The notes beneath the pieces were generated by a model, which made no database searches, had not been told where the DNA came from, and saw nothing but the letters and a program-made list of their open reading frames with translations. DNA of 64,000 nt from a virus (taxonomy: Duplodnaviria > Caudoviricetes), in the IMG/VR virus record IMGVR_UViG_3300045747_000505. The stretch is one strand, 5' to 3'. The position numbers and the translations under genes are program-made. Positions within the stretch are counted from its first letter, which is position 1. Each line of letters starts with the position of its first letter. This document shows positions 1 to 64,000 of the stretch, piece by piece.

Positions 1-5
1 CCTGG

Positions 6-323
6 TTGGCAAGCGTCTCATCGCAAACCTTCTCTGGTCGCTCACTTCGGCCAGGCACGAAGCGGGTCAATCCCGTAGTGCACGCTCCAGTGCTGCGCGA
101 GGTCTCGCTGCCGGCAAGTCGCAGCACGCCTGGCGGCAATGGCACGACGAGCGTTCATCGCCCTGAGATTCTCTATCGTGACAACGAGGAGCTGCTCGCT
201 CGTGAGCTCGCCGCACGGCAGCGCAAGTTCAACGTGGCGCCAGCCTACAACAAGGGTGCCGATCAGCTCGTGACCGAGGAAGAGCTGGTCAATCTGCTCT
301 CGTCGAACAAGCGTCGGTCATGA
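6..323 (+). CDS. hypothetical protein (start uncertain)
   Basis: ORF whose stop overlaps the next start (ATGA). Confidence 0.6.
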   Translation: MASVSSQTFSGRSLRPGTKRVNPVVHAPVLREVSLPASRSTPGGNGTTSVHRPEILYRDNEELLARELAARQRKFNVAPAYNKGADQLVTEEELVNLLSSNKRRS

Positions 324-520
324 AGATCAAACGAACCAGCCTGCTGTCAGGCATCACGCGCGAGCGTGAGATCAACATCACCGAGCAGCAGCTCGATCAG
401 CTCAAGCGCATTCGAAACGTCAAGTGGCTGTGTCCGCAGCTGTCCGACGTCGATCGCGACTTTCTACTCACCGGCAATCTCCCAGAGGACTGGGAAGCCG
501 AGCAACGGAGAACACAATGA
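320..520 (+). CDS. small hypothetical protein
   Basis: ATGA overlaps on both sides; phage-like codon use. Confidence 0.7.
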   Translation: MKIKRTSLLSGITREREINITEQQLDQLKRIRNVKWLCPQLSDVDRDFLLTGNLPEDWEAEQRRTQ

Positions 521-795
521 CCATTCAAACCGCCAGCGTCTCGCCAGAGTTCATCGCGAAGTCAATCACCAACGCCATCAAGGCCGAGCTTGAAGAGCTC
601 ATTCGCAAGCGCCTTCACGCCGAGGTCGATTCGATCGTCTCCGAGCTGGCGCGCGAGATCGCCGCCACCACGATGGTCAACGCGACTGGTTACCTCGAGC
701 AGGTCAGCAAGAGCAACTTCGGTGGGCCGGCCGTGATCATTCAGCTGTCGTTCAACAACGAGTCCGTCACCTACACGCCCGAACCTAAATCTTGA
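517..795 (+). CDS. hypothetical protein
   Basis: GGAG RBS then ATG at 517 (MTIQTAS), in frame with ORF 424..795. Confidence 0.7.
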   Translation: MTIQTASVSPEFIAKSITNAIKAELEELIRKRLHAEVDSIVSELAREIAATTMVNATGYLEQVSKSNFGGPAVIIQLSFNNESVTYTPEPKS

Positions 796-807
796 TTTGC
801 GCAGGGC

Positions 808-815
808 GATAAATA
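808..815 (+). promoter_or_regulatory. T4 gp55-type late promoter (GATAAATA); representative of about 20 (N)TAAATA sites, e.g. near 2428, 10781, 13691, 21714, 22457, 25797, 29373, 36106, 43108 and on the minus strand upstream of 5051, 25768, 34959, 39648
   Basis: Recurrent intergenic TAAATA immediately upstream of genes; matches T4 late consensus TATAAATA. Confidence 0.7.
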
Positions 816-819
816 GAGG

Positions 820-909
820 TGACGCAAGCCTTCGGGGTGCGTCAGTTCGCGAGGTGCCGAAAGGGCCTCACATCAACCAACTTGCTTCTTTGAAGGAGTA
901 CCTCTCATG
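820..909 (+). promoter_or_regulatory. ROSE-like RNA thermometer in hsp20 5' UTR
   Basis: Two hairpins then CTTGCTTCT paired against the AAGGAG SD; UUGCU opposite SD is the ROSE signature. Confidence 0.65.
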
Positions 910-1410
910 AATCCATCATTCCGCCCAATCGTCCACTCGTTCCTCGGCTTCGACAATCTGTTCGATCAGCTCGAGAGCGCCATGATCGCCGCTGCCGATC
1001 GCACCGCGCAGTCGAGCAACTTCCCGCCGTACAACGTCTACAAGGTTGGTGATGGCTACATCATCGAAGTTGCTGTCGCTGGCTACAAGCGCGAGGACAT
1101 CGAGATCAAGCACGACAAGAAGAAGTCGCTGCTCATCATCACAGGCGACAACGGCATCAAGCAGACCGCACCGCCTGTGCAGGACGACAACGCCGTGCTC
1201 AACGCGCCTGGCGCCGAGGTCACCACGCCGACCGCACCAACTCGCGAGGTCATTCGCACTGGCATCGCTCGCCGCAGCTTCACGCGCTCCTTCAATCTCG
1301 CCGATGACCTCGAAGTCTCGAGCGCTGGTCTGCAAGACGGCATGCTGACCGTCACGCTGATGAAGGTCGAGAACGAAGCCGACAAGCCGTTGCTGATCAC
1401 GATCGGCTAA
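907..1410 (+). CDS. ibpA: small heat-shock protein Hsp20/IbpA family
   Basis: FLGFDNLFD, NFPPYNV, IEVAVAG, GIARRSFTRSF, GMLTVTL motifs. Confidence 0.95.
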   Translation: MNPSFRPIVHSFLGFDNLFDQLESAMIAAADRTAQSSNFPPYNVYKVGDGYIIEVAVAGYKREDIEIKHDKKKSLLIITGDNGIKQTAPPVQDDNAVLNAPGAEVTTPTAPTREVIRTGIARRSFTRSFNLADDLEVSSAGLQDGMLTVTLMKVENEADKPLLITIG

Positions 1411-1412
1411 GC

Positions 1413-1622
1413 GTGTCGCTCACCCTCAAGGACATCGCCGTCAAGCTGATGCGCGGCGAGCTTCCGCCAATGGCACCTGAAGAGCTTGGTGGTGAGCGAC
1501 TTAAAGTGTGCGAGAGCTGCGAGTACATGACTCGCTACTCTCGCCAGTGCAAGTTGTGCAGCTGCTTTCTTGACCTCAAGGTCAAGCTTCTCGAATCAAC
1601 CTGTCCAATCAACCACTGGTAA
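1413..1622 (+). CDS. small Cys-rich (Zn-binding) protein
   Basis: CxxC...CxxCxCF...CPINHW pattern. Confidence 0.7.
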   Translation: MSLTLKDIAVKLMRGELPPMAPEELGGERLKVCESCEYMTRYSRQCKLCSCFLDLKVKLLESTCPINHW

Positions 1623-1625
1623 CAC

Positions 1626-2342
1626 ATGGCAATCAACTCTACGTCTATCGAAACTGTCTCAGGCAGTTACGTCGATTTCGCTGACCCACAGCCCGACACC
1701 ATCTTCATCGACGACATCGCTTGGGGTCTGAGCCGAGAGGCTCGCTTTGGCGGTCACACCAACACGCCCAATCCGTACAGCGTCGCGCAGCACTCGTCCG
1801 TCGTCTTCAACCTCATCGTCAAGGCCTTCGAGGAAGGTCCGATTCAAGATTCGCTGCTGGACTATCTGAAGGACAGCGGCATCGGCTCGACGTGCTTTCA
1901 CATCGCGTCTCTTGACCCAGATGGACGGCGCCTTGCTGCGCTGCACGGTCTGCTGCACGACGCGTCCGAAGCCTATCTGCGCGACATTCCGAATCCGGCC
2001 AAGCAGCTGCCCGAGCTGAAGACCGGCTACATGATTCTCGAAGGCCGGCTGATGAACGTCATTCTGCGAAAGTTCATGGGCGATGAGTTCATTGCCGACA
2101 AGAACCTTAGCACCGGCCTCGTTCACGTGACCTCGCCAATCGTCGGCTGGGCTGATCGCTACGCGCTCACCGTCGAGGCCTATCACATGCTGCCAAGTCG
2201 TGGTCAGCACTGGACTGGCACTCTCAAGCTGCCACGTGATGCACTGCAAAATTTTGTCTGGCCTATGCACTCCACGTTCGCCAACGATGAGTTCATGGAG
2301 AACTTCAAGTGGGCCATGTGCCTCGCTGATTGGAAGAAGTAA
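1626..2342 (+). CDS. HD-domain phosphohydrolase (YfbR/5'-deoxynucleotidase-like)
   Basis: DIAWGLS..ARFGGH, YSVAQHS, LLHDASEAYLRD, WAD motifs. Confidence 0.88.
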   Translation: MAINSTSIETVSGSYVDFADPQPDTIFIDDIAWGLSREARFGGHTNTPNPYSVAQHSSVVFNLIVKAFEEGPIQDSLLDYLKDSGIGSTCFHIASLDPDGRRLAALHGLLHDASEAYLRDIPNPAKQLPELKTGYMILEGRLMNVILRKFMGDEFIADKNLSTGLVHVTSPIVGWADRYALTVEAYHMLPSRGQHWTGTLKLPRDALQNFVWPMHSTFANDEFMENFKWAMCLADWKK

Positions 2343-2387
2343 CACCACTCAGCGCATTCTAATAGCATTAGTTGCCAAATAAGGAAT

Positions 2388-2413
2388 CGAAGAGGACCGC
2401 AAGGTCCTCTTCG
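2388..2413 (+). terminator. strong hairpin, probable terminator
   Basis: CGAAGAGGACC-GCAA-GGTCCTCTTCG after the HD gene. Confidence 0.55.
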
Positions 2414-2464
2414 GGTTTCTGCCTGACGATAAATACTCCATCACTTCCGTACTGGAGCATTCAC

Positions 2465-3049
2465 ATGAATTTCAATCGTCTTCAATCCCTGGCGGGCAAG
2501 GGTCTCACTGAAGCCAAGAGCGCAACCTCTGACTTCGACGGCATTCGCGGCATCGTTGACGACGCGCTCGGCGACCTGAGCGACAAGCTCGGCAAGGGCG
2601 GTTCGCTCTCGACCCTGATGAAGAGCTCTGGCGCTGCCAAGCTCGACACTGTCAAGGACGCCGACGGCAAGAACATCGAGAAGCAGATCGTCGCGCTGAC
2701 CACCGAGTATAAGAAGGCCATCACCAAGCTGCTGATGGAAGCCGAGCTGCTCGTTTCTCAGGTTCACGAGGCTCAAGGTTCGGGCTCAGGTTCGGTTCTG
2801 CTGGAAGCCAAGGGCGACTACAGCGACAGCGGCGAGTTCACCGACGAGTTCTTCGGTCTGTTCGACCACCTCAACAAGATGAAGGCCGTCATCAAGGCTC
2901 CGCGCTGGTTGGAGTACATGAAGATGACCGACACCAACTTCGGTACTTCGACGGTAGAATCAGCATTGTCAACCATCTCAGCTCTCAACTCGCTTGACGC
3001 TGCGCTGCACGACATCGACGCCGAGTTCGACAAGGCCAACGGACACTAA
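2465..3049 (+). CDS. late hypothetical protein, putative internal head protein
   Basis: After GATAAATA; GGAG RBS; N-terminus ends in L-T-E-A. Confidence 0.7.
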   Translation: MNFNRLQSLAGKGLTEAKSATSDFDGIRGIVDDALGDLSDKLGKGGSLSTLMKSSGAAKLDTVKDADGKNIEKQIVALTTEYKKAITKLLMEAELLVSQVHEAQGSGSGSVLLEAKGDYSDSGEFTDEFFGLFDHLNKMKAVIKAPRWLEYMKMTDTNFGTSTVESALSTISALNSLDAALHDIDAEFDKANGH

Positions 3050-3051
3050 TC

Positions 3052-3801
3052 ATGCGTCTAAGCGAGATCAAGGTCCTTCGTGAAGACAGCACTCCAGCTA
3101 CTGACGCCGCAAACAGCTTCAAGGGTCATTGGGACGCTGGCTGGAGCGATGTAAAGAAAGCCGATGACAAGGCCGGCGCGAAGGATGCGACGGTCGATGA
3201 ATCAATGGAGCCGATCATCGCGCAGATTGTTGGCGGCTATCCAGCGACATCGACTCTTGATCATGCGAAGCTCACGAAGATGATGCCTGACGATGAAGCA
3301 CGAGCCACCGTCAAAAAGAACATGGATGCTATCCCGGCCATCATCATTGGGATGGCAGACAAGTACATGGCCAACCTCCGTGGTCTCGCCGATCACGGAC
3401 TTCGAGCTCGCGTTCAAGCTGCCAGAGGTGGTAAGCCCGTTGAAGATTGGCTTAAGGAGCTAAGACTTGACTTGCTCGCTCAGCTTGATAGGCGATCAGC
3501 GGTCTTCACAACAGACCACGAGAAGCTGAAGCGTCTCTCCGTCGTCTTTGCCGATCAACAGTATCGCAAGATGATGTCAGCAGCTTTGATGTCCTCCAAG
3601 GGCGCAACTGACATCGCTGACAAGGCCTCCATCAAGATCGAACCAGCCATTCGCAAGCCACTTGGGTCTAAGAACGCAGTAGATGAAGCTGACCGCACCA
3701 TCAACACTCTTGAGGCCTTCATTGGATATTGCCGAGCGCTGCTTGAAAATCAAAACGCCACGGCTCGACAGATTGGCCCGTTCTTGGATCAGAAGTCATA
3801 A
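3052..3801 (+). CDS. late hypothetical protein
   Basis: MRLSEIKVLRED N-terminus; tandem with the previous gene. Confidence 0.7.
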   Translation: MRLSEIKVLREDSTPATDAANSFKGHWDAGWSDVKKADDKAGAKDATVDESMEPIIAQIVGGYPATSTLDHAKLTKMMPDDEARATVKKNMDAIPAIIIGMADKYMANLRGLADHGLRARVQAARGGKPVEDWLKELRLDLLAQLDRRSAVFTTDHEKLKRLSVVFADQQYRKMMSAALMSSKGATDIADKASIKIEPAIRKPLGSKNAVDEADRTINTLEAFIGYCRALLENQNATARQIGPFLDQKS

Positions 3802-3993
3802 TGCTGGCTTCATACTACATTTTTGGCGTTGCGTATCTTTCGGTCGCTTGGCTCTTCAGCCTCGCCTACCCAGCCCCAACGCTGCCAGATGAAGCGCCTA
3901 AAGTGGAACAAGCTGCATCAGCACCTAAAGTGTAACGCCGCTCCAGATTCCCAGGTTCGTGGTATAATGGTCCTACCGAATCAAGGACACACC

Positions 3994-4296
3994 ATGGAAA
4001 ATCTCTCTCGCGCCATCGCTGAAATCGCCTATGACAACGGCGCCATCAATCGTCTCAAGGACGAAGCGAGTGTGATGAAGCGCGTGTTCGTCGCGCTGTA
4101 CAACGAGTTCACGATGGACACGCTCAGGGTCGTCGAGAATCGCCTGTCCGAGCTGTCTGACACGCAGCTCATCGTGCTGTGCACCGGTGAGGAGACCGAA
4201 GCCAAGGCGATCTACCTCAACAACGACTTCCCGTTCTCGATCCCTGACATCGCTGCGATCGAAGCCGTGCTCAACTTCATCTTCGAGACTATTTAA
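3994..4296 (+). CDS. early hypothetical protein
   Basis: GGTTCGTGG-TATAAT promoter and AAGGA RBS upstream of ATG 3994. Confidence 0.7.
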   Translation: MENLSRAIAEIAYDNGAINRLKDEASVMKRVFVALYNEFTMDTLRVVENRLSELSDTQLIVLCTGEETEAKAIYLNNDFPFSIPDIAAIEAVLNFIFETI

Positions 4297-5051
4297 GGAA
4301 TCGCAGCCGGTGGTGCCTCGTAGATAAGCTTCAGCTCGCGACGCTCTGGGACCGTCAGCGAGCTGACGGCTTTCTGCATGATGTTGCCAAGTCGCGCATT
4401 CGTCGGTTGATAACCAAACGAGAGCGCGTACGGGAATTCAATTGGGGCGGTCTTGAAGTGCCGATGGTACATCGCCTCAAAGTAATATGCCGAGCCGAGA
4501 TTGGTGACGACACCATCGACCGTACCGGCCATCATAGCTCGAAATGCAGCATGGTCATTCTCAAGCGCTAGAATGGTCACTTGCTTTCGCAGATTGTTCA
4601 ATCGGTCCTGTCCAAAGTAGTTTGGGGCATACCCAACGCGCAGCGGGAAATTGATTGGCAGGCTATTCAGCAGCATCACTGTTGAGAGCAGCGCGTATGG
4701 TTCAGTGAGACCCATGATGGCGAGCTGCTCCGGCGAAGGATTGACAGCCGCCAATATGTCTAGTCTGCCAGAGTAGAAATCAAGCATCATTTCGGCGCGG
4801 TCATTGTAGTGCAGCACATTGAACCGAAGTCCAGTTCGGCTTGAAACCTTCTTCAGCACATCAATCGACAGACCAACGGTTTCGCCGGTTGAGGACACCG
4901 ACGTGTAAGGTTGAAAGTTTGCGTCAGCACCAACGGTGATAATCTTCCCCGCCGCGTAGACTAGCTCTTCCTCGGTCAGCTTTGACTCGTTGATGATCGG
5001 TTTGCAGCTCGCGAGGAGCAGAAGGAGGATGATTATTAGCTTTCTCAGCAT
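4293..5051 (-). CDS. periplasmic solute-binding protein (SBP family 3-like), lipoprotein
   Basis: Lipobox LLASC; ITVGADANFQPY..GLSIDVLKKV..GL; VDGVV typical of amino-acid SBPs. Confidence 0.8.
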   Translation of the reverse strand: MLRKLIIILLLLLASCKPIINESKLTEEELVYAAGKIITVGADANFQPYTSVSSTGETVGLSIDVLKKVSSRTGLRFNVLHYNDRAEMMLDFYSGRLDILAAVNPSPEQLAIMGLTEPYALLSTVMLLNSLPINFPLRVGYAPNYFGQDRLNNLRKQVTILALENDHAAFRAMMAGTVDGVVTNLGSAYYFEAMYHRHFKTAPIEFPYALSFGYQPTNARLGNIMQKAVSSLTVPERRELKLIYEAPPAAIP

Positions 5052-5188
5052 GATGACAATGTTTAGGTTCAGCGTAGTATTTAGTTGCAGAAGTCCTTTC
5101 GCAGGGTATAATTACAGCACTGGCTCAGCAGACTTTAATCATCAACCCCTTAGTCTGTGGGGTTCCGAGAAGCCCAGTGGAGAAATCA

Positions 5189-6073
5189 ATGATGTATGCA
5201 AACAAGTTCGCGGCCGCCCTCAAAGTCAATGGGCGCGTCCTTCGTGAAGTCGAGGATTCGGTCTTCATTCCCTTTGGCGCCGAGTACGCCATCACCCTCA
5301 AGAACCTGAACGTCCGCAAGGCGCTCGTCAACATCGAGATCGATGGCAAGGACGTCACTGGCGGAGGTCTCGTCATCGAAGCTGGTCGCACCATCGACCT
5401 CGAACGGTTCATCGAGAACGGCAACCTCTCCGCTGGTCAGCGCTTCAAGTTCATCGAGCGCACCGCCAAGATCGAGAATGGTCCACGTGGCATCAAGGTC
5501 GAGGACGGCACCATTCGCGTGCGCTTCGCCTTCGACAACTCGCCGATCTACTATCAGCGTCAGGCGCGCCTTGGCACGCTGTACAGCAAGGGCGGGAGCG
5601 ATCCGTTCCGTGGTGGTCAGACCTATGACAGCTACAACATTGGCGGTGAGCTGAACAGCACGCGCAGCTTCTCGTCCAACTCTGGCCTGCTCGGCGACGC
5701 CGCAAAGGGCAGCGCCGAGTACTTCAACTCGGCTTCAGCCGGTGGCGGCACGCTCTCGGCTGCTCCGACCAAGGCCTCACACCGTCTCACCTCTTCGTCG
5801 GCAGCCATGGCTCAAGCCGCTTCGATCCCGAAGAACGACGTCGGCATCACCGTCGGCGGCTCGCTGAGCAGCCAGTCGTTCGTCGAGGTCGCCGAGTTCA
5901 GCACTGGGCCGGAAGAAGTCCTGGTGTTCCGTGTCTTCGGCGACGTGAATGGCGAGCCGGTGGCAGCACCGATGACGGTCAAGACCCTCATGCAGTGCCC
6001 GACCTGCGGTACGTCGAATGCCTTCGGCACGAAGTTCTGCGGCGAGTGCGGCACTGGTCTGCTGACCGTCTAA
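5189..6073 (+). CDS. hypothetical protein with C-terminal zinc ribbon
   Basis: CPTCG..FCGECG at the C-terminus; long ORF with RBS. Confidence 0.75.
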   Translation: MMYANKFAAALKVNGRVLREVEDSVFIPFGAEYAITLKNLNVRKALVNIEIDGKDVTGGGLVIEAGRTIDLERFIENGNLSAGQRFKFIERTAKIENGPRGIKVEDGTIRVRFAFDNSPIYYQRQARLGTLYSKGGSDPFRGGQTYDSYNIGGELNSTRSFSSNSGLLGDAAKGSAEYFNSASAGGGTLSAAPTKASHRLTSSSAAMAQAASIPKNDVGITVGGSLSSQSFVEVAEFSTGPEEVLVFRVFGDVNGEPVAAPMTVKTLMQCPTCGTSNAFGTKFCGECGTGLLTV

Positions 6074-6137
6074 CCTGCATTGAGGTCGCCGGTGGTGTGG
6101 TACAGGATACAATGTACCATCACCACTAGGAGACCAC

Positions 6138-7310
6138 ATGCAGATGACATCGTACAAGCTTGGCTGCAACTTTAACCCAGAGCTGATTGGGAAGGTCGCA
6201 GCCCTCAACGCGAAGTATCGCGATCAAGGCGTGCAGGTCGACGAGTTCTACGGCTCGGATCGGACTCACGCCTTTCTTGCTGCCCGCCCAGACTTTCGCC
6301 TGCCGGACATCGACCGGGACTTCCTCGAGCAGTACGTGAAGGACTCGCTCGCCGCCGGCATTCGCTTCAACTACACGATGAACTCCATCAACCCTGGCTC
6401 GAAGACCGAGCTGACGGCGTTGAAGGACGAGATTCAAGACTTCGTGCTGTGGCTTGAGCAGATTGGCGTGTATCGGATCACCATCGCGAATCTGCTCATC
6501 GCTGAGCTGATTCGTGAGGTCTCAACGACCATCAAGCTCGAGCTGAGCACCATCGCGCACGTCGACACCATCTCGCAGCTCAAGTACCTGCAAGAGACCT
6601 TCGGCATCGACAAGGTCTGCGGCAACCTCGCCAAGAACCGGAACAAGCGCTTTCTCAAGCAAGCTGCTCAGTACTGCGCTGACAACGGCATGAGCTACGA
6701 GATCATGCTCAACGAGTTCTGCGGCGTCGGCACACCAGACGGCAGCACCACGCACTGCACGTTCCGTGACAGCTGCTACATCGCTCACGCCTCGGACAAG
6801 ACGCAGGCCGACGCCATGCAGTTCGACACCTACCCGATGAAGTACTGCATCACCGCTCGCAAGATGGACGTCTCGTCCTGGCTCAAGCTGCGCTGGGTTC
6901 GTCCCGAGGACATCTACCGCTACGAAGCGCTGGGCATTCGCAACTTCAAGATCACTGGCCGCACCGGCACCACCGAGTACATCGTCGCGATGGCCGAAGC
7001 GTACCTCTCACGCTCGTGGGAAGGGAACCTGCTTCAACTGTGGAAGCCGCTCGAGACAATCTACAATCACAAGAGCGAGCTCGACCAAGAGCACAACGTC
7101 AACATTCCGAACAAGAGCCTCGACAAGTTCGTCGGCAAGTGGTTCAGCGGCGAGGGCTTCCGCTGCGAAGAAGAGCTGTGCGGCACGACGTGCCGGTACT
7201 GTCACGACTACTTCGAGAAGAAGTTCAGTGACCACGAGCTCGAGGGCGAGGACGCTCACAAGCTCGGCCTGCGCGAAGGCGTCAAGATGATTCCGATTGT
7301 CGCAGCATGA
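6138..7310 (+). CDS. peptidase U32-family protein (Fe-S hydroxylase-like)
   Basis: FNYTMNS, LELSTIAHV, NEFC, FKITGR and Cys-rich tail resemble U32 family. Confidence 0.75.
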   Translation: MQMTSYKLGCNFNPELIGKVAALNAKYRDQGVQVDEFYGSDRTHAFLAARPDFRLPDIDRDFLEQYVKDSLAAGIRFNYTMNSINPGSKTELTALKDEIQDFVLWLEQIGVYRITIANLLIAELIREVSTTIKLELSTIAHVDTISQLKYLQETFGIDKVCGNLAKNRNKRFLKQAAQYCADNGMSYEIMLNEFCGVGTPDGSTTHCTFRDSCYIAHASDKTQADAMQFDTYPMKYCITARKMDVSSWLKLRWVRPEDIYRYEALGIRNFKITGRTGTTEYIVAMAEAYLSRSWEGNLLQLWKPLETIYNHKSELDQEHNVNIPNKSLDKFVGKWFSGEGFRCEEELCGTTCRYCHDYFEKKFSDHELEGEDAHKLGLREGVKMIPIVAA

Positions 7311-8059
7311 AGCGCCTCCTCACTCTCGCGCTGCTCAGCGCCTCGCTGGCTCACGCCAATCCCTACTACGTGAGCGCCACCGGCTCGACCGAGCGGCTGC
7401 GCTACGACGTCGATGGTTGGTTGACGCGCAAGCTCGCCGTCGACAATCGCGCTGACTACCTTCGCCTCTTCGAGCTGGCTGGTGGCACGATGGAGACGCA
7501 GACCAAGCTGACGAACTTCTCGTACAAGGCCACGCTCGGCTATCAAGCCAGCGAGCACCTCGCCTACGAGCTGTCCGCACGCCGCTATCAACGGCACACC
7601 ATCAGTGCCACGCTCAGGGCAAGCGGTGAGCTGCTCGACATCTCAACGACGCTTGGTGGTCACTCGGCCAGCTTGACGGCCAACGCCAGCGGGACCGCAA
7701 AGGCCGCTGCTGAGCTGACAGCAACATCGCTCAGCGCTGCAGCCGTCTATCGCGTGCACGGTCCGGTGTTCGTTCGTGGTGGGCTCGAGTACGCCTACGC
7801 GGCCGTGACGCAGACCACGTCTGATTCGCTGTCGTACTCCTACACGGCGACGGTTGACGGCGTCACGCGAACGAGCAGCAAGACGATTCCGACGACCGTC
7901 GTGGAGAAGCAATCGTACCGTGTGGCGCTGCCGCTGCTCGGCATTGGCATTGACTATCCGTTGAGCAAGCAACTCTCGCTGCGCACCGAGTTCGAGCACG
8001 TAGGTCTGCTTCGTCAGGGCTTCGACTTCGCCTCGACGACGCTGCTCTATCGCTTCTGA
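7307..8059 (+). CDS. outer-membrane beta-barrel protein (OmpA-like 8-strand)
   Basis: Signal peptide LAHA; LGIGIDYPLSKQLSLRTEFE; terminal YRF. Confidence 0.8.
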   Translation: MKRLLTLALLSASLAHANPYYVSATGSTERLRYDVDGWLTRKLAVDNRADYLRLFELAGGTMETQTKLTNFSYKATLGYQASEHLAYELSARRYQRHTISATLRASGELLDISTTLGGHSASLTANASGTAKAAAELTATSLSAAAVYRVHGPVFVRGGLEYAYAAVTQTTSDSLSYSYTATVDGVTRTSSKTIPTTVVEKQSYRVALPLLGIGIDYPLSKQLSLRTEFEHVGLLRQGFDFASTTLLYRF

Positions 8060-8163
8060 TGTAATCTGCCACTTAGAGCGTTACGTTTAGGTCGAGCGCG
8101 ATTTGTCTCCTTTTCGTCACAACAGGTGTATAATCACCTTGTGTTCAACCAAGGAGTCTCATC

Positions 8164-10731
8164 ATGAAGCGCTCGCGAATCTCTCTCGCAGTCGGCCTTC
8201 TGACCCTCCTGACAGCCTGCGGTGGTGGTAGCGTCGAGTCCGACGTCCCCTCAGCACAGACCGCCAGTGGCCAGCTTCCCACAGCCGAAGTCCACCCAAC
8301 CTTTCACATGTCGGCAGTCCTTCCGGACGAGCCGAGCGATGTCGATGCCAGCGGTGGCAGCGTCTCGGCCTTCATGCCACCGGCCTCCAAGCCCGTGCCG
8401 GTCGAGCTGCAAGGCCTCTCCACCAAGCAGCTCACTCTGCAAGCTTTGACCGACGCCAGGGGCAAGACTCACGCGCTTGCCGCTGGCTCGGTCAAGCCGA
8501 TGGTGTCGGTGTCCTACACCCCAGCTCAGATTCGCGCAGCCTACGGTCTGCCGGCGGTCGCAGCCTCCACACCCGTTCAGCTCGGCGCTGGCCAGACGAT
8601 CTACATTCTGGATGCGTACGACAACCCGACCGCGCTGGCTGACCTCAACGCCTTCTCGACGAAGTTCGGCCTCCCGCTCTGCACCAACGTCGCAGTCACG
8701 GCGGCCAACGCCTTCCCCCTCGCTGCCCCGTCCAGTGGCTGCGACTTCTCGGTCATCTACACCGACTCCACCGGCAACATCGTCCCGACGGCGCCGACCT
8801 ACGACTCTGGTTGGGCTGGTGAGATCGCTCTCGACGTTCAATGGGCTCACGCCATCGCTCCGCTCGCCCGCATCGTGCTGGTCGAAGCGCAGAACTCCTA
8901 CATCGACCGCCTCTACTACGCCACGAAGACCATCAACAAGATGGGCCCGGGCCCGGTGTCCATGTCGTTCGGTGCTCCGGAATATCCTGGCTACACCGAC
9001 ACCACTCGCGACGCCTTCCTCGCGCCTGGCTACACCTACCTCGCAGCGACTGGCGACAATGGCTACCAAGCCATGTGGCCCGCCGTGATGGGTGAAGTGG
9101 TTGCCGTCGGCGGCACCTCGCTGAACTGGTCTGGCACTGGTACTCGCACCGAGACCGCTTGGTCTGGCGCTGGTGGTGCTGTCAGTCAGTACGTGCCGCT
9201 CCCGTCGTATCAAGTCAATCTCAAGCTCGCCGATGGCTCAACGCCGACGATGCGCGCAGTGGCTGACGTCTCGATGAACGCTGACCCGTCCACTGGCCAG
9301 TACGTCGCGATGACGTACAACGGTACGGTCAACTGGTTCACGTTCGGTGGGACCAGCATGTCGACACCGATGTGGGCAGGCTTCGTCGCTCTTGGCAACG
9401 CTCAACGTGCTGCCGCTAGCCAACCTGTCATCGGTCGCATTCACAGCGCGATCTACGCCGCTGGTCAAGCTGCAACGACCTACGCGCAAGTCTTCCTCGA
9501 CGTGACGACTGGCGCCAACGGAACCTGCAAGTACTGCGCCGCCACGACGAAGTACGACATCCCGACCGGCTTCGGCACTCCCAACGGTTTCGAGATGGTG
9601 GCGAACCTCGCCAGGTACGCCACGTCGACGCCCACTCCGACCCCGACGCCCACACCGCCGGCTCCGACCCCGCCGACTTCGATCTCGGTTCCTGGTGGCA
9701 ACATCCCTGGCCGCGCTGGTGCTCCGCTCAGCTACACCCTTGGCATTCAAGCCCTGCCCAGTGGCTCGTACACCTACGCAGTGTCTGGTGTGTCTGGTGT
9801 CACGGTCAGCACGATGGGTGTCCTCACCTGGGCGAAGCCTGTCCTTGGCACGTGGAACGCTACGGTGACGGTCAAGTCGACGACTGGCCAATCAGCCAGC
9901 GGTGTCTACAAGTTCGTCATCGGTGCTGCCAACAAGGCTCCGCTGGTGCAGAACATCGCGCTCTCACTGACGACCGCTCAGACTGTCTCGACCACGCCGA
10001 TGTCCTCAGACCCCGATGGTGATGCGCTGACCTTCAAGCTCGGCTCAGTCGCTCCGGCCGGCCTGGCGCTGACAACCGCTGGTGGCCTCACCTTCGCGCC
10101 TACCACCAAGGGTGTCTACACGATCCGTGTCATCGCCACCGATACGTATGGTGCCAGCTCGACCAGCACCGCAACGTTCACGGTCACGACCGCACCGTCC
10201 ACCCCGGTCATCGAGATCGCCACGGACTTCATCGAAGTGCCAGCCGGTCTGCCCGTCAGCCTGCAAGCGGTGATCACGAACGCTGATGGTCTGAGGCCTG
10301 TGACTCGGCTGATCAACGCTCCGGCCGGAATGACGCTCAGCTCCACTGGTCTCATCACTTGGCCGAAGGCTGTGGTTGGAACCTACACGGTGACGCTCGA
10401 AGCCAAGGACCCGAGTGGCCTGACCAGTACGCACTCCTTCACCGTGCAGGCCAACGCTCCCACACCGCCGACCCTCATCGAGCTGACCCTCGCCGTCAAG
10501 CCGAACCAAGTCTTCGCGATGCAGATCCCGGCCTCGACGACGAACGGTACCTCACTGAGCTATGTCCTCTACTCTGTCAACCCGACGCCCACTCCGGTAG
10601 GTCTGACGGTTAGCTCGACTGGCATGCTTCGCTGGACCAAGACCGTGAAGGGAACCTACTTCGTCACGATCATGGTGACAGATGCCCTCGGTCTGAAGTC
10701 CTCAGGCGTCATCTCTTTGCAAGTGATGTAA
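8164..10731 (+). CDS. S53 (sedolisin/kumamolisin) protease lipoprotein with C-terminal Ig-like repeats
   Basis: Lipobox LTAC; EIALDVQWAHA (E-x3-D), GD, GGTSMSTP nucleophile, YDIPTGFGTP; PT linker; repeated beta modules. Confidence 0.9.
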   Translation: MKRSRISLAVGLLTLLTACGGGSVESDVPSAQTASGQLPTAEVHPTFHMSAVLPDEPSDVDASGGSVSAFMPPASKPVPVELQGLSTKQLTLQALTDARGKTHALAAGSVKPMVSVSYTPAQIRAAYGLPAVAASTPVQLGAGQTIYILDAYDNPTALADLNAFSTKFGLPLCTNVAVTAANAFPLAAPSSGCDFSVIYTDSTGNIVPTAPTYDSGWAGEIALDVQWAHAIAPLARIVLVEAQNSYIDRLYYATKTINKMGPGPVSMSFGAPEYPGYTDTTRDAFLAPGYTYLAATGDNGYQAMWPAVMGEVVAVGGTSLNWSGTGTRTETAWSGAGGAVSQYVPLPSYQVNLKLADGSTPTMRAVADVSMNADPSTGQYVAMTYNGTVNWFTFGGTSMSTPMWAGFVALGNAQRAAASQPVIGRIHSAIYAAGQAATTYAQVFLDVTTGANGTCKYCAATTKYDIPTGFGTPNGFEMVANLARYATSTPTPTPTPTPPAPTPPTSISVPGGNIPGRAGAPLSYTLGIQALPSGSYTYAVSGVSGVTVSTMGVLTWAKPVLGTWNATVTVKSTTGQSASGVYKFVIGAANKAPLVQNIALSLTTAQTVSTTPMSSDPDGDALTFKLGSVAPAGLALTTAGGLTFAPTTKGVYTIRVIATDTYGASSTSTATFTVTTAPSTPVIEIATDFIEVPAGLPVSLQAVITNADGLRPVTRLINAPAGMTLSSTGLITWPKAVVGTYTVTLEAKDPSGLTSTHSFTVQANAPTPPTLIELTLAVKPNQVFAMQIPASTTNGTSLSYVLYSVNPTPTPVGLTVSSTGMLRWTKTVKGTYFVTIMVTDALGLKSSGVISLQVM

Positions 10732-10750
10732 TCACTCAGCCTCCGAAACG

Positions 10751-10770
10751 GAAGGGCCCTAGGGCCCTTC
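10751..10770. terminator. perfect 20-bp palindrome/hairpin
   Basis: GAAGGGCCCTAGGGCCCTTC after the S53 gene. Confidence 0.5.
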
Positions 10771-10813
10771 CTGCGTTTCTGATAAATACTCCTGCACTCA
10801 AGGAGATATTGCC

Positions 10814-10978
10814 ATGATGGAAATTCTGAAGAAGCACGGCGCCCCAGCCGGTATTGCCACGCTCCTCGTGCTGGCAATTACGTTCGTCCCAATCTATTAC
10901 CAGTACAAGACGACGGTCAATCAAAACGCTCGCATCGCTCAGCTCGAGGCGAAAGTGGAAAAGCTCTCCGCCAAGTAA
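10814..10978 (+). CDS. small membrane protein with coiled-coil tail (54 aa, not in ORF track)
   Basis: AGGAG RBS after late promoter; MMEILKKHGAPAGIATLLVLAITFVPIYY... Confidence 0.7.
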   Translation: MMEILKKHGAPAGIATLLVLAITFVPIYYQYKTTVNQNARIAQLEAKVEKLSAK

Positions 10979-11050
10979 GCGTTACGCTTTAGCTAGGTTG
11001 TTACACTTCAACTAGTGTTCAATCGGTCAGGTTGGTGTATAATGGCATCT

Positions 11051-11269
11051 ATGAAAACCCGTGACCAACTCCTCAAAGCCTTCTGTGTTGCCGTTGACCG
11101 TGATGCCATGGCCAAGCTGGTGAATGAAGCCCTCGACTCGCTTCAGTTCGCAGAGCTTCAACAGGCTCTGGCCGAAGCGCGTCTCAAGAAGGCTGGTGAG
11201 CAGATTGCTCGTCAAGCCAAGATGATTGACGAGCTCAATCAAGCTCTGGCTGGTCCCAAACGAAAGTAA
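11051..11269 (+). CDS. small coiled-coil early protein
   Basis: After TATAAT promoter; start could be 11042. Confidence 0.6.
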   Translation: MKTRDQLLKAFCVAVDRDAMAKLVNEALDSLQFAELQQALAEARLKKAGEQIARQAKMIDELNQALAGPKRK

Positions 11270-11272
11270 GTC

Positions 11273-12328
11273 ATGTCCAAGCTCCTCACTCGTGAAGCCT
11301 TTCGTGAAGGCGTCTTCGCCCGCGACGGCCACAAGTGCGTGGTCTGCGGCAAGACCGCTGAGCAAACCCCTGAGGGCAAGCTCGACGCGCATCACATCAT
11401 CGAACGTCGGCTCTGGTCCGACGGCGGCTACTACCTCGACAACGGAGCAACGGTCTGTGAAGAACATCACCTGGAGTGCGAGCGAACTATCCGCAGCGTC
11501 GAAGAAGTTCGAGCTCAATGTGGTATTACCACGATTGTCGTCCCCGACCAATTTTACCCCGAGCAGCCAATCACCAAGTGGGGCGACTATGTCCTCGATA
11601 ACGGCTACCGCACAAAGGGTGAGCTGTTCTTTGACGTCAGCGTACAGAAGGTCCTGCGGGACGCCGGAGTCCTAGACCTCTACGTTCCGTACGTCAAGTA
11701 CGGTCGGACGTTCCATCTGCCGTTCTCGCCTGGGATGCACGACGATGACAAGGCGCTGAAGGACTGCGAGCAGTTCGAAGGCAAGGACGTCGTCATCTCC
11801 ATCAAGTTCGACGGTGAGAACACCTCGGGCTACAGCGATGGCCACGTTCACGCTCGCTCCATCGACAGCCGTGGTGGCGAGGAGCGCGCCTGGGTCAAGC
11901 GATTCCTGGCCGAGAACGTGTGCTACAACCTACCCGAAGGGTGGCGCGTCTGTGGCGAGAACGTTTGGGCCGAGCACAGCATCAAGTACACCGACCTGCC
12001 CTCCTACTTCCTCGGCTTCAGCATCTGGAACGAGAAGAACGAATGTCTGTCGTGGGACGACACGCTCGAGTGGTTCGAGCTGCTGGACATCACGCCGGTC
12101 AAGGTTCTCTACCGTGGTCCGTTCAACGGCGACGTGCTGAAGTACGCGACCGAGTTCGTTGCTCCACTGTGGGAGACCACTGAGGGCTACGTCGTTCGCG
12201 TTGCCGATAGCTTCAAGTACGGCGACTTCAAGAAGAGCGTTGCGAAGTACGTTCGCAAGGGCCACGTTCAAACCCAGAAGCACTGGCGTGCCGGTGCTCA
12301 CTTCAAACCAAACGGACTCGCAAAGTGA
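11273..12328 (+). CDS. HNH-domain / ATP-dependent RNA ligase fusion
   Basis: N-term CxxC..DAHH..N..TVCEEHH; ligase motif I KFDGEN, GENVW, EGYVVR, KYVRK. Confidence 0.85.
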   Translation: MSKLLTREAFREGVFARDGHKCVVCGKTAEQTPEGKLDAHHIIERRLWSDGGYYLDNGATVCEEHHLECERTIRSVEEVRAQCGITTIVVPDQFYPEQPITKWGDYVLDNGYRTKGELFFDVSVQKVLRDAGVLDLYVPYVKYGRTFHLPFSPGMHDDDKALKDCEQFEGKDVVISIKFDGENTSGYSDGHVHARSIDSRGGEERAWVKRFLAENVCYNLPEGWRVCGENVWAEHSIKYTDLPSYFLGFSIWNEKNECLSWDDTLEWFELLDITPVKVLYRGPFNGDVLKYATEFVAPLWETTEGYVVRVADSFKYGDFKKSVAKYVRKGHVQTQKHWRAGAHFKPNGLAK

Positions 12329-12708
12329 TCATCAAATCCATTCAGAGCATCGACTGTCAAGATCTCGACGAGCTCATCGTCGAAACGTACGGTCGGCCAT
12401 TCAACTTTCAACAGCAAGACGGCTGCAAGTCGCGTGGCGTCGATCACATCACCGTGCCAGTGTCGGACCCGTACGACTACGAGAACGACACGATTCCTGA
12501 AGAGGTCAATGGCGACGAGATGGGCGTGTCGTTTGCCGCGTGGCTGGCTCGAGACCCGAAGCAAAAGCTGTCAAGCAACGACTACGAGTGGTCACTTGAC
12601 CTGTTCTGGTCTCGCAACTTCTACCCGAACCTCGACATGGTCGTCAACGACCTTCACGCCCGTGGTCTGCTGCCCGCCGGCGAGTACCAGATCGTGATCG
12701 ACTGGTAA
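12325..12708 (+). CDS. hypothetical protein
   Basis: GTGA overlap with the ligase stop. Confidence 0.7.
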   Translation: MIIKSIQSIDCQDLDELIVETYGRPFNFQQQDGCKSRGVDHITVPVSDPYDYENDTIPEEVNGDEMGVSFAAWLARDPKQKLSSNDYEWSLDLFWSRNFYPNLDMVVNDLHARGLLPAGEYQIVIDW

Positions 12709-12729
12709 GACTTCAACAAGGACACCATC

Positions 12730-12966
12730 GTGAAAACCTACACCCCTGCTCAGTACGCTCGTCGTCAGAAGGTCCGTGACTGGATCGTCGCCTCGATGCC
12801 CGTCATCCTCCTGATTGCGTTCTTCAGCGCCGCCATCGCCTATCCCCTCGCTGGTCCCACGGCAGCGATTCTGGCGCCCGTCGTCATCATCGCGACGTTC
12901 AACCTCATCGAGTGGTCGCTCATTCCGCGGGATCGGCTGTACCACGCTCAACGGTCACATTACTAA
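12730..12966 (+). CDS. small membrane protein
   Basis: Two hydrophobic segments, AAGGA RBS. Confidence 0.65.
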   Translation: MKTYTPAQYARRQKVRDWIVASMPVILLIAFFSAAIAYPLAGPTAAILAPVVIIATFNLIEWSLIPRDRLYHAQRSHY

Positions 12967-12976
12967 GGACATCATC

Positions 12977-13177
12977 ATGGCACGAAGCAGCAACAACGGT
13001 CCCATTGCCTCCGGTCCGGAGCGCGCCCTTGGCTACGTCCCACCGGTGCGTGGAACGCTCGAGCTCGTCTGCATTGGCGCCATCATCGGCTCCATCTGCA
13101 ATCATCCATCCATCGGCATCGCCGTCGGCCTGCTCGTCGCCTTCATTGGCTACCGGGTCATTGGGCGCCTGAAGTAG
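12977..13177 (+). CDS. small membrane protein
   Basis: AAGGA RBS, hydrophobic C-half. Confidence 0.6.
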   Translation: MARSSNNGPIASGPERALGYVPPVRGTLELVCIGAIIGSICNHPSIGIAVGLLVAFIGYRVIGRLK

Positions 13178-13178
13178 C

Positions 13179-13328
13179 ATGGCCCACTCGATCTCGTACC
13201 TCTCGCTGCTCGTCTTCGGCGGCATCGCTGGAGCGCTGGTCGGTGCTGAGGTCGATGGCGACTCACTTGCCTACGCCGCTGCCGCAATCTCCATTCTCAT
13301 CGGGCTTGGCCCATTCATCATCGAGTAA
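13179..13328 (+). CDS. small membrane protein (49 aa, not in ORF track)
   Basis: MAHSISYLSLLVFGGIAGALVG...; fills the gap in the operon. Confidence 0.55.
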   Translation: MAHSISYLSLLVFGGIAGALVGAEVDGDSLAYAAAAISILIGLGPFIIE

Positions 13329-13332
13329 TCAC

Positions 13333-13677
13333 ATGCCCTATCTCACTGCTCTTGCCGACGAATGCGTTCGCGGCGCTGGCCTCGGTCGCGAGGACTTCAA
13401 GGACCCAGGCGCCATGGGTCTCAAGCTGATGGAGGAGGTCGGCGAGTTTGCCGAGGCCATCAACTTCGCCCTTGGCAATCTGCCACACAAGAAGGTCAAG
13501 GAATCGCCCTTCGGCGAGGCCGCTGACGTCGTTCAGTGCGTCATCGCGCTGCTCGTCAAGACCTATCCGCAGATGGACAACGAGCGCATCATCGAGGAGC
13601 TGTACAAGCAGATGGTGGTGAAGAACGACAAGTACGAGAAGAAAGTGATTGAGCCGCTGCGAAAAGCGGCGAAGTAA
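13333..13677 (+). CDS. mazG: MazG-like nucleotide pyrophosphohydrolase
   Basis: KLMEEVGEFAEAI...EAADV motif. Confidence 0.8.
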   Translation: MPYLTALADECVRGAGLGREDFKDPGAMGLKLMEEVGEFAEAINFALGNLPHKKVKESPFGEAADVVQCVIALLVKTYPQMDNERIIEELYKQMVVKNDKYEKKVIEPLRKAAK

Positions 13678-13752
13678 ATCACCCGTCGCTGATAAATAGG
13701 TCCATGCGAGAGCGTGGGCCTATTTGCGCTTCTACAATCAAAAGGGTTAGAA

Positions 13753-14787
13753 ATGAAAGTCACTGAACTGTTCGAAGGCACTTCAAAGTCTGCAATCAAG
13801 AAGCTCGAAGACGCCATCTTCAACAACTGGCTCGAGCTCTCAACGAAGCAGATCGCCAAGCGAGTCAAGGGCTGGCCAGAGTTCAAGGACATGCCTGCCG
13901 CTGAGCTCGAGACCATCGTCGGCGATGCGCACTATCTGGTGCACAATCAAGTCGATGAAGGTCTGACCGAAGGCGAGGTCATTCAGGCGAAGTTCGGTGA
14001 GCCAGTCAAGACCGGCGTCGTGAAGATGCGAGTTCGCAAGCACCCGCTCGGCGCGTACTCTCCAACCGGCACCTTCAAGGTCCATGAGTTCACTGAGAAT
14101 CAAGGTGGTCGCAAGGACTCGATGTTCGTCTCGTACAAGAATTCCGATGGTGGCGTTGACGGCTGGCCGTTCGACCGCAAGAGCCCGCCAGAGTTCATCA
14201 CGTTCATGGTCGGCAATGAAAAGGTCACGCTCTCACAGGCGCTCGCCGCCTGGCGCCAGCAACAGAAGTCCGTCAAGGAAGGTCTAATGACCGAAGGCGC
14301 CTTCGTCATCAAGAACACCGCCGGTGTTGAGAAGCGCTTCAAGGACGCCAACAGCGAAGCCGCCAAGCTTTGGAAGGCATCTGGCTCCAAGGCTTCGAAG
14401 CCGTCCGCCGTGCCGACGGAGAAGTACTCACAAGCGTGGTGGCAGTATCAAGAGGACAAGGACAAGAACTACGAGAAGACCATGCCGTGGACGAAGATCG
14501 ACAAGCACGACCTTGACTCGGCTGCGCTGAAGGCTGCGTTCTCCTCCGCTGGCTGGAATGAGAACAACGTTGACGACTGGTCAGTCGTTGGTGGCAGCGG
14601 AAACGTCAAGGTCAAGGGTGTGAACTGCGCGGCTCTCACACTGCGCGTCGTGTACATGTTCACGAAGGACGATGACATTGGCGTCGAGGGCGATGATCCA
14701 GTCTCAGACTCCGAGTACATCACGATCGCTCGCTCGCCAACGGACCCGAAGAAGTATGTCTTCGTTCGTCATGGTCAGCTGCGTTAA
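13753..14787 (+). CDS. late hypothetical protein, putative internal head protein
   Basis: After GATAAATA; MKVTELFEG; internal LTEG and LMTEG. Confidence 0.75.
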   Translation: MKVTELFEGTSKSAIKKLEDAIFNNWLELSTKQIAKRVKGWPEFKDMPAAELETIVGDAHYLVHNQVDEGLTEGEVIQAKFGEPVKTGVVKMRVRKHPLGAYSPTGTFKVHEFTENQGGRKDSMFVSYKNSDGGVDGWPFDRKSPPEFITFMVGNEKVTLSQALAAWRQQQKSVKEGLMTEGAFVIKNTAGVEKRFKDANSEAAKLWKASGSKASKPSAVPTEKYSQAWWQYQEDKDKNYEKTMPWTKIDKHDLDSAALKAAFSSAGWNENNVDDWSVVGGSGNVKVKGVNCAALTLRVVYMFTKDDDIGVEGDDPVSDSEYITIARSPTDPKKYVFVRHGQLR

Positions 14788-14806
14788 TCGCGCCTAAGGA
14801 TCGACA

Positions 14807-15565
14807 ATGGCCATCACTCTCAAAGAATTCCTAGTCCTGCTCGAGGACCGTACCGATCAGGCCATCAAGGACTTTGGTGCGAAGGTTGGCACCGCGCTCT
14901 CAGATGACTCGAGCCCGAACAAGCCGAAGGACGCCGAGGGCGCCATTCGCGAGCTGGCCAAGATCAGCCCAACGAACATCATGTGGCTGAGCCGCATGTA
15001 CGCTGCCAAGCAGTTCAAGCTCGAAGATGCAAGCCGCGTCAAGAAGACAATCGAGACGTTCGACAAGGTCAAGAAGAAGTTGGAGGTCAGAGACCTCAAC
15101 AACTACAAGACGCTTGGCGCTCTGTACGACGCCATCGAGCCGCACGATGGCGCTGCCGACGAGCTGTCGAAGAAGCAAGCTGCGAGACAGATCAAGACCA
15201 ATGAGACCGAAGTCTTTCTGAAGGAGCCTGACCTGCTTGTGCTCATTCCAAAGTCTGAAGCCGCTGCGTGCAAGTACGGCGCTGGCACCAAGTGGTGTAC
15301 CGCTGCTGACTCTGACAACATGTTCAGCCACTACGATGCTCAGGGCAAGCTCTACATCGTCATCGCGCCGACGCTGCCGAAGAAGGGCGACTATGAGCGC
15401 AAGTTCCAGCTGCACTATCAGACCGACTCGTTCATGGACGAGCGTGACGAGCCAGTTGGCAAGGCTGACATCAGCGCGCTGAGCAAGCTGCCGGGCTACA
15501 CGAAGTTCCTCAACAAGCTCATCAAACTTCACTACGGTCCGCACATCGACGCCCTGGAGGCGTAA
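14807..15565 (+). CDS. conserved phage hypothetical protein
   Basis: ACKYGAGTKWC..MF..Y..G.LY..KFQ motif seen in large phages. Confidence 0.75.
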   Translation: MAITLKEFLVLLEDRTDQAIKDFGAKVGTALSDDSSPNKPKDAEGAIRELAKISPTNIMWLSRMYAAKQFKLEDASRVKKTIETFDKVKKKLEVRDLNNYKTLGALYDAIEPHDGAADELSKKQAARQIKTNETEVFLKEPDLLVLIPKSEAAACKYGAGTKWCTAADSDNMFSHYDAQGKLYIVIAPTLPKKGDYERKFQLHYQTDSFMDERDEPVGKADISALSKLPGYTKFLNKLIKLHYGPHIDALEA

Positions 15566-16071
15566 TGGACCTCTACAAGTTTCACGACAAGCCGGAGACG
15601 CTTGACCATCACGACAAGGCTCAAGAGGTTGTGACCGAGCTTGTCTGGGACAAGTACAAGAATCAACCTCAAGAGCTTAAGAAGCGCGAGCACATTATTG
15701 CGAAAGATGCAGACACCGCCCTTCACTATGCCCTTCACATTCTCAAGGGCCCCTTCAAGGAAGCCGAGCCAGTCATCGCAAAGGTGCCGAAGATCGCCCT
15801 TCAGTACGCCATTCACATTCTCAAGGGTCCCTTCAAGGAAGCCGAACCAGCCATCGCAAAGAATTCACACGCCGCTTTCGGATACGCCGTACACGTTCTA
15901 CATGGCCCATTCAAAGCCGGTGAAACCGCCATTGCTTCGAGCTCATACTGCTCGTTCAGGTACGCCGCGGACGTGCTAAAGAGCCGATTCAAACCTGGCG
16001 AAGAAGCCATCAAGAAGACGCATGAATGGGGCGTCTACAAACATCTCTTCTCAATGAAGGACGACGAGTGA
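15565..16071 (+). CDS. helical-repeat protein, paralog 1
   Basis: MDLYKFHDKP; about 25-aa repeats A..YA..ILKGPFKEAEP.IAK. Confidence 0.8.
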   Translation: MDLYKFHDKPETLDHHDKAQEVVTELVWDKYKNQPQELKKREHIIAKDADTALHYALHILKGPFKEAEPVIAKVPKIALQYAIHILKGPFKEAEPAIAKNSHAAFGYAVHVLHGPFKAGETAIASSSYCSFRYAADVLKSRFKPGEEAIKKTHEWGVYKHLFSMKDDE

Positions 16072-16595
16072 ACCTCTACAAGCTTCACGACAGTCCGAAA
16101 GCGTTGTCGCATCATGACATCGCACACCTCCACGTGCCGATCGTGCTGAAGGACAAGATTCTTCATGACCTCAAGATGGGTCATCGCTCGCGCTACACCG
16201 CCTACACCGACGCTGAGCTGAAGCTTCTGGTCAAGGACCCAGCGACGGCCTACTGGCTGGCGAATCTGGACTCGATGAATACCGTGTCGCTCATTCCAAA
16301 GAGCATGGTGCCGGCGCTTGAGCGCACCATTGCCGCGCACTCAGACTACGCGTACTACTACGCTGAGAATCTGCACGGCGTTCCATGGCCGAAGATCACC
16401 GATGACAAGGCGACCGTCGAGCTGGCCGAGAAGAACATAGCCTCCAACGCCAACACGGCGTTCTACTACTCCACCGCAGTGCTCAAGGCGCCGTGGCCGC
16501 CAGGCGAGAAGGCCATCATGGCCTCTGGGCATGCTGAGGACTACGAGCTGTTCCTGGCTGGCGAGACCGATCACCTCTGGACGGCAGACTCATGA
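16068..16595 (+). CDS. helical-repeat protein, paralog 2
   Basis: GTG start, NLYKLHDSP; degenerate repeats. Confidence 0.75.
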   Translation: MNLYKLHDSPKALSHHDIAHLHVPIVLKDKILHDLKMGHRSRYTAYTDAELKLLVKDPATAYWLANLDSMNTVSLIPKSMVPALERTIAAHSDYAYYYAENLHGVPWPKITDDKATVELAEKNIASNANTAFYYSTAVLKAPWPPGEKAIMASGHAEDYELFLAGETDHLWTADS

Positions 16596-17044
16596 ACCTC
16601 TACAAACTTCACAAAGACCCAAAGTCGCTTGACCATCACGACAAGGCGCACGAGGCTGTGCCGTCAATCGTGCGCTCGCGGCTGACCACTACGTGGGCTG
16701 ACTATCCGTCGGTCGATGCCTGGGCTGATGAGGTGCGCAAGTACCGTAAGGTCTTCGCTCACACCGCAGAGGATGCCACGTGGTTTGCTAGCGTGATGCA
16801 AGAACCATTTCCAGAAGCAGAGACGGTCATAGCCACCAGCGCCGGCAATTCGTATGAGTACGCTCGACAAGTGCTTAAGGGACCCTTCAAGGCCGGTGAG
16901 CCAGCCATCGCAAAGGTGCCGGTGGTCGCCTTTGAGTACGCCACCAATGTTCTCAAGGGTCCCTTCAAGGCTGGTGAGAAGGGGATGCAGGATGATTGGA
17001 AGCTTTGGACCAAGTACTTAAAGTTTCTGGACACCCTTAAATAG
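16592..17044 (+). CDS. helical-repeat protein, paralog 3
   Basis: MNLYKLHKDP; VLKGPFKAGEP repeats. Confidence 0.8.
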   Translation: MNLYKLHKDPKSLDHHDKAHEAVPSIVRSRLTTTWADYPSVDAWADEVRKYRKVFAHTAEDATWFASVMQEPFPEAETVIATSAGNSYEYARQVLKGPFKAGEPAIAKVPVVAFEYATNVLKGPFKAGEKGMQDDWKLWTKYLKFLDTLK

Positions 17045-17071
17045 ACCTCGAACCTGGAGTATAATAGCACC

Positions 17072-17284
17072 ATGAACAAACTAGCTCAACTTGGCAAAGC
17101 CCTGCTTGCCGAAAGTGGAAAACCCTACAACGCCTTCAACGGGTTTCTGGGTCCGTTCCGCGTCGACCACGCCTACGTCAATGACGCCCGTGGCAACACC
17201 GTCGTCAACTGTGAGGGCAATCAGGCGACCGCCAAGGTCATCTGCGCTCTGCTCAACAAGACCTACCCGCCGAAGGCAAAGTGA
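17072..17284 (+). CDS. hypothetical protein
   Basis: After TATAAT; overlaps the next start. Confidence 0.65.
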   Translation: MNKLAQLGKALLAESGKPYNAFNGFLGPFRVDHAYVNDARGNTVVNCEGNQATAKVICALLNKTYPPKAK

Positions 17285-17745
17285 AGGTCGCTGAGCTGTT
17301 CGAAGCCGTTGGCAAGGCTGGCAAAGCCGGCTTCATGCCGTACGTGCTCGAGGGCGACGTGCCGATCTATCTGTTCATGGTCTCCTCAGCGTCGCAGTAC
17401 GGTGGCGCTGACCCACAGATCTCGAAGGGCCACATCGACGCCGGTGAGGACGCCAAGACCGCCGGAGTTCGTGAGGCAGAGGAGGAGCTCGGACTGCGCA
17501 AGTCTAACCTCATCTCCACCATCGAGGGTTGGAGCGGCACGCAGACCGGGCTCGACGCAACCTACAAGATGACCATCTTCGCCGGTCAAGTGAAGTCCAA
17601 GTCTGCCTTCGACAAGCCGCACTACGAGACGAAGGAGACCGTTTGGCTCTCCGCCGCGGACTTCGCCACGAAGGGTCGCAAGGCGCAGAACTCCATCGTC
17701 GCAGCCGTTGACAAGTCAGTTCGAGCTTCGTTACAATCAACCTAG
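17281..17745 (+). CDS. NUDIX hydrolase
   Basis: Nudix box GHIDAGEDAKTAGVREAEEELG. Confidence 0.9.
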   Translation: MKVAELFEAVGKAGKAGFMPYVLEGDVPIYLFMVSSASQYGGADPQISKGHIDAGEDAKTAGVREAEEELGLRKSNLISTIEGWSGTQTGLDATYKMTIFAGQVKSKSAFDKPHYETKETVWLSAADFATKGRKAQNSIVAAVDKSVRASLQST

Positions 17746-18019
17746 GACTGTTACACTTAAAAGTGTGCAGACCGCCAAAACCGTGTTATAGTACATCTAT
17801 CGACACGAACACAGCAATGTGTTCAGGTTGAGACGAGAACGGTCTCCGCCGAACCTGAAAATTGTCTTGTACGAAGCTCAGGAACGTGTTATAGTTCAAC
17901 TCTGGTGATGCGACAAGTGCGCTGATCGCTGATCCTTGAAACAACCTTCCGCGAAATCTTCGGAAATCGCTAAATAGAAACATCGCCGCAAGGCACTGGA
18001 ACCAACTTAGGAAACCATC

Positions 18020-18154
18020 GTGAACTTCACTCGCAACACTTTCAAAACAACGGAGATGCATTGGCAGCAACGCCAACACGTCACCGTGCGCTTTGAGATT
18101 AAGCGAGACGAGAATGATACGACCCTCCCAGGTCAGGAGAAGCTAGCAGCGTAA
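18020..18154 (+). CDS. putative leader peptide (44 aa) of the tRNA operon
   Basis: AGGAAA RBS, GTG start, ends KLAA*; overlaps alternative-stem sequence. Confidence 0.55.
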   Translation: MNFTRNTFKTTEMHWQQRQHVTVRFEIKRDENDTTLPGQEKLAA

Positions 18155-18180
18155 GCAGCAAGCCTTCACCAAACTCCAAG

Positions 18181-18213
18181 ACCTGGGACCTTAGCGCAAG
18201 CAAGGTCCCAGGT
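18181..18213 (+). terminator. 12-bp hairpin, putative attenuator
   Basis: ACCTGGGACCTT / AAGGTCCCAGGT; 5' arm is also complementary to 18126-18134. Confidence 0.55.
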
Positions 18214-18352
18214 TCGTCTTAGAAAGAACCTCGCGTCAGGATTCGCGAGCAACAAATAACGCCAGACCGCTGTGATACTAGCCGGAGAACCTACGTGAGG
18301 CTAGAGGAGTGCGAGATAGGATGAATATGGCTTGATCCGGACTTCGGTCCGG

Positions 18353-18450
18353 ATCTATTTCAAACACGCTGACCGAATCGCAATCGAAGGTTATCCTTTC
18401 ACGATCTCCCCTTCAACCGCACTTAACTTGTCGGCATGTTTGAAATAGAT
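18353..18450 (+). ncRNA. Y-RNA-like element 1
   Basis: 14-bp closing stem; GCUGA-C-CGA / UUG-UCGGC bulged-C helix; pyrimidine-rich loop. Confidence 0.6.
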
Positions 18451-18455
18451 TCAAT

Positions 18456-18532
18456 TGGTCGTTAGCTCAATCAGGCAGAGCACTCGCCTCCAAAGCGATA
18501 GGTTGTGGGTTCGATTCCTACACGGCCAGCCA
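18456..18532 (+). tRNA. tRNA-Trp(CCA)
   Basis: Cloverleaf, loop CT-CCA-AA, 3' CCA. Confidence 0.9.
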
Positions 18533-18541
18533 AATTTGAAT

Positions 18542-18616
18542 GCCTTCATAGCTCAGTGGTAGAGCACCGTCTTGATAAGGCGTAGGTCCTTGGTTCGATC
18601 CCAAGTGAAGGCACCA
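18542..18616 (+). tRNA. tRNA-Ile(GAT)
   Basis: Loop TT-GAT-AA, 3' CCA. Confidence 0.9.
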
Positions 18617-18627
18617 AGTTATTCAAT

Positions 18628-18702
18628 GCCGAGTTGGACTTTTGGTGAGGTCCTCTGCCCTTCAAGCAGAAGAGACGGGTTCGATTCCCGTACTCGGTAC
18701 CA
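18628..18702 (+). tRNA. tRNA-Glu(TTC), C33 variant
   Basis: TCTGC-CCTTCAA-GCAGA, 3' CCA. Confidence 0.85.
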
Positions 18703-18712
18703 ACAATTCTGT

Positions 18713-18786
18713 TGGGGTCTGGTGTTCTGGTGAACACAGTCGGCTTTGACCCGACCGAGGTGGGTTCGATCCCCACGTCCCCTGCA
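18713..18786 (+). tRNA. tRNA-Gln(TTG), no encoded CCA, imperfect acceptor stem
   Basis: GTCGG-CTTTGAC-CCGAC, TTCGATC T-loop. Confidence 0.7.
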
Positions 18787-18835
18787 TCCCGCATCGCAGT
18801 TCAGCACACATCTTTTTGTGTTACAATGAACTGCG

Positions 18836-19471
18836 ATGCAAAAGCCACCTAAGACTTACCACTACCTTTATCGAACAACCTGTCTTGTGACAGGCAAGTT
18901 CTATGTTGGTATGCACTCAACAGACGACCTCAACGACGGTTATCTTGGGAGCGGAAAGATTTTAGGTCGCTCTCGCAAAAAGCATGGTGACGAAAAACAT
19001 GTGAAAGAAATTCTTGAACACTGTGCCTCTCGTGAAGCGCTGAAACTTCGTGAGAAGGAAATAGTCTCAGCAGAGATGCTCGCCAACCCGTTGAACATCA
19101 ATTTGAAGATTGGCGGCGAAGGCGGTTGGGATCATATACCGCAGGAGGTAGTTCTATCGAACCTCTCAAAAAGAAATGTTGGTTGGGCGACCTACAACAG
19201 ATCAGAAAAGGGAAGGCTCAAAGCCTCTGAAAACATTCGCAAGATAAATGTTGTTGGTCGAAAGTCTTCTTATGGTTTTCGTGGCAAACAACATACCGAT
19301 GAAACTAAACAAATTCAAAGCCAGCACCATCAAGGTGCTGGCAACTCTCAATACGGAACTTGTTGGGTAACCAAAGACAACAAGTCATCCAAAATCAAAA
19401 AGACTGACCTTGACGAATACCTCGCTAATGGTTTCTCGAAAGGCAGAGTAATTTCTAAAATGGTGATGTAG
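18836..19471 (+). mobile_element. Seg-like GIY-YIG homing endonuclease
   Basis: YLYRTT..KFYVGMHST..GYLGSG; NUMOD-like HTDETK; SQYGTCWV; AT-richer than flanks. Confidence 0.85.
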
Positions 19472-19587
19472 TGTAGTGGCAGCACAGAAAACATCGTTCG
19501 CGCTTTTTGTTGCGCAAGTAACCGCTTGTGAATGGTTATCTTTATCATCCAAAGCTAGGGTTGGTTCGAATCCAGCCATCACCACCA
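19462..19587 (+). ncRNA. tRNA-like RNA with about 50-nt insertion in the anticodon arm
   Basis: 7-bp acceptor GGTGATG/CATCACC + ACCA, D-arm and T-arm present, about 74 nt between them. Confidence 0.6.
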
Positions 19588-19595
19588 AAATCAAT

Positions 19596-19671
19596 TCCGT
19601 CTTAGTATTCTCGGCGAGTACCTCCGGCTGTTAACCGGATGAGTCTGGTTCGAATCCAGAAGACGGAGCCA
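19596..19671 (+). tRNA. tRNA-Asn(GTT)
   Basis: TCCGG-CTGTTAA-CCGGA, CCA. Confidence 0.9.
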
Positions 19672-19679
19672 AGATCTGA

Positions 19680-19752
19680 TGGGGAGCGTCAAGGTTTGAC
19701 CGACTCGGCTCTGACCCGAGTTGCTTAGGTTCGAGTCCTAACTCCCTTGCCA
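19680..19752 (+). tRNA. tRNA-Gln(CTG)
   Basis: CTCGG-CTCTGAC-CCGAG, CCA. Confidence 0.85.
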
Positions 19753-19760
19753 AATTCTAT

Positions 19761-19836
19761 GCGTCGTTATCCGATGTGGTCATGGAAGCTCCCTGAAGAG
19801 GAGATAAACCGGGTTCGATTCCTGGACGACGCACCA
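19761..19836 (+). tRNA. tRNA-Phe(GAA)
   Basis: Loop CT-GAA-GA, CCA. Confidence 0.85.
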
Positions 19837-19844
19837 ATTATAAT

Positions 19845-19919
19845 ACTCGCTTGGTTCAGTGGTGGAACGCTTCCTTGACATGGAAGAGGTCGCAGGTCCG
19901 ATTCCTGCAGCGAGTACCA
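19845..19919 (+). tRNA. tRNA-Val(GAC)
   Basis: CTTCC-TTGACAT-GGAAG, variant T-loop TCCGAT, CCA. Confidence 0.85.
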
Positions 19920-19927
19920 AATTACAT

Positions 19928-20002
19928 GGGGTGCAAACTTTGACGGTGAAGCTCTGGCTCTTAACCAGATGGAAGACAGTTCGAATCTGTCGCGCCCCAC
20001 CA
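19928..20002 (+). tRNA. tRNA-Lys(CTT)
   Basis: TCTGG-CTCTTAA-CCAGA, CCA. Confidence 0.85.
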
Positions 20003-20010
20003 AACACAAT

Positions 20011-20080
20011 ACCCGGTCCAATGGATTGGCTGCGGTCCTACGAAGGCTGCGTGATCGGTTCGACTCCGATACTGGGTTCA
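20011..20080 (+). tRNA. tRNA-Arg(ACG), short D-arm, no CCA
   Basis: CGGTC-CTACGAA-GGCTG. Confidence 0.7.
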
Positions 20081-20087
20081 TGATAAT

Positions 20088-20162
20088 GGGTTCGTAGCTC
20101 AGAGGCAGAGCAGGCGGCTCTTAACCGTCAGGCCGAGATTTCGAAATTCTCCGGACCCACCA
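20088..20162 (+). tRNA. tRNA-Lys(CTT), second
   Basis: GGCGG-CTCTTAA-CCGTC, CCA. Confidence 0.88.
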
Positions 20163-20168
20163 AGATAC

Positions 20169-20232
20169 AGACAACCGTACGACTCAGCGTTATCCTGTTA
20201 AGATTCCCCGCTTTGTCACTCCTTTGTTGTCT
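20169..20232 (+). ncRNA. Y-RNA-like element 2
   Basis: AGACAA-C-CG / UG-UUGUCU bulged helix; inner loop TTATCCT..GATTCCC shared with element 1. Confidence 0.55.
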
Positions 20233-20236
20233 CAAT

Positions 20237-20312
20237 ATCCCGTTCGTCTAGCGGCCAAGGACACTGCCCCCTCAAGGCGGGAACTCCGGTTCAAATCCGG
20301 AACGGGATTCCA
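20237..20312 (+). tRNA. tRNA-Glu(CTC), C33 variant
   Basis: CTGCC-CCCTCAA-GGCGG, CCA. Confidence 0.85.
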
Positions 20313-20320
20313 AATACAAT

Positions 20321-20395
20321 ACCGAGTTGGACTTTTGGTGAGGTCCTCTGCCCTTCAAGCAGAAGAGACGGGTTCGATTCCCGTACTCGGTACCA
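20321..20395 (+). tRNA. tRNA-Glu(TTC), near-identical duplicate of 18628
   Basis: Differs only at base 1 (A vs G). Confidence 0.85.
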
Positions 20396-20402
20396 GCATA
20401 AT

Positions 20403-20477
20403 GGATCGGTAGCCTAACGGTCAGGCACCTCTCTGTCTAAGAGGTTCAAGCGGGTTCGACTCCCGTCCGGTCCGCCA
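20403..20477 (+). tRNA. tRNA-Asp(GTC)
   Basis: CCTCT-CTGTCTA-AGAGG, CCA. Confidence 0.9.
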
Positions 20478-20483
20478 GCATGT

Positions 20484-20559
20484 AGGCTTTAGAGTGATTG
20501 GAAATCCTATCCCTTTCATGAGGGGATGTTGCGAGGTTTGAATCCTCGATAGCCCGCCA
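20484..20559 (+). tRNA. atypical tRNA(CAT) (Met/Ile2-like)
   Basis: TCCCT-TTCATGA-GGGGA, 1:72 mismatch, T-loop TTTGAAT, CCA. Confidence 0.55.
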
Positions 20560-20569
20560 GATATTCAAT

Positions 20570-20643
20570 GGTGGTTCTAGTGTAGTGGCAGCAAGACGGT
20601 CTGTGAAACCGTAAGGCAGGGTTCGATTCCCGGTCCCACCCCA
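20570..20643 (+). tRNA. tRNA-His(GTG), mismatched acceptor stem
   Basis: G-1 and C73; ACGGT-CTGTGAA-ACCGT. Confidence 0.75.
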
Positions 20644-20664
20644 CCTGATTCAGATAAATAGAAG

Positions 20665-21309
20665 ATGAACAAACATCATCTAGTTTATCGCACGACGAAC
20701 CTTCTGAACGGAAGGTATTACATCGGCATCCATTCAACGTCGAACATCGACGATGGGTATCTTGGTAGCGGTCGTAGGATCAAGGCGGAAATCAAGAAGT
20801 ACGGTCAAGAGAATTTCAAGCGTGAGATCCTTGAGTCATACCCAACAAGGCAAGAAGTCTTGAAACGCGAAGCCGAATTGGTCACTGAAGAACTTCGTCA
20901 AGATTCGCTCTGTCTGAATCTTAAGAATGGCGGCGAAGGCGGTTGGGAACATCTGAATGACAACTCTGAGGTCCAACGCGCAAAAGGACGTAAAGGAAAT
21001 GCCAGCATCAAGATCTTGGCAAATGATCCTATTTGGGCCGCATCAAGAAGCGCAGCAATCAGCAATGGTCTTCGCGGAAAGTCTGCTGGGTGGAGTGAAC
21101 AAGCAACAATGGCTTCGCACACCGATGAAGTAAATCAAAAGCGAAGTCGCACAATGAAAGACTTGGCAAGGCAATCAGGCCAAGCAAATTCCCAGTTCGG
21201 AACCTGTTGGGTGACCAACGGGTTTCCAATAAAGATCAAGAAACAAGATCTCGATTCGTATCTGACAAATGGATATGTTCGAGGAAGAACAAAACAATGG
21301 TGCACGTAG
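20665..21309 (+). mobile_element. Seg-like GIY-YIG homing endonuclease
   Basis: LVYRTT..RYYIGIHST..GYLGSG; SQFGTCWV; paralog of 18836. Confidence 0.85.
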
Positions 21310-21375
21310 ATCAATTGGTAGATCCCGGGATTGTGATTCCCGTCGTTGTGGGTTCGAGTCCCATCGTGCACCCCA
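21299..21375 (+). tRNA. tRNA-His(GTG)
   Basis: G-1, C73; CGGGA-TTGTGAT-TCCCG; CCA. Confidence 0.9.
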
Positions 21376-21385
21376 GTATTTCAAT

Positions 21386-21459
21386 GCCCTCGTAGCACAT
21401 TGGTCGTGCGCACCTTTGGTATGGGTGAGAACAGAGTTCGATTCTCTGCTTGGGCACCA
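21386..21459 (+). tRNA. tRNA-Thr(GGT)
   Basis: CACCT-TTGGTAT-GGGTG, CCA. Confidence 0.88.
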
Positions 21460-21467
21460 ACTATAAC

Positions 21468-21543
21468 GCCCGCGAAGTATTACCTGGTGGTACGCGTCTT
21501 TCGTACGGATGAGGACTCAGTTCGAGGCTGAGCGTGGGCTCCA
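21468..21543 (+). tRNA. tRNA-Thr(CGT)
   Basis: CGTCT-TTCGTAC-GGATG, CCA. Confidence 0.8.
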
Positions 21544-21550
21544 GTACAAT

Positions 21551-21628
21551 TGTGGTCGAGCAAGCAAGGTGTATGCACCGCACTGTTAATGCGGACAGAG
21601 CCGGGTTCGATTCCTGGGACCACAGCCA
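21551..21628 (+). tRNA. tRNA-Asn(GTT), second
   Basis: CCGCA-CTGTTAA-TGCGG, CCA. Confidence 0.88.
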
Positions 21629-21637
21629 GATCAAAGT

Positions 21638-21712
21638 GTCTCCGTAGTTCAACGGAGAGAATAGGACGCTACGAACGTTCAGACGGGGGTTCGATTCCCT
21701 CCGGAGGCACCA
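21638..21712 (+). tRNA. tRNA-Arg(ACG), second
   Basis: GGACG-CTACGAA-CGTTC, CCA. Confidence 0.88.
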
Positions 21713-21749
21713 CTATAAATAAGTCATCGCAACTCAACCGGATAAGCGT

Positions 21750-21995
21750 ATGACACTCCTTCAAGAACTCCTTGACCTGCCAAACAAAGCGCCAAAGGCC
21801 TTCAAGGCCGGCGACAAGTTTGACATCACCAACAATGGCCTTCACTTCACCATCGAGGTGGTCGCCGCCGACAAGGGTCCGTCTGAACTTCAGATCGAGA
21901 CCGTGCGCGATGGCAAGGCTCGCAAGAGCTACACCGATGCGCTTGAGCTCAGCGCTCGCCTTCGCGACTGCGAGAAGTTCAAGAAGGTCAAGTAA
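21750..21995 (+). CDS. small late protein
   Basis: TATAAATA at 21714; MTLLQELLDL resembles the 35073 N-terminus. Confidence 0.7.
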   Translation: MTLLQELLDLPNKAPKAFKAGDKFDITNNGLHFTIEVVAADKGPSELQIETVRDGKARKSYTDALELSARLRDCEKFKKVK

Positions 21996-22003
21996 CAATC
22001 AAT

Positions 22004-22078
22004 GGTGCTGAAGCTGAATGGTTAAGCAGCGGTCTCATAAGCCGTGCGTCGTGGGTTCGATTCCCACCAGCACCACCA
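22004..22078 (+). tRNA. tRNA-Met/Ile2(CAT)
   Basis: GCGGT-CTCATAA-GCCGT, CCA. Confidence 0.88.
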
Positions 22079-22199
22079 ATTACAAGAGGTCGATGCCGGC
22101 ACCTACGAGGCCGTTGTCGTACGAGTCTAACAACTTGAAAGGACGCATCATGCGTACAGTGTCATCGACGCTTGATGCGTCTCGAAAACGAACCCCTTT

Positions 22200-22273
22200 G
22201 GGGGCGTAGTTAAGTGGTATAACATGCGGCTTTTACCCGTTCGTCCTGAGTTCGATTCTCAGTGCCCCTACCA
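22200..22273 (+). tRNA. tRNA-Lys(TTT)
   Basis: Loop CT-TTT-AC, CCA. Confidence 0.85.
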
Positions 22274-22558
22274 TTATTGAACCAGCCAGTTCATCCTTAT
22301 GTTACCTAGAGGTAACTCTCGCTATGTTACCTAGGTAACATAACCACACTGTGAAATCGACATTCCCCGTATATAGATTATGAACCGCCTTATGTGCAGT
22401 ACTGCACTTAGTGTTCTGTACTGTACAGACTTTCCGCTGTGCTTTGTTCGGGGGCGTATAAATACATTCAACGAGCAGCAAGACTCGTCGAGGTAGCGCA
22501 GACCAAATCAGGCCATTGGCCTTTTAGGCGACGAACCACAAGGTTCGTCGCCCTCTTT

Positions 22559-22630
22559 ACCCCTGCCGAAGGAGCGGTGGCCGGCCTTCTAAGCTGGCAT
22601 ATGTGAGTTCGAGTCTCACCAGGGGTTCCA
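22559..22630 (+). tRNA. tRNA-Arg(TCT)
   Basis: CCGGC-CTTCTAA-GCTGG, CCA; short D-arm. Confidence 0.8.
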
Positions 22631-22867
22631 GATTGATGTAGATCAATTAAACCGCAATGACCGAAACCTTTTCTAGGTTCGGGTCAGTTTATGTGTTTAT
22701 TGACTGGTGTTTCTAAAGTGATTCGTGTAAATACATCTGTCCAGTACAGAACATAACAGTCCCAAAGAGGACTGCAAGAATTGTGGGAACCAACCCATGA
22801 CGGTAACGGCGACGCACACCGCTAGTCTTTGCTCACGCAATGTGAGCCGAGCATTAAGGAGCGGTCA

Positions 22868-23806
22868 ATGCCAACAGCAACCACAAATGAGACGGTACCT
22901 CCGAAGATGATCGACGCAGTCGTCGGTCTTGACGGTCTGCCTCTCAATATTGCGGTGGCCATCGAAGCAACCCGCAACGTTGACAACAACAGCGCCACAG
23001 CCACAATTCAACAGGCTAGTGTCGCAACCAAAGGGGAAACTACTATGGCAGACATCGTTACCGGCACCACCACGGGCCAACTCGACACCACCGCGCTCAT
23101 GCAGGACCACGCCGACATCCGTCGTGAAAATGCACAAAGCGAAGCACAGGTTCGTCGTGACATTCAATCAACCAGCGGCGATTCTCGTCGCGAAGCAGCC
23201 GAGATCGGCGCCGCAAGCGCCTATCAGAACGCTACTCAACACGCCGGCATCGTCGACCAGGTGAAGTCTGCTGGTTGGGCCAACTCGGACCGCACCGGCA
23301 CCGAAGCTGACCGCGTCGTCGGTCAGGGCACCGCCTACTTCATCGCTGAGCAGCAGTACGCTTTCAACAACGCTACCGCCGTAGCTGCGCTGAAGGCCGG
23401 CACTGACATGCAGTTCGCGAACACTCTCAGCGCCATCAATTCCGCAGCCCAAATGGGTCAGGCAGCGACGGCTCTTGAAGGTGCGAAGTCGGCTGCAGCT
23501 GCAGCTCTCGGCCAAGCCCTCATCGGCCAGCAAATCGTTGCTGACGGCAACAACACCCGCGCGCTCATCAACGAGCTCAAGATGGAGCAGCTCAACCGCG
23601 AACTCATCGAGCGCAACGCTGCTCTCGTCGAGGCACGTGGTGACTGCCGCTACTGGCAGGGTGGCTACAACCAGTCGCAGTTCGCCGCTGTGACCTCCCA
23701 GCTTCAGGCCTTTCAGAGCCAGCTCTCTGAGACCCGCCAAGGCATGGTGAACTTCGGTACTCAATCCGGAGTTGGTCAGACCGCGACCACGAACTCCGTT
23801 CGTTAA
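22868..23806 (+). CDS. Ala/Gln-rich coiled-coil protein (possible second in-frame start at 23045)
   Basis: AAGGAG RBS before 22868; GGGGA RBS before 23045. Confidence 0.7.
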   Translation: MPTATTNETVPPKMIDAVVGLDGLPLNIAVAIEATRNVDNNSATATIQQASVATKGETTMADIVTGTTTGQLDTTALMQDHADIRRENAQSEAQVRRDIQSTSGDSRREAAEIGAASAYQNATQHAGIVDQVKSAGWANSDRTGTEADRVVGQGTAYFIAEQQYAFNNATAVAALKAGTDMQFANTLSAINSAAQMGQAATALEGAKSAAAAALGQALIGQQIVADGNNTRALINELKMEQLNRELIERNAALVEARGDCRYWQGGYNQSQFAAVTSQLQAFQSQLSETRQGMVNFGTQSGVGQTATTNSVR

Positions 23807-23851
23807 TTGGATGAGGGTGGAGCTAGCTCCACCCACCTTCAAGGACGCATC

Positions 23852-24667
23852 ATGGCAGTACTTGGACCACTAGAGCGCGAGTTGATTGAACTCAACTCTG
23901 CGATTTCAAACCTCCGCAGCCGCGCTGAAGGGGTGGTCTTTCACTCACAAACTGGAACGGACGCTCAAGTGCAAACAATCATCCCATCAGTCTCTGGCGG
24001 TGCCGGCAACGACATCATCAACGTTGAGGTGAATGAATCATGCGTTTGTCCACCTGGTCCTCCGGGTCCAGAGGGGCCACCAGGCCCGGTTGGTCCGCAG
24101 GGTCCGACAGGTCCTCAAGGCCCATTTGGTCCTCAAGGCTCGCAGGGTTCACAAGGCTCTGTTGGTCCAGCCGGACCTCAAGGCGATCCAGGGCCAGTGG
24201 GTTCACCAGGACCCGTTGGCCCACAAGGCGATCCAGGCCAGACAGGCCCGATTGGTCCTCCAGGTCCTATTGGCCCAGTGGGTTCGACAGGTCCTTCGGG
24301 GCCTCAAGGTCCGATTGGTCCCGCCGGTCCGCAAGGTCCAATAGGCCCCGTTGGTCCGCAAGGGCCACCAGGCAAGTGTGAGTGTGACCGAGCCACGCAG
24401 CTCATCTCGGCAGACTACGAAGCACAGATCACAGACTTTTATATCGGGGTCTCAGCGAAGGGTCCTGTAAAGATCCTCCTACCACAAAAAGCGCCAGATG
24501 GCACGTGGCTCATAGTGAAGCTTGAGATGGGAGCGCCGATCGGAACACGAAAGGTCACGCTGGATGGGAATGGGGCAACAATCGATGATGCCGCCACTAT
24601 CACCATGACCAAAGCCTACGAGATCGTTTGGTTGATCAGCCGTGGCGGGTCCTGGTTCGTGGTGTAA
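23852..24667 (+). CDS. collagen-like protein (about 36 Gly-X-Y triplets)
   Basis: Uninterrupted GPP/GPQ run flanked by CVC and CEC; globular C-terminal domain. Confidence 0.9.
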
Positions 24668-24701
24668 TTTCATTGACAAACGTGCGAAAGGGAACAACAG
24701 C

Positions 24702-24926
24702 ATGTACTACAACAACTATCCATACTACAACAACTATTTTCGGAGACCATATGGGTATGGTCACGGTGGGGGCTACTGCCCAACCTGTGGTCACGCTCAC
24801 TCTTGGTCTCATCCGGCTTTGATTGGAAGCCAGTTGTCGTCGATCAACCAATCGCTGCTGAACTACGGCGTGCAAACGAACGTGCTTCAACAGGCAATCG
24901 CAAATCAGGCCTTGGGTTACTACTAA
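24702..24926 (+). CDS. small Tyr/Gly-rich protein
   Basis: MYYNNYPYYNNY..CPTCGH. Confidence 0.6.
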   Translation: MYYNNYPYYNNYFRRPYGYGHGGGYCPTCGHAHSWSHPALIGSQLSSINQSLLNYGVQTNVLQQAIANQALGYY

Positions 24927-24935
24927 GGCTATGAG

Positions 24936-25184
24936 GTGTTATCCGTTCAAGACCTGCTTCGTAAAGCCAACTGGCTACTAAGCGCTCGCGAAGAGTGGGA
25001 GCCGCCAGTCGGCTTCTTCATGCGCCCGTGCGACACCATCGCACGTGAGCTGCTTGACCTGAGCGATGACAAGACGCAGGCGATAGGCCGACTGGATGAC
25101 TACATCAATATCACTAGAGCAGCCTTAGACGATGACGACCTGAATCGCCTAGAGCGAGCCAGGAAAATCATCAACGATAAATAG
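24936..25184 (+). CDS. hypothetical protein
   Basis: GAGG RBS, GTG start. Confidence 0.55.
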   Translation: MLSVQDLLRKANWLLSAREEWEPPVGFFMRPCDTIARELLDLSDDKTQAIGRLDDYINITRAALDDDDLNRLERARKIINDK

Positions 25185-25187
25185 AGC

Positions 25188-25258
25188 ATCGCCACCAATG
25201 GATTGGCATCAGGCCTCCGAAGCCAGATTGGCGGGTTCGAATCCCGCTGGCGGTTCCA
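25188..25258 (+). tRNA. tRNA-Arg(CCG)
   Basis: Loop CT-CCG-AA, GGTTCGAATCC, CCA; D-arm CCAATGGATTGG as in 20011. Confidence 0.8.
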
Positions 25259-25768
25259 TCACTTGACCGTGTACCCCACGAGGTACTTCGCCGGAACCTT
25301 TGCGTTCACGCGCAGCTCTGCGAGCTGATAGAACTGCTGGTCATTGCTATCGAACTTGTCGTATTCATCCTTGTTGAGCAGCCGCTTCAGATGAAGTGGG
25401 TCGTTGCCACGCAGGTCAGGGTCACGGTGCGCCGTCACCCAAGCGCGCGGTAGGTCGAACACGAGCGTGATGCGCTCGTTCTCATGAATGGTTTGCGCCT
25501 TCGCACCAGCCTTGCGAAACTCTGCCTCACCACCCATTGATGCAAACGCTCTTGCCGTGTATGGTTCAAGCGCGAAGGAGATCATGCCGGTGCCAGCGTC
25601 GAGGCGATCAAGGCCAGTCTTGGCGATCGACTCAAGATGCTTGAGCTGGGTGCCGTGATAGACGCGCAGCGGATTCTTGTCCTCCCACCAGCCGATGGTT
25701 GGATTCTTTTCCCACGGCAGCTTCGGCACCTCTCGTGCTTCGGCGATGAATTGTTTGAAGGTCAGCAT
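25259..25768 (-). CDS. ADP-ribosyltransferase-fold (Tpt1/KptA-like) protein with capsid-targeting-like N-terminus
   Basis: VYHGTQLKHLESIAKTGL..ISF..AE; MLTFKQFIAEA. Confidence 0.65.
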   Translation of the reverse strand: MLTFKQFIAEAREVPKLPWEKNPTIGWWEDKNPLRVYHGTQLKHLESIAKTGLDRLDAGTGMISFALEPYTARAFASMGGEAEFRKAGAKAQTIHENERITLVFDLPRAWVTAHRDPDLRGNDPLHLKRLLNKDEYDKFDSNDQQFYQLAELRVNAKVPAKYLVGYTVK

Positions 25769-25810
25769 TGGAAATCCTGTGTTGGTCTTCTATTTAGATA
25801 AATACAGCAC

Positions 25811-25886
25811 GGGTCAGTAGCTCAATTGGCAGAGTTCTGGTCTCCAAAACCAGCGGTTCGGGGTTCGAGTCCCTGCTGGCCCGCCA
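25811..25886 (+). tRNA. tRNA-Trp(CCA), second
   Basis: CTGGT-CTCCAAA-ACCAG, CCA. Confidence 0.9.
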
Positions 25887-25958
25887 CGCAACCTGAGAAT
25901 CGTTCAACACAATTTCGGTGCGCGTGATACAATAGAGCATCAACAACAGGCATCCATC

Positions 25959-26585
25959 ATGCAAAGACGCCGTGTCTACATCATCGCTGCCTTACTGATT
26001 GCATTCTCTGCTCTTGGGCTAGGCGTTCTACTTTACAAGTCATCAGGTTCATCCTCGCCGTCGGCTCCAGCAGGCGGCAGCGGTTCATCAGGCGCCGTCG
26101 GGCAACCCGTGCTGATGGTTGCCACAGTGGCAGCCGCCGCACCTCGGGTTGAGGCTCGTTCTGAGCGCCCAACCACACGAGCACGCCCGCTCTCAACTCG
26201 AACCAGCGAACCAGCACCAACCGTTCAGGCGGCTGCGCAAGAGCCAGCGCTGCCTGACGAACCCACGGGCGCCGGCCCAATGTCAATCGACGAGCAGCCT
26301 ACGTTTGCTGGTTCAGGTGGTGGTTGGGGTTCAGGCACGCCGACCAGCGCACCGGTTGAGGGTGGTGGCGGTGCGCCGATGGCTAGCGCTCTCTCCTTTC
26401 AGACGTTCGGTGGTGGTGGCAGCGTCATCAGCTCGCCATCACCTGCGCCGACCATTGACACGCGCAACGGCATTCCACGCACATCGGTTCAGGTTCCGAC
26501 CTCGCCGGTTGATGAGCCGAATCTGGTGTGGTTGATGCTCGCAGGTCTTGGAGCGCTGTCCTTCAAAGCTCGTCGGAACAAGTGA
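25959..26585 (+). CDS. PEP-CTERM-like sorted surface protein
   Basis: N-term TM, S/G/P/A low-complexity body, C-term VDEP-TM(LAGLGAL)-KARRNK. Confidence 0.8.
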   Translation: MQRRRVYIIAALLIAFSALGLGVLLYKSSGSSSPSAPAGGSGSSGAVGQPVLMVATVAAAAPRVEARSERPTTRARPLSTRTSEPAPTVQAAAQEPALPDEPTGAGPMSIDEQPTFAGSGGGWGSGTPTSAPVEGGGGAPMASALSFQTFGGGGSVISSPSPAPTIDTRNGIPRTSVQVPTSPVDEPNLVWLMLAGLGALSFKARRNK

Positions 26586-28649
26586 GTGAAGCAGCTCACA
26601 CCAGTAGCGCTTGCCGTGGCGCTACTTCACAGCACAGCACAGGCTGAACCAGTCGCCCTACGCGCTGTCAACAGCACGGTTGACCAGACAACATCAATCG
26701 TTCGGCTCGAGCTCTCAAAGCAAATCGCGCTGCCAACAGCCTTTACCAGCGATTCGTCAACCGTCGTTGTAGACCTTGACAATGTCAAGAACATTGGCTC
26801 ACGCAAGCTGCTTGTCAACAAGGGCAACCTCAATGAGGTCAACGTTCGCACCAGCGGCGACCGCACGCGCGTCACCATCTCGCTGACCGGACGCTCGAAC
26901 TACGACCTCACCGTTGACGGTGCCTCCATCGTCATCGTGTTCAAGCCGCCATCAGACACTGCCCGCACCAAGGCGTCTGCCGCGATGGTGATTCAACCGA
27001 CCATTGAGTTTCCATCCTCATCGCCGAAGGGCGAGACGCCAGACAAGCTGCTCGCCAACGCGAAGATTGCCTATGAGGCCGGCAACTTTCAAACGGCGCT
27101 TGAGAAGCTGAACGGACTGCTGATTCTGCCACCATCGGCTTCAACGCAAGAGGGTCAAGAGCTGATTGGGCAGGTGCGTGAGCGGCTGAAGCAGCCTGAG
27201 AAGGCGATGGCTGAGTACAAGGCGTTCATCGCGATGTACCCAGACAGCCCAGCCGTGGCGCGCACTCGTCAGCGCCTGCTCGCCCTTGAGATTGCCACAC
27301 CAGACAAGGTCCCAGAGCAGCGCGCTCGCAAGGCGAAGACAGGCAAGGGCAATGACGTCACGGGCAGCGTGGCAACCTACCTCTACGTTGGTGCGGCACC
27401 TGCCAAGGCGCTGACCTGGACAGCAGACCAGCAGGTGCTAATCAACAATGCATCGGCGACTGCGACGTTTCGCGATGACCAATACACAGTCAAGGTCGCC
27501 GGGCGTGGGTCGGTGCTCACCAATCTTCTTGACAGATCCCGTCATCGCAACTCGCTGTCGGTCTTCAACGTCTCGCTCGACGACAGTCTTCACGACTACG
27601 GCGTTCGACTCGGGCGCCAGAACGCCACCGCTGGCATTCTCGGGCGCTTCGATGGCGCCTCTGGTTACTACAATCTGACCGCCGATACGAAGATGCTGTT
27701 CGGCTTCGGCGCTCCGTATCTTAGCTCGCCATCAACTCGTCGAACTGCCAGCATTGGCATCGATTCATCGCTCACCTCCACGCTTGGTGTTCAGGCGTAT
27801 CTCAACAAGCAGAAGGTTGATGGCGTCACAGAGCGCAGCGCTCTTGGACTTGAGGGTCGCTACTTCAATAACGGTCTGTCGCTCACCGGCACCGTTGAGT
27901 ACGATACGCTCTACAAGGTGCTGAACACCTCAATGGTTCAGGGCACTTGGGTCTTCGGCGACAACACGCTCTACTTTCTAGCCGATCGTCGATTGGCGCC
28001 AGCGCTCTTCGCTGAGCGCCTGCTTCAGCTCGACTCAGCGGCTGGACCGCGCTACGGAACTGTTGGCGAAGCCTTTGGAACCTCTGGCTTCTCGCGTGAC
28101 GAGCTCTACGCCTATCTGGCAGCGTCATCGCCAGTCTCGAAGGCGTTCGTGGTAAGCTGGAGCAATCAGATTACGCCAAAGTGGCTTGGTTCAATCAGCG
28201 GTCAAACGACGAACTACTACACGCCATTCAATCAGTCAGTCATTCCAACTGAGGAGCCAATCGCTCCGGTGCAGACGATCAGCTCAATGAAGGGTCTGAA
28301 CGTTCAGCTGCTTGGGTCTGACACGCCGATGAAGGGTGGTTCCATTCATCTGCTCGGCAACTACAGCAAGTCGAAGGAGACGGCGCTTTGGTATACGGCG
28401 CTACTTAGCTCGTTCGCTTGGCGCTCGTCAAAGGTCGACGTGATGCTGAGAACCGACCGAACGATGCGCCAGTTCACGACGATTGGCAGCGTTGGTGGGT
28501 CAGTCCGCCTCAACTACAAGTTCGACTCTGGCATCTCGATTGAAACGCAGTACAGTCTGACGCGCACCACCACCGTCGATGAGCTTATGCTTCTCTCAAC
28601 CATTCTAAATAGTCAGACGTTCTTCATCGGGTTCCGCTATGAAATCTAG
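26586..28649 (+). CDS. AMIN + TPR + outer-membrane beta-barrel (porin-like) protein
   Basis: Signal peptide AQA; PilQ-like AMIN; TPR helices (..YPDSPAVARTRQRL); amphipathic strands ending FFIGFRYEI. Confidence 0.8.
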   Translation: MKQLTPVALAVALLHSTAQAEPVALRAVNSTVDQTTSIVRLELSKQIALPTAFTSDSSTVVVDLDNVKNIGSRKLLVNKGNLNEVNVRTSGDRTRVTISLTGRSNYDLTVDGASIVIVFKPPSDTARTKASAAMVIQPTIEFPSSSPKGETPDKLLANAKIAYEAGNFQTALEKLNGLLILPPSASTQEGQELIGQVRERLKQPEKAMAEYKAFIAMYPDSPAVARTRQRLLALEIATPDKVPEQRARKAKTGKGNDVTGSVATYLYVGAAPAKALTWTADQQVLINNASATATFRDDQYTVKVAGRGSVLTNLLDRSRHRNSLSVFNVSLDDSLHDYGVRLGRQNATAGILGRFDGASGYYNLTADTKMLFGFGAPYLSSPSTRRTASIGIDSSLTSTLGVQAYLNKQKVDGVTERSALGLEGRYFNNGLSLTGTVEYDTLYKVLNTSMVQGTWVFGDNTLYFLADRRLAPALFAERLLQLDSAAGPRYGTVGEAFGTSGFSRDELYAYLAASSPVSKAFVVSWSNQITPKWLGSISGQTTNYYTPFNQSVIPTEEPIAPVQTISSMKGLNVQLLGSDTPMKGGSIHLLGNYSKSKETALWYTALLSSFAWRSSKVDVMLRTDRTMRQFTTIGSVGGSVRLNYKFDSGISIETQYSLTRTTTVDELMLLSTILNSQTFFIGFRYEI

Positions 28650-29322
28650 CCTGCTGCTTGCACTGCTTCTCTTCGCCTCATCCTGCTTCGGCGCCGAGTG
28701 CACGCTCTACGAGAAGACGCACCCAACGTTTCTGCTCGATGGAGCGCACCTCTCCACCGGCAAGTGCAACACCTGCGCCTCGTGCCACAAGGGCGGCGTG
28801 TTCATGGGAACACCACGAACCTGCATCGGGTGCCACAACGGCGACCCAGCTCGAATGACCGTAGGACGCAGCCCCACGCATATTCCAACTGGATTGATTG
28901 ACTGCAACACGTGTCACAAGACGCTTGCCTTCACCATCGGCACTGTGATGAACCACACGGCGGTCACGACCATCCAGTGTCGAGCCTGCCACGACGGCTT
29001 TCACCTTACATCGAACGCGCTTGGCAAACCGTCCAACCACATTCCAGAAATCAACCTGATTGGCGGGTCGACGATGGACTGCAACCTCTGTCACAAGTCA
29101 ACCATCACTTGGACTGGCGCTGTCACGAACCACAACAACACGCCTGGCAATGGCGCTGGCTGGTGCGTTGGCTGTCACCTGCGTGGACAGACTTGGCTGG
29201 GCGCAGGCACTCGAATGTTGCTCAATCATCGCAATAAGACGCCGCCTCCGACGGATTGCTCAATGTCTGGCTGCCATCGCCCACTTGGCAACACGGGAAC
29301 CACCTACAGAAGTTGGGACTGA
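28639..29322 (+). CDS. multiheme cytochrome c (6 CxxCH + 1 CX4CH)
   Basis: Signal peptide; CASCH, CIGCH, CNTCH, CRACH, CNLCH, CVGCH, CSMSGCH. Confidence 0.92.
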   Translation: MKSSLLLALLLFASSCFGAECTLYEKTHPTFLLDGAHLSTGKCNTCASCHKGGVFMGTPRTCIGCHNGDPARMTVGRSPTHIPTGLIDCNTCHKTLAFTIGTVMNHTAVTTIQCRACHDGFHLTSNALGKPSNHIPEINLIGGSTMDCNLCHKSTITWTGAVTNHNNTPGNGAGWCVGCHLRGQTWLGAGTRMLLNHRNKTPPPTDCSMSGCHRPLGNTGTTYRSWD

Positions 29323-29411
29323 ACCTCACTTAATTTAGCTTAATCATGAACCTAAGATAAAATGAGCAGGCTGATAAATACTTAACATCTGTTTACTTCC
29401 TGGAGAACGCC

Positions 29412-30137
29412 ATGTTCCGCAAACTTCTAGCAATCCTCTCACTCGCCGTCTCGAGCCTACTGATGCCTGGCACGGTAGCGCTCGTCTCGCTCGCACCATC
29501 TACCGCGCTGGCGGCGGAGTGCACCCTATACGAGCAATCACATCCAGCGTTTACCCTGGATGGCAGCCACATGTCAACTGGTAAATGCTCGACGTGCGCC
29601 TCGTGCCACCTCTCCGGCATCTTCATCGGCACGCCGAAGACGTGTATCGCCTGTCACAACGGCGACCCGCTTCGCGTGACGGTCGGTCGCTCACCGCAGC
29701 ACATTCCGACAACGGTCATTGACTGCAACAACTGCCACACAACCGGCTCATTCCTGACGAATTTCAACATGAACCACACCGCCGTTGCTGGTCAGCGCTG
29801 CGATACCTGCCACACTGGCACCTTCAAGGCCGTCTACAACGCCGATGGCAAGCCGAACACTCACGTGCCAACCACGTCTGACTGCGGCACCTGCCACCAG
29901 TCGCGTACCGCCTGGGGTGTTCAGCACGAGGTCCTCCACGCTGGCGTCACCACTGGCTGCGTCACCTGCCACGATGGCTCCTACGCCGTTGGCAAGTCGA
30001 ACTACGCTCCTGGCCACCCTCTGACCTCTGACCAGTGCGAGACGTGCCACAGCATCAACGCCAACTTCAAGTGCGCCAGCCTCGGCGACCTCATGAAGAA
30101 CTTCGCGTTCATTCGCAAGGCTTTCAACATCGCCTAA
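29412..30137 (+). CDS. heptaheme cytochrome c
   Basis: Signal peptide; CASCH, CIACH, CNNCH, CDTCH, CGTCH, CVTCH, CETCH; paralog of the previous gene. Confidence 0.92.
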   Translation: MFRKLLAILSLAVSSLLMPGTVALVSLAPSTALAAECTLYEQSHPAFTLDGSHMSTGKCSTCASCHLSGIFIGTPKTCIACHNGDPLRVTVGRSPQHIPTTVIDCNNCHTTGSFLTNFNMNHTAVAGQRCDTCHTGTFKAVYNADGKPNTHVPTTSDCGTCHQSRTAWGVQHEVLHAGVTTGCVTCHDGSYAVGKSNYAPGHPLTSDQCETCHSINANFKCASLGDLMKNFAFIRKAFNIA

Positions 30138-30159
30138 GACGACCACTTCGTCACATCGC

Positions 30160-30184
30160 AAGGGCTCCTTCGGGAGCCCTTTTT
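30160..30184 (+). terminator. rho-independent terminator closing the cytochrome operon
   Basis: AAGGGCTCC-TTCG-GGAGCCCTT + T-run. Confidence 0.85.
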
Positions 30185-30242
30185 GCTGCCCGATGAGGCG
30201 GTGGCTTATAAATACATCATCTACAACTGGCCGGCCAACATA

Positions 30243-30905
30243 ATGAATAAGGAAAAGATCGCGGAGTTTCTCATCGAAATGATGGAAGTGCTGACGATCC
30301 GTCGCATCTCACTCCTGGCTATCCTCGCGACCCTTCTCATTTCCCTTTTCACGGTTTATGAATACCGCAACGCGGTCTTTGCAACGATTTATCGCAGCGC
30401 AGATACAGCCACCATCATCACTTGGGACCTGAGCCAAGAGAGCAAGACACAGCTCGACGGCCTCACGAACATCCCACTAGTCGGCGCAGTCTTTCTACAC
30501 GACGTCAATTTGAAGAAGAACCGTCAAGCCATCAAGTACCAATTTGTCAAGGACAGGGCGATCGCCGAATACCTTGCGCCGCTTGAAGCAGCGCTGCTCC
30601 CACAGGCTCTGTTTGACTACGACTCCAAGAACACCGAGCAGATGGTTTCAATGCTCAACAACGAATTTAGCTGCTCGCCGACGCGCGAAACAATCTTTGG
30701 ACGACAGTTTCCAGATCTTTACAAGCGGTACCCAATGGTCTGCCGCATTGCTGTCCCTCCATTCTTTGGAGAATTTGTCGGGTACGTGTCAGCAGCGCTG
30801 ACACGACAACCCGCAAGGTCAGAGCTTGATGCCCTCAAAATCGAAATGAATCGTCTCGCCATTGAGACGTATTTGAGGGACATTTCGAAAAAGCTCCCAT
30901 CGTAA
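30243..30905 (+). CDS. single-pass membrane protein, paralog A
   Basis: N-term TM; C-term CRIAVPPFFGEFVGYV. Confidence 0.75.
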   Translation: MNKEKIAEFLIEMMEVLTIRRISLLAILATLLISLFTVYEYRNAVFATIYRSADTATIITWDLSQESKTQLDGLTNIPLVGAVFLHDVNLKKNRQAIKYQFVKDRAIAEYLAPLEAALLPQALFDYDSKNTEQMVSMLNNEFSCSPTRETIFGRQFPDLYKRYPMVCRIAVPPFFGEFVGYVSAALTRQPARSELDALKIEMNRLAIETYLRDISKKLPS

Positions 30906-30950
30906 ACACCCAACCACACGCCCATATAGCTATCAGATAGGAATGTACTT

Positions 30951-31622
30951 GTGATTGCCCTGGTCTCTAAGCTGGTCAAGACGATCACCCTCAAGAGCGT
31001 GTTGCTGATTGGCCTATTCGGAATTCTAGCGATGCTCGCTCTGCTAAGCTTCGAGCATCGCGCCGAAATCTTTGGGTCAATCTCTACCAACCGTTCGCAT
31101 CTTACCAATGAAGTCGGTCATGAATTTCTTGTGAGTGAGGAGACGAGAGATCGCATTCGCAACATCGTCGCATCAGACACAACCTATTCTGGGATGGCTG
31201 TGCTCAGCACTGACATTCGATTGAACTCTCGCCGTGTGCTGTTCGTGTTTGACCCAACAGCGCCGAAGGCGAAGATGACGCACCTCATTCAAACGTCTCG
31301 TCTTCCACTCTTCACTCACAATGAAGAAAACAATCGTCAGGTCGTGAAGCTCATCAACGGCGAGTTCTTCTGCGCTCCATACGGCACTTCACAGATTGCT
31401 CAGATGGCGCCAGAGCATATTGGCAGCAACGTCACCATCTGCCGTGCCAGCATTCCACCGTACTACGGCTTCTTCTCAGGCTTCGTAGCGCTGGTGTTGA
31501 AGGTCGATCCAAGCATCGAGCAGCAAGCGCGCATCAAGGAGACTCTTGAGAACCTGGCAACCGAGGTCTACTTTCGCGACGTCATCCCAACTCACAAAAA
31601 GACGTCGTTCGGAGCGCCATAA
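30951..31622 (+). CDS. single-pass membrane protein, paralog B
   Basis: N-term TM; CRASIPPYYGFFSGFV; shared LA.E.Y.RD end. Confidence 0.75.
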   Translation: MIALVSKLVKTITLKSVLLIGLFGILAMLALLSFEHRAEIFGSISTNRSHLTNEVGHEFLVSEETRDRIRNIVASDTTYSGMAVLSTDIRLNSRRVLFVFDPTAPKAKMTHLIQTSRLPLFTHNEENNRQVVKLINGEFFCAPYGTSQIAQMAPEHIGSNVTICRASIPPYYGFFSGFVALVLKVDPSIEQQARIKETLENLATEVYFRDVIPTHKKTSFGAP

Positions 31623-31648
31623 ATAGGCGATACACAGAGGAGACTTGA

Positions 31649-32746
31649 ATGTCGAAGATTGCTATCGTTGGAGCCGGACGACTTGGAACGGCGCTTGCCA
31701 AACTACTGTTGCTTGTATCAGACCATGAGATTGCCCTCATCGACAACGATGAAGCTGCGCTGACCCGCGCTTTCACTCGCTGCTCGAAGATCATTCGCCC
31801 AGAGCATCGCGTCGCCTTCGCACCTGAAATTCCAGTTGAGACGTTCACGGCTTACACGACCGACCAGCTTGAAGCCACGCTGCGCTCAACGCACCCAGAC
31901 ATCGTCGTCTGCGCTGCCGTTGCCGACATCACGTACGCCACGGCAGAGATTGCCAATCGCCTCAGCTGTCACTACCTCGACTTCAACACAGACCCGAATG
32001 TGGCGCAGTCCATTCGGCACCTCTCGGTCGCTCGCCACACCTTTGTGCCGCAGACGGGCCTCGCGCCTGGCCTCATCAACTACGTTGGCCTCGGTCTCGT
32101 GGCTCAGCTTGAGGAGGCACCGGCTTCACTTCAGCTGCGCGTTGGCGTGCTGCCGCAGGTCGCCTTCAGCCCGTCGCAGTTTGCAATGACGAGCCGCGTC
32201 GAGGACCTGGTCGAGTCGTACACGTATCCCTTCAACATCAAGACGCAGGGCAACGAGGAGCTCGTTGCTCCGCTTGACGGCTACGAAACGCTGCTGCTTA
32301 ACGGGACACCATACGAAGCCTTCTACGCCAGCGGTAGCCTCGTTGACCTTGAGTGCTTCAACACGATTCCGAGCGTTGACTTCAAGGCCGTTCGGCCAGT
32401 CGGTCACCTCGACTATCTTCAGAAGCTGCTCTCCAAAGTTGATGGTGATGACGCCATCGAGTTGTTCAAGCAGACCTTCAACACCACGCGCGATGACTTT
32501 ATCATCTTCATTGCACACGCCACCGACGTCAAGGGTCACAGTATCTCATCTGGGCTCGTGTTCTACCCCAGCCTCGACCTGGACATCTCGGCTGACGAGC
32601 TGTGCAATGCGGGAACTGCGTGTGGAATCATTGAAATGATCTTCGCCGAGAAGCTGGAAGCTGGCATTCTGAACGCTTCTCAAATCGACGCGGATGAGCT
32701 GTTTCAAACTCAAGGTGTTCAGCTCATCTTCTACCAATCAGAATAA
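31649..32746 (+). CDS. saccharopine dehydrogenase-family oxidoreductase
   Basis: Rossmann IVGAGRLG; TGLAPGL, LRVGVLPQ. Confidence 0.85.
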   Translation: MSKIAIVGAGRLGTALAKLLLLVSDHEIALIDNDEAALTRAFTRCSKIIRPEHRVAFAPEIPVETFTAYTTDQLEATLRSTHPDIVVCAAVADITYATAEIANRLSCHYLDFNTDPNVAQSIRHLSVARHTFVPQTGLAPGLINYVGLGLVAQLEEAPASLQLRVGVLPQVAFSPSQFAMTSRVEDLVESYTYPFNIKTQGNEELVAPLDGYETLLLNGTPYEAFYASGSLVDLECFNTIPSVDFKAVRPVGHLDYLQKLLSKVDGDDAIELFKQTFNTTRDDFIIFIAHATDVKGHSISSGLVFYPSLDLDISADELCNAGTACGIIEMIFAEKLEAGILNASQIDADELFQTQGVQLIFYQSE

Positions 32747-32790
32747 ATAGGTAAGCGGCGATTCGACCGCAGAACAATCAAGGAGGTCCT

Positions 32791-32910
32791 ATGGACATTT
32801 TCTCACTCACAATCGGCATTGCCGTTGGCGCAGCCTTCGCACCATTCTGGATGATGGTTTGGAAGGGCATCAAGGCAAAGTTCTCAGCTTCAGTTCCGCC
32901 GAAGAAGTAA
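32791..32910 (+). CDS. small membrane protein (39 aa, not in ORF track)
   Basis: AGGAGG RBS; MDIFSLTIGIAVGAAFAPFW... Confidence 0.7.
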   Translation: MDIFSLTIGIAVGAAFAPFWMMVWKGIKAKFSASVPPKK

Positions 32911-33144
32911 GTGAACTCGTTCGCCATCGCCGGCCTCGTCATCTGGGTCGTCTTCGTCATCATCGCCTTGCTGGTGGTGATGGTGAGCGCCGCACCTGGG
33001 TATCGTCGGCGTCGGTCGGATCCGAATTACACCGGCCCAGAACGTCGAGCAAAGCCGGTGTCAAGCGACGTGTTTGAACAACCACTGCTGCGTCGTCACC
33101 CAGACTCAGAGAAAAAGGATACCGAAAATGGACATGACATTTGA
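32911..33144 (+). CDS. small membrane protein
   Basis: N-term TM, basic tail. Confidence 0.55.
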   Translation: MNSFAIAGLVIWVVFVIIALLVVMVSAAPGYRRRRSDPNYTGPERRAKPVSSDVFEQPLLRRHPDSEKKDTENGHDI

Positions 33145-33271
33145 AGTTTTGAATGGCCTGACCTTCGGGCTAGAATATCTCGGTCGCGACGAGGACATTG
33201 ACGAGTCAGCCGTGGTGCTGCACTTTGCCTGCTTCCGTGCCATCCTTTGGCTTGGCGACTACGATAAATAG
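33134..33271 (+). CDS. small hypothetical protein
   Basis: MTFEVLNGLTFGLEY; overlaps the previous stop region. Confidence 0.5.
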   Translation: MTFEVLNGLTFGLEYLGRDEDIDESAVVLHFACFRAILWLGDYDK

Positions 33272-33381
33272 ACCATCGAACTAAAACAGATTTGCGACGG
33301 GACGTCTGTTTGTAACAGCCGTCCCGTTTTTGTTACAGCTCTGCGTGTGCAGAGCGCAAAGAACTAGAGTATAATGACAGC

Positions 33382-33843
33382 ATGACAACCCAACCTAAAG
33401 ATGACGCTGGCTACGAGAAGCGGTCCCGCGCAGGCCTGATCCCATTCATTCGTGATGGGCACGCCGGTGCGATTCAGTATCTCATGATGGTCAGCTCTGA
33501 CCCGAAGTTCGGCGGGCCTCGCCCGATGATCTCGAAGGGCAAGATCGAAGACGGTGAAACGCCAATCGAGGCGGCGAAGCGTGAGGCCGAGGAAGAGCTT
33601 GGCTTTCGCATGCGCAACTCGCGTGGCCTACCATGCCTCGTGTTCGACGGGCGTCAAGAGCTGTACTCAGGCGCCTATCACCTCACGGTGTATGGTGTCG
33701 AGGTTCAAAGTCGCTGGGACTTTGACAAGTGGTGTGACGAGACAGAGTACACCGTGTGGATGTCGTTGGAGGACTTCAAACAGAAAGGCCGGCGTGACCA
33801 CGTGAAGTTCGTGGAGACGCTGGAGCAAATGGTGACGCAATGA
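33382..33843 (+). CDS. NUDIX hydrolase (paralog of 17281)
   Basis: GKIEDGETPIEAAKREAEEELG; shared MVSS..GG.P.ISKG. Confidence 0.9.
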   Translation: MTTQPKDDAGYEKRSRAGLIPFIRDGHAGAIQYLMMVSSDPKFGGPRPMISKGKIEDGETPIEAAKREAEEELGFRMRNSRGLPCLVFDGRQELYSGAYHLTVYGVEVQSRWDFDKWCDETEYTVWMSLEDFKQKGRRDHVKFVETLEQMVTQ

Positions 33844-34436
33844 GCCGAATACTCTCGCTAGACTCGCAAGGCACGCCGAACGAGTGGATCTCACATCAGG
33901 ACGCAATCGTCTATCACGCAAAGTCGCTGGTTGCTTGGCAGCTCGGCGAGGGTGAAGGGGACGTGCTGTTCCGTGGTGGCGACAATCGTATCACTGGCCA
34001 GCAGTCACGCATCGTCACGGCGCCGATCATCGCCATCAAGGGCAAGGCGGCTGCGTCCAAGCGTCAGAAGCCACCGTCGCTGACGAACCCATCGCTGTTT
34101 CAGCGTGACGCTCACATCTGCGCCTACTGTGGCGACAAGTTCAGGTTTGACGACCTGACGCGTGACCACGTGGTTCCGACGTCGCGTGGTGGTCGAGACA
34201 TCTGGACGAACGTCGTCACCGCGTGCTCGCCGTGCAACAACGTCAAGGACAACCGAATGCTCGACGAGTGCGGCATGAAGTTGCTCTACGTTCCGTACGC
34301 ACCGAACCTGGCCGAAGCGCTGATCCTCAGCGGTCGCAACATTCTGGCTTGCCAGATGGAGTATCTCCTCGCCTTCATTCCGAAGGACTCACGAGTCCTC
34401 ACGCAACTGAGGGCTGATCAGGTACGTCTCCACTAG
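33840..34436 (+). CDS. HNH endonuclease (McrA-like)
   Basis: CAYCG..TRDHVVPTSRGG..W.NVVTAC..CNN.K. Confidence 0.9.
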   Translation: MSRILSLDSQGTPNEWISHQDAIVYHAKSLVAWQLGEGEGDVLFRGGDNRITGQQSRIVTAPIIAIKGKAAASKRQKPPSLTNPSLFQRDAHICAYCGDKFRFDDLTRDHVVPTSRGGRDIWTNVVTACSPCNNVKDNRMLDECGMKLLYVPYAPNLAEALILSGRNILACQMEYLLAFIPKDSRVLTQLRADQVRLH

Positions 34437-34959
34437 ATTGACGCTTCCGTTCCCAGCTAAGCAACATGCTCGCCCGCCTTCTGTCTCTTGTTTCTTGAGA
34501 TTGAGGTGGGCGATTCTTGGCCACAAGGCGCATGGTCTCAGAAAAGGTTTCGCCACGATCCTTTCCGACCTTAGCCAAACGCATCTTCTCAAGGGTCTCT
34601 GGTGAGTGGGTCTTTCCGAAGAATGGATTCAACTTGCCGGCTTTGTCATAGACGGTCCCACGCTTGGCGACATTGAGGAGCGTTCCTCCCTCGTCAAGAT
34701 GGCTTCGGCCATACTGATCTATCAGCCCAGCTTCTAGATCAACAGCCTCGGTCTTTGTGAGGTCTGTCCGCAGCACTTCAACTATAGGTTCAAGCCCATC
34801 ATCCACAAGGGATTTTATCCACTTCGTCAGACGAGGACTTGCTGTTGTTCGTCCAAGCTTGATCAACCTAAGATGCGAGTACGGACGATCTGGCGAACCC
34901 TCTCCAACATACCGAACCTGAAAAGTCTTAGGACACTTCAACACGTACAGAACCTTCAT
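34399..34959 (-). mobile_element. GIY-YIG homing endonuclease with NUMOD3
   Basis: LYVLK..RYVGEG..R; NPFFGKTHSPET. Confidence 0.8.
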
Positions 34960-35072
34960 GAGTATAATCCTCCTATGGATCTATTTATCGGAGTATCTGA
35001 AGTCTTTTCAACATCTCGCACGCCCACTAGGTGGGTGAGTGAATAAATAGCTCACCCACTTAAGGACCAACC

Positions 35073-35462
35073 ATGACACTGCTCGCAGAACTCCTCGACC
35101 TTCGTGAAGCCAAGGGCACCATCGTCGTCGCCAAGCTTTGGATCGGCTACATCACCGGCGAAGACGAAGAGTCGATGGCCGGCGAAGAAGCCGATCTGAA
35201 TGTCACCGTCTTCTACGACGCCAAGACGCCGGAAGCTGCTCAGGCTCTTGCTGCCAAGATGGGTGCCGATGATGTCGAGATCGATGATGGCGACTGCTAC
35301 GACGCGCTGAACCACTACGCGCAGAACGGTGCGCCGGCTCGCAAGGGCTACTCGAACCTGCACGGCCCTGCCTACGTCACCAGCGTGAAGATCGCCTCGA
35401 AGGAGCCGAAGCTTGCTCAACGCGTCTTCGCGTTCCATCCGGCTGATCTCGGCTTCGAGTAA
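35073..35462 (+). CDS. late hypothetical protein
   Basis: AATAAATA upstream; MTLLAELLDLREA. Confidence 0.7.
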   Translation: MTLLAELLDLREAKGTIVVAKLWIGYITGEDEESMAGEEADLNVTVFYDAKTPEAAQALAAKMGADDVEIDDGDCYDALNHYAQNGAPARKGYSNLHGPAYVTSVKIASKEPKLAQRVFAFHPADLGFE

Positions 35463-35508
35463 GTCCTTTCGTTCCTGTTCAATTTTGTTTAGAGGTTGGA
35501 GAACCGCT

Positions 35509-36051
35509 GTGAATCCTATCGCCTATCTCGTGATGGCCATCTTCAACACGATCTACATCGGGCTGGCCGCATTCGGCCTGCTCTGGGTCTCGTTGTCTGG
35601 TTCGATGCTCGACGCGGTGATCGCGCTCAGTGTCGCTGCCGTCGGCTATCACCTGTCGAAGACCGCTGTGATCATGCTGCTGGCTCACTTCAACATGCCA
35701 GCGCCGATCTCAGCTGGCGCGATGCAGCGCGAGATCGACGAGCTGCTCGAGCTGTCATCGCAGCCTGACTTCAAGGTCACTCAAGAGATTGAGGACCGCA
35801 TGTTCCGAGTTGGCCTCAAGCCTGGCTACGACGTGGCTGATCGTGGTGAGCAGATCGGCACGCAGTTCGATGAGCCGATCTACGAGTGGATCGTCACGCA
35901 AGAGAGTCTGGCTGCGCCGTTGGCTCGCTACAACTACTGTGGTGCGGCTCAGCGCAACAGAGACGGTGTCGCCATCGAGGTCGATCGTGAGGACGTCGTC
36001 TGCTACAAGGGTCAGCTCTACGAGCTGGCGAAGGTCGACGAGAAAGCCTGA
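35509..36051 (+). CDS. membrane protein
   Basis: GGAG RBS, GTG start, N-terminal TMs. Confidence 0.7.
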   Translation: MNPIAYLVMAIFNTIYIGLAAFGLLWVSLSGSMLDAVIALSVAAVGYHLSKTAVIMLLAHFNMPAPISAGAMQREIDELLELSSQPDFKVTQEIEDRMFRVGLKPGYDVADRGEQIGTQFDEPIYEWIVTQESLAAPLARYNYCGAAQRNRDGVAIEVDREDVVCYKGQLYELAKVDEKA

Positions 36052-36172
36052 ACCTAAACAGCACCAACAACCATTCTCAAAAGTAGTGTACAATACACTC
36101 CTGTTCGATAAATAGAACTGTTGGCGAAAGCCACGCGAGCCGTCCGACCTTACAACGACGGCAAAGAACTAG

Positions 36173-36302
36173 TGAACCGCTAGGATTGATTATCAATGGC
36201 TGCCGCCGCAAGGCGAAAAGAGACCACTACTCGCAATATGTGGAATTCTCGATCCACCCTTCGTTCACACCCTTTCTAGGTCTTCAACTCTCATTCTGTT
36301 CA
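36173..36302 (+). ncRNA. Y-RNA-like element upstream of ro60
   Basis: UGAA-C-CG / UG-UUCA bulged helix, long pyrimidine-rich tract, in a 540-nt noncoding gap. Confidence 0.5.
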
Positions 36303-36595
36303 ACCCAGTGCTAACCGGCTCGTCTTGGTTACCACAAGTGAAATGCGCTTAGGTACCTCTAGCTTCGGCCACGTCTTTTGCGCCGTACGTCAACTCGTTA
36401 ATTGACTAAGTCGTCGTGGCTGAAAACCACGAACGTTAGTGGGTCGAAACCACGCAGGCTATCGCGAGCCAGAAAAGAGCGATGTAGGCGAACCACTGAA
36501 GAGATTCAGCCGCCGAACTTCCGAGGCACAATTTCGTTGCCACTGGTTTGAACACCACTTTGCTGCACATCGCAGCCGTTCCAAGGAGAAACATC

Positions 36596-38221
36596 ATGTC
36601 AAACGTCTACGCAGAATTCGCATCCGCTGACTCGACTTCCAAGCAGGCTCGCCAGTCCACTTCCCCGACGCAGGTCATCCCGGGCCGTGAGGCCGACATG
36701 TCCGCCAACAACGGCGGTGGCTTCAGCTTCGTCATGACGAAGTGGGGCGTGCTCGACCGCTTCATCATGCTCGGCACCGAGAAGGCCGGCTACTACGTCG
36801 GCCAGAAGGAGCAGACGAAGCAGTCCTTCGACACCGTCAAGGCGTGTCTGAAGGAAGATGGTCTCCGCGTCGTGGCTCGCATCGTCGAGTACTCGCTGGC
36901 TGGTCGTGCTCCGAAGAATGATCCGGCCGTCGTGGCCCTGGCTCTCGCAGCCGTGTACGGTGACGACGCGACCCGCGCAGTAGCCTTCGAAGCGCTGCCG
37001 AAGGTCGCCCGTACCGGCACGTGGCTGTTCCTGTTCGTGTCGATCCTCGACTCGCTGGGCAAGTGGAACGCGGCTGCAAAGCGTGGCGTTGCCGCTTGGT
37101 ACACGACGAAGCAGGTCGACCGTCTGGCCGTTCAGCTGCTCAAGTACCAGTCCCGCAATGGCTGGGCGCACCGTGACGTTCTGCGTCTCGCGCACGTCAA
37201 GCCGTCGTCTGACGTTCAGTCGGCCCTGTTCCGCTACGCGGTGAAGGGTGCCGAGGGCATCGAGTTCGGCACGATGGTGCCGCAGCTGCTCGTCGACTTC
37301 GAGCTCTTGAAGCGCACGACCGACAAGAAGGAAGTGCTTCGCCTGATCGAGTCCAACGACTTCATCAGCTGGGAAATGGTCCCGACGCAGTGGCTGAAGG
37401 ATCCGGACGTGCTGACCCTGCTCGTCAAGAACATGGGCCTCACGGCCGTGATTCGCAAGCTGGGTGCGCTGACGGCCCATGGCGTGATCAAGCCGCTCTC
37501 GAGCGGTCTGAAGGACGTCGTGGCGAAGCTGACGGACTCCGAGCAGCTGAAGCGCCAGCGCGTTCACCCGATCACGCTGCTCCAGTCCCTGAAGCAGTAC
37601 TCGGTCGGCCACGGCGACAAGGGTTCGTTGGTCTGGGTTCCGAACCAGCGCGTCATCGATGCTCTGGACTCGGCGTTCTACGACGCGTTCACGCACGTCG
37701 AAACGAAGGGTGAGAACTACCTCATCGCGTGCGACATCTCTGGCTCGATGCAGGGTGCGAACGTCAACGGTTCTCCGAACCTCACGGCAGCTGAAGTTGC
37801 GGTGGTCATGGCGATGGTTGTTGCGCGCAAGCAGGACAACTACCACATCGTTGGCTACAACCAGCGTTTGGTCGACCTGCACGTCTCGCCGACGATGCGT
37901 CTCGACGCTGCCATGGCTTCGTACAAGAAGCAGCACTGGGACGGCGCCGGTACCGACTGCGCCAAGCCGTTCGAGGCTGCCCTCGCCAACAAGTGGCCTG
38001 TCGACAAGTTCGTCAGCATCACTGACAACGAGGTCAACTCGGGCTCGCAGCACCCGGCGCAGGCTCTGGCCAAGTACCGCAAGGGCTTGAACGCCATGGC
38101 GAAGTCGGTGGTCATCGGCACCTCGGTGTCGGAGTTCACCATCGCCGACCCGAAGGACTCCGGTTCTTTGGACATCGCAGGCTTCGACTCAGCTGCTCCG
38201 CAGCTGATCTCCGACCTGTGA
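36596..38221 (+). CDS. rsr: Ro60/Rsr TROVE-domain RNA-binding protein with vWA C-terminus
   Basis: NNGGGFSF, LDRFIMLGTE..YY, KYQSRNGWAHRDVLRLAH, DISGSM (MIDAS), TDNE. Confidence 0.95.
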   Translation: MSNVYAEFASADSTSKQARQSTSPTQVIPGREADMSANNGGGFSFVMTKWGVLDRFIMLGTEKAGYYVGQKEQTKQSFDTVKACLKEDGLRVVARIVEYSLAGRAPKNDPAVVALALAAVYGDDATRAVAFEALPKVARTGTWLFLFVSILDSLGKWNAAAKRGVAAWYTTKQVDRLAVQLLKYQSRNGWAHRDVLRLAHVKPSSDVQSALFRYAVKGAEGIEFGTMVPQLLVDFELLKRTTDKKEVLRLIESNDFISWEMVPTQWLKDPDVLTLLVKNMGLTAVIRKLGALTAHGVIKPLSSGLKDVVAKLTDSEQLKRQRVHPITLLQSLKQYSVGHGDKGSLVWVPNQRVIDALDSAFYDAFTHVETKGENYLIACDISGSMQGANVNGSPNLTAAEVAVVMAMVVARKQDNYHIVGYNQRLVDLHVSPTMRLDAAMASYKKQHWDGAGTDCAKPFEAALANKWPVDKFVSITDNEVNSGSQHPAQALAKYRKGLNAMAKSVVIGTSVSEFTIADPKDSGSLDIAGFDSAAPQLISDL

Positions 38222-38343
38222 TACGGTTGATTCGCATGGACAAGTCGAACCGCATGGTTCGACTTGGTCTAGGCCGCAACAACGGCAAGTGGTTCGCTCG
38301 AGTGGATTTGTGGTGGGTCGGCGTTCGACTCACCCGCAACTAA
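38218..38343 (+). CDS. small basic protein (41 aa, not in ORF track)
   Basis: GTGA overlap with the ro60 stop; MIRLIRMDKSNRMVRLGLGRNNGKWFARVDLWW. Confidence 0.5.
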   Translation: MIRLIRMDKSNRMVRLGLGRNNGKWFARVDLWWVGVRLTRN

Positions 38344-38352
38344 GGGAATCAC

Positions 38353-38979
38353 ATGAAGGTCTTCATCGGTCCGTACGTCAACTGGATTGGTCCATACCAA
38401 ATCGCTGGCTGGCTTCAGCACGTTGGCGTCAGCGAAGAGCGCTGCCACGAGCTTGGCGAGAAGCTGGCGAACACTTGGGTCAAGCCTGTCTGCGAGTGGA
38501 TTCACGGGCATCAGCACCGTAAGGTCAAGGTGAAGCTTCACCGCTACGACACGTGGAACATGGACTCCACGCTCTCACACATCGTCCTTCCAATGCTCAA
38601 GCAGCTTCACGCGACGAAGCACGGTGCGCCGTCCGTCGATGATGAGGACGTGCCTGAGCACCTTCGCTCCACCTCGGCGCCGCCGAGGGAGAACGAGTGG
38701 GACACGGACGAGAATCACTTCAAGCGCTTCGACTGGTTGCTTGAAGAGCTGATCTGGACCTTCGAGCAGCTTCACCCAGAGTGCGATGGCGAGTCGAAGT
38801 TCTTCTCTGGCGATTCAGATATTCAATTCAACAAGATTGAGGGTAGCGACCTGTACAGCATGGACCGCGGTCCGAAGGACACCTTCAAGATGGATCAAGA
38901 AGGTCTCAACGCCTACAAGGCGCGCATTCAAAAGGGTTGCGAGCTCTTCGGCAAATATTTGCAGGGATTATGGGATTGA
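38353..38979 (+). CDS. conserved T4-like phage hypothetical protein
   Basis: MKVFIGPY..DTWNMD.TL..I.LPML..G.ELFGKY..LWD. Confidence 0.8.
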   Translation: MKVFIGPYVNWIGPYQIAGWLQHVGVSEERCHELGEKLANTWVKPVCEWIHGHQHRKVKVKLHRYDTWNMDSTLSHIVLPMLKQLHATKHGAPSVDDEDVPEHLRSTSAPPRENEWDTDENHFKRFDWLLEELIWTFEQLHPECDGESKFFSGDSDIQFNKIEGSDLYSMDRGPKDTFKMDQEGLNAYKARIQKGCELFGKYLQGLWD

Positions 38980-39648
38980 CTTACAGTTGTTCCCGTGATG
39001 CCTGAAAAAGTTAGGTGCCGTTGTAGAAGTAGTTCGACAATGGACGCATGATACTGGGCAAAAGCCTTTATCGTGCGTCCTATTCGGGTTTTTCTTACAC
39101 ACATCAAAATGCCACCGCAGCATAGTTCTGAGTTGACCCTGTTTTTCACAGTGTGGACATTGAACGGTTTTCGCATTTAGAGCTATGTGTGCTGGTGGCT
39201 TTGGCGGGCCAATAAATTCTTGTGCACGTCGCCCAATGGCTAACTCGCTCTCCCAGTAGGCTTTCGATCGTTGGCGGTGAAGATCTTTAGTTTCATCAGT
39301 CTGAGTCCAAGTCTTCTTGTTTCTTTGGCGAGTCGACAGACTCTTTTGAATTGCCTCTTTAGTCCTTGATGTCGGATTATCACCGCCAGTGCCTGTTTCA
39401 TTCATCAGGTTTGCCCAGTCTTTTGATTCCACAATGTTATTTGCTATAGAATACGAGGTGGCAAAAGACTTGAATTCCTCAAGAGATTCAGTTTGATAAA
39501 TCACGTCGGTGTGAGTGTGATTGCCATGAACCTTCAAATGTCGAAGCCAGTATTTGCCTGAACCAGCGTAGGTAAAAGGGTCCTTGCAGATCTTGCCAAG
39601 GTATTTCATGCCTGTGTCTAAATGCGTCTTCTTGTAGAGGTAGTACAT
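38968..39648 (-). mobile_element. GIY-YIG-like homing endonuclease with C-terminal Zn ribbon
   Basis: MYYLYKKTH..KYLG..Y.GSG; CPHCEKQG; AT-rich. Confidence 0.75.
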
Positions 39649-39842
39649 CGCAAGATCCAATGTCGAACACCTCCTATTTATACTACCATCACGGTCTCTG
39701 GGACTAAATAACAAGTCGCTGTCAACACACAACGCCGACGATTCGAAAGGATCGTCGGCGTTGTCGTATGTGCTTGCAATTCCTTATTTGCCAACTAATG
39801 CTATTAGAATTGCGCTGTGATGGTTGTAACAGCTCTGTCATT

Positions 39843-39886
39843 GTTACACTTGGGCTGTGTTCTTTCTTCAGGTTCGGTGTATAATG
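39843..39886 (+). promoter_or_regulatory. early promoter: GTTACAC box 37-38 nt upstream of TATAAT (representative)
   Basis: Same spacing at 11000, 17750, 33332, 40587, 42653, 43683, 45040, 45742. Confidence 0.7.
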
Positions 39887-39908
39887 ACTCAACATCTAGG
39901 AGAGCTCA

Positions 39909-40151
39909 ATGTCATCTGTTGCAACCGCCATGAGAGATATGCGTACGACGGTCGCCGTCAACTTCGCTGCCATGGCGAAGGAGCTGCTCGAGTCCTACGA
40001 CACCGGCATTCTGCCCGACGGTCAGGTCACCGAAGCCGCTCGCTGGCTCTCACGCCAGCTCAACTACCTGCCCTACTCGCAGACGCTGTCCATCGTCGAA
40101 ACCGAAGTCCAACGCGCTTGCATGCGTGCAGCCGCCGACACCATCCGTTAA
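39909..40151 (+). CDS. early hypothetical protein
   Basis: GGAG RBS after promoter. Confidence 0.7.
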   Translation: MSSVATAMRDMRTTVAVNFAAMAKELLESYDTGILPDGQVTEAARWLSRQLNYLPYSQTLSIVETEVQRACMRAAADTIR

Positions 40152-40167
40152 CTCTGGAGCCCCAATC

Positions 40168-40386
40168 ATGATTGCCATCGCCGTTCCTCACACTGGTCTC
40201 ATCGCCGTTTCACAAGGTGGAATGGGCACGTTCTACATGCGTCAGGACCAGTACGCCCTGTGGCTCGACAAGGCCAACGCCCTGCGCCGTGACCTGAAGC
40301 CTGCCACCCTCGCTGGGATGGCCGAGGTCGCCGTTCTGGTGATGCTCCTCGCCGCCGAGATCATGAACGATCGTGTCACAGCCTGA
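40168..40386 (+). CDS. early hypothetical protein
   Basis: GGAG RBS. Confidence 0.65.
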   Translation: MIAIAVPHTGLIAVSQGGMGTFYMRQDQYALWLDKANALRRDLKPATLAGMAEVAVLVMLLAAEIMNDRVTA

Positions 40387-40399
40387 AGGATTTCACATC

Positions 40400-40573
40400 A
40401 TGGAATACACCATCGTTCAGGCCTACTCGCCTGACTCGCTCACCAACGCCGTCAAAAAACTGCTCGCCATCGGTTGGGTTCCGTCTGGCGGTGTCGCCGT
40501 GGGCAAGAGCGGTTCGGAAGGTCAGATCTTCTATCAGACGATGACCCGCCAAGCCGGCTGGAAGCCCCGGTAA
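40400..40573 (+). CDS. DUF1737-like small protein
   Basis: YTIV..L..AV..LL..GW.P.GG. Confidence 0.7.
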   Translation: MEYTIVQAYSPDSLTNAVKKLLAIGWVPSGGVAVGKSGSEGQIFYQTMTRQAGWKPR

Positions 40574-40656
40574 CAACTAAGGAACTGTTACACTTTGCCT
40601 GTGTACAAAACCCAGGTTCAGTGTATAATGATCCCATCGACAACTGGAGCCCAATC

Positions 40657-41013
40657 ATGCTGAACATTCTGCCCGCCGCCAAGTCCACCTTCGGTACCAC
40701 CGCCGTGTCCGTCGCTGAAGTCGCTCGCAAGCTTCGCGCTGGCACCATCGTTGTCGCCGACCGCTACAACCCCGATGGCACCGTGACCCGCGTCTTTCTG
40801 GTGACGACCGACAAGGTCAAGCTGCCCGCTCTGTCCTGGCACGACGTCCGCCACGCCACGAACAAGCGCCCGTACGGCCAGCACCACGTGCTGCAGTCCG
40901 TCGCCTTCAAGTTCGACCACGGCATTCTGGTCCTCCCCGACTTCGTGACCTGCTCGCGCGAGTACTGCGAGGTCTGCGACCTGACCGCCACCGTCTTCAC
41001 TCTGGAAGCCTGA
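40657..41013 (+). CDS. early hypothetical protein
   Basis: GGAG RBS after promoter. Confidence 0.7.
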   Translation: MLNILPAAKSTFGTTAVSVAEVARKLRAGTIVVADRYNPDGTVTRVFLVTTDKVKLPALSWHDVRHATNKRPYGQHHVLQSVAFKFDHGILVLPDFVTCSREYCEVCDLTATVFTLEA

Positions 41014-41015
41014 TC

Positions 41016-41321
41016 ATGTACCTCAAAGAACCACTCACACCAGACACCGCCGTTGTGTTCTTCGGTGTGGCCGCGGTCGTAGTAGCCTTCTACGTGCTCG
41101 AGATGCTGTGGGCCGCCGGCAAGTATCACTGGCGCGCGTGGCGAGTGTCGAAGATCCAAATCCCTGAGCTCAGCGCCGTGGACATGCTCAAGGTGAACAA
41201 GCACTACAAACAAGCCATGACCGAGATCGACGCCTACCTCGCCTTCAAGCAGCGCCTCGACGACAAGAAGGCCAAGGTCGCTCGCCGCGGCCTGAAGTGG
41301 CAAAACCTTCGCAAGATGTAA
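41016..41321 (+). CDS. membrane-anchored hypothetical protein
   Basis: N-term TM. Confidence 0.65.
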   Translation: MYLKEPLTPDTAVVFFGVAAVVVAFYVLEMLWAAGKYHWRAWRVSKIQIPELSAVDMLKVNKHYKQAMTEIDAYLAFKQRLDDKKAKVARRGLKWQNLRKM

Positions 41322-41388
41322 CGCCGCTCAAGTTTGCGCAGAAGTCCTAGGTTCGTGGTATAATGACTTCATGCAAACGGAGAACATC

Positions 41389-41634
41389 ATGAACGGTTTC
41401 AAGGTGGTGATCGAACAAGACGGCTGCTATCGCTGCGACGTCAAGAGCGCTGGCCAAATCGTCACTGGCACCCTCGAGCAGTGCGCTCAGTTCGTCGCCA
41501 ATCACCTGCCGCCCGAAGGCTGGTGGTACAGCCTCTCCGTCTACCCCGTCGAACCCGGTCCGCTGACCAGCTACATGATCCCGGCCCCGACCGTCGCTCG
41601 CCGCCGTCGCATTCACCTCCGCTCTGTTCGTTGA
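41389..41634 (+). CDS. early hypothetical protein
   Basis: GGAG RBS after TATAAT. Confidence 0.65.
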   Translation: MNGFKVVIEQDGCYRCDVKSAGQIVTGTLEQCAQFVANHLPPEGWWYSLSVYPVEPGPLTSYMIPAPTVARRRRIHLRSVR

Positions 41635-41720
41635 GCGTAACAACCTCACGGTCTATTACACTTTAGCCAACACGAACCTCAGGGTTGAGGTATAATAGCC
41701 TCATGCAAACGGAGAACGCA

Positions 41721-42044
41721 ATGACCATGACCTACGAAGCCTGGCGCGCCACGCAACAGTGGCCCCACACGTCATTCGACTCCTACCTGTTCGCCCATCC
41801 TGAAGTTCGCGAGTATCAGGTCTTTCGTCTCGACCCGACCACCAAGATGAGCCACATCGAGGGTGAACCGCTGCTCGAGACGGACAATCTGGCCGAGGCC
41901 TGCACCTTCATCTACGACGCGTTTCGCAATGAGGGTGCCGAGCTCTGCGTCTTTCAACCTCGCACTCAGGGCTACTGCGACTACTATCGCAAGAGTAACA
42001 AGCACGCCAAGCGCGCTTCAACTGGCAGATTTGTCAAGGCATGA
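41721..42044 (+). CDS. early hypothetical protein
   Basis: Leader ATGCAAACGGAGAAC identical to that at 41371. Confidence 0.65.
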   Translation: MTMTYEAWRATQQWPHTSFDSYLFAHPEVREYQVFRLDPTTKMSHIEGEPLLETDNLAEACTFIYDAFRNEGAELCVFQPRTQGYCDYYRKSNKHAKRASTGRFVKA

Positions 42045-42268
42045 TCATGGACTGGCCCACTGAAATCGTCGCCAAAGCCGAATTCGAAATTCGCATCTTC
42101 GAGAGCCCCAGCATCGACACCAGCCGCGCGCTCCTCGAAGAAGTGAAAAAGCTCCGTGCCACGCTTCGGCAGCTCGCCGAAGCCACGGACAACCTCGCCG
42201 TGTCACCCACGTCCGTCAACCGCGAAGACGCGCAGGCTATCGCCGAAGCCGCTCGCAAGCTCCTCTAG
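42041..42268 (+). CDS. hypothetical protein
   Basis: ATGA overlap. Confidence 0.6.
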   Translation: MIMDWPTEIVAKAEFEIRIFESPSIDTSRALLEEVKKLRATLRQLAEATDNLAVSPTSVNREDAQAIAEAARKLL

Positions 42269-42276
42269 GATTCCAC

Positions 42277-42639
42277 ATGGTCTATCAACGCACCCTCAAG
42301 CCCGGCAACCTCGTCACCATCGGCAACTCCAAGGCCGTGCTGCTCGTCGTCCGCTCCGAACGAAAAGTCAGCCGTGACGAGACGCGTGGCGAGAGCTACT
42401 CCGTCGGCGAGATCAGTGTGGTCGACACCGGCTACGAGAGCGAGATCCCGCCCGTCGGCGGCCTGCGCCCGATGATCGCGCCCGCCGAGAAAGCGTACTA
42501 CTTCGAAGGTGGTTCGATGCGTGGCGAAGGCACGTGCATCAAGGACAGCGACGTGACCGTCATCGGCACCTCCGCCCTCACGAAGCGCATCACGACGACC
42601 TACGAGATCGGAAAGGTCGAGCTGTTCTGGCAAGCGTAA
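42277..42639 (+). CDS. hypothetical protein
   Basis: AGGA RBS. Confidence 0.65.
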   Translation: MVYQRTLKPGNLVTIGNSKAVLLVVRSERKVSRDETRGESYSVGEISVVDTGYESEIPPVGGLRPMIAPAEKAYYFEGGSMRGEGTCIKDSDVTVIGTSALTKRITTTYEIGKVELFWQA

Positions 42640-42728
42640 CAAGCGACAGGGCGTTACACTTTACCTGTGTACAAACCCTAGGTTCGCGTTATAATGACTT
42701 CATCGTCAACCAGAACCGGAACCACATC

Positions 42729-43109
42729 ATGTCCTACCCGCAAAACTCCTGGGCCATCCTTCCCGCCACGCAATGCCTGCTCGGCAAGACCAAGGCCACC
42801 CTCGAAGAGTGCATGCTCGAGATGGGTCGCTACGGTGGCACCTGCACGATTCTGATCTGCGAGCGGAACTACGAGAACGGCAAGCCCACGCTGGTCTTCC
42901 TGTCCAGCGCCGGCGCCATGAATTACGCCAAGGGCTACCAGCACAAGGCTCATCACGACCAGACGCTGCGCAACCTCGGCTACCACCGTGTTCTGCACGT
43001 CATTCACTACTCAGTGGATCGCCTCGCGCTGGTCGTCGATGCCGAAGGCAACCTCCTCCCTGGCAATGTCACCTTCGACATGAAGGCTCCGCTCTTCGTC
43101 TTCAAGTGA
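42729..43109 (+). CDS. early hypothetical protein
   Basis: After promoter; MSYPQNSWAILP resembles MLNILPAAK (40657). Confidence 0.65.
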   Translation: MSYPQNSWAILPATQCLLGKTKATLEECMLEMGRYGGTCTILICERNYENGKPTLVFLSSAGAMNYAKGYQHKAHHDQTLRNLGYHRVLHVIHYSVDRLALVVDAEGNLLPGNVTFDMKAPLFVFK

Positions 43110-43138
43110 TAAATATGGCAACCACTTTCGGAGACACC

Positions 43139-43381
43139 ATGAACCTCGCCCAACTGCACGAAGGCAAGCGCCTCGTCATTCACCGTCGCAATCGCAACCT
43201 CGACTCTGGCTTCGACCAGGTCTCGGTGACGGTGACCGAGGTTCGCTCTGACCGAGTGGTCGGCTTCTCCAACAACGTGCCGAAGACGCCGTTCGACGTG
43301 AAGCTGGCCGATGGCAAGTTCAGCGTCGGCTCTGGCTCTGGCAAGGCAACCTTCTACTTGAGCGACGCCGGCAAGGCGTAA
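43139..43381 (+). CDS. small late protein
   Basis: GATAAATA at 43108, GGAG RBS; MNLAQLHEG. Confidence 0.65.
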   Translation: MNLAQLHEGKRLVIHRRNRNLDSGFDQVSVTVTEVRSDRVVGFSNNVPKTPFDVKLADGKFSVGSGSGKATFYLSDAGKA

Positions 43382-43443
43382 CGCCGCTCACTCCTTTCAG
43401 GATCATGGTATAATGATCCATCGCATCCCAACAGGAGTTTTCC

Positions 43444-43680
43444 ATGTCCAAGGACCACGGTCAAGGCATCTTCGAGATGTCCGACATCACCCTCGTCTGC
43501 TCCATGTCTAGCCTGCCAAACGCCAAGGTCATCGCCCGTGCTGCGATCGACCGCTCAACGGCGACGCAAGCCAACAAGGACAAGGCGGGTCTGATGGTCG
43601 CCAAGGCCACCTCGCCGACCAAGCTCGCGTTCGGCATGACCAACTTCTCCCTCGCCCATCAAGGTCTCAAGGTTCTGTAA
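43444..43680 (+). CDS. early hypothetical protein
   Basis: AGGAG RBS after TATAAT. Confidence 0.65.
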   Translation: MSKDHGQGIFEMSDITLVCSMSSLPNAKVIARAAIDRSTATQANKDKAGLMVAKATSPTKLAFGMTNFSLAHQGLKVL

Positions 43681-43751
43681 CGGTTACACCTTAGCTGTAT
43701 ACGACCACGCGAAAGCGTGGTACAATGACACATCGTCATCTGGAGATCATC

Positions 43752-44072
43752 ATGGGATTCCGCACCGTAGTAGTTCTGAGCAACGACCAGCCCTGGGATC
43801 GTGATCCCGACCTCGGTCGCAAGATCAGCGAAGCCGCTTCGTACCTCTCGTCCGGCCGTCGTGATGGCTTCTTCATCGGTGGCAACGTCATCGAGCAGGT
43901 CCACGCCGACACGAACACGCTGATGGTCATCGACAGCCTGAGCGGCACCGCCATGGCTCGCGGTCACTGGCACTCTGGCCAGACCGACCAGCAGCGCAAC
44001 TTCGACCTCCTCAAGGAGATGGCCGAGCGCATGGGCTACGGTCTTCGCAAGCTCCCCGCCAAAAAGGCCTGA
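43752..44072 (+). CDS. early hypothetical protein
   Basis: GGAG RBS; MGFRTVVVLSND. Confidence 0.65.
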   Translation: MGFRTVVVLSNDQPWDRDPDLGRKISEAASYLSSGRRDGFFIGGNVIEQVHADTNTLMVIDSLSGTAMARGHWHSGQTDQQRNFDLLKEMAERMGYGLRKLPAKKA

Positions 44073-44074
44073 TC

Positions 44075-44392
44075 ATGAGCCTCCACTTCGACTCAGCCTT
44101 CATCGGCACGATCCCTGGTGCCAAGCCGGCCAATGAGCTGCCCACGCTCTACGAAGCCTACCTCGCCGTCGCGCCGTCCGAGCTCGATCTCGAGTTCCTG
44201 GCGCAGTCAACGGCTGAGCAGCGACACGAGTACTGGTCGAACCCGCTGAACATCGCGCGGCAACAGCGCTCCACCATGCTCGGCGCCGAGATTCGCATGC
44301 TCGCTGCCAACCACTACGGTCTGATCGGCGCTGGGTCGGTCGATGAAATCATCGCCATCCTCTCCGTCTGCACATTCCCCACGAAAGCCTAA
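44075..44392 (+). CDS. hypothetical protein
   Basis: Operon spacing. Confidence 0.6.
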   Translation: MSLHFDSAFIGTIPGAKPANELPTLYEAYLAVAPSELDLEFLAQSTAEQRHEYWSNPLNIARQQRSTMLGAEIRMLAANHYGLIGAGSVDEIIAILSVCTFPTKA

Positions 44393-44395
44393 ATC

Positions 44396-44797
44396 ATGTC
44401 CCTCGAACACCCCATCGACTGGTACCTTGGTCGCGACCTCAAGCTTCCGACCAGAGCCGACTTCACGACCTACTACGTCTATCGCAAGGGCGAGGTCATC
44501 TTCAAGGGCACCTCCGACGAGTACAAGGTCAACCAGGCATCTGTGACGCCTGGCGCCGTGCTCGAGCGCGTCGTCGATGAAGAAGCCCTTCGCGCAGCGC
44601 AAGTCCTCGTCTACGCCGAGCGCAAGCTCCGCAACGAGGTCTATCGCCGCGACGTCTGGGCCGAGCACGGCATGATGGGTCATCCCAAGGTCAATGCCGT
44701 CTGGGAGCTCACGCTCGCCATCGCCACTCGCCACGGCATCGAGCACGAAAACGTCGAAGAACTCTTCGGCGACATTGCCAACCTTCTCAAGGACTAA
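44396..44797 (+). CDS. hypothetical protein
   Basis: Operon spacing. Confidence 0.65.
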   Translation: MSLEHPIDWYLGRDLKLPTRADFTTYYVYRKGEVIFKGTSDEYKVNQASVTPGAVLERVVDEEALRAAQVLVYAERKLRNEVYRRDVWAEHGMMGHPKVNAVWELTLAIATRHGIEHENVEELFGDIANLLKD

Positions 44798-44800
44798 ATC

Positions 44801-45037
44801 ATGAAGTCACGCGGTTTCACCCTCATCGAGCTCATCATCGTGCTCGCCGTCATCGGCATCTTTGGCACCATCGCCATCAACGCCGGCCGTGGCCTCATCG
44901 CCGAGCGCGCAGCCAAGGCCGACGTCCACACCTATCAAGCGCCGACCACTCAGCCGCATCCGAGCTGCATGAACGGCCACCTCATGATCGACGAGCAAGC
45001 CGTCACGGACAAGAACGGCGACGCGGTCCACTGCTAA
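44801..45037 (+). CDS. prepilin-type N-terminal cleavage/methylation protein (small pilin-like)
   Basis: MKSRG-FTLIELIIVLAVIGI class III signal; C-terminal Cys pair. Confidence 0.85.
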   Translation: MKSRGFTLIELIIVLAVIGIFGTIAINAGRGLIAERAAKADVHTYQAPTTQPHPSCMNGHLMIDEQAVTDKNGDAVHC

Positions 45038-45109
45038 GCGTTACGCTTGTTACGGTTGCGCAGCGCGTAGGTTGGTGTATAATGGCACCAACAACCTTGG
45101 AACCCCATC

Positions 45110-45472
45110 ATGCCCAAGTACACCTACACGCTGCAAGACCGGACGGTCCCCAACATCGACCTCGCCCTGTGGGTGAAGTTCAAGACGCGTAACACGCTGA
45201 ACGCCAAGATCGTGCTGAGCATCGTGCGCGGTCTGAAGGCAGACACGCCGTGGTGCCCAGGCGTCGGCATCGTCGACGACCCTGAGGACGCCGGCCCGTT
45301 CTGCTCCGTCCTCATCGAGCACGAACCGAACCAGTACGAAGCGCTCTTTCGCCAGTGGGATGAGCACGCCGCACTGCTCGACCGTGCCGTTGCCGGTGAT
45401 GCCGAAGCGGCCATCGAGTACTGCAAGCTCGAGAAGGCTGGCAAGGTCTATCACGGCTGCTTCGCCGGCTGA
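45110..45472 (+). CDS. early hypothetical protein
   Basis: After GTTAC-box promoter. Confidence 0.65.
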   Translation: MPKYTYTLQDRTVPNIDLALWVKFKTRNTLNAKIVLSIVRGLKADTPWCPGVGIVDDPEDAGPFCSVLIEHEPNQYEALFRQWDEHAALLDRAVAGDAEAAIEYCKLEKAGKVYHGCFAG

Positions 45473-45474
45473 AG

Positions 45475-45774
45475 GTGGCAAAAGTGATAACCCTACCCAC
45501 CGACCTCGCCACGCTGAAGTGCATGCTGCACCGCTTCGCCGATGCCAAGCTCCTCGACGCTCCCGCTCCATTGGTTCATCAGGCCGTGCAGGACCTCACC
45601 AGGGCCCTCGAAACCCTGGACCTGAATGATCCTCAACTCTCCGCCTGCGAATGTCTCTGCGGTCTCATGCTGCTGAACGCTCTCGAAGTGGCAATTCACA
45701 ATCAGAACCAAGCTGACTGGGGTCGTTACAACGAGACGTTTGTTACACTTCAAGATGACAGCATGTCGTCCTGA
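45475..45774 (+). CDS. hypothetical protein
   Basis: ORF track; GTG start. Confidence 0.5.
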   Translation: MAKVITLPTDLATLKCMLHRFADAKLLDAPAPLVHQAVQDLTRALETLDLNDPQLSACECLCGLMLLNALEVAIHNQNQADWGRYNETFVTLQDDSMSS

Positions 45775-45791
45775 TGGTGTATAATGGACCC

Positions 45792-46448
45792 ATGGAAAAG
45801 CTCACCAACTTCGACAAGCTCTCGATCTCAGCTCGCTACTGGCTCCTCGGCCTGGCGGAGACCGAGCCAGCCTACTTCAAGGTCATCGAGGCGATGGAGC
45901 TCTGTCTCCGTCATCACGATGGCAAGCGCAACGGTGGTGAACCCGAGGCCATTCATCAGCTCGGCATCTTCCACTCGGTCCGCACGCAGCACAAGCACAT
46001 TCGGCATCCGATCATCGTCTACACGCTGATCTTTCTGCACGACGCGCTCGAGGATCCGAACCAGAAGACGAAGGCGTTCATTTCGCCTGAAGTGATTCGC
46101 GAAGCGTTCGGCGACGTCGTGCTGGCCAAGCTGCTCAAGATGTCCAAGAACGTCCTGGGCCAAGTCAACCCAGCCTACTCGCTGACGACCATCTTCGATG
46201 ACGAAGACTGCTCCATCGCCAAGGGTGGTGATCGCGTCAACAACGTCTCGTCCATGGTCGGTGTCTTCAATCGTGCACGGCTCACGCGCTACGTCAAGGA
46301 AACGTCCGAAGAATTCCTGCCACGGCTCAAGTCTGCTCGTCGCAAGTTCCCGCATCAAGAGGCGGTGTACGAAGCGATGAAGATGGAGCTCGTCCATCAG
46401 CTCACCCTCATTCAACACCTCGTCGAAGGTCTGGAGATTCCCGAATGA
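45792..46448 (+). CDS. RelA/SpoT-type HD domain ((p)ppGpp hydrolase-like, small alarmone hydrolase/Mesh1)
   Basis: HDGKRNGGEP..H; LHDALED; AKGGDRVNN. Confidence 0.8.
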   Translation: MEKLTNFDKLSISARYWLLGLAETEPAYFKVIEAMELCLRHHDGKRNGGEPEAIHQLGIFHSVRTQHKHIRHPIIVYTLIFLHDALEDPNQKTKAFISPEVIREAFGDVVLAKLLKMSKNVLGQVNPAYSLTTIFDDEDCSIAKGGDRVNNVSSMVGVFNRARLTRYVKETSEEFLPRLKSARRKFPHQEAVYEAMKMELVHQLTLIQHLVEGLEIPE

Positions 46449-46729
46449 AGATTTCACTTGTCCTCCATCTCATCTCTTTCGACGGCTGCACCGCCCTCGA
46501 GGTCTACTCGTCGCCGACACCGATCACTGTCGAGACCGACGATGAAGCCGAATCCATGTTCATCGAGTTTCAATCGCACGTCGCCAGCAAGGCGCAGCAC
46601 GCCGCATCCGGACACACGCCCGACGTGCTGGTGGTCTATGGCCGCGAGCAGAAGTTCGACGAGATCATGATCGCCGCCACGACCTGGCGCAACACCATCG
46701 CCCGTGTCTACCTCGAGGTGCACGAATGA
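46445..46729 (+). CDS. hypothetical protein
   Basis: ATGA overlaps. Confidence 0.6.
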   Translation: MKISLVLHLISFDGCTALEVYSSPTPITVETDDEAESMFIEFQSHVASKAQHAASGHTPDVLVVYGREQKFDEIMIAATTWRNTIARVYLEVHE

Positions 46730-46956
46730 CCGCCGCCCAAATTCAGGACGTCTTGGCCACTGCTTTTATTTCCAGCTATCTGGATTCGAGCAACCCAGAC
46801 TACACGGTCCACTTCGACGTTGGCACTCGCGCCTTCTACTTTGATAGCGATTTCGACGGCGTCTGGGACCTTATCGAGATCGGTCACAGCACCAATCTCG
46901 GCTCCGCAACAACCCCCGAAGAAGCCGCTCAGCTCCTTCGCCAGCTTCTGGCCTGA
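46726..46956 (+). CDS. hypothetical protein
   Basis: ATGA overlap. Confidence 0.6.
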   Translation: MTAAQIQDVLATAFISSYLDSSNPDYTVHFDVGTRAFYFDSDFDGVWDLIEIGHSTNLGSATTPEEAAQLLRQLLA

Positions 46957-46958
46957 CC

Positions 46959-47543
46959 ATGACCATTCGCATGATTCTGTCGCTCGACCGAGCGAACGCC
47001 ATCGGGTACAGCGACGGGCGCCTAGCCTATCGCCTGCCCGCCGATCTGAAGCGCTTCAAGACGCTGACGACCAACGGCACCGTGGTCATGGGCATCAACA
47101 CGTTCATCTCGCTGAACCGCATCGACGGTCTGCCCAATCGTCGCAACATCGTGCTGTCGCACCGTCCGTACAGCGAGATTCGCACGCAGGTCGGCCTCGG
47201 CATCGAGATCATCTCGAGCCTCGACTGGATCGTCAAGCACGACGAAGCCGCACACCGCACGGTCGCCAACACTGATCGCGAGCCGGCCTGCCCATGGATC
47301 ATCGGCGGCGCCACCGTCTTCGATGACGCGCTGGCCAAGGGCATCGTCGACGAGATCTATCTGACGCTCGTCCACTCGACGTGCGACGCTGACGTTCGCC
47401 TCACGACAGACCTCGCCGCTTGGAAGCTCTTCATTCTGAGCGAAGCCAAGCTCGGTCGCCTCTGGGATGCGATCGTCGATGAGCCGATCTGGGACGGTGA
47501 GCATCAAACCACCTACATCACTCTGCGCAAGGCAAAATCATGA
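46959..47543 (+). CDS. folA: dihydrofolate reductase
   Basis: AIG..G.L..RLPADLKRFK..T..VVMG..TF.SL..LPNRRNIVLS; WIIGGA..F. Confidence 0.93.
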   Translation: MTIRMILSLDRANAIGYSDGRLAYRLPADLKRFKTLTTNGTVVMGINTFISLNRIDGLPNRRNIVLSHRPYSEIRTQVGLGIEIISSLDWIVKHDEAAHRTVANTDREPACPWIIGGATVFDDALAKGIVDEIYLTLVHSTCDADVRLTTDLAAWKLFILSEAKLGRLWDAIVDEPIWDGEHQTTYITLRKAKS

Positions 47544-47965
47544 TCGACTGGTCCAAGCTCAAGTTCCGTCCGAAGTCTCACAAGGCGCCGAAGATTCAAG
47601 GCTTCGACACCCTCATCGCCTACGGGTCGCTGCTGACCGGCACCCTTCAGATCGGCGCCGGTATCACCGTCGTTGACGCCAACATGAAGGGTGAGCAGAT
47701 CAACGCCGGCCAAGAGCCGATGCCTGAGACGATGCTCGTGCTCGGCACGAAGTCCGTCATCAAAGTCGATCGCATCGACGTGCCGACCCTCGTCGCCAAC
47801 GGCAATCTGAACGTCAACATCATCGATGTCGAAACCCTCTCGCTCGGCCCCAACGCCGACGTCACCGCCCGTGTCATTCGCTATCAGAACCTCGTGATGG
47901 CGGCAGGCTCCGTCCTCAGCGGCGACCTGCGCAACAATCGCCACGCCGCCGCTTCGGCAGCCTGA
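47540..47965 (+). CDS. bactofilin / polymer-forming cytoskeletal protein (CcmA-like)
   Basis: DTLIA.GSLLTG.L..G..V.., beta-helix repeats, L.MAAGSVLSGDL. Confidence 0.75.
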   Translation: MIDWSKLKFRPKSHKAPKIQGFDTLIAYGSLLTGTLQIGAGITVVDANMKGEQINAGQEPMPETMLVLGTKSVIKVDRIDVPTLVANGNLNVNIIDVETLSLGPNADVTARVIRYQNLVMAAGSVLSGDLRNNRHAAASAA

Positions 47966-48052
47966 ACCTAAATCGCCTCGTTAGAGGTCGAGTGACGGCA
48001 TAGAATACAATCACCGTCCCAAGTTCCCTTCATCCACCAGGAGTTCCCACGC

Positions 48053-50011
48053 ATGTCAGCTCTCTCCTCGCTCGCAGCATCCTTCGCCGCCAAGTTCGCG
48101 CAACCCGAGGTGATGAGCCTCGAAGCCTACCTGGCCCTCTGCAAGACCGACACCCTCGCCTACGCCACGATGGCCGAGCGCATGGTCGCCGCCATCGGTC
48201 AACCCGAGGTCGTCGACACCAGCTCGGACCAGCGCCTGTCCCGCATCCACTCGAACAAGAAGGTTCGCATCTACAGCGCCTTCAAGGACTTTCAGGGCAT
48301 TGAAGACGCCGTCGAGCGCATCGCAGCCTACTTCCGCAACAGCGCGGCCGGCCTCGAAGAGTCCAAGCAGATCCTGTACCTGAAGGGTCCGGTCGGCGGT
48401 GGCAAGAGCTCGCTCGTCGAGCGCCTCAAGTTCCTGGCTCAGCAGCATCCGATCTACGTCCTGTTCGACGAGTCCGAGAAGAATCTCGAGCTGCAGCTCT
48501 CGCCGGTGTTCGAATCGCCCCTCGGCCTGTTCAACGCCTTCGAGCACGGCGACTGGCTCGACGCCGAGTTCGGCATTGCGCCGCGCTACCTCAGCACGGT
48601 GATGTCCGGTTGGGCGCAGCAGAAGCTGCAAGAGTTCGGCGGCGACCTGTCCAAGTTCAAGGTCATGAAGCTCTACCCGAACAAGGACCGCCAGATCGGC
48701 GTGATGAAGGTCGAGCCGGGCGACGAGAACAATCAAGACGTCTCAGTGCTCATCGGCAAGACCGACCTGCGCAAGCTCGAGAAGCTCGCTCAGAACCACC
48801 CGTACGCCTACAGCTACAGCGGCGGCCTGAACCGCACCAATCAAGGCCTGATGGACTTCGCCGAAATGTTCAAGGCGAACATCAAGACGCTGAACCCGCT
48901 GCTCATGGCCACTCAAGAGCACAACTACCAGGGCACCGAAGCCATTCCGGCCATGCCCTACACCGGCGTCATCGTTGCACACAGCAACGAAAGCGAATGG
49001 TTCGCCTTCCGCAACAACAAGACCAACGAGGCCTTCCTCGACCGGGTCTACATCGTCGACGTGCCGTACTGCCTGCGCACCGAAGAAGAAGTCAAGATCT
49101 ACGAGAAGATGCTGCGTGGCTCGAGCCTGGCCAAGGCCCCGATCGCTCCCGGCACCCTCAAGATGCTGGCTCAGTGGTCCATTCTGACCCGCCTCAAGGA
49201 GCCGCAGAACTCGACCGTCTACGCCAAGCTGCGCGTGTACAACGGCGACAACGTGAAGGACACCATGCCCAACGCGAAGTCGCTCGAAGAGTACCGTAGC
49301 AAGGCCGGCATCGACGAGGGCATGGCTGGCATGTCGACGCGCTTCGCCTTCAAGGTGCTGTCCGCCGTCTACGACCTGCGTCCCGAAGAGCAGCAAGCCA
49401 ACCCGATCGACCTGATGTACGTCATCGAAGAATCCGTCCGCAAGGAAGGTCTGCCCGAAGAGCAGTTCAACAAGTACATGTCCTTCATCAAGGACTGGCT
49501 GCAGCCGAAGTACTTCGACTTCGTCGAGAAGGAGCTGCGCACGGCCTACCTCGAGTCCTACCGCTCGTTCGGTCAGAACATGTTCGAGCGCTACGTCCTG
49601 TTCGCTGACGCCTGGATCGAGGACAGCCAGTGCCGTGATCCCGAGACGCACGTCATTCTGAACCGTGACGCGCTGAATCAGAAGCTCGAAGAAATCGAGA
49701 AGGCCGCTTCGATCACCAACGCCAAGGACTTCCGCAACGAGATCGTCAACTACGTCCTCAAGTACAAGGCCAAGCACGAAGGCAATGCGCCGGCCTGGGA
49801 TGCCTACGAGAAGATGAAGACCGTCATCGAGAAGCGCATGTTCTCGGCGACCGAGCAGATCATGCCCGTCATCGCCTTCGGTCCGAAGCAGGACAAGGAC
49901 ACGCAGGACAAGCACGAAGGCTTCGTCTCACGCATGGTCGAGCGTGGCTACACCACCGAGCAGGTCAAGATCCTGGTCAGCTGGTTCACCGCCAACCGCA
50001 AGGCCTCCTAG
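48053..50011 (+). CDS. prkA: PrkA/YeaG AAA+ serine kinase family protein
   Basis: LYLKGPVGGGKSS, YSYSGGL..NQGLM.F.EMFKA, AHSNESEW, GMSTRFAFK. Confidence 0.95.
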   Translation: MSALSSLAASFAAKFAQPEVMSLEAYLALCKTDTLAYATMAERMVAAIGQPEVVDTSSDQRLSRIHSNKKVRIYSAFKDFQGIEDAVERIAAYFRNSAAGLEESKQILYLKGPVGGGKSSLVERLKFLAQQHPIYVLFDESEKNLELQLSPVFESPLGLFNAFEHGDWLDAEFGIAPRYLSTVMSGWAQQKLQEFGGDLSKFKVMKLYPNKDRQIGVMKVEPGDENNQDVSVLIGKTDLRKLEKLAQNHPYAYSYSGGLNRTNQGLMDFAEMFKANIKTLNPLLMATQEHNYQGTEAIPAMPYTGVIVAHSNESEWFAFRNNKTNEAFLDRVYIVDVPYCLRTEEEVKIYEKMLRGSSLAKAPIAPGTLKMLAQWSILTRLKEPQNSTVYAKLRVYNGDNVKDTMPNAKSLEEYRSKAGIDEGMAGMSTRFAFKVLSAVYDLRPEEQQANPIDLMYVIEESVRKEGLPEEQFNKYMSFIKDWLQPKYFDFVEKELRTAYLESYRSFGQNMFERYVLFADAWIEDSQCRDPETHVILNRDALNQKLEEIEKAASITNAKDFRNEIVNYVLKYKAKHEGNAPAWDAYEKMKTVIEKRMFSATEQIMPVIAFGPKQDKDTQDKHEGFVSRMVERGYTTEQVKILVSWFTANRKAS

Positions 50012-50060
50012 GAATACTTTTGCTGAAATCGCTAAATAGATCATCCAACAGGAGAAGTCT

Positions 50061-50867
50061 ATGAAGCGAGCTGATCAGCGAAAGTACCACTACATCTACA
50101 AGATTACCCGTATAGACGGGAGTGGCAAATACTACTTCGGGATGCATAGCACCGATGATCTTGATGACGGATACTTCGGGAGCGGCACGCGACTCTGGAA
50201 GTCGATCAGAAAACACGGTAAGGATAAGCACTCCAAGGAGATCTTGGAGTTCCTTCCTTCTCGTGATGCTCTGAAAGCTCGCGAGAAGGAGCTCGTGACC
50301 GAACAGATGCTTGATGACGAGCTATGCATGAACATTGTCCCAGGCGGCCACGGGAACTCTCCAAGAGCGCACTGGAAAACTGAGCCAATGTGGGAGGTCA
50401 TCTCGGCTAAGCTAAAAGATCATTGGGCGGATCCAACCGTTAGAGAAGCGGCTTCTCGGCGCGCTATCGCACAGTGGTCCAACCCTGAAGCCCGTGAGGT
50501 GCAAAGCCAACTCAAACATCAACAGTATGAAAGTCAAGAGCTTCTGGATAAGATCAGTGCTGCGTCAACAGTAGCGTGGGCCTGTCCAGAGCTTCGTGAG
50601 GCCCAACGACAGATGTTGATGATGAAGTGGCAAGACCCCGAGTATCGGGCTAAGAATCTCAAGTCTCAAGCTGAACTCAAGAAAACACCAGCCTTCATCG
50701 AGGCTCAACGAGCGGCGAAGCTCGGTAACAAGAACCCCCACTATGGCACTATGTGGGTTCACAATGACAATCTTCAACGGTCAATGCGGGTTCGCAAGTC
50801 TGAACCCATTCAAGATGGCTGGCAGCCAGGAAGAAGGATGTATAATCAATCATGTTCAAACACATAG
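50061..50867 (+). mobile_element. Seg-like GIY-YIG homing endonuclease inserted in the prkA operon
   Basis: YIYKITR..YYFGMHST..GYFGSG; NPHYGTMWV. Confidence 0.85.
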
Positions 50868-51163
50868 TCAACTTCAACACGTGGTTCGATGGCCTGCCTG
50901 GAGACAAGCGCTTTGGATTGTTCATGGCGGCGATGATCACCGCCATCTTCCCAATGCAGCTTGGCTTCAAGTTTGGCTATCCGATCATCGGCCTGCTTGG
51001 GCTCACGTGGTTCTCAGTCATCACTTTCGTCGGCGCGATTCGAGCCCTCGGTATTCAGCGGCACAAGCTGCTTCATGCCATTGTCTCTATCACCATGATG
51101 TTGATGTTGCTGGCCATTGTGCTGAAGTTTGCCATTGACACGGTCTATGGAAATTCGGTGTAA
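50852..51163 (+). CDS. membrane protein
   Basis: Three hydrophobic segments. Confidence 0.65.
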   Translation: MFKHIVNFNTWFDGLPGDKRFGLFMAAMITAIFPMQLGFKFGYPIIGLLGLTWFSVITFVGAIRALGIQRHKLLHAIVSITMMLMLLAIVLKFAIDTVYGNSV

Positions 51164-51199
51164 ATAGTCAAGCTGAGACAGATTCGCAAGGAGAACCCT

Positions 51200-52552
51200 A
51201 TGTCAGATTCGCCAGCATTGGCCACGTTCATCTTCGTTGACCGCCGGACCACGGGACGAGGTAAGTCCCTTCCAAATCGTGAGAAGCTGCTCCATCGCAT
51301 CAAGGAGAGCATTCGACAATCCCGACCACAAGACATCGACTCGTCTGGCGTCAAGGGTGGCGCCACCGCTCAGAAGCAGCTCGCTGGTCCCGTGAAGGTC
51401 GCGCGTCAAGCGCTGGCCGAGCCGAACTTCTGCTATGACCGCAACAGCGGCGAGCGTGAGATCGTTCTGCCCGGCAATGACCGTTGGCTGAAGGGCGACG
51501 AGTTTCCGATGGGTGGCGATAGCGACGACGCCGGTGGCAACGGTGACGGCTCCGGTCCCGGCGAGGATGGTGAGGACGACTTCATCGTCAACATCAGCCG
51601 CGACGAGTTCCTCAACGTCTACTTCGAAGACTGCGAGCTGCCGGACCTCGAGCAGACCGCGCAGAAGGAGCTGCCAGAGGCAGTTCGCAAGCCAGCCGGC
51701 TTTCAGAAGGAGGGCAACCCAGGCCAGTTCAGCGTCATTCGCTCGTATCGCAACTCGATCGGCCGGCGCCGTGCGCTGACCACCGACGATCGCGAGGAGA
51801 TCGAGGTGCTCGAGGAGGAGTACAAGGGTCTGATGCTCGACCTCGTCGATGGCATCGATGCTCACGAGCGCATGGCCTGGATCGAGGCTCGCATCGAAGA
51901 GCTGCGCACCAAGATGGCCGCCATGCCGCTGTTCGAGCGCGTGGATCACCGCTATCGCAAGACTGAGCGCGTCATGGTCAAGCAGGCGCAAGCCGTGCTG
52001 ATGATGGCCATGGACATCTCAGGCTCGATGGACGAGGAGCGCAAGCGGCTCGCTCGCAAGTTCTTCTCGCTGCAGTATGCCTTCATCGTTCGCAAGTACC
52101 CGAACACCGACCTCATCTTCGTCTATCACACAGACAAGGCTGAGGAGGTGAACGAAGAAGAATTCTTCACGAGCCGCAAGAATGGTGGTACAGTAGCATC
52201 AACGGCTTTCGTGCTTGCCAATCAGATCTTCACCGAGCGCTACGACCCAACTCAAACGAACCTCTACCTGTCCTACGCAACCGACGGCGACAACTGGTCG
52301 AGCGACAACTCAATCGTCATCGACACGCTCGAAGGCAAGGGATTGCTCGCCAAGCTGCGCCACGCCGTGTACATTCAGGTTGGCGCCGAGATGGGTGGTC
52401 AGTGGGGTGGTGGCGGTCAAGCAGCGTTCTGGAACGTGATGACCTCGATCAGCAAGACATCGCCGAAGCTGCACGCCGTCAAGGTTCACACCGACGACGA
52501 AGTGTTTAAAGAGTTCAAAACCGTTTACGCCAAAAAGCCAACGAAGGCCTGA
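51200..52552 (+). CDS. yeaH: YeaH/YhbH (DUF444) vWA protein
   Basis: DRR..G.GKSL.NR; MDISGSM; GGTVAS; DGDNW..D. Confidence 0.93.
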   Translation: MSDSPALATFIFVDRRTTGRGKSLPNREKLLHRIKESIRQSRPQDIDSSGVKGGATAQKQLAGPVKVARQALAEPNFCYDRNSGEREIVLPGNDRWLKGDEFPMGGDSDDAGGNGDGSGPGEDGEDDFIVNISRDEFLNVYFEDCELPDLEQTAQKELPEAVRKPAGFQKEGNPGQFSVIRSYRNSIGRRRALTTDDREEIEVLEEEYKGLMLDLVDGIDAHERMAWIEARIEELRTKMAAMPLFERVDHRYRKTERVMVKQAQAVLMMAMDISGSMDEERKRLARKFFSLQYAFIVRKYPNTDLIFVYHTDKAEEVNEEEFFTSRKNGGTVASTAFVLANQIFTERYDPTQTNLYLSYATDGDNWSSDNSIVIDTLEGKGLLAKLRHAVYIQVGAEMGGQWGGGGQAAFWNVMTSISKTSPKLHAVKVHTDDEVFKEFKTVYAKKPTKA

Positions 52553-52553
52553 C

Positions 52554-54038
52554 ATGACCGAACCACTGTTGATTACCTCTCGCTGTGACTGGACACCCGA
52601 GCTGATCGCTCGCGTGTACAGGGAGATCGAGACCATCGCCTACGAGGAGCTCGACCTCAAGGGCAAGGTCTATCCCAATCAGCTCGAGATCATCACGACC
52701 GAGCAGATGATGGACGCCTACGCCTCCATCGGCCTCCCAGTCCACTACAACCACTGGTCCTTCGGCAAGGACTTCCTCAAGACCGCCAAGGGCTACGAGT
52801 CCGGCCGCACTGGCCTCGCCTACGAGATCGTCATCAACTCCAAGCCTTGCATCAGCTATCTGATGGAGGACAACAACATGATGATGCAGGCGCTCGTGAT
52901 CGCTCACGCCGCCTTCGGTCACAACGCCGTCTTCAAGAACAACGAGACGTTCAAGCAGTGGACCAACGCTGGCAACATCGTCGACTACATGATCTTCGCT
53001 CGTGACTACATCCGTCAGTGCGAGGAGCGCTACGGTCCTGAGGAGGTCGAGCAGCTGCTCGACGCAGCGCACGCACTGGCACCGCACGGCATCGACAAGT
53101 ACAAGCGCAAGCATCGGCCGAAGCTGTCCGACGAAGCTCGTCTGAAGAAGCTGATCGAGCGCGACGAGCAGCGCCAGCGCGAGCTCGACATCATCATGCA
53201 GAAGACGTCGTTCCGCGACCCAGAGCTCGACGACGAGATCGAGCACGACGAGCAGGAAGAGAACTTGCTCTACTACCTGATGAAGAACTCGCCGATTCTG
53301 GAGCAGTGGCAGCGCGAAGTGCTGCGCATCGTGCACAAGATCAATCAGTACTTCTATCCGCAGACGCAGACGCAGGTGCTGAACGAGGGCTACGCATCCT
53401 TCGTGCACTACTACATCATGACGCGCCTCGAAGAGAAGGGCATTCTGTCGGCCGACGCGTTCATCGCCTTCCTTCAAAGCCACAGCGGCGTGATCTATCA
53501 GCCGCCGTACAACTCGCGCCGCTACAGCGGTGGCCTGAACCCGTACTACCTCGGCTTCAACATTCTGATGGACGTCAAGCGCATGATCGAAGCGCCGACG
53601 GACGAGGACCGTGAGTGGTTCCCGCACCTCATGGGCCGCCGCTGGCAAGAGGTCGTGCAAGAGGCCTGCTTCGAGCATCGCGACGACAGCTTCATCATGC
53701 AGTACCTGTCGCCGAACGTCATTCGCAAGCTCGGCCTGTTCAGCGTGAAGATCGATCGCAACGACGACGGTGATCCGCAAGCGTTCGTCTCCGAGATTCA
53801 CGATGACGTCGGCTACAAGCAGCTGCGCATCAATCTGGCTCGCAGTCGTGAGCGCATCAACGGTGTGCCGGTGATCAAGGTCATTGGCGCCGACATGGAG
53901 GGTGATCGCACTCTCAGTCTTGCCTACGTCCCGTACAAGGGTCGTGAGCTGGATCGTGACAGCGCTACGCAGGTCGCCGACTACATCGACTATCTGTGGG
54001 GCTACCCAGTTGAACTCGACGACGGAACGGAGGAGTGA
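52554..54038 (+). CDS. spoVR: SpoVR/YcgB family protein
   Basis: GLPVHYNHWSFGK, LAYEIVIN..PCISYLME, AHAAFGHN..FKNN, NEGYAS. Confidence 0.95.
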   Translation: MTEPLLITSRCDWTPELIARVYREIETIAYEELDLKGKVYPNQLEIITTEQMMDAYASIGLPVHYNHWSFGKDFLKTAKGYESGRTGLAYEIVINSKPCISYLMEDNNMMMQALVIAHAAFGHNAVFKNNETFKQWTNAGNIVDYMIFARDYIRQCEERYGPEEVEQLLDAAHALAPHGIDKYKRKHRPKLSDEARLKKLIERDEQRQRELDIIMQKTSFRDPELDDEIEHDEQEENLLYYLMKNSPILEQWQREVLRIVHKINQYFYPQTQTQVLNEGYASFVHYYIMTRLEEKGILSADAFIAFLQSHSGVIYQPPYNSRRYSGGLNPYYLGFNILMDVKRMIEAPTDEDREWFPHLMGRRWQEVVQEACFEHRDDSFIMQYLSPNVIRKLGLFSVKIDRNDDGDPQAFVSEIHDDVGYKQLRINLARSRERINGVPVIKVIGADMEGDRTLSLAYVPYKGRELDRDSATQVADYIDYLWGYPVELDDGTEE

Positions 54039-54307
54039 TGAACCTAGGTGACTTGCTAAATCTGCCACCGAACACGGTGGAGTGGGAAGCCGAGCGCGCT
54101 CGGCTTATCAACGATGCCATCAACGAAGCTGGTCCAGAGCTTCGTCCAAAGCTCACGGCGCTTCAAGCCAGCCTCGACGTGCTGCGCGAGACGATGCCGC
54201 CCGACCAGTTTCTGCGCTATCTGATGCTCGAGATTCAAGAGAACCTCGAGAACATGTCAGATCAGTTCGTGATGCTCAAGAACACGGTGCTGCAGACCGG
54301 AGCTTAA
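54035..54307 (+). CDS. DUF3135-like protein
   Basis: E.EAER..LI..AI..A..E.R.KL..LQ..LD..R. Confidence 0.7.
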   Translation: MMNLGDLLNLPPNTVEWEAERARLINDAINEAGPELRPKLTALQASLDVLRETMPPDQFLRYLMLEIQENLENMSDQFVMLKNTVLQTGA

Positions 54308-54990
54308 ATCCAGACGATGTCGAAGATGCTCCAGTTCAGCGAGTCGCCGGAGACTGGAGCGTCAATCGTTGCGCCAATCTGCACTATCACCTGAGATGGC
54401 ACAACGTTCGTCAGGGTTGCTGTCGCGATGGCTCCGGTAACCGTGGTGTAGGTGTTTGACCGAAGCACCATAGTTGTCCAGCTCGTGCCCGCGTTGATTG
54501 AGTACGAGATGAAAAAGGCGTTGATGAAGTTGCTGCCTGCACCAGACCCCGCCGAGGCGGTGTATCGAACGCTGAGCGTTCCAGATTGTGCCGTCGACCC
54601 AGCAAACGGGAATTGAACGTTGTTTGCCTGAGTGCCTTGAGTCGGGTCGCCAGCTATTGCCAGCGTAGCGGCGGTAGTGGAGTCCACCGATGCAGCCGTA
54701 GTATCGTATGCATTCGCCAAATTCGCAAACGTAGACAGCGTTGACGACTGTGTGATGCTCGATGACACCGGTCTAAGTGCCGCCGGCGTCTTCGTCATGC
54801 TACGAAACATCCCCATTCGAATAGGTGAGGCGGTGGTGGTTGGAATGGCGACGGTGTCGGTGGTTGAGGTCGCCTGATTAGCTGGGACAAAGGATCCGCC
54901 CTTCACATACTCTGACACAGCGATTGGATTGGTCCCGCCAAACTCTGTCTGAATGGCGGCCAGCGTCACGCCAGTGGCGGCGATTGTCAT
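54304..54990 (-). CDS. putative virion/tail-associated protein
   Basis: IQTEFGGTNPI.VSEY motif typical of genes next to tail fibres. Confidence 0.7.
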   Translation of the reverse strand: MTIAATGVTLAAIQTEFGGTNPIAVSEYVKGGSFVPANQATSTTDTVAIPTTTASPIRMGMFRSMTKTPAALRPVSSSITQSSTLSTFANLANAYDTTAASVDSTTAATLAIAGDPTQGTQANNVQFPFAGSTAQSGTLSVRYTASAGSGAGSNFINAFFISYSINAGTSWTTMVLRSNTYTTVTGAIATATLTNVVPSQVIVQIGATIDAPVSGDSLNWSIFDIVWI

Positions 54991-57518
54991 GCTTGCTCCT
55001 TAGCTTCCAGCATCGCGAGGCGTGCCTTCAGCTCGAGATTCTCTTGACGCAGCTCCTTGATCGCCTCGATCAGCAGACCAGCGAGGTTGCCGTAGTTGAC
55101 ACCCATCGTGCCGTTCTCTGGATCGATCGCGTCGCGAACCACAGCTTCTGGCAGCACCGCCTCGACCTCTTGAGCGATGACACCGGTTGAACGCTTGCCA
55201 CGCTCGAGGTCACCATTGTCAGTGCGCGTGTAGGTGACACCACGAATTCGGCAGACCTTGTCGAGAGCGTTCGGAATGACCTCGATGTTCGTCTTGATGC
55301 GCGCGTCAGAGAAGGCGGTGACATCGCCGTTCGAGTAGAGCGTACCGGCGGTGACCTGACCAGACACACCAACACCGCCAGTCACGACGAGCGTACCAGT
55401 GCCAGTTGTAGTTGACGCAGTGCCAGCCGTCATCGTCACCGCGCCTGAGGCAGCCAGCGTACCGATGCCAGCAACGTTGAGCGTTGCGGAGGCGCGGTTG
55501 ATGGCGACTGAGGTCGTGCCAAGGAAGAACGCCTGATCGCTCAGCGCCAGCGTACCAGTGGTTGCTGGCAGCGAGATGGTTGGCGTGCCTGCAACGGCGG
55601 TGGCTTGCAGCGTGGCTGTACCAGACGTGGCGCCAGGGAAGGCGACGCTTGAGATGCCAGTGAGCGCAAGGTTTGCCGTCGTGCGGTTGATCGCTACCGA
55701 GGTCGTGCCGATGAACATCGTTTGATTGTTCAGGGCGACCGTACCGGTGGTGGCAGGCAGCGTGATCGTCGTCGCGTCGGTACCAGCCAGCGTGATGCTG
55801 TTGTTGACCGTCAGCGTCTTGGTAGCGGCAACTGCCACTGCAGCGCTGTCAACAATCTCGTACCATGGCATCACCGTCGTGCCGAGGGTGGCGGTCGAGG
55901 AGATTGGGGCGTTGAAGATCTTGCCCGCGTTTGCTGTGCCTTCGTCCACCGACACCGTGGCGCCAGCGATCTCACCGATGGTGTCAGCGTCAAGAGCGCG
56001 CGTCCAGGCACCAGCGGCGACAACGTAGATGCCGTTGGTTGGTGTTGAGGCTTGATTCTTGACGAGCACACGGTCACCAGCCACGAGGACTACACCGTCA
56101 ACCGTTTGCGGAGCTGACAGGGTGATGGCGGCCGTAGTAGCAGCACGAACTGCCTTCTTGACCCAGGCGCCAGGCATGTTGTCAAGAGCGAGCGTCGTCC
56201 AAGCCGGCAGCGTGCCAGTTGAGACCAGCGCCTGACCTGCGGTGCCGACGGTCAACTTTGACAGGGCGGTGGTCGTAGAGGCGTAGAGCACGTCGCCAAC
56301 GGCGTAGACGGTTTGTCCAGTGCCGCCAGTCGTGGCGACCACGGTCCCAGTGACGTTCGACGCAGTGCCAGTGGTGTTCTGATTGAGCGTTGGGAAGTCA
56401 GCAGCAACAGCAATCGTCAGCGCACCAGTTGTCGTGGTGCTCTTGAGAATGCCAGTGACGAGCGCTGAGGTGCCGGCCGAGTAGTCGGTGCCAGCGACTG
56501 CAATGGTGTGCGCGCCAGTTGTCGTCGTGTTCTTCAGCAGACCGGTGGCGAGAGCCGTCGTTGGTTCAGCGTAGTCGGTGCGAACCGTGGCAATCGTGTG
56601 GGCGCCGGTTGTGACAGTGTTCTTCAACAGACCAGTGGCAAGACCCGTCGTTGGTTCTGCGTAGTCAGTACGAACCGTGGCAGCGCTGATCGCGGTGCCA
56701 TTGCCCTTCAGCAGACCAGTGATGGTCGTTGTCAGCGTGATGGCTGGTGTCGAAGTGGCGGTAGCGACGGTGCCAGCGAAGCCATTGGCAGAGACGACAG
56801 ACGCTGAAGTCACGGTACCAGCTGCTACTGTCGTCCATGTTGGTGGCGCATTGCCAGCCGACGTCAACACCTGGCCTGAGGTGCCGTAGCCAGTGCCGCT
56901 GGATCCGAACGAGACGCCACCAAGCGCCGTAACTCGAATTCTTTCTGTGGCGGCGGTGTAGAATACCAGAGGCAGCGACAGTGCGCCCTCCATAAAGGCA
57001 CCAGTAGCGTCAACCCCGAAATAGGCATTGCCCACCGTGTTTTGGGCATTGAAGAATGCATCTGCCGTGCTGTTGGAGTTCTCAACTCGAATGTCGACAG
57101 TGCCTTGTTGGCGGACGTGTACTCGGCTTAGAGCGGTGACACCTTGGCCTACAGTGATATTTCCAGCCTCAGTGATGCACATGCGTTCCGTCACGCTGGC
57201 ACCCAAAGTATTCGGGGTCGTAAAAAACTTCATGCGGGCTGGGGTCGTTGAAACGTCAATGCCTGCGATGGTCCAGTTAGAGGTTGGCGTTACCTCAATT
57301 GCCGCCCCAGGGTAAATGCTATAGCCGAATTGAATTTGTCCGATACCGCCAGCCGTCGTTGGTGCCGCAGCTGTCTGTAGCACGCACCCGCCACCAAGTG
57401 GGCCAATGTTGATGAGGTTAACACCAAGCGTGCTCTGATATCCTCCACCCATCGTAGCAATGATTTCGCCGCCTGAAGTGATGCCGTTTTTGACTTTGAA
57501 GTCGAGATTTGTAGCCAT
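54987..57518 (-). CDS. tail fibre with C-terminal peptidase S74 intramolecular chaperone
   Basis: SDARIKTNI..ALDKV..IRGVTY, GVIAQEVE..PEAV, VNYGNL.GLLIEAIKEL. Confidence 0.9.
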   Translation of the reverse strand: MATNLDFKVKNGITSGGEIIATMGGGYQSTLGVNLINIGPLGGGCVLQTAAAPTTAGGIGQIQFGYSIYPGAAIEVTPTSNWTIAGIDVSTTPARMKFFTTPNTLGASVTERMCITEAGNITVGQGVTALSRVHVRQQGTVDIRVENSNSTADAFFNAQNTVGNAYFGVDATGAFMEGALSLPLVFYTAATERIRVTALGGVSFGSSGTGYGTSGQVLTSAGNAPPTWTTVAAGTVTSASVVSANGFAGTVATATSTPAITLTTTITGLLKGNGTAISAATVRTDYAEPTTGLATGLLKNTVTTGAHTIATVRTDYAEPTTALATGLLKNTTTTGAHTIAVAGTDYSAGTSALVTGILKSTTTTGALTIAVAADFPTLNQNTTGTASNVTGTVVATTGGTGQTVYAVGDVLYASTTTALSKLTVGTAGQALVSTGTLPAWTTLALDNMPGAWVKKAVRAATTAAITLSAPQTVDGVVLVAGDRVLVKNQASTPTNGIYVVAAGAWTRALDADTIGEIAGATVSVDEGTANAGKIFNAPISSTATLGTTVMPWYEIVDSAAVAVAATKTLTVNNSITLAGTDATTITLPATTGTVALNNQTMFIGTTSVAINRTTANLALTGISSVAFPGATSGTATLQATAVAGTPTISLPATTGTLALSDQAFFLGTTSVAINRASATLNVAGIGTLAASGAVTMTAGTASTTTGTGTLVVTGGVGVSGQVTAGTLYSNGDVTAFSDARIKTNIEVIPNALDKVCRIRGVTYTRTDNGDLERGKRSTGVIAQEVEAVLPEAVVRDAIDPENGTMGVNYGNLAGLLIEAIKELRQENLELKARLAMLEAKEQA

Positions 57519-57548
57519 TTGAGTTCCCTATCCCTCTAGTGGTGAATG

Positions 57549-60500
57549 TTAGACTGTCAGCGAGGTCGCATAGACCTTCACAGACTTCGTGGTAGCAGCT
57601 GTTGCAGTGAACTGCAGGTTGAGCGTGCCGGTCGTGATTGAAGCGTCGAACGTACCGAGCGCGCCGTTGGTGCTGACCTCAGCATACTCGGTCTTGAAGA
57701 CCGTTGTGCCGTTGTGAATGACCAGAATCTCGACGGCGTGGTACTGCGAGTTCGTCGTGTCAGTGACCTGAACGAGGAACTTGGCAGTGCGATACGCTGC
57801 GGCGGTGAATGAGGCAATGGTTGTCGCCGTCGTTGTCGTGACTGCTGTCGTCGCGGTGTCAAGCAGCGCAACTGAGTCGATGGTCACTGATGACGGCGTC
57901 AGCGCGCTGGTGCCGAGGGCACCAGCGACGTCGGCTGCGACAACTGGAGTGTTGCCAGCAACACGACCGTAGGCGTCAAGCACAATCTTCGAGAACGTCT
58001 TGCCAGTGGTGAGGACGTCTTGCGTTACTGTCGCCAAGTCGATGTTGTCAGCGTTGACAACGATGCGAGCAGTGGAGGCGGTGCCAACGGCAACACCGTT
58101 ACCGCTCACCACAAGACCAGCACCAGCTTGAAGCGCAGCGATGGTCATGAACTGAGTGAACGCCATGGCGTCGGTGCCAACCGTTGTGATGGCAGCAGTC
58201 TGCGTCCAGCAGGTGTCGGCGTTCGTTGTGCCTTCTTCAACCATCAGCGCTGCCGAGTTGACCTCGTCAAGTGGTGAGACGCTGTCGAAGTCGGTAGCGC
58301 GGACCCAAGCAGCGGCAGCAACAATGTAGACGCCGTTCTGCGAAGCGGTCGTTTGATTCTTGACCAGGACACGGTCACCTGCAATGACAGCGATGCCGTC
58401 AATCGTTTGCGGTGCGCTCAGCGTGATGTTGGCGGTTGTCGCAGCACGAGCCGGAGCCTTCCACGACAGACCGAGAATGGCGTTGTCGACGTAGCCCTTG
58501 GTTGCCAGGTGCGTGGTGAGCGTTGGTGTAGCGCCGATGACGTTGCCAGTGAAGGTCGCAAGACCGGTGCTGTCGATGCGCAGGCGCTCAGTTGGCTCCG
58601 CCGCACCAGCCGCCGTTGTGCTGAACACAAGGCGACCAGGCATGATGTTGGCGCCAACGGTACCTTCGCAGACGCCAACGATTTCAGCGGCCTTCGTGCG
58701 AATGTCTGTGCCGTCGGCACCAGAGAAGGCGATGCCGCCGAGCGTCATACCGGTCGTCACGAGCGTGACAGCACCGTCTGAAGCGCCGTTGGTGCGGGCG
58801 AGATTGATCGACGCGCCGAGCGTTGCAGACACGTTGTCATTGCGGACGATCGTGATGCCTGAGTACTGATTGGCCGTTGAGGTCTCGATGTTCAGCGCGT
58901 TGATCGAACCAGCGGTGCTGCCACCAGCGACCTCGATTGCGCGTGGAGCCAGATCGCTGGCACTGCCGAGCATCACAAGGCCGACGCCGGTGATGCGCAT
59001 CTTCTCAGAAGCAGCCGCTGCGGAGGTCGTCGAGAACGCCATATCGCCAGTAGCATTGCCAGTCGTGACAGCGCCAGTAGCGACGACGTTGATGCCACCC
59101 AGCGTGACGCCTGCGCCGCCGTTGGTTGCCGTTGCGAAGTTCAACGAGACGCCAGTACCAACGAGATTGCCAAGGTTCTGCAACACTGCGAGAGTTGCAG
59201 ATGCGCCATTGCTTGTCGTCGAGACAAGCAGCTTTTCGCTGCCCGTTGGAGCTGTTGCTGATGGGCTGATGACGAGCGAACCGCCAGAGGTGAAGACACC
59301 AAGGTTGTTCGTACCGTTGCGGAACACCATCAAGTTGGTGAACGTTGCCGACGTTGAACCGCCGAGCTGAATGTTCGGACCATCGTTGATACCATTGCCA
59401 CCAGAGATTGACAGATAACCAGCGGTCGAGTTGCGAGCGATGGTCGTGTTGCCAGAGCGCGTGAGCGTGATGTGCCCACCGAATGTTGTGTCTTGTGCGA
59501 CGGTCATAGCGCCAGCACCGTCGATGCGCAGGCGTTCAGTGTTGTTCGTCAGCAGCACGAGCGGTGCGTTGCGAATGACATTCAGAAACACGCCACTTGG
59601 GTCTGGCGAGTGCGTGCTGCTGTGATGGTACAGCACTGCGCCTTGAGTGACGGCAGTGCCATCGTACGACATCAGCTCCATACCGCTGAGGACGTCGGTG
59701 CCAACGGTGGCAGTTGATGTTGCGCGGTAGATAGCGCGAGTGCTGCTGAACAGCTCGATTGGACGAGCCAGTGTGCTGCTGCCACCGCCGACGCCGAAGA
59801 GACCAGCGCTGTCAATGCGAGCCCGCTCACTACCATTCGTGTAGAATGTCAGTGCATTGGCGCCAGACACGAACAACGCAGCTGTACCGGCAAGGGTATT
59901 GCCAGTACCACGCATCACGAGACCGGCGGTGTCAGTACCATTCGATGCCACGAGACGAGCGTCGGCGCTGGTGCCAGTGTGTGCATTCGTGATTTGAATA
60001 GCTGAGAGAGCATTGCCGGACTTGGTGACATCGAGGGCCTGCGCTGGCGTCATACCGATACCGATGAGACCAGCACCATCAATGCGCATGCGCTCGACAG
60101 CTGCGGTCGAGAATCGCATCGGCATTGCAGCCTGCGAAGAAATCAGGTGCAGACCGGTTGACGTTGCGCTTGCGCGAATAAAGGCTTCGCTTGCATCACC
60201 ATAGCTTGAACCGCCAGCGTACGTCGAGCTGTTCGAGCCAATGTGCAAGCTGCTTACGTCAGAGGTGACTGCAACCAACGATTGCGCTGTCGTGCCAGCA
60301 TTCGAGTTCGCGAAGGCAGCAAGCGAAGTGAGCGCATTAGCACTGTCGGCAACCGTGAACTTTGCGGCAATGACAGGTCCAGTCGCGCCAATCATCACTT
60401 GACCGGTGCTGTTGATGCGCATCTTTTCGCTAGTGCCAATCTGGAATCGAATACCAGTTGAAGCGCTATCGGCGTTGAGAACGAGACCGCCCGACAGGCC

Positions 60501-63500
60501 AGATGCCGTGTTGATGATACCAGAGTCAGCCCAACCAGCGATTGCGGTATAGCCAGCGCTGACTGCTAGCATGCCAATCGAGTCAGCGACCGTGGCACCG
60601 CTGCGAGCGTAGATGCCAGCACGAGCAGCGGTGCCGCTGGTGATGTTGGTAGCGTAGAGATCCGTTGAAGCGTTCTGATCGACACGAATGTCGAGTGGAC
60701 CCGTCATCGTGTCACCTGCCTTGGCAACGTAGGTGCCGCCGATGACTGATGAGTGGTTCAGGTCCGTGAGGACCTTCTGCCAAGCAGACCAAGTTTCAAC
60801 ATTCGGCGTGCCAGAGGTCCAGGTTGTGATCTTGCGGAAGTAGAGGTCTGTATTGGCTGAAGCGCTAGAAGAGTAGATTTGAAATGTGCCAAGATCTGAG
60901 CTAGATCCCGACGATGAGCGACGGGCTTCGATCGCGAGGCCGGCAGTAGACTGGAAGTTTGTCGAGCCGGTCGTGTTGGTCAACAACAGCAGACCAGGAT
61001 TACGCTCAGTGTTCGCGTCAGCCACCGCGAAGGCGTTGATCGAGCCAGTGAGCGATGTGCCCGTGATGGTGCCACCGGCATTGATAGTGCCGACGGTCGT
61101 GACGTTGCCAGAAGCAGCCAGCACCTTGAAGGTGTTGGTAGTGGTGCCTGGGCTGTAGATGTAGAAGCCAGAGTTCAACGAGGTGCCAGTCGAACCACGG
61201 AACATGCGAATGATGGACTCGTCGGCAGATGTGGCTGGGAATGCGTCAAGGTCAATGAACGCCTGCGTGCCGTTCTGATAGCCCTCGATCGAGGCGCCAC
61301 CAGTTGATGACGCTGGGCCGAAGACACCGTAGCCACCGGCAGTGATCGACGTGGTGCGAATGTTGCCAACGACTTCGAGCTGGTCAGCTGGCGTTGCTGA
61401 GCCAGTGTTGATGCCAACGGTACCAGCAGCGCTGATGCGCATGCGTTCAACCGCAGCAGTGCCAGAGGTGACGCTCGTGTTCGTTGCGAAGGTGATGAAG
61501 CCGTCGTTGGCATTGTTACCACGATAGAACGCAATCTCAGACGAGGTGCCAGTCGGATCGTAGTTGAAGCGATTCATCGTGATCGCGCCAATCTTCGAAG
61601 CCGCGCTGCTGTGATCACCCTTGAATACAAAGGATGCTGGAATACCGAGAACCTGCTGAAGGATTGTTTGCGCACCCTCGACGCGCAGCTTCTCAGTGCC
61701 GTTGATCTGCAGCGAGATTGGCGTCGTGGCCGCACCCGTCAGAATCTCAAGGCTGTTCTGACGGCTAGTTGGACCAGTCGCGAACGTGGAGCCGATGTAC
61801 TGAATCTGGCCGTATGAAGTGTCAGTGTCATTGTTGACACGAATGGTCGAGTTCGATGCTGTGCCAGCGGTGATTGCCTGAATGCGCACGTTGGCGATGG
61901 CTGTGCCACCAACGCCAAGATTGCCAGCGCTGTCGATGCGAGCGCGTTCGGTACCGCCAGTGCTGAGCGCCAGCGTGTTGACCGTGCTGGCATTCGAGAT
62001 GCCGAAGGTAGCTGGGACGACTGAGCCACTTGGGACGGTGCCAGCGTCGAGCGTCAGCGTGGCGACGCCGGAGTGATTGGCTTCGACCTTGACGTAGTAT
62101 GTAACAGAGTTTGCAGAGTGACCGAAGCGCAGGTACGGCGTACCAGTGGTGTTGTCGTAGTACCAGATCGCCGTGAAGGTACCGATTCCGCTGGTGTTTG
62201 AGTTGTCGATGACGCGGTCGACTGTGAAGTAGGCATTCGCACCGGTGGCGTCACCAGAGCGTGACACGTGATACTCGATGGCAACGTGATTGACACCAGA
62301 CACGTCGTTGACGTTGCGACCCATCACCACACGAACGACGGCGTTGTAGTTGATGCCAGCGACTGGAGCTGGGAGCGTCAGCAGCGCGCGCTTGCCAGCG
62401 ACGGCATCAGCGTTGACCAGCGCTTGAGAGAACGTCTGCTCTGTCCAAAGACCCATCGTGATGGCGCCGGTGCTGCTGATGCGCATGCGCTCAACTGGGG
62501 CGATGGTGCCGTCAGCAGAGGTTGCGAACACCAGGCGACCTGGCATGTCAGCGACACCAGGAGTGCCGTCAACGAAGGCGGTAATGCTTGCAGCTTCGCC
62601 GATGTTCGTGACGCCATCGGCACCAGCAAACTTGATGGAGCCAAGAGCGTCATCGGCTTGCACGATGGTAACTGCACCAGCGGTCGTGCCACGTGACTTG
62701 CCAAGCGACAGCACAGGCTGATTGGCGTCAGCGGTGTTACGCATGAGCGACAGACCTACGTTCGAACCACCCTCGATCTGAACGAGACGAGTGCCACCAG
62801 CTACAGACTGCGCAGTCGTGGTGCCAATCAGCAGCTGACCAGCGTTGGCGATGCGCATCTTCTCGGTGGCGCCCGTCTGGAAAGTCAGATTGCCGGAATT
62901 GGTGGTGAAGAGCGTCGTGTTGTTGACGTTCGTGTGGCCGGTGCCATAGAGAATGAGACCGGCTGTGTCAGCGCTGTTCTTCAGCTCAAGACGCGCGTCG
63001 GCGCCAGCTGCAGTGCTGGCGTTGAGCAGCGAAATCTTCGAGGAGGCACCCTGCGTCTTGGTGATGTCAAGCGCGTTGACTGCGGTCATTCCGATACCGA
63101 GACCAGTGGTCGACAACATGGCCATCGTAGTGCCGTTGTTGGCGAACTGCATTGACGAGATCGTGGCGTCGACGCTGCCAACGTACATCACGTCAGAGGC
63201 GTTGATGCCAACCATTCGGGTGCTGGTGCCAGCAGCGATCTTCGAACGCAGATAGACGGCGTTGTCGAGAATCAGGTCGCCAGACATCGTGTCGCCGGTG
63301 ACGTTGACGTAGGTGCTGTCAAGTGCGGTGCCGAGAGCGGTAGTGATGTCGGCGGCCGTGACAGCCGAGGTGGCGGTGACGCGACCCCAGTTGTCGGTTG
63401 TGATGCGCTTGAATGAGTCGCTGACGGCGGTGCCGACGGTAGCGAGGTCGATGTCATCAACGTTGACGACGATGCGACCGACGTTGGCGGTGTTGACACG

Positions 63501-64000
63501 GAAGTCGTTGCCAACGAGCGTCATGCCCGTGCCAGCGGTGTATGAGCCAGCGCCAGAGAATTGAACGAAGCCCATTGCGTCCGTGCCGACGGTGGTGATG
63601 GCGTTGATCTGTGTCCAGCCAGTGTCAGCGAGCGTCGAACCAAACGAGACGAACACGGCGGCGGAGTTGACCTCGTCGATTGGTGAGGTTTCATCGAAGT
63701 CAGTGGCGCGTGACCAGAGACCAGTGCTGTTGACGACGTAGACGCCATTCTCGGTTGCGGTGGTCTGGCTCTTGACGAGGACGCGGTCATTGTTGACAAC
63801 GGCAACACCGTCGATGGTCATCGTGCCAGTGAGCGAGATGTTGCCCGTCGTGGCAACGCGAGCTGGGTGCTTCCAAGTCAGACCTGCAAGCGCGTTGTCA
63901 ACGTAGCCCTTGGTTGTGAAGTGAGACGCGGTGGTAGGCGTCACGCCAGTGACCGCGTTGTTGAACGCCCAAGTGCCAGTGATCGTCTCGTTGGCGCTGA
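57549..64000 (-). CDS. long tail fibre / repeat-rich virion protein (5'-truncated; frame open to window end)
   Basis: Repeated GLxWK..ARxATT..DRVLVK.QT..NGVY modules and E(R/K)MRI..G repeats. Confidence 0.85.
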   Translation of the reverse strand, partial: SANETITGTWAFNNAVTGVTPTTASHFTTKGYVDNALAGLTWKHPARVATTGNISLTGTMTIDGVAVVNNDRVLVKSQTTATENGVYVVNSTGLWSRATDFDETSPIDEVNSAAVFVSFGSTLADTGWTQINAITTVGTDAMGFVQFSGAGSYTAGTGMTLVGNDFRVNTANVGRIVVNVDDIDLATVGTAVSDSFKRITTDNWGRVTATSAVTAADITTALGTALDSTYVNVTGDTMSGDLILDNAVYLRSKIAAGTSTRMVGINASDVMYVGSVDATISSMQFANNGTTMAMLSTTGLGIGMTAVNALDITKTQGASSKISLLNASTAAGADARLELKNSADTAGLILYGTGHTNVNNTTLFTTNSGNLTFQTGATEKMRIANAGQLLIGTTTAQSVAGGTRLVQIEGGSNVGLSLMRNTADANQPVLSLGKSRGTTAGAVTIVQADDALGSIKFAGADGVTNIGEAASITAFVDGTPGVADMPGRLVFATSADGTIAPVERMRISSTGAITMGLWTEQTFSQALVNADAVAGKRALLTLPAPVAGINYNAVVRVVMGRNVNDVSGVNHVAIEYHVSRSGDATGANAYFTVDRVIDNSNTSGIGTFTAIWYYDNTTGTPYLRFGHSANSVTYYVKVEANHSGVATLTLDAGTVPSGSVVPATFGISNASTVNTLALSTGGTERARIDSAGNLGVGGTAIANVRIQAITAGTASNSTIRVNNDTDTSYGQIQYIGSTFATGPTSRQNSLEILTGAATTPISLQINGTEKLRVEGAQTILQQVLGIPASFVFKGDHSSAASKIGAITMNRFNYDPTGTSSEIAFYRGNNANDGFITFATNTSVTSGTAAVERMRISAAGTVGINTGSATPADQLEVVGNIRTTSITAGGYGVFGPASSTGGASIEGYQNGTQAFIDLDAFPATSADESIIRMFRGSTGTSLNSGFYIYSPGTTTNTFKVLAASGNVTTVGTINAGGTITGTSLTGSINAFAVADANTERNPGLLLLTNTTGSTNFQSTAGLAIEARRSSSGSSSDLGTFQIYSSSASANTDLYFRKITTWTSGTPNVETWSAWQKVLTDLNHSSVIGGTYVAKAGDTMTGPLDIRVDQNASTDLYATNITSGTAARAGIYARSGATVADSIGMLAVSAGYTAIAGWADSGIINTASGLSGGLVLNADSASTGIRFQIGTSEKMRINSTGQVMIGATGPVIAAKFTVADSANALTSLAAFANSNAGTTAQSLVAVTSDVSSLHIGSNSSTYAGGSSYGDASEAFIRASATSTGLHLISSQAAMPMRFSTAAVERMRIDGAGLIGIGMTPAQALDVTKSGNALSAIQITNAHTGTSADARLVASNGTDTAGLVMRGTGNTLAGTAALFVSGANALTFYTNGSERARIDSAGLFGVGGGSSTLARPIELFSSTRAIYRATSTATVGTDVLSGMELMSYDGTAVTQGAVLYHHSSTHSPDPSGVFLNVIRNAPLVLLTNNTERLRIDGAGAMTVAQDTTFGGHITLTRSGNTTIARNSTAGYLSISGGNGINDGPNIQLGGSTSATFTNLMVFRNGTNNLGVFTSGGSLVISPSATAPTGSEKLLVSTTSNGASATLAVLQNLGNLVGTGVSLNFATATNGGAGVTLGGINVVATGAVTTGNATGDMAFSTTSAAAASEKMRITGVGLVMLGSASDLAPRAIEVAGGSTAGSINALNIETSTANQYSGITIVRNDNVSATLGASINLARTNGASDGAVTLVTTGMTLGGIAFSGADGTDIRTKAAEIVGVCEGTVGANIMPGRLVFSTTAAGAAEPTERLRIDSTGLATFTGNVIGATPTLTTHLATKGYVDNAILGLSWKAPARAATTANITLSAPQTIDGIAVIAGDRVLVKNQTTASQNGVYIVAAAAWVRATDFDSVSPLDEVNSAALMVEEGTTNADTCWTQTAAITTVGTDAMAFTQFMTIAALQAGAGLVVSGNGVAVGTASTARIVVNADNIDLATVTQDVLTTGKTFSKIVLDAYGRVAGNTPVVAADVAGALGTSALTPSSVTIDSVALLDTATTAVTTTTATTIASFTAAAYRTAKFLVQVTDTTNSQYHAVEILVIHNGTTVFKTEYAEVSTNGALGTFDASITTGTLNLQFTATAATTKSVKVYATSLTV

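Follow-up and report, generated by a model that had tools for sequence, protein, structure and literature searches.

Analysis of the 64,000-nt stretch of DNA from a giant freshwater phage examined here (hereafter, the window) revealed an array of tRNA genes that is preceded by a NUDIX gene, a short ORF and several structured RNA segments. The features of this locus, with the basis for each, are as follows.

17281-17745: NUDIX gene, the upstream neighbor of the leader
17708-17737, + strand: σ70-like promoter TTGACA-N18-TACAAT, overlapping the 3′ end of the NUDIX gene (consensus scan, 11/12 matches)
17783-17895, + strand: two copies of GTGTTATAGT (17783-17792 and 17886-17895), extended −10-like motifs (invariant in relatives)
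17968-17994, + strand: CGCTAAATAGAA motif and GNRA hairpin GCC-GCAA-GGC (17985-17994) (conserved in all lineages)
18010-18013, + strand: Shine-Dalgarno (SD) sequence AGGA, 6 nt ahead of the GTG (GGA invariant at a fixed distance from the start)
18020-18154, + strand: leader ORF of 44 codons, GTG start at 18020, TAA at 18152-18154 (translation and homologous ORFs)
18023-18124, + strand: sensor part of the leader ORF, codons 2-35 (codon/array match)
18126-18134, + strand: segment A, TCCCAGGTC, 5′ strand of the antiterminator, within codons 36-39 (pairing, covariation with B)
18136-18177, + strand: middle hairpin inside A:B, with a GUAA tetraloop (18151-18154) that includes the stop codon (folds)
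18180-18192, + strand: segment B, 5′ arm of the terminator and common partner of A and C (folds)
18202-18221, + strand: segment C, 3′ arm of the terminator (18202-18214) and U-rich tail UUCGUCUU (13-bp stem)
18211-18230, + strand: small C:D stem, GGTTC 18211-18215 with GAACC 18226-18230 (present, covaries)
18231-18322, + strand: hairpin 18231-18250 and block 18255-18322 (block identical in three lineages)
18356-18450, + strand: structured element with a long closing stem, immediately 5′ of tRNA-Trp (fold)
18456-22627, + strand: tRNA array (ARAGORN, Rfam, fold)

Within the array, ARAGORN identified 22 tRNAs at 18456-22273, for the amino acids W, I, E, Q, N, F, V, K, D, M, H, T and R, and a further tRNA at 25811. 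A tRNA-Arg(UCU)-like gene at 22559-22627 was recognized from Rfam and its fold, and the array also holds two inserted ORFs and a tRNA-shaped RNA.

Several short elements upstream of the leader ORF are shared with related phages. CGTTAC..T is conserved in relatives at the σ70-like site, and GTGTTATAGT occurs in exactly two exact copies, both within the leader of the window; promoter function is inferred for both kinds of site. The leader of relative L020 is preceded by motifs of the same type (TGTTATAAT/TGTTAAAAT and GCTTCATCGG). The CGCTAAATAGAA motif and GNRA hairpin lie about 30-50 nt upstream of the start codon, and the hairpin covaries, GCC/GGC in the window corresponding to GUC/GAC in L002.

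Approximately 240 nt of other conserved RNA separate the terminator from the first tRNA. The element at 18231-18322, for which no Rfam match was found, is present in L015 as a diverged, covarying copy (CTGCC...GGCAG) and is replaced in L013 and L017 by a different conserved element. The closing stem of the element at 18356-18450 differs in sequence among the window, L002 and L006 while pairing is kept. An internal promoter within these ~240 nt, between the terminator and tRNA-Trp, remains a possibility.

The most distinctive property of the leader ORF is its composition. Residues 2-35 consist solely of D, E, F, H, I, K, M, N, Q, R, T, V and W, and these 13 amino acids are exactly the set of the array's 17 anticodon species (34/34 sensor residues in the set). 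By standard wobble rules, 32/34 sensor codons are decoded directly by array tRNAs, and a cognate sensor codon is present for all 17 of the anticodon species called by ARAGORN in the array. The seven amino acids avoided across the 34 codons (Ala, Gly, Leu, Pro, Ser, Tyr and Cys) are exactly those missing from the array. With codon usage as in the phage itself, such a codon match is expected at a frequency of 6.5e-9; among 15,832 34-codon windows drawn from the phage's genes the highest score was 29/34, and none of 300,000 dinucleotide shuffles of the sensor's 102 nt scored 33/34 or better. The leader ORF ranked first among 620 six-frame ORFs, with the runner-up scoring 28, and no second in-set run of at least 18 residues was found in any ORF or frame of the 64 kb. 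Chance is ruled out as an explanation by a wide margin. The regulatory codons fit the function that would be regulated, and their form, a catalogue rather than a run of a single codon, is new.

Uncultured freshwater jumbo phages of at least six lineages share the leader, and in every case it stands directly ahead of an array beginning with tRNA-Trp. The ORF, its start and the AGGA are retained in 10 sequences from six lineages, and 14 more distant peptides are known. The bases flanking the GGA vary among relatives while the GGA itself and its distance to the start do not; SD-like 4-mers precede 20/49 long ORFs of the window, compared to 12% of random sites. Variant states at codon positions 1, 2 and 3 numbered 12, 10 and 23, a third-position bias. 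Sensor indels in further relatives were 3 nt long, that is, multiples of 3, and a +1/−1 indel pair flanking a conserved RNA motif restores the leader frame; near the end of the ORF, the conserved RNA motif is read in the window in a frame different from that of all relatives. Ile and Asp codons shift position among lineages yet are kept, and a W-Q-Q-x-Q...V-R-F peptide core is strongly conserved across distant members. Nucleotide conservation is so high, with near-invariance extending to third positions, that part of the apparent coding signal may reside at the RNA level. The catalogue is also imperfect in some relatives: the P0024/L017 leader includes Ser, Gly and Thr without matching tRNAs (the visible array is incomplete), and the P0021 peptide includes P, S, L and G.

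Other searches for relatives were less productive. The 761-nt leader DNA had no match among 50,697 phage records, a 20-kb megablast returned tRNA-sized matches only, exact-pattern IMG/VR scans for the hairpin and the invariant block found no match, and leader-peptide searches of INPHARED and IMG/VR yielded nothing useful. A NUDIX-based IMG/VR search returned one locus, L001, which is non-syntenic, and the more distant NUDIX homologues L007, L008 and L012 had no array downstream. Relatives' contigs spanning the leader were present in two freshwater RNA libraries; RNA ends, strand and level could not be read from the contigs, and this is only a weak hint of transcription because DNA carry-over was not excluded.

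Immediately 3′ of the sensor lie the elements of a potential transcriptional switch. Segment A, TCCCAGGTC, is the exact complement of GACCTGGGA at 18180-18188, which belongs to the 5′ arm of the terminator hairpin. This GC-rich hairpin (18181-18192/18202-18213) has 12 bp, or 13 when the G18180-U18214 wobble is counted. A:B is 7-10 bp long across all lineages, with lineage-specific extensions, and the stop codon sits inside the antiterminator. Spacing is also constrained: the distance from A to the stop codon is 19-20 nt in 9 of 10 sequences, L017 being the exception at 11 nt, and that from the stop codon to B is 24-27 nt in all 10. In the middle hairpin, GCGTAAGC is invariant, and the outer helix, GGAG/CUCC, changes sequence yet stays paired.

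Covariation supports the alternative pairings. In L015 and L020, CCCAGG/CCTGGG/CCCAGG in A/B/C is replaced by the compensatory CCCTGG/CCAGGG/CCCTGG, and L013 shows a T/A to C/G change with a G-U wobble retained in the terminator. The upper stem of the terminator covaries (CCTT/AAGG, CTAGTC/GATTAG and CCAAATC/GATTTGG), as does the C:D stem, which is GGTTT/AAACC in L002 and L006. A helix internal to the ORF covaries while altering the peptide (UUUCAAA/UUUGAGA versus UUCAUUAA/UUAAUGAA). Overall, the 261 nt around the leader ORF fold far more strongly than shuffled sequences (z = −7.0).

These anatomical results bear on an earlier reading of the same DNA, made without database searches (hereafter, the sequence-only reading). 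It had proposed an RBS-preceded 44-codon ORF from GTG 18020 to TAA 18154, the complementarity of 18126-18134 to 18180-18188, a 12-bp hairpin at 18181-18213 and a GGTTC/GAACC stem overlapping the 3′ arm of that hairpin, all of which held. Its estimate of about 25 tRNA genes was roughly right. Its remark that the peptide uses many different amino acids and codons was only a hint, and the array-specific codon catalogue is new here. Its suggestion that the C-terminal LAA is a ClpX-type degron failed and was rejected, since LAA is not conserved and the leader peptides of relatives end in QAA, HTA, KVS or GDS.

That an intrinsic terminator structure lies between the leader ORF and the array is shown by its anatomy; termination in vivo is inferred. 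The U-tract of the window (UUCGUCUU) is mediocre and that of L015 is poorer; most relatives have a good U-tract, better examples being TTTGTTTTGT, TTTTTGTTTTT and GTTGTTTTTT. Folding of nascent RNA lacking C gave A:B in all seven lineages folded, and full-length RNA gave the terminator. In equilibrium folds of the window, the terminator always won, with or without a masked ribosome footprint, and any switch must therefore be kinetic, like classical attenuators. The C:D stem is merely 5 bp, so its ability to hold C while A:B exists is inferred. Attenuation also demands an antiterminator that is mutually exclusive with the terminator and open to blocking by a translating ribosome; as far as can be inferred from sequence alone, one is present.

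A related phage genome, G001 (349,660 nt, 97% complete), allowed the match between leader and array to be examined a second time, as its tRNAs are split over two arrays with nearly complementary amino-acid sets. Array 2 sits after a homologous leader and has the same kind of amino-acid set as the array of the window, whereas array 1 carries V, Y, A, S, C, T, L, P, G and I(tat). Approximately 0.9 kb upstream of array 1 is an ORF encoding a 32-aa peptide in which residues 3-26 are drawn solely from the array-1 set; among the codons used are five different ones for Leu, three for Ser and two for Gly. It is followed by a hairpin homologous to the array-2 terminator, and a motif resembling CGCTAAATAGAA, CGCATATATAGA, is found upstream of both G001 leaders. 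Each array of G001 has its own leader ORF composed of its own amino-acid set, although the evidence for the array-1 leader comes from this one genome; an IMG/VR search with the gene upstream of that leader returned only G001 itself. Three promoter-like repeats lie downstream of the array-1 leader and hairpin, and an attenuator there could therefore govern just part of transcription.

The search for similar leaders before other phage tRNA arrays, likewise proposed with the sequence-only reading, identified two analogues in cultured phages. In Ralstonia phage RsoM2USA, a 37-codon ORF has 30/30 core residues in the set of the next tRNA cluster and tops 388 ORFs, and base pairing joins its 3′ end to the 5′ arm of a terminator. 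In Agrobacterium phage Atu_ph07, a 42-codon ORF, annotated as a hypothetical protein, includes all 11 amino acids of the following 14 tRNAs, and TCCGGTTCC within this ORF is the pairing partner of the 5′ arm in a canonical terminator. Both show the layout of short ORF, antiterminator, terminator and tRNA cluster, and neither is homologous to the leader of the window. When 315 short ORFs located upstream of tRNAs in seven phages were scanned blind, the RsoM2USA leader ranked first and the window leader second. With crude criteria (ORFs of 18-80 codons, at most 450 nt ahead of a tRNA), no convincing comparable leader was found in XacN1, Xoo-sp13 or CM1, which is not evidence of absence.

We propose that the leader is a ribosome-mediated transcription attenuator that couples expression of the tRNA genes to demand, a reading that we consider likely (probability roughly 0.7). 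The anatomy of the leader, its conservation, its covariation and the codon match are shown by computation; translation, termination and the kinetic switch are inferred. In this view, transcripts from the tandem promoter-like sites would carry the 44-codon leader ORF, the first 35 codons of which form the codon catalogue of the array. When a charged tRNA that a catalogue codon requires is scarce, or has been depleted or cleaved, the ribosome would stall within the catalogue, leaving segment A (18126-18134) free to pair with B (18180-18188) once B emerges, and the resulting extended antiterminator (A:B and the GUAA-capped hairpin) would leave C to the small C:D stem, such that RNA polymerase would proceed into the tRNA genes. 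When decoding is fast, the ribosome would cover A and halt at the stop codon, which lies in the antiterminator's apical loop, preventing A:B, and B would pair with C, ending transcription at the U-rich tail. The predicted outcome is negative feedback in which tRNAs are supplied on demand, for each array separately, and slow decoding of any catalogue codon would probably suffice to switch the tRNA genes on. The sequence-only reading had already inferred a translation-sensing attenuator; this is now supported by all of the computational tests applied, whereas translation, termination and a response to tRNA supply have no experimental evidence.

Among the alternatives, two are unlikely but deserve consideration. 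The first is that the leader is a structured non-coding RNA, such as a module of the tRNA precursor for processing, pausing or protein binding, with the open frame a by-product and A, B and C serving folding or processing. Consistent with this possibility, the fold is very strong (z = −7), conserved helices lie inside the ORF, one of them covarying at the peptide's expense, nucleotides are near-invariant even at third positions, and the surroundings are rich in conserved RNA elements. However, a non-coding RNA would not explain the avoidance of seven common amino acids over 34 codons (0/300,000 shuffles reach 33/34), the identity of the avoided set with the set missing from the array, the paralogous leader of complementary composition before the complementary array, or the in-frame indels and invariant AGGA and start.

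The second is that the ORF is translated and senses decoding but that the output is something other than intrinsic termination (Rho-dependent termination, precursor processing or stability, or folding of downstream RNA), or that the logic is reversed. The weak U-tract of the window, the 240 nt of further conserved RNA past the hairpin, the thermodynamic dominance of the terminator whatever is masked and the promoter-like repeats past the hairpin of G001 array 1 are compatible with this view. Against it, textbook stem and U-tract terminators lie directly 3′ of the ORF in most relatives and in both cultured-phage analogues, and the geometry is classical, with the stop codon within the antiterminator and A just past the last sensor codon.

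Finally, the ORF might be no more than an ordinary gene for a small protein, with a terminator of its own and no connection with the tRNAs, which would have their own promoter downstream; its composition would then be a coincidence or that of a polar functional peptide. This reading might be suggested by the conserved W-Q-Q-x-Q...V-R-F core in distant members, by the prediction of the leader ORF by gene callers in many metagenomes and by the hypothetical-protein annotation in Atu_ph07, but is very unlikely given that the leader is always immediately 5′ of a tRNA-Trp-first array, that its composition has a chance probability below 1e-6, that the reading frame of its C-terminal third differs between lineages and that three non-homologous ORFs with the same layout precede tRNA clusters in unrelated phages.

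The purpose of phage tRNA genes is debated, the main proposals being codon compensation and a resupply of tRNAs that host defences have destroyed (PMC10264068, PMC11555353), and their control has likewise been debated for decades. In the full-text literature searched, we found no report of a regulatory device for any phage tRNA array, nor of leader-peptide attenuation of tRNA genes in any organism. A bolder version of the attenuator reading is that jumbo phages run a general codon-catalogue feedback on arrays sorted by amino-acid set, each headed by its own codon-listing leader peptide that gates an attenuator, so that decoding speed is measured for ~13 amino acids at once and exactly those tRNAs in short supply are replaced, for example after host shut-off or anticodon nuclease attack, and that three or more unrelated phage groups (the freshwater clade, RsoM2USA and Atu_ph07) evolved this design or retained it. 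Taken as one joint claim, we lean toward this version, by a small margin only. If the attenuator reading holds, tRNA genes would join the classical attenuation regulon, no natural codon sensor now known would be as multiplexed as this leader, with 17 anticodons per peptide, and the sensor would give a direct view of the decoding steps that the phage handles as limiting. Because equivalents exist in two cultured phages whose hosts are tractable, the idea is testable by standard reporter and Term-seq experiments. The design might also be used in synthetic biology as a ready-made sensor of global tRNA supply.

Comparison with known systems places the leader closest to the enterobacterial attenuators trpL, hisL, leuL, thrL, ilvL and pheL, which likewise have a short SD-preceded leader ORF with codons that report charged-tRNA supply and an antiterminator competing with a stronger intrinsic terminator, the choice being made by ribosome position; sensing of two or three amino acids has precedents in ilvL and thrL. 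The leader of the window differs in being phage-encoded, in regulating tRNAs rather than enzymes and in having a sensor that is a list of ~34 codons for 13 amino acids and 17 anticodons rather than a run of one codon. In place of the 1-2-3-4 scheme, its switch has three segments and a small fourth stem, and the stop codon occupies the antiterminator's apical loop. Leader-peptide attenuation of an aminoacyl-tRNA synthetase gene is known from the pheM leader of pheST. There, too, a component of the translation apparatus is governed rather than a biosynthetic pathway, but pheM senses Phe alone, controls a protein product and belongs to a host gene.

T-box riboswitches (RF00230) similarly sense tRNA status and choose between antiterminator and terminator before translation-related genes, but they lack an ORF and recognize uncharged tRNA by direct binding, by way of a specifier codon and the T-box bulge. 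No RF00230 match was found in 17700-18460 at E-values up to 10, and an Rfam scan of 17000-26500, also at E-values up to 10, returned tRNA and chance-level matches only, with no His, Trp, Leu or Thr leader. The GOLLD and ROOL RNAs are likewise conserved, highly structured and located beside phage tRNA genes, whereas the core of the window leader is explained by a composition-constrained conserved ORF and a terminator switch; a GOLLD- or ROOL-like or other known non-coding RNA was rejected for lack of an Rfam match. Leaders of rrn type with boxA share tandem promoters and a long structured leader before stable-RNA genes but lack a sensing ORF. Sequences resembling boxA (GCTCTTTAACAA-like) were limited in the 64 kb to two 2-mismatch matches (15973 and 50720), outside the leader and at chance level, and an exact GCTCTTTAACAA lies inside the array-1 leader of G001.

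Analysis of the region between the NUDIX gene and the tRNA array suggests that it most likely encodes a ribosome-mediated attenuator of tRNA genes (probability about 0.7); translation, termination and the response to tRNA supply are all inferred, without experimental data. Leader-peptide attenuation is a classical mechanism class, and the same class is proposed here for the phage leader. Whereas classical attenuators rely on a codon run, however, the proposed sensor of the phage leader is a codon catalogue for 13 amino acids. No paper was found in the literature searched for tRNAs as the regulated genes, a codon-catalogue sensor, specificity for individual arrays or a phage setting, and on that basis we regard these aspects as new. 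The source is an uncultured jumbo phage (metagenome habitats pond, wetland and freshwater) whose distant kin are Ralstonia phage RsoM2USA, Xanthomonas phages XacN1 and Xoo-sp13, and Agrobacterium phage Atu_ph07. The sequence-only reading had proposed a translation-sensing attenuator built from a leader ORF, complementary segments and hairpin stems, and every sequence feature it named was found in place when read directly. A search of Rfam over 17000-26500 at E-values up to 10 returned no family other than tRNA.

Features of the leader region and tRNA array
17745: 3' end of the NUDIX gene, followed by a gene-free stretch of 711 nt up to the tRNA array
18010-18013: AGGA, upstream of the leader start
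18020-18154: leader ORF, GTG at 18020 to TAA at 18152-18154 (sensor, codons 2-35, 18023-18124)
18126-18134: segment A, TCCCAGGTC, predicted 5' strand of the antiterminator
18180-18188: complement of segment A, GACCTGGGA
18180-18214: hairpin of 12-13 bp, the predicted terminator (5' arm, segment B, 18180-18192; 3' arm, segment C, 18202-18214)
18211-18215 and 18226-18230: GGTTC/GAACC stem
18231-18250: hairpin between the terminator and the conserved block
18255-18322: conserved 68-nt block containing the hairpin CTAGCC...GGCTAG
18356-18450: structured element with a closing stem of 11-17 bp, ending 5 nt upstream of tRNA-Trp
18456-22273: tRNA array, 22 tRNA genes (ARAGORN), with one further tRNA at 25811

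The leader matched no cultured-phage record. Loci of related uncultured phages with a homologous leader were found with NUDIX homologues and a single conserved DNA word as entry points (L002/L003/L004, L009/L010 and L006/L011), with the leader peptide as query (L013), and by a profile search, whose 14 further, more distant leader peptides led to L015/L016, L017-L019 and L020. L020 lies on the 349,660-nt, 97%-complete IMG/VR contig G001, which has two tRNA arrays. Wherever downstream DNA was available, the order was leader, hairpin and then an array with tRNA-Trp first. Because a large part of the leader DNA is identical or nearly so in relatives whose NUDIX proteins (L002 or L006) are only 64-66% identical to that of the window, the leader must be under strong selection. 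The peptide has a strongly conserved core, W-Q-Q-x-Q...V-R-F.

The composition of the sensor mirrors the array. The 23 tRNAs found by ARAGORN represent 17 anticodon species and 13 amino acids (W I E Q N F V K D M H T R), and leader residues 2-35 include none outside this set. By standard wobble rules, array tRNAs directly decode 32 of the 34 sensor codons, and all 17 anticodon species have a cognate codon in the sensor. The seven amino acids without an array tRNA (A C G L P S Y) occur only past codon 35, where the RNA switch starts. Since the set makes up about 57% of the residues encoded by this phage's genes, 34 consecutive ones are expected at a frequency of 6.5e-9. The best of 15,832 windows from these genes scored 29/34, the runner-up to the leader among 620 six-frame ORFs scored 28, and none of 300,000 dinucleotide-preserving shuffles of the sensor's 102 nt reached 33. 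In any frame of the 64 kb, only the leader has an in-set run of at least 18 residues. If only in-set codons are used, the probability that every one of the 17 anticodons is covered is about 0.06.

Replacements between close lineages remain within the set (H/D/V, T/N, I/N, T/M, T/K and N/K), and the single Ile codon, which shifts from position 27 to 30 or 31, is always retained. Distant family members have a few out-of-set residues, chiefly Ser and Gly; five occur in the peptide of L017 (P0024), and the 17 tRNAs visible in that array include none for Ser, Gly or Thr. Pooled over 16 peptides, out-of-set sensor residues amount by our own count to about 4%, compared to about 43% expected. Thus, the catalogue rule is strong but not absolute.

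The two arrays of G001 bear on specificity. Array 2, downstream of the homologous leader, encodes W F E K N R H Q D V(gac) I(gat) T A(cgc), and array 1 encodes a near-exact complement of that set, V(tac) Y A S C T(tgt) L P G I(tat). A 32-codon ORF, the best-scoring of its region, is located about 0.9 kb ahead of array 1 and starts GTG-AAC, as does the array-2 leader. Its residues 3-26 are exclusively array-1 amino acids, with five different Leu, three Ser and two Gly codons, in line with the different Leu, Ser and Gly tRNAs, and downstream of the ORF comes a homologue of the array-2 terminator hairpin. Paralogous leaders of complementary composition, each upstream of its matching array, are very hard to account for without codon sensing, although the array-1 evidence comes from this single genome. 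Between the array-1 hairpin and array 1 are three tandem promoter-like repeats (TGTTGTATAATAGCTTCATCGG) and a boxA-like word, an exact GCTCTTTAACAA downstream of the repeats (~10128-10139, minus strand, of L021, the array-1 leader locus); array-2 leaders have no such boxA-like word.

Two codons depart from this partition. The Val codon GTG, invariant in array-2 leaders (window 18086-18088), is not decoded by array 2's tRNA-Val(GAC); its decoder in G001 is tRNA-Val(UAC), whose gene opens array 1. In the other direction, the array-2 codon AAC occupies position 2 of the array-1 leader (L021 10899-10901, minus strand). Either cross-talk or chance is possible.

Independent, similar arrangements were found in two cultured phages, in which the codon-catalogue attenuator idea is directly testable. 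RsoM2USA has an unannotated, SD-preceded ORF of 37 codons (MG752970.1, complement of 87248..87361), with 30 of 30 core residues in-set for the next tRNA cluster (Met Ile Asn Asn Gln Lys Arg Phe Ala Val Phe Pro Lys Asp Thr), compared to 26 for the runner-up of 388 ORFs; the cluster boundary was chosen after the peptide was known. The final codons of this ORF, stop codon included, pair in a long hairpin with the 5' arm of a canonical terminator located 10 nt upstream of tRNA-Met. In Atu_ph07, a 42-codon ORF annotated as a hypothetical protein (MF403008.1, complement of 339118..339246) includes each of the 11 amino acids served by the 14 tRNAs that follow, as well as Thr and Asn, and its TCCGGTTCC (codons 32-34) pairs with GGAACCGGG, the 5' arm of a textbook terminator. 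A blind scan of 315 short ORFs up to 450 nt upstream of tRNAs, at 13 loci in seven phages, ranked the RsoM2USA leader first (1.6e-7) and the window leader second (7e-7), and gave no convincing leader in XacN1, Xoo-sp13 or CM1.

Folding supported a terminator/antiterminator switch. The leader region is far more stable than shuffled sequence (z = -7.0). In nascent RNA extending to the terminator loop, A paired with B in all seven lineages folded, enclosing a hairpin whose GUAA tetraloop holds the stop codon; with C included, the terminator was the minimum-energy structure. Compensatory changes accompany these pairings. L015 and L020 share a base-pair flip that affects A, B and C alike (CCCTGG/CCAGGG/CCCTGG, compared to CCCAGG/CCTGGG/CCCAGG elsewhere), and L013 has C in segment A and G in segment B, compared to T and A in the others, with segment C retaining T as a G-U wobble. 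Differing extra pairs extend A:B in the window, L015 and L020, and the upper terminator stem has wholly different sequence between lineages with pairing preserved. The segments also keep a conserved spacing: nine of ten sequences have 19-20 nt between A and the stop codon, the exception being L017 with 11 nt, and every one of the ten has 24-27 nt between the stop codon and B. L006, L017 and L020 have good U-tracts; those of the window and L015 are mediocre. The GGTTC/GAACC stem claimed by the sequence-only reading also held, covarying as GGTTT/AAACC, and it could hold segment C in the read-through form. Equilibrium folds with a masked ribosome never favoured A:B; therefore, the decision must be kinetic, with A:B forming first. 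Such a kinetic decision, the antiterminator forming first, is established for classical attenuators.

We propose that a ribosome that stalls on a sensor codon, anywhere up to about codon 32, would leave A unoccupied, so that the antiterminator would form and polymerase would continue into the tRNA genes. A ribosome reaching codons 36-45 would instead cover A and open the hairpin holding the stop codon, allowing B:C pairing and stopping transcription. The predicted outcome is negative feedback governed by how quickly the codons belonging to that array are decoded. Likely triggers, all inferred, are host tRNA depletion during infection, tRNA cleavage by host anticodon nucleases, by which many phage tRNAs are currently explained (PMC10264068, PMC11555353), and a late-infection shift of codon demand.

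Evidence that the leader ORF is translated is only indirect and inferred from sequence alone. Relatives retain both AGGA and the start codon, with fixed spacing, while the flanks vary, and 20 of 49 long ORFs have an SD-like word upstream, compared to 12% of random sites. Within a 22-codon gap-free core of ten sequences, codon positions 1, 2 and 3 show 12, 10 and 23 variant states, with 15 extra synonymous codons, and sensor indels in further relatives are of 3 nt. The frame in which the conserved RNA word TCCCAGGT is read in the window differs from that in all relatives, and a +1/-1 indel pair around the word keeps the ORF open to the same stop. A purely coding view is opposed by structure in the ORF's own RNA: the hairpin UUGGC...GCCAA is kept throughout, and a helix covaries at the peptide's cost (UUUCAAA/UUUGAGA compared to UUCAUUAA/UUAAUGAA). 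By analogy, this structure might be a pause hairpin like trp 1:2. In L011, a 110-aa ORF (1470-1802) is inserted between a promoter-like region and the leader ORF, leaving ORF and switch intact.

Downstream of the switch, the block at 18255-18322, without an Rfam match, is identical across three lineages despite about 65% identity of the adjoining NUDIX proteins; L015 has diverged in sequence with pairing kept, and L013 and L017 carry another conserved element in its place. In the alignment, the closing stem of the element at 18356-18450 covaries, differing in sequence among the window, L002 and L006 with pairing kept in all.

Several further features were observed around the arrays. A tRNA-Arg(UCU)-like gene missed by ARAGORN (22559-22627; cloverleaf, anticodon loop CUUCUAA) scored 28.9 bits, just below the Rfam cut-off. 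Two paralogous ORFs of about 212 aa (18836-19471 and 20665-21309) sit inside the array, and their N-terminal ...YRTT.L..G..Y.G.HST motif, the only basis for the comparison, resembles GIY-YIG homing endonucleases, a possible assignment. Upstream of the NUDIX gene, 14807-17044 holds a row of paralogous ORFs sharing the repeated motifs ...HILKGPFKEAEP.IAK.. and VLKGPFKAGE. Upstream of both arrays, G001 has two tRNAs with anticodon CUA beside a tmRNA gene (tag ANEANYRMAA; L022, G001:C1:257800-260000).

What the first reader, a model, noticed from the sequence alone, without database searches (positions are those of the whole stretch)
18353..38221. Ro60 plus a dispersed family of Y-RNA-like elements, several embedded in the tRNA array
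The phage encodes a clear Ro60/TROVE protein (36596). At least four noncoding elements share a terminal helix with one bulged C followed by C-G and G-U pairs, the arrangement of the Ro60-binding helix in Y RNAs (human Y1: GU-C-CGA/UUG-AC). The elements are 18353-18450 (GCUGA-C-CGA/UUG-UCGGC), 20169-20232 (AGACAA-C-CG/UG-UUGUCU), 22381-22450 (UGAA-C-CG/UG-UUCG) and 36173-36302 (UGAA-C-CG/UG-UUCA, directly upstream of ro60). Elements 1 and 2 also share an inner loop, TTATCCT-n-GAT(C/T)(T/C)CC, held by different covarying stems (GAAGG/CCTTC vs AGCG/CGCT). Established: bacterial Rsr binds Y RNAs and is linked to RNA repair and decay, often near rtcB and tRNA-damage responses. Inference: the phage builds several Ro60 RNPs, co-transcribed with its tRNAs, for tRNA quality control or to counter anticodon-nuclease defences.
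Basis: partly seen in the sequence, partly recalled or inferred. Interest (0 to 1): 0.88.

Follow-up and report, generated by a model that had tools for sequence, protein, structure and literature searches.

The report
Phage Ro60 with four partner RNAs
An uncultured huge phage encodes the ring-shaped RNA-binding protein Ro60 together with four small "Y-type" partner RNAs, two next to the gene and two sitting like extra tRNAs inside its tRNA gene array. The arrangement is conserved in related phages, and the RNA family is not in the RNA family catalogue.

Summary
The core observation holds, with corrections. Ro60 (36596-38221) is a canonical TROVE+vWA protein.

- **Elements 1 and 2:** 18367-18436 and 20169-20232 belong to a covarying RNA family: outer helix, bulged C, C-G, invariant G.U, inner stem ending GG, then UUAUC, closed by CCC. 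A covariance model built without any window sequence finds exactly these two in 64 kb.
- **Link to Ro60:** the family sits just upstream of Ro60 in most of 37 related viral contigs. Contigs found through the RNA motif alone also carry Ro60. Five large Ro60-free viral contigs have no match.
- **tRNA arrays:** every copy far from Ro60 fills a slot between tRNA genes on the tRNA strand.
- **Element 4:** real, but its 3' end is 36268, not 36302.
- **Missed partner:** a second, 236-nt RNA (36308-36543) lies between element 4 and Ro60.
- **Element 3:** not a member.
- **Databases:** no Rfam family reaches threshold. The nearest is the nematode stem-bulge (Y-homologue) model, which aligns CCG, GGGUUAUC, CCC and CAACUUG in relatives.
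- **Untested:** binding, expression and any link to tRNA damage.

This scan has noted comparable Ro60/Y-RNA modules before on other DNA (Felix O1-type phages, giant-virus contigs). Verdict: a new variant of the known phage Ro60-Y RNA system.

The parts
36596..38221 (+). Ro60 (TROVE + vWA) gene. The longest ORF starts at TTG 36548; the ATG at 36596 follows AGGAG.
   Evidence: Pfam PF05731 and PF25045. PDB 9nen, 1yvp and 2nvo at E 1e-90 to 1e-95. 37 IMG/VR relatives at 54-69% identity.
18367..18436 (+). Handle GCUGA-C-CG / UG-UCGGC, inner stem GAAGG/CCUUC, loop UUAUC-CUUUCAC-GAU. It lies just before the first tRNA (Trp, 18456).
   Evidence: R1 E = 1e-3 and R2 E = 3e-8. Fold z = -5.8. Orthologue in the tRNA array of a relative, with a compensated inner stem (L166).
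18353..18450 (+). Perfect 14-bp helix extending element 1. It is specific to this window and may be a processing stem.
   Evidence: Read from the sequence and MFE fold. Absent from the orthologue L166.
20169..20232 (+). Handle AGACAA-C-CG / UG-UUGUCU, inner stem AGCG/CGCU, loop UUAUC-CUGUUAA-GAU. It fills a slot between tRNA-Lys (ends 20162) and tRNA-Glu (starts 20237).
   Evidence: R1 E = 9e-9 with a model that held no window sequence. tRNA coordinates.
36172..36268 (+). Handle GUGAA-C-CG / CG-UUCAC, inner stem GGAUUG/CGAUCC, motif GAUUAUC, about 55-nt insert.
   Evidence: Descriptor scan, and the same element 250-480 nt upstream of Ro60 in relatives. Not reached by the models. Outer-helix shuffle p = 0.145 on its own.
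36308..36543 (+). Long Ro60-proximal Y-type RNA (Y-B; new here). Handle GUGCUAA-C-CG / CG-UUGCCAC, motif GGUUACC, and three inner hairpins, one with a T-loop-like GUCGAAA loop.
   Evidence: Second CCG-N-GGTTAYC signature conserved in about 30 loci. Closing helices of 7-9 bp covary across relatives. RNAalifold gives 15 of 23 pairs with compensatory changes.
18456..22273 (+). tRNA gene array (22 ARAGORN calls, all on the + strand) that hosts RNAs 1 and 2.

Best explanation
The phage makes a Ro60 ribonucleoprotein with several alternative partner RNAs of one family. Each RNA is a hairpin. Its base is a conserved 'handle': a helix interrupted by one unpaired C, followed by a C-G (or U-G) pair and an almost invariant G.U pair. 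This is the arrangement Ro60 recognises in animal Y RNAs. An inner stem ending in GG, the motif UUAUC and a closing CCC carry a variable top that would engage other factors.

Two RNAs (a 97-nt short one and a 236-nt long one) are encoded head to tail just upstream of ro60 and are probably transcribed with it. This resembles the YrlB/YrlA pairs beside bacterial rsr. Two further short RNAs are inserted as slots in the tRNA array, 4-19 nt from the neighbouring tRNAs. They would be made from the tRNA precursor and trimmed by the tRNA end-processing enzymes.

Shown here: family membership, covariation, genomic linkage to Ro60, and tRNA-slot placement.

Inferred: Ro60 binding through the handle, release by RNase P and 3'-processing enzymes, and a role as tether or gate between Ro60 and a host exoribonuclease such as PNPase, as in Deinococcus, Salmonella and Thermus phage phiLo.
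For: 1. **Independent model.** R1, built from other contigs, recovers elements 2 and 1 and nothing else in 128 kb of searched strand.
2. **Covariation.** In 36 distinct family members 91% of cells pair, against 37-49% with partners slid. 16 of 20 pairs show compensatory change. G.U is kept in 33 of 35.
3. **Linkage.** Model matches lie 200-800 nt upstream of Ro60 on the same strand in many of the 37 Ro60 loci. The handle-plus-UUAUC signature occurs in 32 of 36 upstream windows, at 2.0 per kb against 0.12 per kb elsewhere.
4. **Reverse test.** Seven loci fetched only through the loop motif and confirmed by the model have Ro60 within about 300 nt. The contigs of three of them, the only usable ones the genome tool holds, show TROVE. 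None of roughly 100 chance motif hits has Ro60. Five Ro60-free viral contigs of 136-353 kb have no model match.
5. **tRNA arrays.** All distant copies in 8 large Ro60 contigs lie between tRNA genes on the tRNA strand.
6. **Shared scaffold.** Established actinophage Y RNAs upstream of Ro60 share the handle and GGUUAYC, with a tRNA-like insert.
7. **Animal-type design.** The nematode stem-bulge RNA model aligns CCG, GGGUUAUC, CCC and CAACUUG of a relative at 25.7 bits. The bulged C and UUAUC are hallmarks of animal Y and stem-bulge RNAs (PMC4726728).
8. **Precedent.** Phage Ro60 binds upstream-encoded Y-like RNAs and host PNPase in phiLo (PMC12135203).
Against: - There is no evidence that any of the four RNAs is expressed or binds Ro60. 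Only DNA metagenomes hold this phage, and the complex predictor does not handle RNA.
- No Rfam family (Y_RNA, YrlA) reaches even E = 10 on the window's elements.
- Y-A and Y-B are not found by my covariance models. Y-A's own outer helix is short (5 bp; shuffle p = 0.145), and neither MFE fold is better than shuffles. Their case rests on conserved position and on covariation in relatives.
- In Y-A and Y-B the 3' strand reads CG, not UG, so the 'bulged' C could pair instead.
- Alignment A6 was fitted to the model, which inflates pair counts.
- The bacterial motif GNCGAA is present only loosely: CCGAA in element 1, and CCGUA, CCGCU and CCGGC in the others.
Confidence: 0.78

Rival explanations
1. 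The array-embedded elements are structural or processing spacers of the tRNA operon (RNase III/E/P guide hairpins or degenerate tRNA remnants). They have no relation to Ro60, and the resemblance of the helix to a Y RNA is coincidental.
For: They occupy tRNA slots with tRNA-like spacing. Element 1 carries an extra perfect 14-bp stem that looks like a processing site. Rfam finds no Y RNA family.
Against: The same family, with the same invariant handle and UUAUC motif, lies directly beside Ro60 genes in dozens of contigs, including contigs with no tRNA next to it. It is absent from five large Ro60-free viral contigs. The elements have no cloverleaf or T-arm.
Confidence: 0.07
2. Only the two Ro60-proximal RNAs are functional Ro60 partners. 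Elements 1 and 2 are duplicated, decaying copies that landed in the tRNA array.
For: Known Y RNAs lie within 2-4 kb of Ro60 (PMC4201824). Elements 1 and 2 are 16-18 kb away. Element 2 folds only weakly (z = -1.7).
Against: Array copies keep the handle, the G.U pair and compensated stems across distant relatives. One example is element 1 against L166, with inner stems GAAGG/CCUUC and ACAAGG/CCUUGU. Array copies are present in 8 of 10 large Ro60 contigs searched. That is purifying selection, not decay.
Confidence: 0.08
3. The family binds another conserved protein encoded near Ro60, or acts in cis on ro60 expression as a 5' leader, rather than forming a Ro60 RNP.
For: Y-A and Y-B fill the whole 5' region of ro60, and Y-B ends about 50 nt before the start codon. 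No binding data exist.
Against: In giant-virus-like contigs the RNAs are divergent from Ro60, and in L149 they lie downstream of it, so a leader role cannot be general. Array copies are far from ro60. The handle matches the experimentally defined Ro60 site of Y RNAs (PMC4726728, PMC4201824).
Confidence: 0.07

Closest known systems
Bacterial and actinophage Y RNAs YrlA/YrlB bound by Rsr/Ro60 (Chen et al. 2014, PMC4201824; Rfam RF02553)
   Same: They are encoded in tandem just upstream of Ro60 on the same strand, as one long and one short RNA. They share the handle (stem, C, CG ... UG, stem), and in the actinophage loci I read also GGUUAYC after the inner stem. [quoted passage not shown]
   Different: RF02553 gives no match on the window's elements. 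The short RNAs have no T or D arms. The strict GNCGAA motif is not kept. Extra copies lie 16-18 kb away inside the tRNA array, a place that the 2014 search excluded by design (within 4 kb only; tandem-tRNA overlaps discarded).
Thermus phage phiLo Ro60 with Yrl1/Yrl2 (PMC12135203)
   Same: A phage Ro60 with two Y-like RNAs immediately upstream. Ro60 and PNPase binding were shown experimentally there.
   Different: phiLo Ro60 is only distantly related (E = 2e-6 against about 1e-90 for animal and Deinococcus Ro60). No tRNA-array copies are reported there.
Animal Y RNAs and nematode stem-bulge RNAs (Rfam RF00019, RF01656; PMC4726728)
   Same: A lower stem with a single bulged C followed by CG/UG, an upper stem ending GGG, UUAUC at the start of the loop, and closing CCC. 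The RF01656 consensus aligns all four blocks to a relative.
   Different: Scores stay below threshold (25.7 against 38 bits), and nothing at all matches on the window's own copies. The loops are far shorter. There is no 3' oligo-U or Pol III context. The host is a bacterium.
Ro60/Y-RNA-like modules noted earlier in this scan (Felix O1-type phages; giant-virus contigs)
   Same: Small stem-closed RNAs in tRNA-array spacers beside a Ro60-like gene (e1-4036987, e1-272486). A giant-virus Ro60 divergent from a row of Y-like RNAs (e1-5311237). The latter matches the GVMAG loci that my model hits.
   Different: Here Ro60 is canonical rather than a distant look-alike. The RNAs carry the UUAUC motif rather than the amoeba Class I-like handle those notes describe. 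I did not test those notes' sequences.

Membership tests
Rfam Y_RNA (RF00019) | Match to the covariance model at or above its gathering score | tested here: not met
   No match at E <= 10 on elements 1, 2 or 4 or on relatives.
Rfam YrlA (RF02553) | Match to the model at 69 bits or more | tested here: not met
   Only chance-level matches, and those fall on tRNAs (20-21 bits). None at 35900-36700. The actinophage controls give 27-42 bits.
YrlA | tRNA-like domain (T arm plus D arm) inside the loop | tested here: inconclusive
   Absent from elements 1, 2 and Y-A. Y-B has one conserved T-loop-like hairpin and a following UAGG block, but no tRNA or YrlA model match.
YrlA/YrlB | Encoded within about 4 kb of Ro60 on the same strand | tested here: met
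   Met for Y-A and Y-B, 328 and 53 nt upstream of the ATG. Not met for elements 1 and 2, which lie 16-18 kb upstream.
YrlA/YrlB | 5' motif GNCGAAN0-1G | tested here: not met
   Element 1 reads ACCGAAUCG. Elements 2, Y-A and Y-B read CCGUA, CCGCU and CCGGC.
Y RNA in the operational sense (Ro60-bound small RNA) | Terminal helix with a bulged C and conserved flanking pairs | tested here: met
   Handle conserved with covarying outer stem. C-G or U-G in 31 of 35 and G.U in 33 of 35.
Y RNA in the operational sense | Physical association with Ro60 and Ro60-dependent stability | not testable with these tools
No RNA runs exist.
Nematode stem-bulge RNA (RF01656) | Model score of 38 bits or more | tested here: not met
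   Best 25.7 bits on relative L137 and 21-26 bits on other relatives. No match on the window's copies.
Nematode stem-bulge RNA / animal Y RNA design | UUAUC motif directly after an upper stem | tested here: met
   GGUUAUC in elements 1 and 2, GAUUAUC in Y-A, GGUUACC in Y-B. Aligned to the model's UUAUC in a relative.
Ro60 (TROVE) protein | TROVE HEAT-repeat ring plus C-terminal vWA domain | tested here: met
   PF05731 and PF25045 above their cut-offs. Full-length match to solved Ro60 and Rsr structures.

The most novel reading that the evidence does not exclude
Huge phages of bacteria, and giant-virus-like contigs, carry one Ro60 partner RNA family with the hallmarks so far regarded as eukaryotic: bulged-C lower stem, GGG-UUAUC...CCC upper stem. 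The actinophage YrlA RNAs are the same scaffold with a tRNA-like insert. That would link bacterial, viral and animal Y RNAs by descent or transfer rather than convergence. A bolder sub-reading: the 7-nt CU-NNN-A-N loops of the array copies (UUC, GUU, UCU, UUU in the middle) imitate anticodon loops, which would make these RNPs decoys or sensors for anticodon nucleases.
Probability: 0.3. Interest if true: 0.85.

Novelty: new variant of a known kind. Interest (0 to 1): 0.66.

Why it matters
Ro60-Y RNA particles are conserved from bacteria to humans, but their RNA partners were thought unrelated between the domains. Only tRNA-like YrlA RNAs next to the gene have been catalogued in prokaryotes.

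This locus adds three things:
- a compact, easily modelled RNA family that travels with viral Ro60 genes;
- evidence that phages spread extra Ro60 partners through their tRNA operons, which ties their production and trimming to tRNA biogenesis;
- a motif-level bridge (bulged C plus GGG-UUAUC) to animal Y and stem-bulge RNAs.

It offers a simple system for asking what different Y RNAs do for one Ro60 ring, and whether phage Ro60 particles act on tRNAs or on host RNA decay.

Tried and rejected
- **Rfam:** gathering and permissive scans of the array, the ro60 upstream region and the single elements gave no Y_RNA, YrlA or other family on the window's elements.
- **Known phages:** megablast of the region against GenBank phages found no relative.
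- **Loop-motif scan of viral contigs:** mostly chance hits in coding DNA. Only about 12 of 119 loci showed the architecture.
- **MAFFT alignments of the elements:** these put the 5' handles out of register.
- **Complex prediction (Ro60 plus element 2):** not folded, because the tool gives no result for RNA. This is no evidence either way.
- **Promoter and terminator scan:** nothing decisive.
- **DNA search for element 3 in relatives:** empty, but uninformative at this divergence.
- **Scan of prokaryote genomes with Ro60:** one hit only, a 2.3-kb contig in a cyanobacterial MAG.
- **Pfam on 28 neighbouring ORFs:** apart from one RNA ligase, no RNA-repair genes such as RtcB or Pnkp among them.
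- **Y-B closing at 36434-36441:** an early idea, rejected because that block is conserved in sequence but does not covary with the 5' handle. The helix at 36535-36543 does.


Full report
**What the window is.** The 64-kb window comes from an uncultured tailed phage. PHROG matches include tail fibre proteins, a peptidase and an RNA ligase. It has no close relative among GenBank phages. IMG/VR holds 37 contigs with a Ro60 at 54-69% identity, several of them 330-368 kb and complete with terminal repeats. ARAGORN finds 22 tRNA genes at 18456-22273 and one at 25811, all on the + strand.

**Ro60.** The ORF 36548-38221 carries TROVE and the Ro60 vWA domain. It matches solved Ro60 and Rsr structures over its full length at E of about 1e-90. 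An ATG at 36596 preceded by AGGAG is the likely start.

**The observation.** Their shared loop TTATCCT-n-GATYYCC occurs only at these two places in the window, against none in 100 shuffles. Element 1 folds far better than shuffles (z = -5.8), and element 2 modestly (z = -1.7).

**Finding the family.**
- A scan of IMG/VR for the loop motif returned mostly chance hits in coding DNA.
- About a dozen loci, however, showed the same architecture: outer stem, unpaired C, YG, inner stem ending GG(G), UUAUC, a small hairpin, CCC, 5-7 nt, UUG, outer stem.
- I built model R1 from six of these, none from the window.
- With filters off, R1 finds 20169-20232 (43 bits, E = 9e-9) and 18367-18436 (24 bits, E = 1e-3) and nothing else credible in the window.
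- The retrained model R2 gives the same two.
- Elements 1 and 2 are therefore true members. Elements 3 and 4, as given, are not detected.

**Link to Ro60.**
- In the 37 Ro60 loci the models hit 200-800 nt upstream of Ro60 on the same strand, again and again.
- Conversely, loci fetched only through the RNA motif turned out to encode Ro60 within about 300 nt: L047, L077, L087, L091, L096, L137 and L149.
- TROVE is present in all three usable contigs of that set.
- None of the roughly 100 chance motif hits has Ro60.
- Five large viral contigs without TROVE have no model match at E <= 0.01 in 1.13 Mb. Eight of ten large Ro60 contigs do.
- The orientation varies: upstream on the same strand in phages, divergent in the giant-virus-like contigs, and downstream in L149. 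That argues for a trans-acting partner RNA rather than a leader.

**Covariation.** On the 36 distinct matches aligned to the model, 91% of cells are paired, against 37-49% when partners are slid. Of 20 pairs, 16 show changes on both sides. The pair after the bulge is C-G or U-G in 31 of 35, and the next is G.U in 33 of 35. The alignment is model-fitted, so these numbers lean towards the structure, but the slid controls share that bias only in part. An invariant wobble pair inside freely covarying helices is what a protein recognition site looks like.

**tRNA-array copies.**
- Whole-contig searches show one to three further copies per genome, far from Ro60.
- Every one lies between tRNA genes on the tRNA strand, usually 4-12 nt from its neighbours.
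- In the window, element 2 sits 6 nt after tRNA-Lys and 4 nt before tRNA-Glu. Element 1 sits 19 nt before tRNA-Trp, or 5 nt counting its extra 14-bp stem.
- A relative's array holds an orthologue of element 1 with a compensated inner stem (L166).
- The obvious inference is co-transcription with the tRNAs and release by RNase P and 3' processing. This is inferred, not shown.

**The ro60 upstream region.**
- A descriptor scan (handle plus UUAUC plus complementary 3' end) finds the window's element 4 as 36172-36268. It finds equivalent elements at the same distance in L001, L003, L004, L021, L024, L033, L035 and others.
- An alignment of the upstream regions shows two conserved blocks.
- The signature CCG-N(5-12)-GGTTAYC occurs twice upstream of Ro60 in most loci. 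It is present in 32 of 36 upstream windows, at 2.0 per kb against 0.12 per kb elsewhere.
- The second RNA is long. In the window it runs from 36308 to 36543, closed by GUGCUAA-C-CG with CG-UUGCCAC.
- In relatives the closing helices are 7-9 bp and covary, for example GACAAA/UUUGUC, CAGGGA/UCCCUG and GUCGUCAAA/UUUGACGAC.
- RNAalifold supports the inner stem and three internal hairpins, one with a T-loop-like GUCGAAA loop.
- The locus therefore reads short RNA, long RNA, ro60. This is the layout of YrlB/YrlA/rsr in bacteria and Yrl1/Yrl2/Ro60 in phage phiLo (PMC4201824, PMC12135203).
- Caveats: the covariance models do not reach these two. Their single-sequence folds are not better than shuffles. 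Their 3' strand reads CG, so the C may pair rather than bulge.

**Element 3.** It has UUAUG, no inner stem and no model match. It resolves into two short hairpins with T-rich tails, amid palindromes just after the last tRNA. It is more likely a terminator or operator region. A DNA search for it in relatives was empty but uninformative.

**Comparison with known families.**
- Rfam Y_RNA and YrlA do not match the window's elements, even at E = 10.
- In actinophage Ro60 loci, YrlA gives partial matches (27-42 bits). My model hits the same RNAs weakly, because they share the handle and GGUUAYC while their loop holds T and D arms. The family here is thus the YrlA scaffold without the tRNA-like insert, or, in Y-B, with at most a vestige of it.
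- The only Rfam model that repeatedly touches family members is the nematode stem-bulge RNA model RF01656. Its consensus aligns CCG, GGGUUAUC, CCC and CAACUUG to a relative at 25.7 bits, below its 38-bit threshold.
- The review PMC4726728 describes the bulged cytidine as the Ro60 site and UUAUC as a motif shared by stem-bulge and vertebrate Y RNAs. It regards bacterial Y RNAs as not homologous to them. The motif-level match is therefore notable, but it is not membership.
- Chen et al. reported only RNAs within 4 kb of Ro60 and discarded matches overlapping tandem tRNAs (PMC4201824), so array copies would have been missed.

**Mechanism.** The best-supported reading is one Ro60 ring served by several partner RNAs that share the binding handle and differ at the top. 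Two are made with ro60 and two with the tRNAs. By analogy with Deinococcus, Salmonella and phiLo, the RNA would tether or gate Ro60 with an exoribonuclease. Its only support is co-location with tRNAs and an RNA ligase gene at 11273-12328. In passing I note that most array copies end in a 7-nt loop of the form CU-NNN-A-N. This resembles an anticodon loop, but it is equally the 'small pyrimidine-rich loop' already described for YrlB-type RNAs.

**Earlier notes of this scan.** These describe Ro60-like genes with small RNAs in tRNA arrays of Felix O1-type phages, and a giant-virus Ro60 beside a row of Y-like RNAs. My GVMAG loci reproduce the second. I did not test the first.

**Verdict.** The finding is real and conserved, and it is only partly anticipated by the literature. 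I class it as a new variant of the phage Ro60-Y RNA system. Binding and function are still to be shown.

Noticed in passing
window 20003-20087 (+): An 85-nt gap between two tRNA-Lys genes folds as a cloverleaf-like RNA, with a 7-bp acceptor-like stem and a good T arm but an aberrant anticodon arm. Neither ARAGORN nor Rfam calls it. It may be a pseudo-tRNA or an odd tRNA.
   Followed up: partly
window 22559-22627 (+) and 19462-19584 (+): Rfam tRNA matches that ARAGORN missed. One scores 28.9 bits, just under threshold, and has anticodon loop CUUCUAA (Arg-UCU). The other is a 123-nt match at 38.3 bits, which suggests a tRNA with an insertion.
   Followed up: no
window 18836-19471 and 20665-21309 (+): Two ORFs of about 210 aa interrupt the tRNA array. 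The second is a GIY-YIG (SegE-like) homing endonuclease.
   Followed up: no
window 11273-12328 (+): An RNA ligase (PF09414, phrog_24030) with an HNH-like N-terminal part lies 7 kb upstream of the tRNA array. NUDIX ORFs lie at 17281-17745 and 33382-33843.
   Followed up: partly
window 26586-30137 (+): An AMIN/TPR protein is followed by two multihaem cytochrome c7-like ORFs (28639-29322 and 29412-30137). This is an unusual auxiliary cargo for a phage.
   Followed up: no
window 22274-22460 (+): A cluster of perfect palindromes follows the last array tRNA: GTTACCTAGGTAAC-type twice, GTGCAGTACTGCAC, and CTGTAC-T-GTACAG. It looks like an operator or terminator.
   Followed up: partly
window 18335-18358 (+): A strong GC hairpin with a T tail (terminator-like) lies immediately before element 1. 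Its tail forms the 5' strand of element 1's extra 14-bp stem.
   Followed up: no
L176 (2.3-kb contig binned in an Oscillatoriales cyanobacterium MAG): It carries the same short RNA / long RNA / Ro60 module at 67% protein identity. This is either a hint at the host or a binning artefact.
   Followed up: no
L087 3995-4123; L149 1663-1788: tRNA genes with insertions of about 58-67 nt in the anticodon arm lie next to the Ro60/Y-RNA module, in a giant-virus-like contig and in a 140-kb viral contig.
   Followed up: no
L047 2789-3230 (-); L087, L091, L096: Some contigs carry three or four family members in tandem next to Ro60. One of them has a 104-nt expanded loop.
   Followed up: partly
array copies: window 18398-18404 and 20197-20203; L104, L016, L017, L166, L170: The apical loops are mostly 7 nt of the form CU-NNN-A-N on a short stem, with UUC, GUU, UCU or UUU in the middle. 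This is anticodon-loop-like, but it may simply be a pyrimidine-rich loop.
   Followed up: partly

Follow-up and report, generated by a model that had tools for sequence, protein, structure and literature searches.

Does a large phage carry, ready for the cell that it infects, a device for moving electrons across the bacterial envelope? The question is raised by positions 25,959–30,184 of a 64,000-nucleotide stretch of Caudoviricetes DNA (IMG/VR record IMGVR_UViG_3300045747_000505; this whole stretch is the window below), which the initial annotation, made from the sequence alone, had described as a phage-encoded porin–multiheme cytochrome module of MtrAB type with a PEP-CTERM partner. Our analysis points to another ancestry: the locus appears, with moderate confidence on our part, to be a miniaturised, phage-borne derivative of the betaproteobacterial PCC3 porin-cytochrome system, acting as an envelope electron conduit. 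We found no published description of a phage porin-cytochrome module in the literature.

A four-gene module in phage DNA

Four co-oriented open reading frames occupy 25959–30137 on the plus strand, with a hairpin 3' of the last one (Table 1), so that the organisation originally proposed, a four-gene module closed by a terminator, stands. The surroundings are those of a phage, with 23 tRNAs, tail fibres and further PHROG matches in the window, and the window itself belongs to a 273,537-bp (273.5-kb) contig of a pond/wetland jumbo phage. Both junctions of the module are spanned, with zero differences, by contigs from two separate metagenomes at even depth (~25x and ~10x), which is the read-coverage check that the annotation had suggested. 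A relative, L001, has the same synteny at 77–94% identity, and the comparison with it reveals purifying selection on the barrel gene (dN/dS 0.19), cyt1 (0.14) and cyt2 (0.16). The module is therefore phage DNA, and neither a misassembly or chimera nor host DNA.

Table 1. Features of the module and its immediate surroundings (positions in the window).
Feature	Position	Strand	Basis or remark
Promoter-like motif ATAAATAC	25798..25805	+	5' of tRNA-Trp and module; putative promoter
tRNA-Trp(CCA)	25811..25886	+	ARAGORN; last among 23 phage tRNAs; 72 nt 5' of first module gene
PEP-CTERM-like membrane/surface protein, 208 aa	25959..26585	+	ORF; sub-threshold NCBIfam matches
PCC3-porin-family outer-membrane protein, 687 aa	26586..28649	+	Pfam AMIN and TPR; AF2 barrel; PCC3-porin homologs
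cyt1, secreted cytochrome c, 227 aa, 6 CxxCH and 1 Cx4CH	28639..29322	+	Motif count; Pfam Cytochrome_C7, c3_2
Promoter-like/5'UTR block with ATAAATAC (29374–29381) and GGAGAA ribosome-binding site	29371..29411	+	Conserved in L001
cyt2, secreted heptaheme cytochrome c, 241 aa, 7 CxxCH	29412..30137	+	Motif count; Pfam Cytochrome_C7 E 1e-12
Intrinsic-terminator-like hairpin	30160..30185	+	Fold z-score; stem conserved in L001

The regulatory signals also look phage-like. The motif ATAAATAC has six plus-strand copies in the window against 0.14 expected, all six of them upstream of a gene or tRNA, and we infer that it acts as a phage-type promoter. The copy at 29374 lies 38 nt 5' of the cyt2 ATG, within 41 non-coding bases of which 40 are identical in L001, while the remaining spacer has diverged and contains a 28-nt indel. 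Enrichment and conservation together back the earlier proposal that cyt2 has a promoter-like signal of its own, tied to the phage programme. At the other end the hairpin (30160–30181), which a simple consensus scan for terminators missed, has nine base pairs in its stem, TTCG as its loop and TTTG after it; the 61-nt region folds at -26.4 kcal/mol (z = -4.1), and the stem is kept in L001 despite a different loop.

The first gene is the part of the original description that needed the most revision. Its product starts with a hydrophobic helix, continues through a low-complexity middle rich in Gly, Ser, Pro and Ala, and ends in VDEP, a TM helix and a KARRNK tail. This tail aligns, with 16 of 30 residues identical, with the bona fide PEP-CTERM tail of a second protein of the same phage, which passes PF07589 (29.8 bits, cut-off 20.7). 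The 208-aa protein does not match PF07589 in Pfam at E <= 0.1, and its NCBIfam PEP-CTERM matches are all sub-threshold (14–21 bits against cut-offs of 25–100). The L001 counterpart is 39% identical overall with both termini kept, and homologs are absent from the 14 other phage versions, so that just two of 16 have the gene. Since it falls below the family thresholds and is so restricted, the gene is lineage-specific and outside the module core, and its name should carry the suffix 'like'; a PEP-CTERM-like tail is present, as had been noticed, but the role of partner is not borne out.

The barrel, its cytochromes and their recurrence

The start of the barrel gene directly abuts the stop codon of the PEP-CTERM-like gene. 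In its product, Pfam identifies an AMIN domain at residues 34–117 (E 9e-8, above cut-off) and TPR at 156–231, and the AF2 model (mean pLDDT 85.8) contains an AMIN beta domain (23–120), five TPR helices (152–237) and 22 strands (255–686). A signal peptide, a disordered linker between AMIN and TPR and a helical insert (476–514) complete the protein, which ends in the outer-membrane beta-signal FFIGFRYEI. The AMIN-TPR-beta-barrel architecture that had been read from the sequence is thus confirmed and, together with the heme motifs, supports an outer-membrane barrel accompanied by secreted multiheme cytochromes.

The first 11 nt of cyt1 lie within the end of the barrel gene, and an identical overlap is found in five other phage versions (L006, L008, L012, L015 and L025). 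Pfam Cytochrome_C7 and c3_2 both exceed their cut-offs in cyt1. Its Cx4CH site is CSMSGCH, and in the phage homologs the last heme site is CxxCH, Cx4CH or Cx5CH at one position. While cyt1 is missing from L004, L019 and L020, cyt2 is the universal cytochrome of the module across phage versions. An alignment of 38 cyt2 homologs revealed seven invariant extra histidines, which are candidate distal ligands, and three invariant non-heme cysteines; the protein also has a C-terminal helix after an FKCA motif. It matches 119 clusters at 47–66% identity, with relatives on 21 IMG/VR contigs; the predicted model of cyt2 is poor (pLDDT 60). The two cytochromes, paralogs as had been noted, are 56% identical over 162 aa and have 6+1 and 7 heme motifs.

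The search for the same synteny elsewhere, also suggested by the annotation, shows that the pair is not peculiar to this phage. Barrel and 7-heme cytochrome are found on 16 distinct phage sequences (this phage and at least 15 others, all large), and the barrel gene immediately precedes the cytochrome gene(s) in 16 of 16 versions with available DNA, usually with a short 4–5-heme cytochrome between the barrel and 7-heme cytochrome genes. Five large module-bearing records have one terminase gene each. The GC content of module-bearing phages spans 34–59%, and module GC matches that of the flanks in 14 of the 15 loci tested. The phage barrels form one clade apart from cellular porins (SH-aLRT 100), within which the N-terminal modules vary between AMIN, lipoprotein-like and plain signal peptide. 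A single bacterial chromosomal copy of the module was found, in a Methylophilaceae MAG, where it is a compositional outlier (44% vs 50% GC) between IS elements.

Relationship to PCC3 and to MtrAB

PCC3 clusters, in which an outer-membrane porin is encoded beside a multiheme cytochrome, occur in Beta-, Alpha- and Gammaproteobacteria (He et al. 2017, PMC5566968; Gallionellaceae pangenome, PMC9900912). Their cytochromes comprise extracellular, repeat-rich proteins with 10–85 hemes and separate periplasmic ones with 21–30 hemes, and their conserved inner-membrane protein (IMP) of ~300 aa crosses the membrane five times and is marked by SGxxG and a pair of WX3HX13H motifs (He et al. 2017, PMC5566968). 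The porin, the extracellular cytochrome and the IMP have counterparts in the phages. The barrel is homologous over its full length to PCC3 porins (25–34% identity, E down to 1e-43). Its homologs P0010, P0008 and P0006 are the porins of PCC3-layout clusters L002, L028 and L029, and the match to L002 covers residues 8–687 (tblastn E 7e-42). The cellular clusters with barrel homologs are ordered IMP, 30-heme cytochrome, giant cytochrome and porin, sometimes followed by ccm. In the giant PCC3 cytochrome it is the repeat units that both phage cytochromes match, at 35–44% identity; their similarity to the 30-heme L002 protein is weak (22–28%, E about 1e-5). In the family to which the Methylophilaceae MAG belongs, 31 of 301 genomes match, and nearly all these matches are giant repetitive cytochromes.

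The IMP is encoded at L043:348-1139, on the same 273,537-bp contig and ~47 kb upstream of the module, with overlaps that are 99.96–100% identical linking it to the window. It matches the IMPs of L002 and L028 at 36–37% identity (E 7e-55 and 4e-51), carries both WX3HX13H motifs and SGxxG (as SGFIG), and has TM helices as judged from a hydropathy scan; identities of phage to cellular IMPs, including that of Leptothrix, range over 36–50%. Mini-IMPs of ~155 aa are present in 5 of the 14 other phage records, three of which (L008, L014 and L020) have them beside the module, so that altogether six phages have an IMP with four invariant histidines. Homology of barrel, cytochrome repeats and IMP identifies a PCC3-derived mini system rather than MtrAB, and the conduit reading is strengthened by this cluster homology and by the presence of a PCC3-type IMP in the same phage.

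The departures from PCC3 are nevertheless substantial. The carrier is a phage, the barrels form their distinct clade with variable N-termini, the IMP is unlinked in this phage and shrunk in others, and the cytochromes have 5–7 hemes (seven sites each in cyt1 and cyt2) instead of 10–85. A separate 21–30-heme periplasmic cytochrome is absent from the module and the window, and the 5–7-heme proteins are far shorter than one, so that they would not obviously bridge the periplasm, which counts against a conduit. So do the failure to detect an IMP in two near-complete phage genomes (G302 and G306) and the lack of cyt1 in some, and so does the standing of PCC3 itself, which is a bioinformatic prediction called functionally unverified in papers up to 2025.

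MtrAB identity was rejected. The locus resembles MtrCAB, MtoAB and PioAB (structure 6R2Q) in the adjacency of genes for an outer-membrane barrel and secreted multiheme c-type cytochromes and in bis-His-type motif counts, but the phage barrel bears added AMIN and TPR domains, has 22 strands against 26 and is accompanied by seven hemes against ten. The HMM searches and structure prediction proposed in the annotation returned AMIN/TPR, Cytochrome_C7 and a confident barrel, but no MtrB/PioB or MtrA/DmsE family: the barrel has no Pfam match to MtrB_PioB at E <= 0.1, neither cytochrome has an NCBIfam decaheme match, and the PDB profile match to MtrA is at just E 0.12. Foldseek matches of the barrel model are generic outer-membrane barrels, with MtrB at rank 49 and generic similarity to 6r2q_B (TM 0.27–0.28). 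What survives of the MtrAB-type assignment is the analogy in logic, barrel plus cytochromes.

Proposed mechanism and alternatives

We propose that in the infected cell the phage would transcribe the module from its own ATAAATAC-type promoters. The three proteins would be exported by host Sec and their hemes attached by host Ccm; ccm genes are absent within the window (tblastn with CcmB, C, E, F and H), as the annotation had stated, and the dependence on host Ccm that it drew from this is supported, with Sec and BAM now added. The 22-strand barrel would enter the outer membrane through host BAM, with AMIN and TPR oriented towards the periplasm and peptidoglycan. One or both of the bis-His-type 7-heme cytochromes may then dock in or under the barrel, their hemes forming a wire that spans the outer membrane and that the phage PCC3-type inner-membrane di-heme-b-like protein, or a host equivalent, would connect to the quinone pool. 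The infected cell could then give electrons to, or take them from, Fe, Mn or humic substances outside it during phage replication. In this scheme we infer the assembly of the complex, where each cytochrome sits, which way the electrons flow and how the phage benefits.

The similarities described above suggest that phages can provide the cells they infect with a phage-encoded route for electrons through the envelope. A bolder version, which we hold only tentatively, is that a minimal trans-envelope conduit, complete in itself (IMP, barrel and 5–7-heme cytochromes), is carried by large phages of betaproteobacteria from freshwater and wetlands and energises the infected cell on extracellular Fe, Mn or humics, and that the phage clade is the source of the Methylophilaceae chromosomal mini-module. 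If so, infection would directly change extracellular electron transfer and metal cycling, the chromosomal mini-module would be a respiratory device passed from phage to cell, and the module, as the smallest natural PCC3, would offer the easiest handle on PCC3 function.

The same proteins could instead make up a redox device in the periplasm or outer membrane that passes no electrons outward, such as an electron sink or capacitor, a system for oxidant or metal detoxification, or a heme- and iron-handling system by which the infected cell is protected or fed, with the barrel as an anchor or substrate channel. The small size of the cytochromes, the lack of a long periplasm-spanning one, the periplasmic AMIN and TPR docking domains and the unverified function of PCC3 would all fit. 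However, the strict barrel-cytochrome linkage, the overlapping stop and start and the four-histidine IMPs point to a chain across both membranes, and a simple anchor would not require a large 22-strand barrel, so we regard this alternative as unlikely, though worth keeping in mind.

Less plausible still, and in our opinion improbable, is that the barrel serves surface remodelling or superinfection exclusion, or exports exopolysaccharide together with the PEP-CTERM-like protein, the cytochromes being secondary. Exporters of PgaA, BcsC and PelB type share the layout of TPR followed by a C-terminal barrel, phages commonly bring outer-membrane proteins for exclusion, and the PEP-CTERM-like gene does abut the barrel gene here. 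Against this, the model has 22 strands and not ~16, the PgaA/BcsC/PelB families are unmatched in Pfam and NCBIfam, and the module neighbours are cytochromes and not glycosyltransferases. Moreover, every cellular barrel homolog examined sits in a cytochrome or ccm cluster, and the PEP-CTERM-like gene is absent from 14 of 16 phage versions while a cytochrome gene is in all 16.

Passive cargo or an assembly artefact, meaning a recent capture or a false join of host DNA with no role in infection, would suit cellular-type genes with betaproteobacterial relatives and one chromosomal copy, but is largely refuted and in our estimate barely credible, given the independent junction-spanning contigs, the diverged syntenic relative under purifying selection, the single phage barrel clade, module GC ameliorated to each phage, the conserved phage-type promoter and terminator signals and the outlier composition of the lone chromosomal module.

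A PCC3-derived phage module would join other large extrachromosomal or viral genomes with host-type multiheme cytochromes. Borgs and jumbo ECEs of Methanoperedens carry such cytochromes as presumed metabolic boosters (PMC13444090, 10.1101/2023.08.01.549754), but their hosts are archaeal and a barrel is absent. The amoC-phages encode a NapC/NirT cytochrome (10.64898/2026.06.18.733297), which is a host-like inner-membrane quinol dehydrogenase and not porin-linked; amoC-phage genes are highly similar to host copies, whereas the present module forms its own deep phage clade.

Proteins of the module

All four genes claimed by the initial annotation are present as described in our ORF calls (table below), and its heme assignments hold as well, since motif counting gives six CxxCH plus a C-terminal CSMSGCH in cyt1 and seven CxxCH in cyt2. 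The two cytochromes are indeed paralogous (56% identical over 162 residues) and both score above the Pfam Cytochrome_C7 cut-off. A PDB sequence search with them returned weak c7, reaction-centre and MtrC/MtrA matches. In the alignment of 38 cyt2 homologs all seven CxxCH motifs are invariant, together with seven further histidines, a number sufficient for bis-His ligation of each heme. Three non-heme cysteines are also invariant in the family: C37 in the mature N-terminal AAEC, C59, and C221 in FKCA. They may serve as a disulfide or an attachment site. C59 sits three residues ahead of the first CxxCH, and an amphipathic helix follows FKCA at the C-terminus.

The AMIN domain (Pfam, E 9e-8) and TPR repeats expected in the 687-aa barrel protein were recovered, and they were the only matches of this protein in the PDB sequence search. 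In its AlphaFold2 model, based on 42 homologs (mean pLDDT 85.8), an AMIN beta domain (residues 23-120) is joined by a disordered linker to five TPR helices (152-237), after which come 22 beta strands (255-686) interrupted by a helical insert at 476-514. Foldseek searches with this model retrieved generic outer-membrane barrels only (porins, ushers, BtuB; MtrB at rank 49). The C-terminus of the barrel protein and of all its phage homologs is an outer-membrane beta-signal (e.g. FFIGFRYEI, FYIGYRYDF). The AlphaFold2 model of cyt2, built without hemes, reached a pLDDT of 60 and was left out of the fold searches. When the barrel (240-687) was co-folded with cyt2 (35-241), again without the seven hemes, the score was 0.00 and the partner fold uncertain, a result that we take as evidence on neither side of the binding question.

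In the 208-aa protein a hydrophobic N-terminus is followed by a low-complexity stretch, and the tail reads VDEP-TM-KARRNK. The protein failed Pfam PF07589, and all its matches to NCBIfam PEP-CTERM families are sub-threshold. A weak similarity (E 0.001) to the small TPR protein that follows the porin in the cellular cluster L002 is driven by low complexity and was set aside.

Features of the module, its putative expression signals and its relatives
Feature	Location	Strand	Remarks
PEP-CTERM-like protein, 208 aa	25959-26585	+	ORF
Barrel protein, 687 aa	26586-28649	+	ORF; starts at the base after the PEP-CTERM-like stop
cyt1, 227 aa	28639-29322	+	ORF; 11-nt overlap with the barrel gene
cyt2, 241 aa	29412-30137	+	ORF
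ATAAATAC copy	25798	+	Before tRNA-Trp and the module
ATAAATAC copy	29374	+	Before cyt2
ATAAATAC copy	30208	+	Before the gene after the module
PCC3-type inner-membrane protein (IMP), 263 aa	L043:348-1139		Roughly -21,290 to -20,498 relative to the window
Chromosomal mini-module	L027:9983-12941 (JABFRO010000001.1)		Order cyt2-like, barrel, short cytochrome
Cellular cluster L002			320-aa membrane protein, 30-heme cytochrome, 30+14-heme repetitive cytochrome, then porin
Cellular cluster L028			302-aa membrane protein, 701-aa cytochrome, 2050-aa cytochrome, porin, then ccmDEFGHI
Cellular cluster L029			Porin, then ccmABCDEFGHI

Phage origin and recurrence in large phages

The window, part of a 273,537-bp parent contig, contains 23 tRNA genes, tail-fibre proteins, an RNA ligase, a PHROG peptidase and a PrkA-type kinase, and the region is present in four pond and wetland metagenome runs. 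The viral nature of the contig, a point raised by the initial annotation, is borne out by two of these: contigs without a single difference span 24674-27986, 27957-29197 and 29168-32819 in one run and 24155-26102, 27155-29761 and 29732-32461 in the other, and read depth across 22-37 kb is flat in both (~25x and ~10x), so this is phage DNA, properly assembled. A close phage relative (L001, 9.1 kb) shows the same eight-gene synteny, with identities to the window of 77% for the barrel, 87% for cyt1 and 94% for cyt2. The corresponding dN/dS values (0.19, 0.14 and 0.16) are in the same range as those of neighbouring phage genes.

Homologs of cyt2 form 119 clusters at 47-66% identity, and the three long contigs inspected were all phage-like, with many small ORFs, a T7-type kinase, dCMP deaminase, DNA ligase, RF-1 and SmpB. 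An alignment-based scan of IMG/VR with the cyt2 family found 21 viral contigs (14 distinct) of up to 369 kb; the same database gave no match when cyt2 was used as a single protein. Five large IMG/VR records have one terminase large-subunit gene each, and one record is complete with terminal repeats. The synteny to be sought in other phages is there: in all 16 versions with upstream DNA a homologous barrel gene lies directly ahead of the cytochrome gene(s). The barrel gene is followed by a short cyt1-like gene for 4-5 hemes, which three of the 16 lack, and then by 7-heme cyt2; the 11-nt barrel/cyt1 overlap is seen again in five other loci. In the cyt1 family the final heme site is CxxCH, Cx4CH or Cx5CH at the same position, and this alternation argues that the Cx4CH of cyt1 is a real heme site. 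Other parts vary more: AMIN occurs in only four phage versions, being replaced elsewhere by a lipoprotein-like or plain signal peptide, and the PEP-CTERM-like gene is confined to the window and L001 among the 16. The GC content of the module follows that of its flanks (34% to 59%) in 14 of 15 loci, the exception being the phage locus L024 (49% vs 40%).

Five other module-bearing phages lack the PrkA kinase of the window phage and are therefore not its close kin. The GenBank phage collection (50,697 records) gave no DNA or protein match to the module, so that it looks unique among deposited phage genomes, with relatives only in IMG/VR and metagenomes.

Cellular relatives, the inner-membrane partner and a possible function

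Cellular homologs of the barrel (21-34% identity, E down to 1e-43) sit in clusters of the layout named PCC3 by He et al., 2017 (PMC5566968). The 320-aa protein of cluster L002 carries two WX3HX13H motifs and SGxxG, a combination published as the hallmark of PCC3 inner-membrane proteins. The phage cytochromes are 35-44% identical to repeat units of the giant PCC3 cytochrome. In a maximum-likelihood tree the 16 phage barrels group with one bacterial copy in a clade (SH-aLRT 100) that lies apart from 32 cellular porins. The MtrAB-type architecture suggested initially therefore stands as far as the combination of a barrel with multiheme cytochromes is concerned, but membership of the MtrAB family does not, the relatives being PCC3; MtrAB is an analogy for the phage module.

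An IMP is encoded by the same phage genome, on an upstream contig (L043) that is tied to the window via overlapping public contigs (overlaps 100, 100, 100 and 99.96% identical); an identical protein is recorded on a 273,537-bp contig, equal in length to the parent contig of the window. It is 37% identical to the L002 IMP (E 7e-55) and 36% to the L028 IMP (E 4e-51), and both WX3HX13H motifs and SGFIG are present. The nearest named proteins are from Leptothrix, Comamonadaceae and Piscinibacter (46-50% identity), a hint to the host of the window phage. A version of ~155 aa, with the three motifs and every one of the four histidines intact and a loop of ~120 residues missing, is found in five of 14 other viral records. 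This mini-IMP lies directly after cyt2 in the phage loci L008 and L020, directly before the barrel in L014 and ~60 kb from the module in two records; in two near-complete phage genomes searched no IMP was detectable. Downstream of the L043 IMP gene are a 99-aa ORF, tRNA-Ser(GGA) and a canonical PEP-CTERM protein (L043:1809-2486; VPEP...RRQRR tail), which passes Pfam PF07589. Together with the PEP-CTERM-like protein of the window this makes two proteins of PEP-CTERM type, each adjoining part of the cytochrome system.

Among 185,579 species genomes, scanned with two conserved peptide patterns that more divergent copies would escape, the mini-module was matched only once, on a Methylophilaceae MAG chromosome. 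This copy is flanked by IS200 and DDE transposase genes and has a GC of 44% vs 50% in the flanks; it seems to have arrived by horizontal transfer, possibly with a phage as the source. Its gene order differs from that of the phage modules, and a full-length IMP is found on another contig (L054) of the same genome. The cyt2 profile matched in 31 of 301 genomes sampled from the family of this MAG, and among the matches listed from these 31 all genomes except the MAG have giant repetitive cytochromes.

Known auxiliary metabolic genes of phages include some for photosynthesis and others for sulfur, nitrogen and carbon metabolism. Our search of ~8.4 million papers and preprints found no description of a phage-encoded outer-membrane porin-cytochrome system or module; it did turn up phage NapC/NirT cytochromes and Borg cytochromes. 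The module is best read as a PCC3-derived miniature of a putative trans-envelope electron path, the function of PCC3 itself being only predicted. To install this path, the phage would rely on Sec, Ccm and BAM of the host. A working module would make viruses active participants in extracellular electron transfer and in the Fe, Mn and humic redox cycling of ponds, wetlands and lakes. PCC3 is widespread, but the size and repetitiveness of its native cytochromes make them hard to handle. The phage form is compact: it has three or four genes, its cytochromes carry 7 hemes and its membrane partner is 155 aa long. This makes PCC3 function directly testable via heterologous expression.

Putative expression signals and neighbouring genes

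The motif ATAAATAC, which resembles T4-type late promoters in sequence, occurs six times in the window, always on the + strand and always ahead of a gene or tRNA, where 0.14 copies are expected. Of the 41 bases ahead of the cyt2 ATG, 40 are identical in L001, and the adjoining spacer has a 28-nt indel. The terminator proposed after cyt2 is present as a hairpin, its stem kept in L001 with a different loop. Motif enrichment, the conserved block before cyt2 and the kept stem together support phage-specific expression signals.

Just upstream of the module is a lone minus-strand gene (25259-25768) for a 169-aa protein with a weak match to the RNA 2'-phosphotransferase Tpt1/KptA family (E 0.01); it is 96% identical in L001 (dN/dS 0.14). 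Directly after the module, and conserved in L001, are genes for two paralogous single-pass membrane proteins (30183-30905, start likely 30243, and 30951-31622; ~24% identical), neither of which has a family match. They are followed by a saccharopine-dehydrogenase-like NAD(P) protein (31649-32746), with a 41%-identical protein near the module of the phage locus L005. Further along are a 557-aa protein (36548-38221) matching PHROG 850 (E 5e-67; annotated 'RNA-binding protein') and a stress-kinase set (48053-52552) of a PrkA/YeaG-type serine kinase and then a SpoVR-like protein. The kinase shares 51-57% identity with its counterparts in Ralstonia phage RsoM2USA, Enterobacter phage LAU1 and uncultured 600-kb phages; the set is absent from five other module-carrying phages.

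The 23-tRNA array (18456-25886, + strand) contains duplicates (Trp, Gln, Glu, Lys, His, Asn, Met, Thr) and shows many alternative joints in metagenome contigs, suggestive of rearrangement within the population or of assemblies breaking at tRNA repeats. A protein of collagen-like Gly-X-Y repeats (23807-24667; Pfam Collagen, E 7e-17) has an 18-nt in-frame insertion after 24109 in one wetland run, a repeat-length polymorphism.
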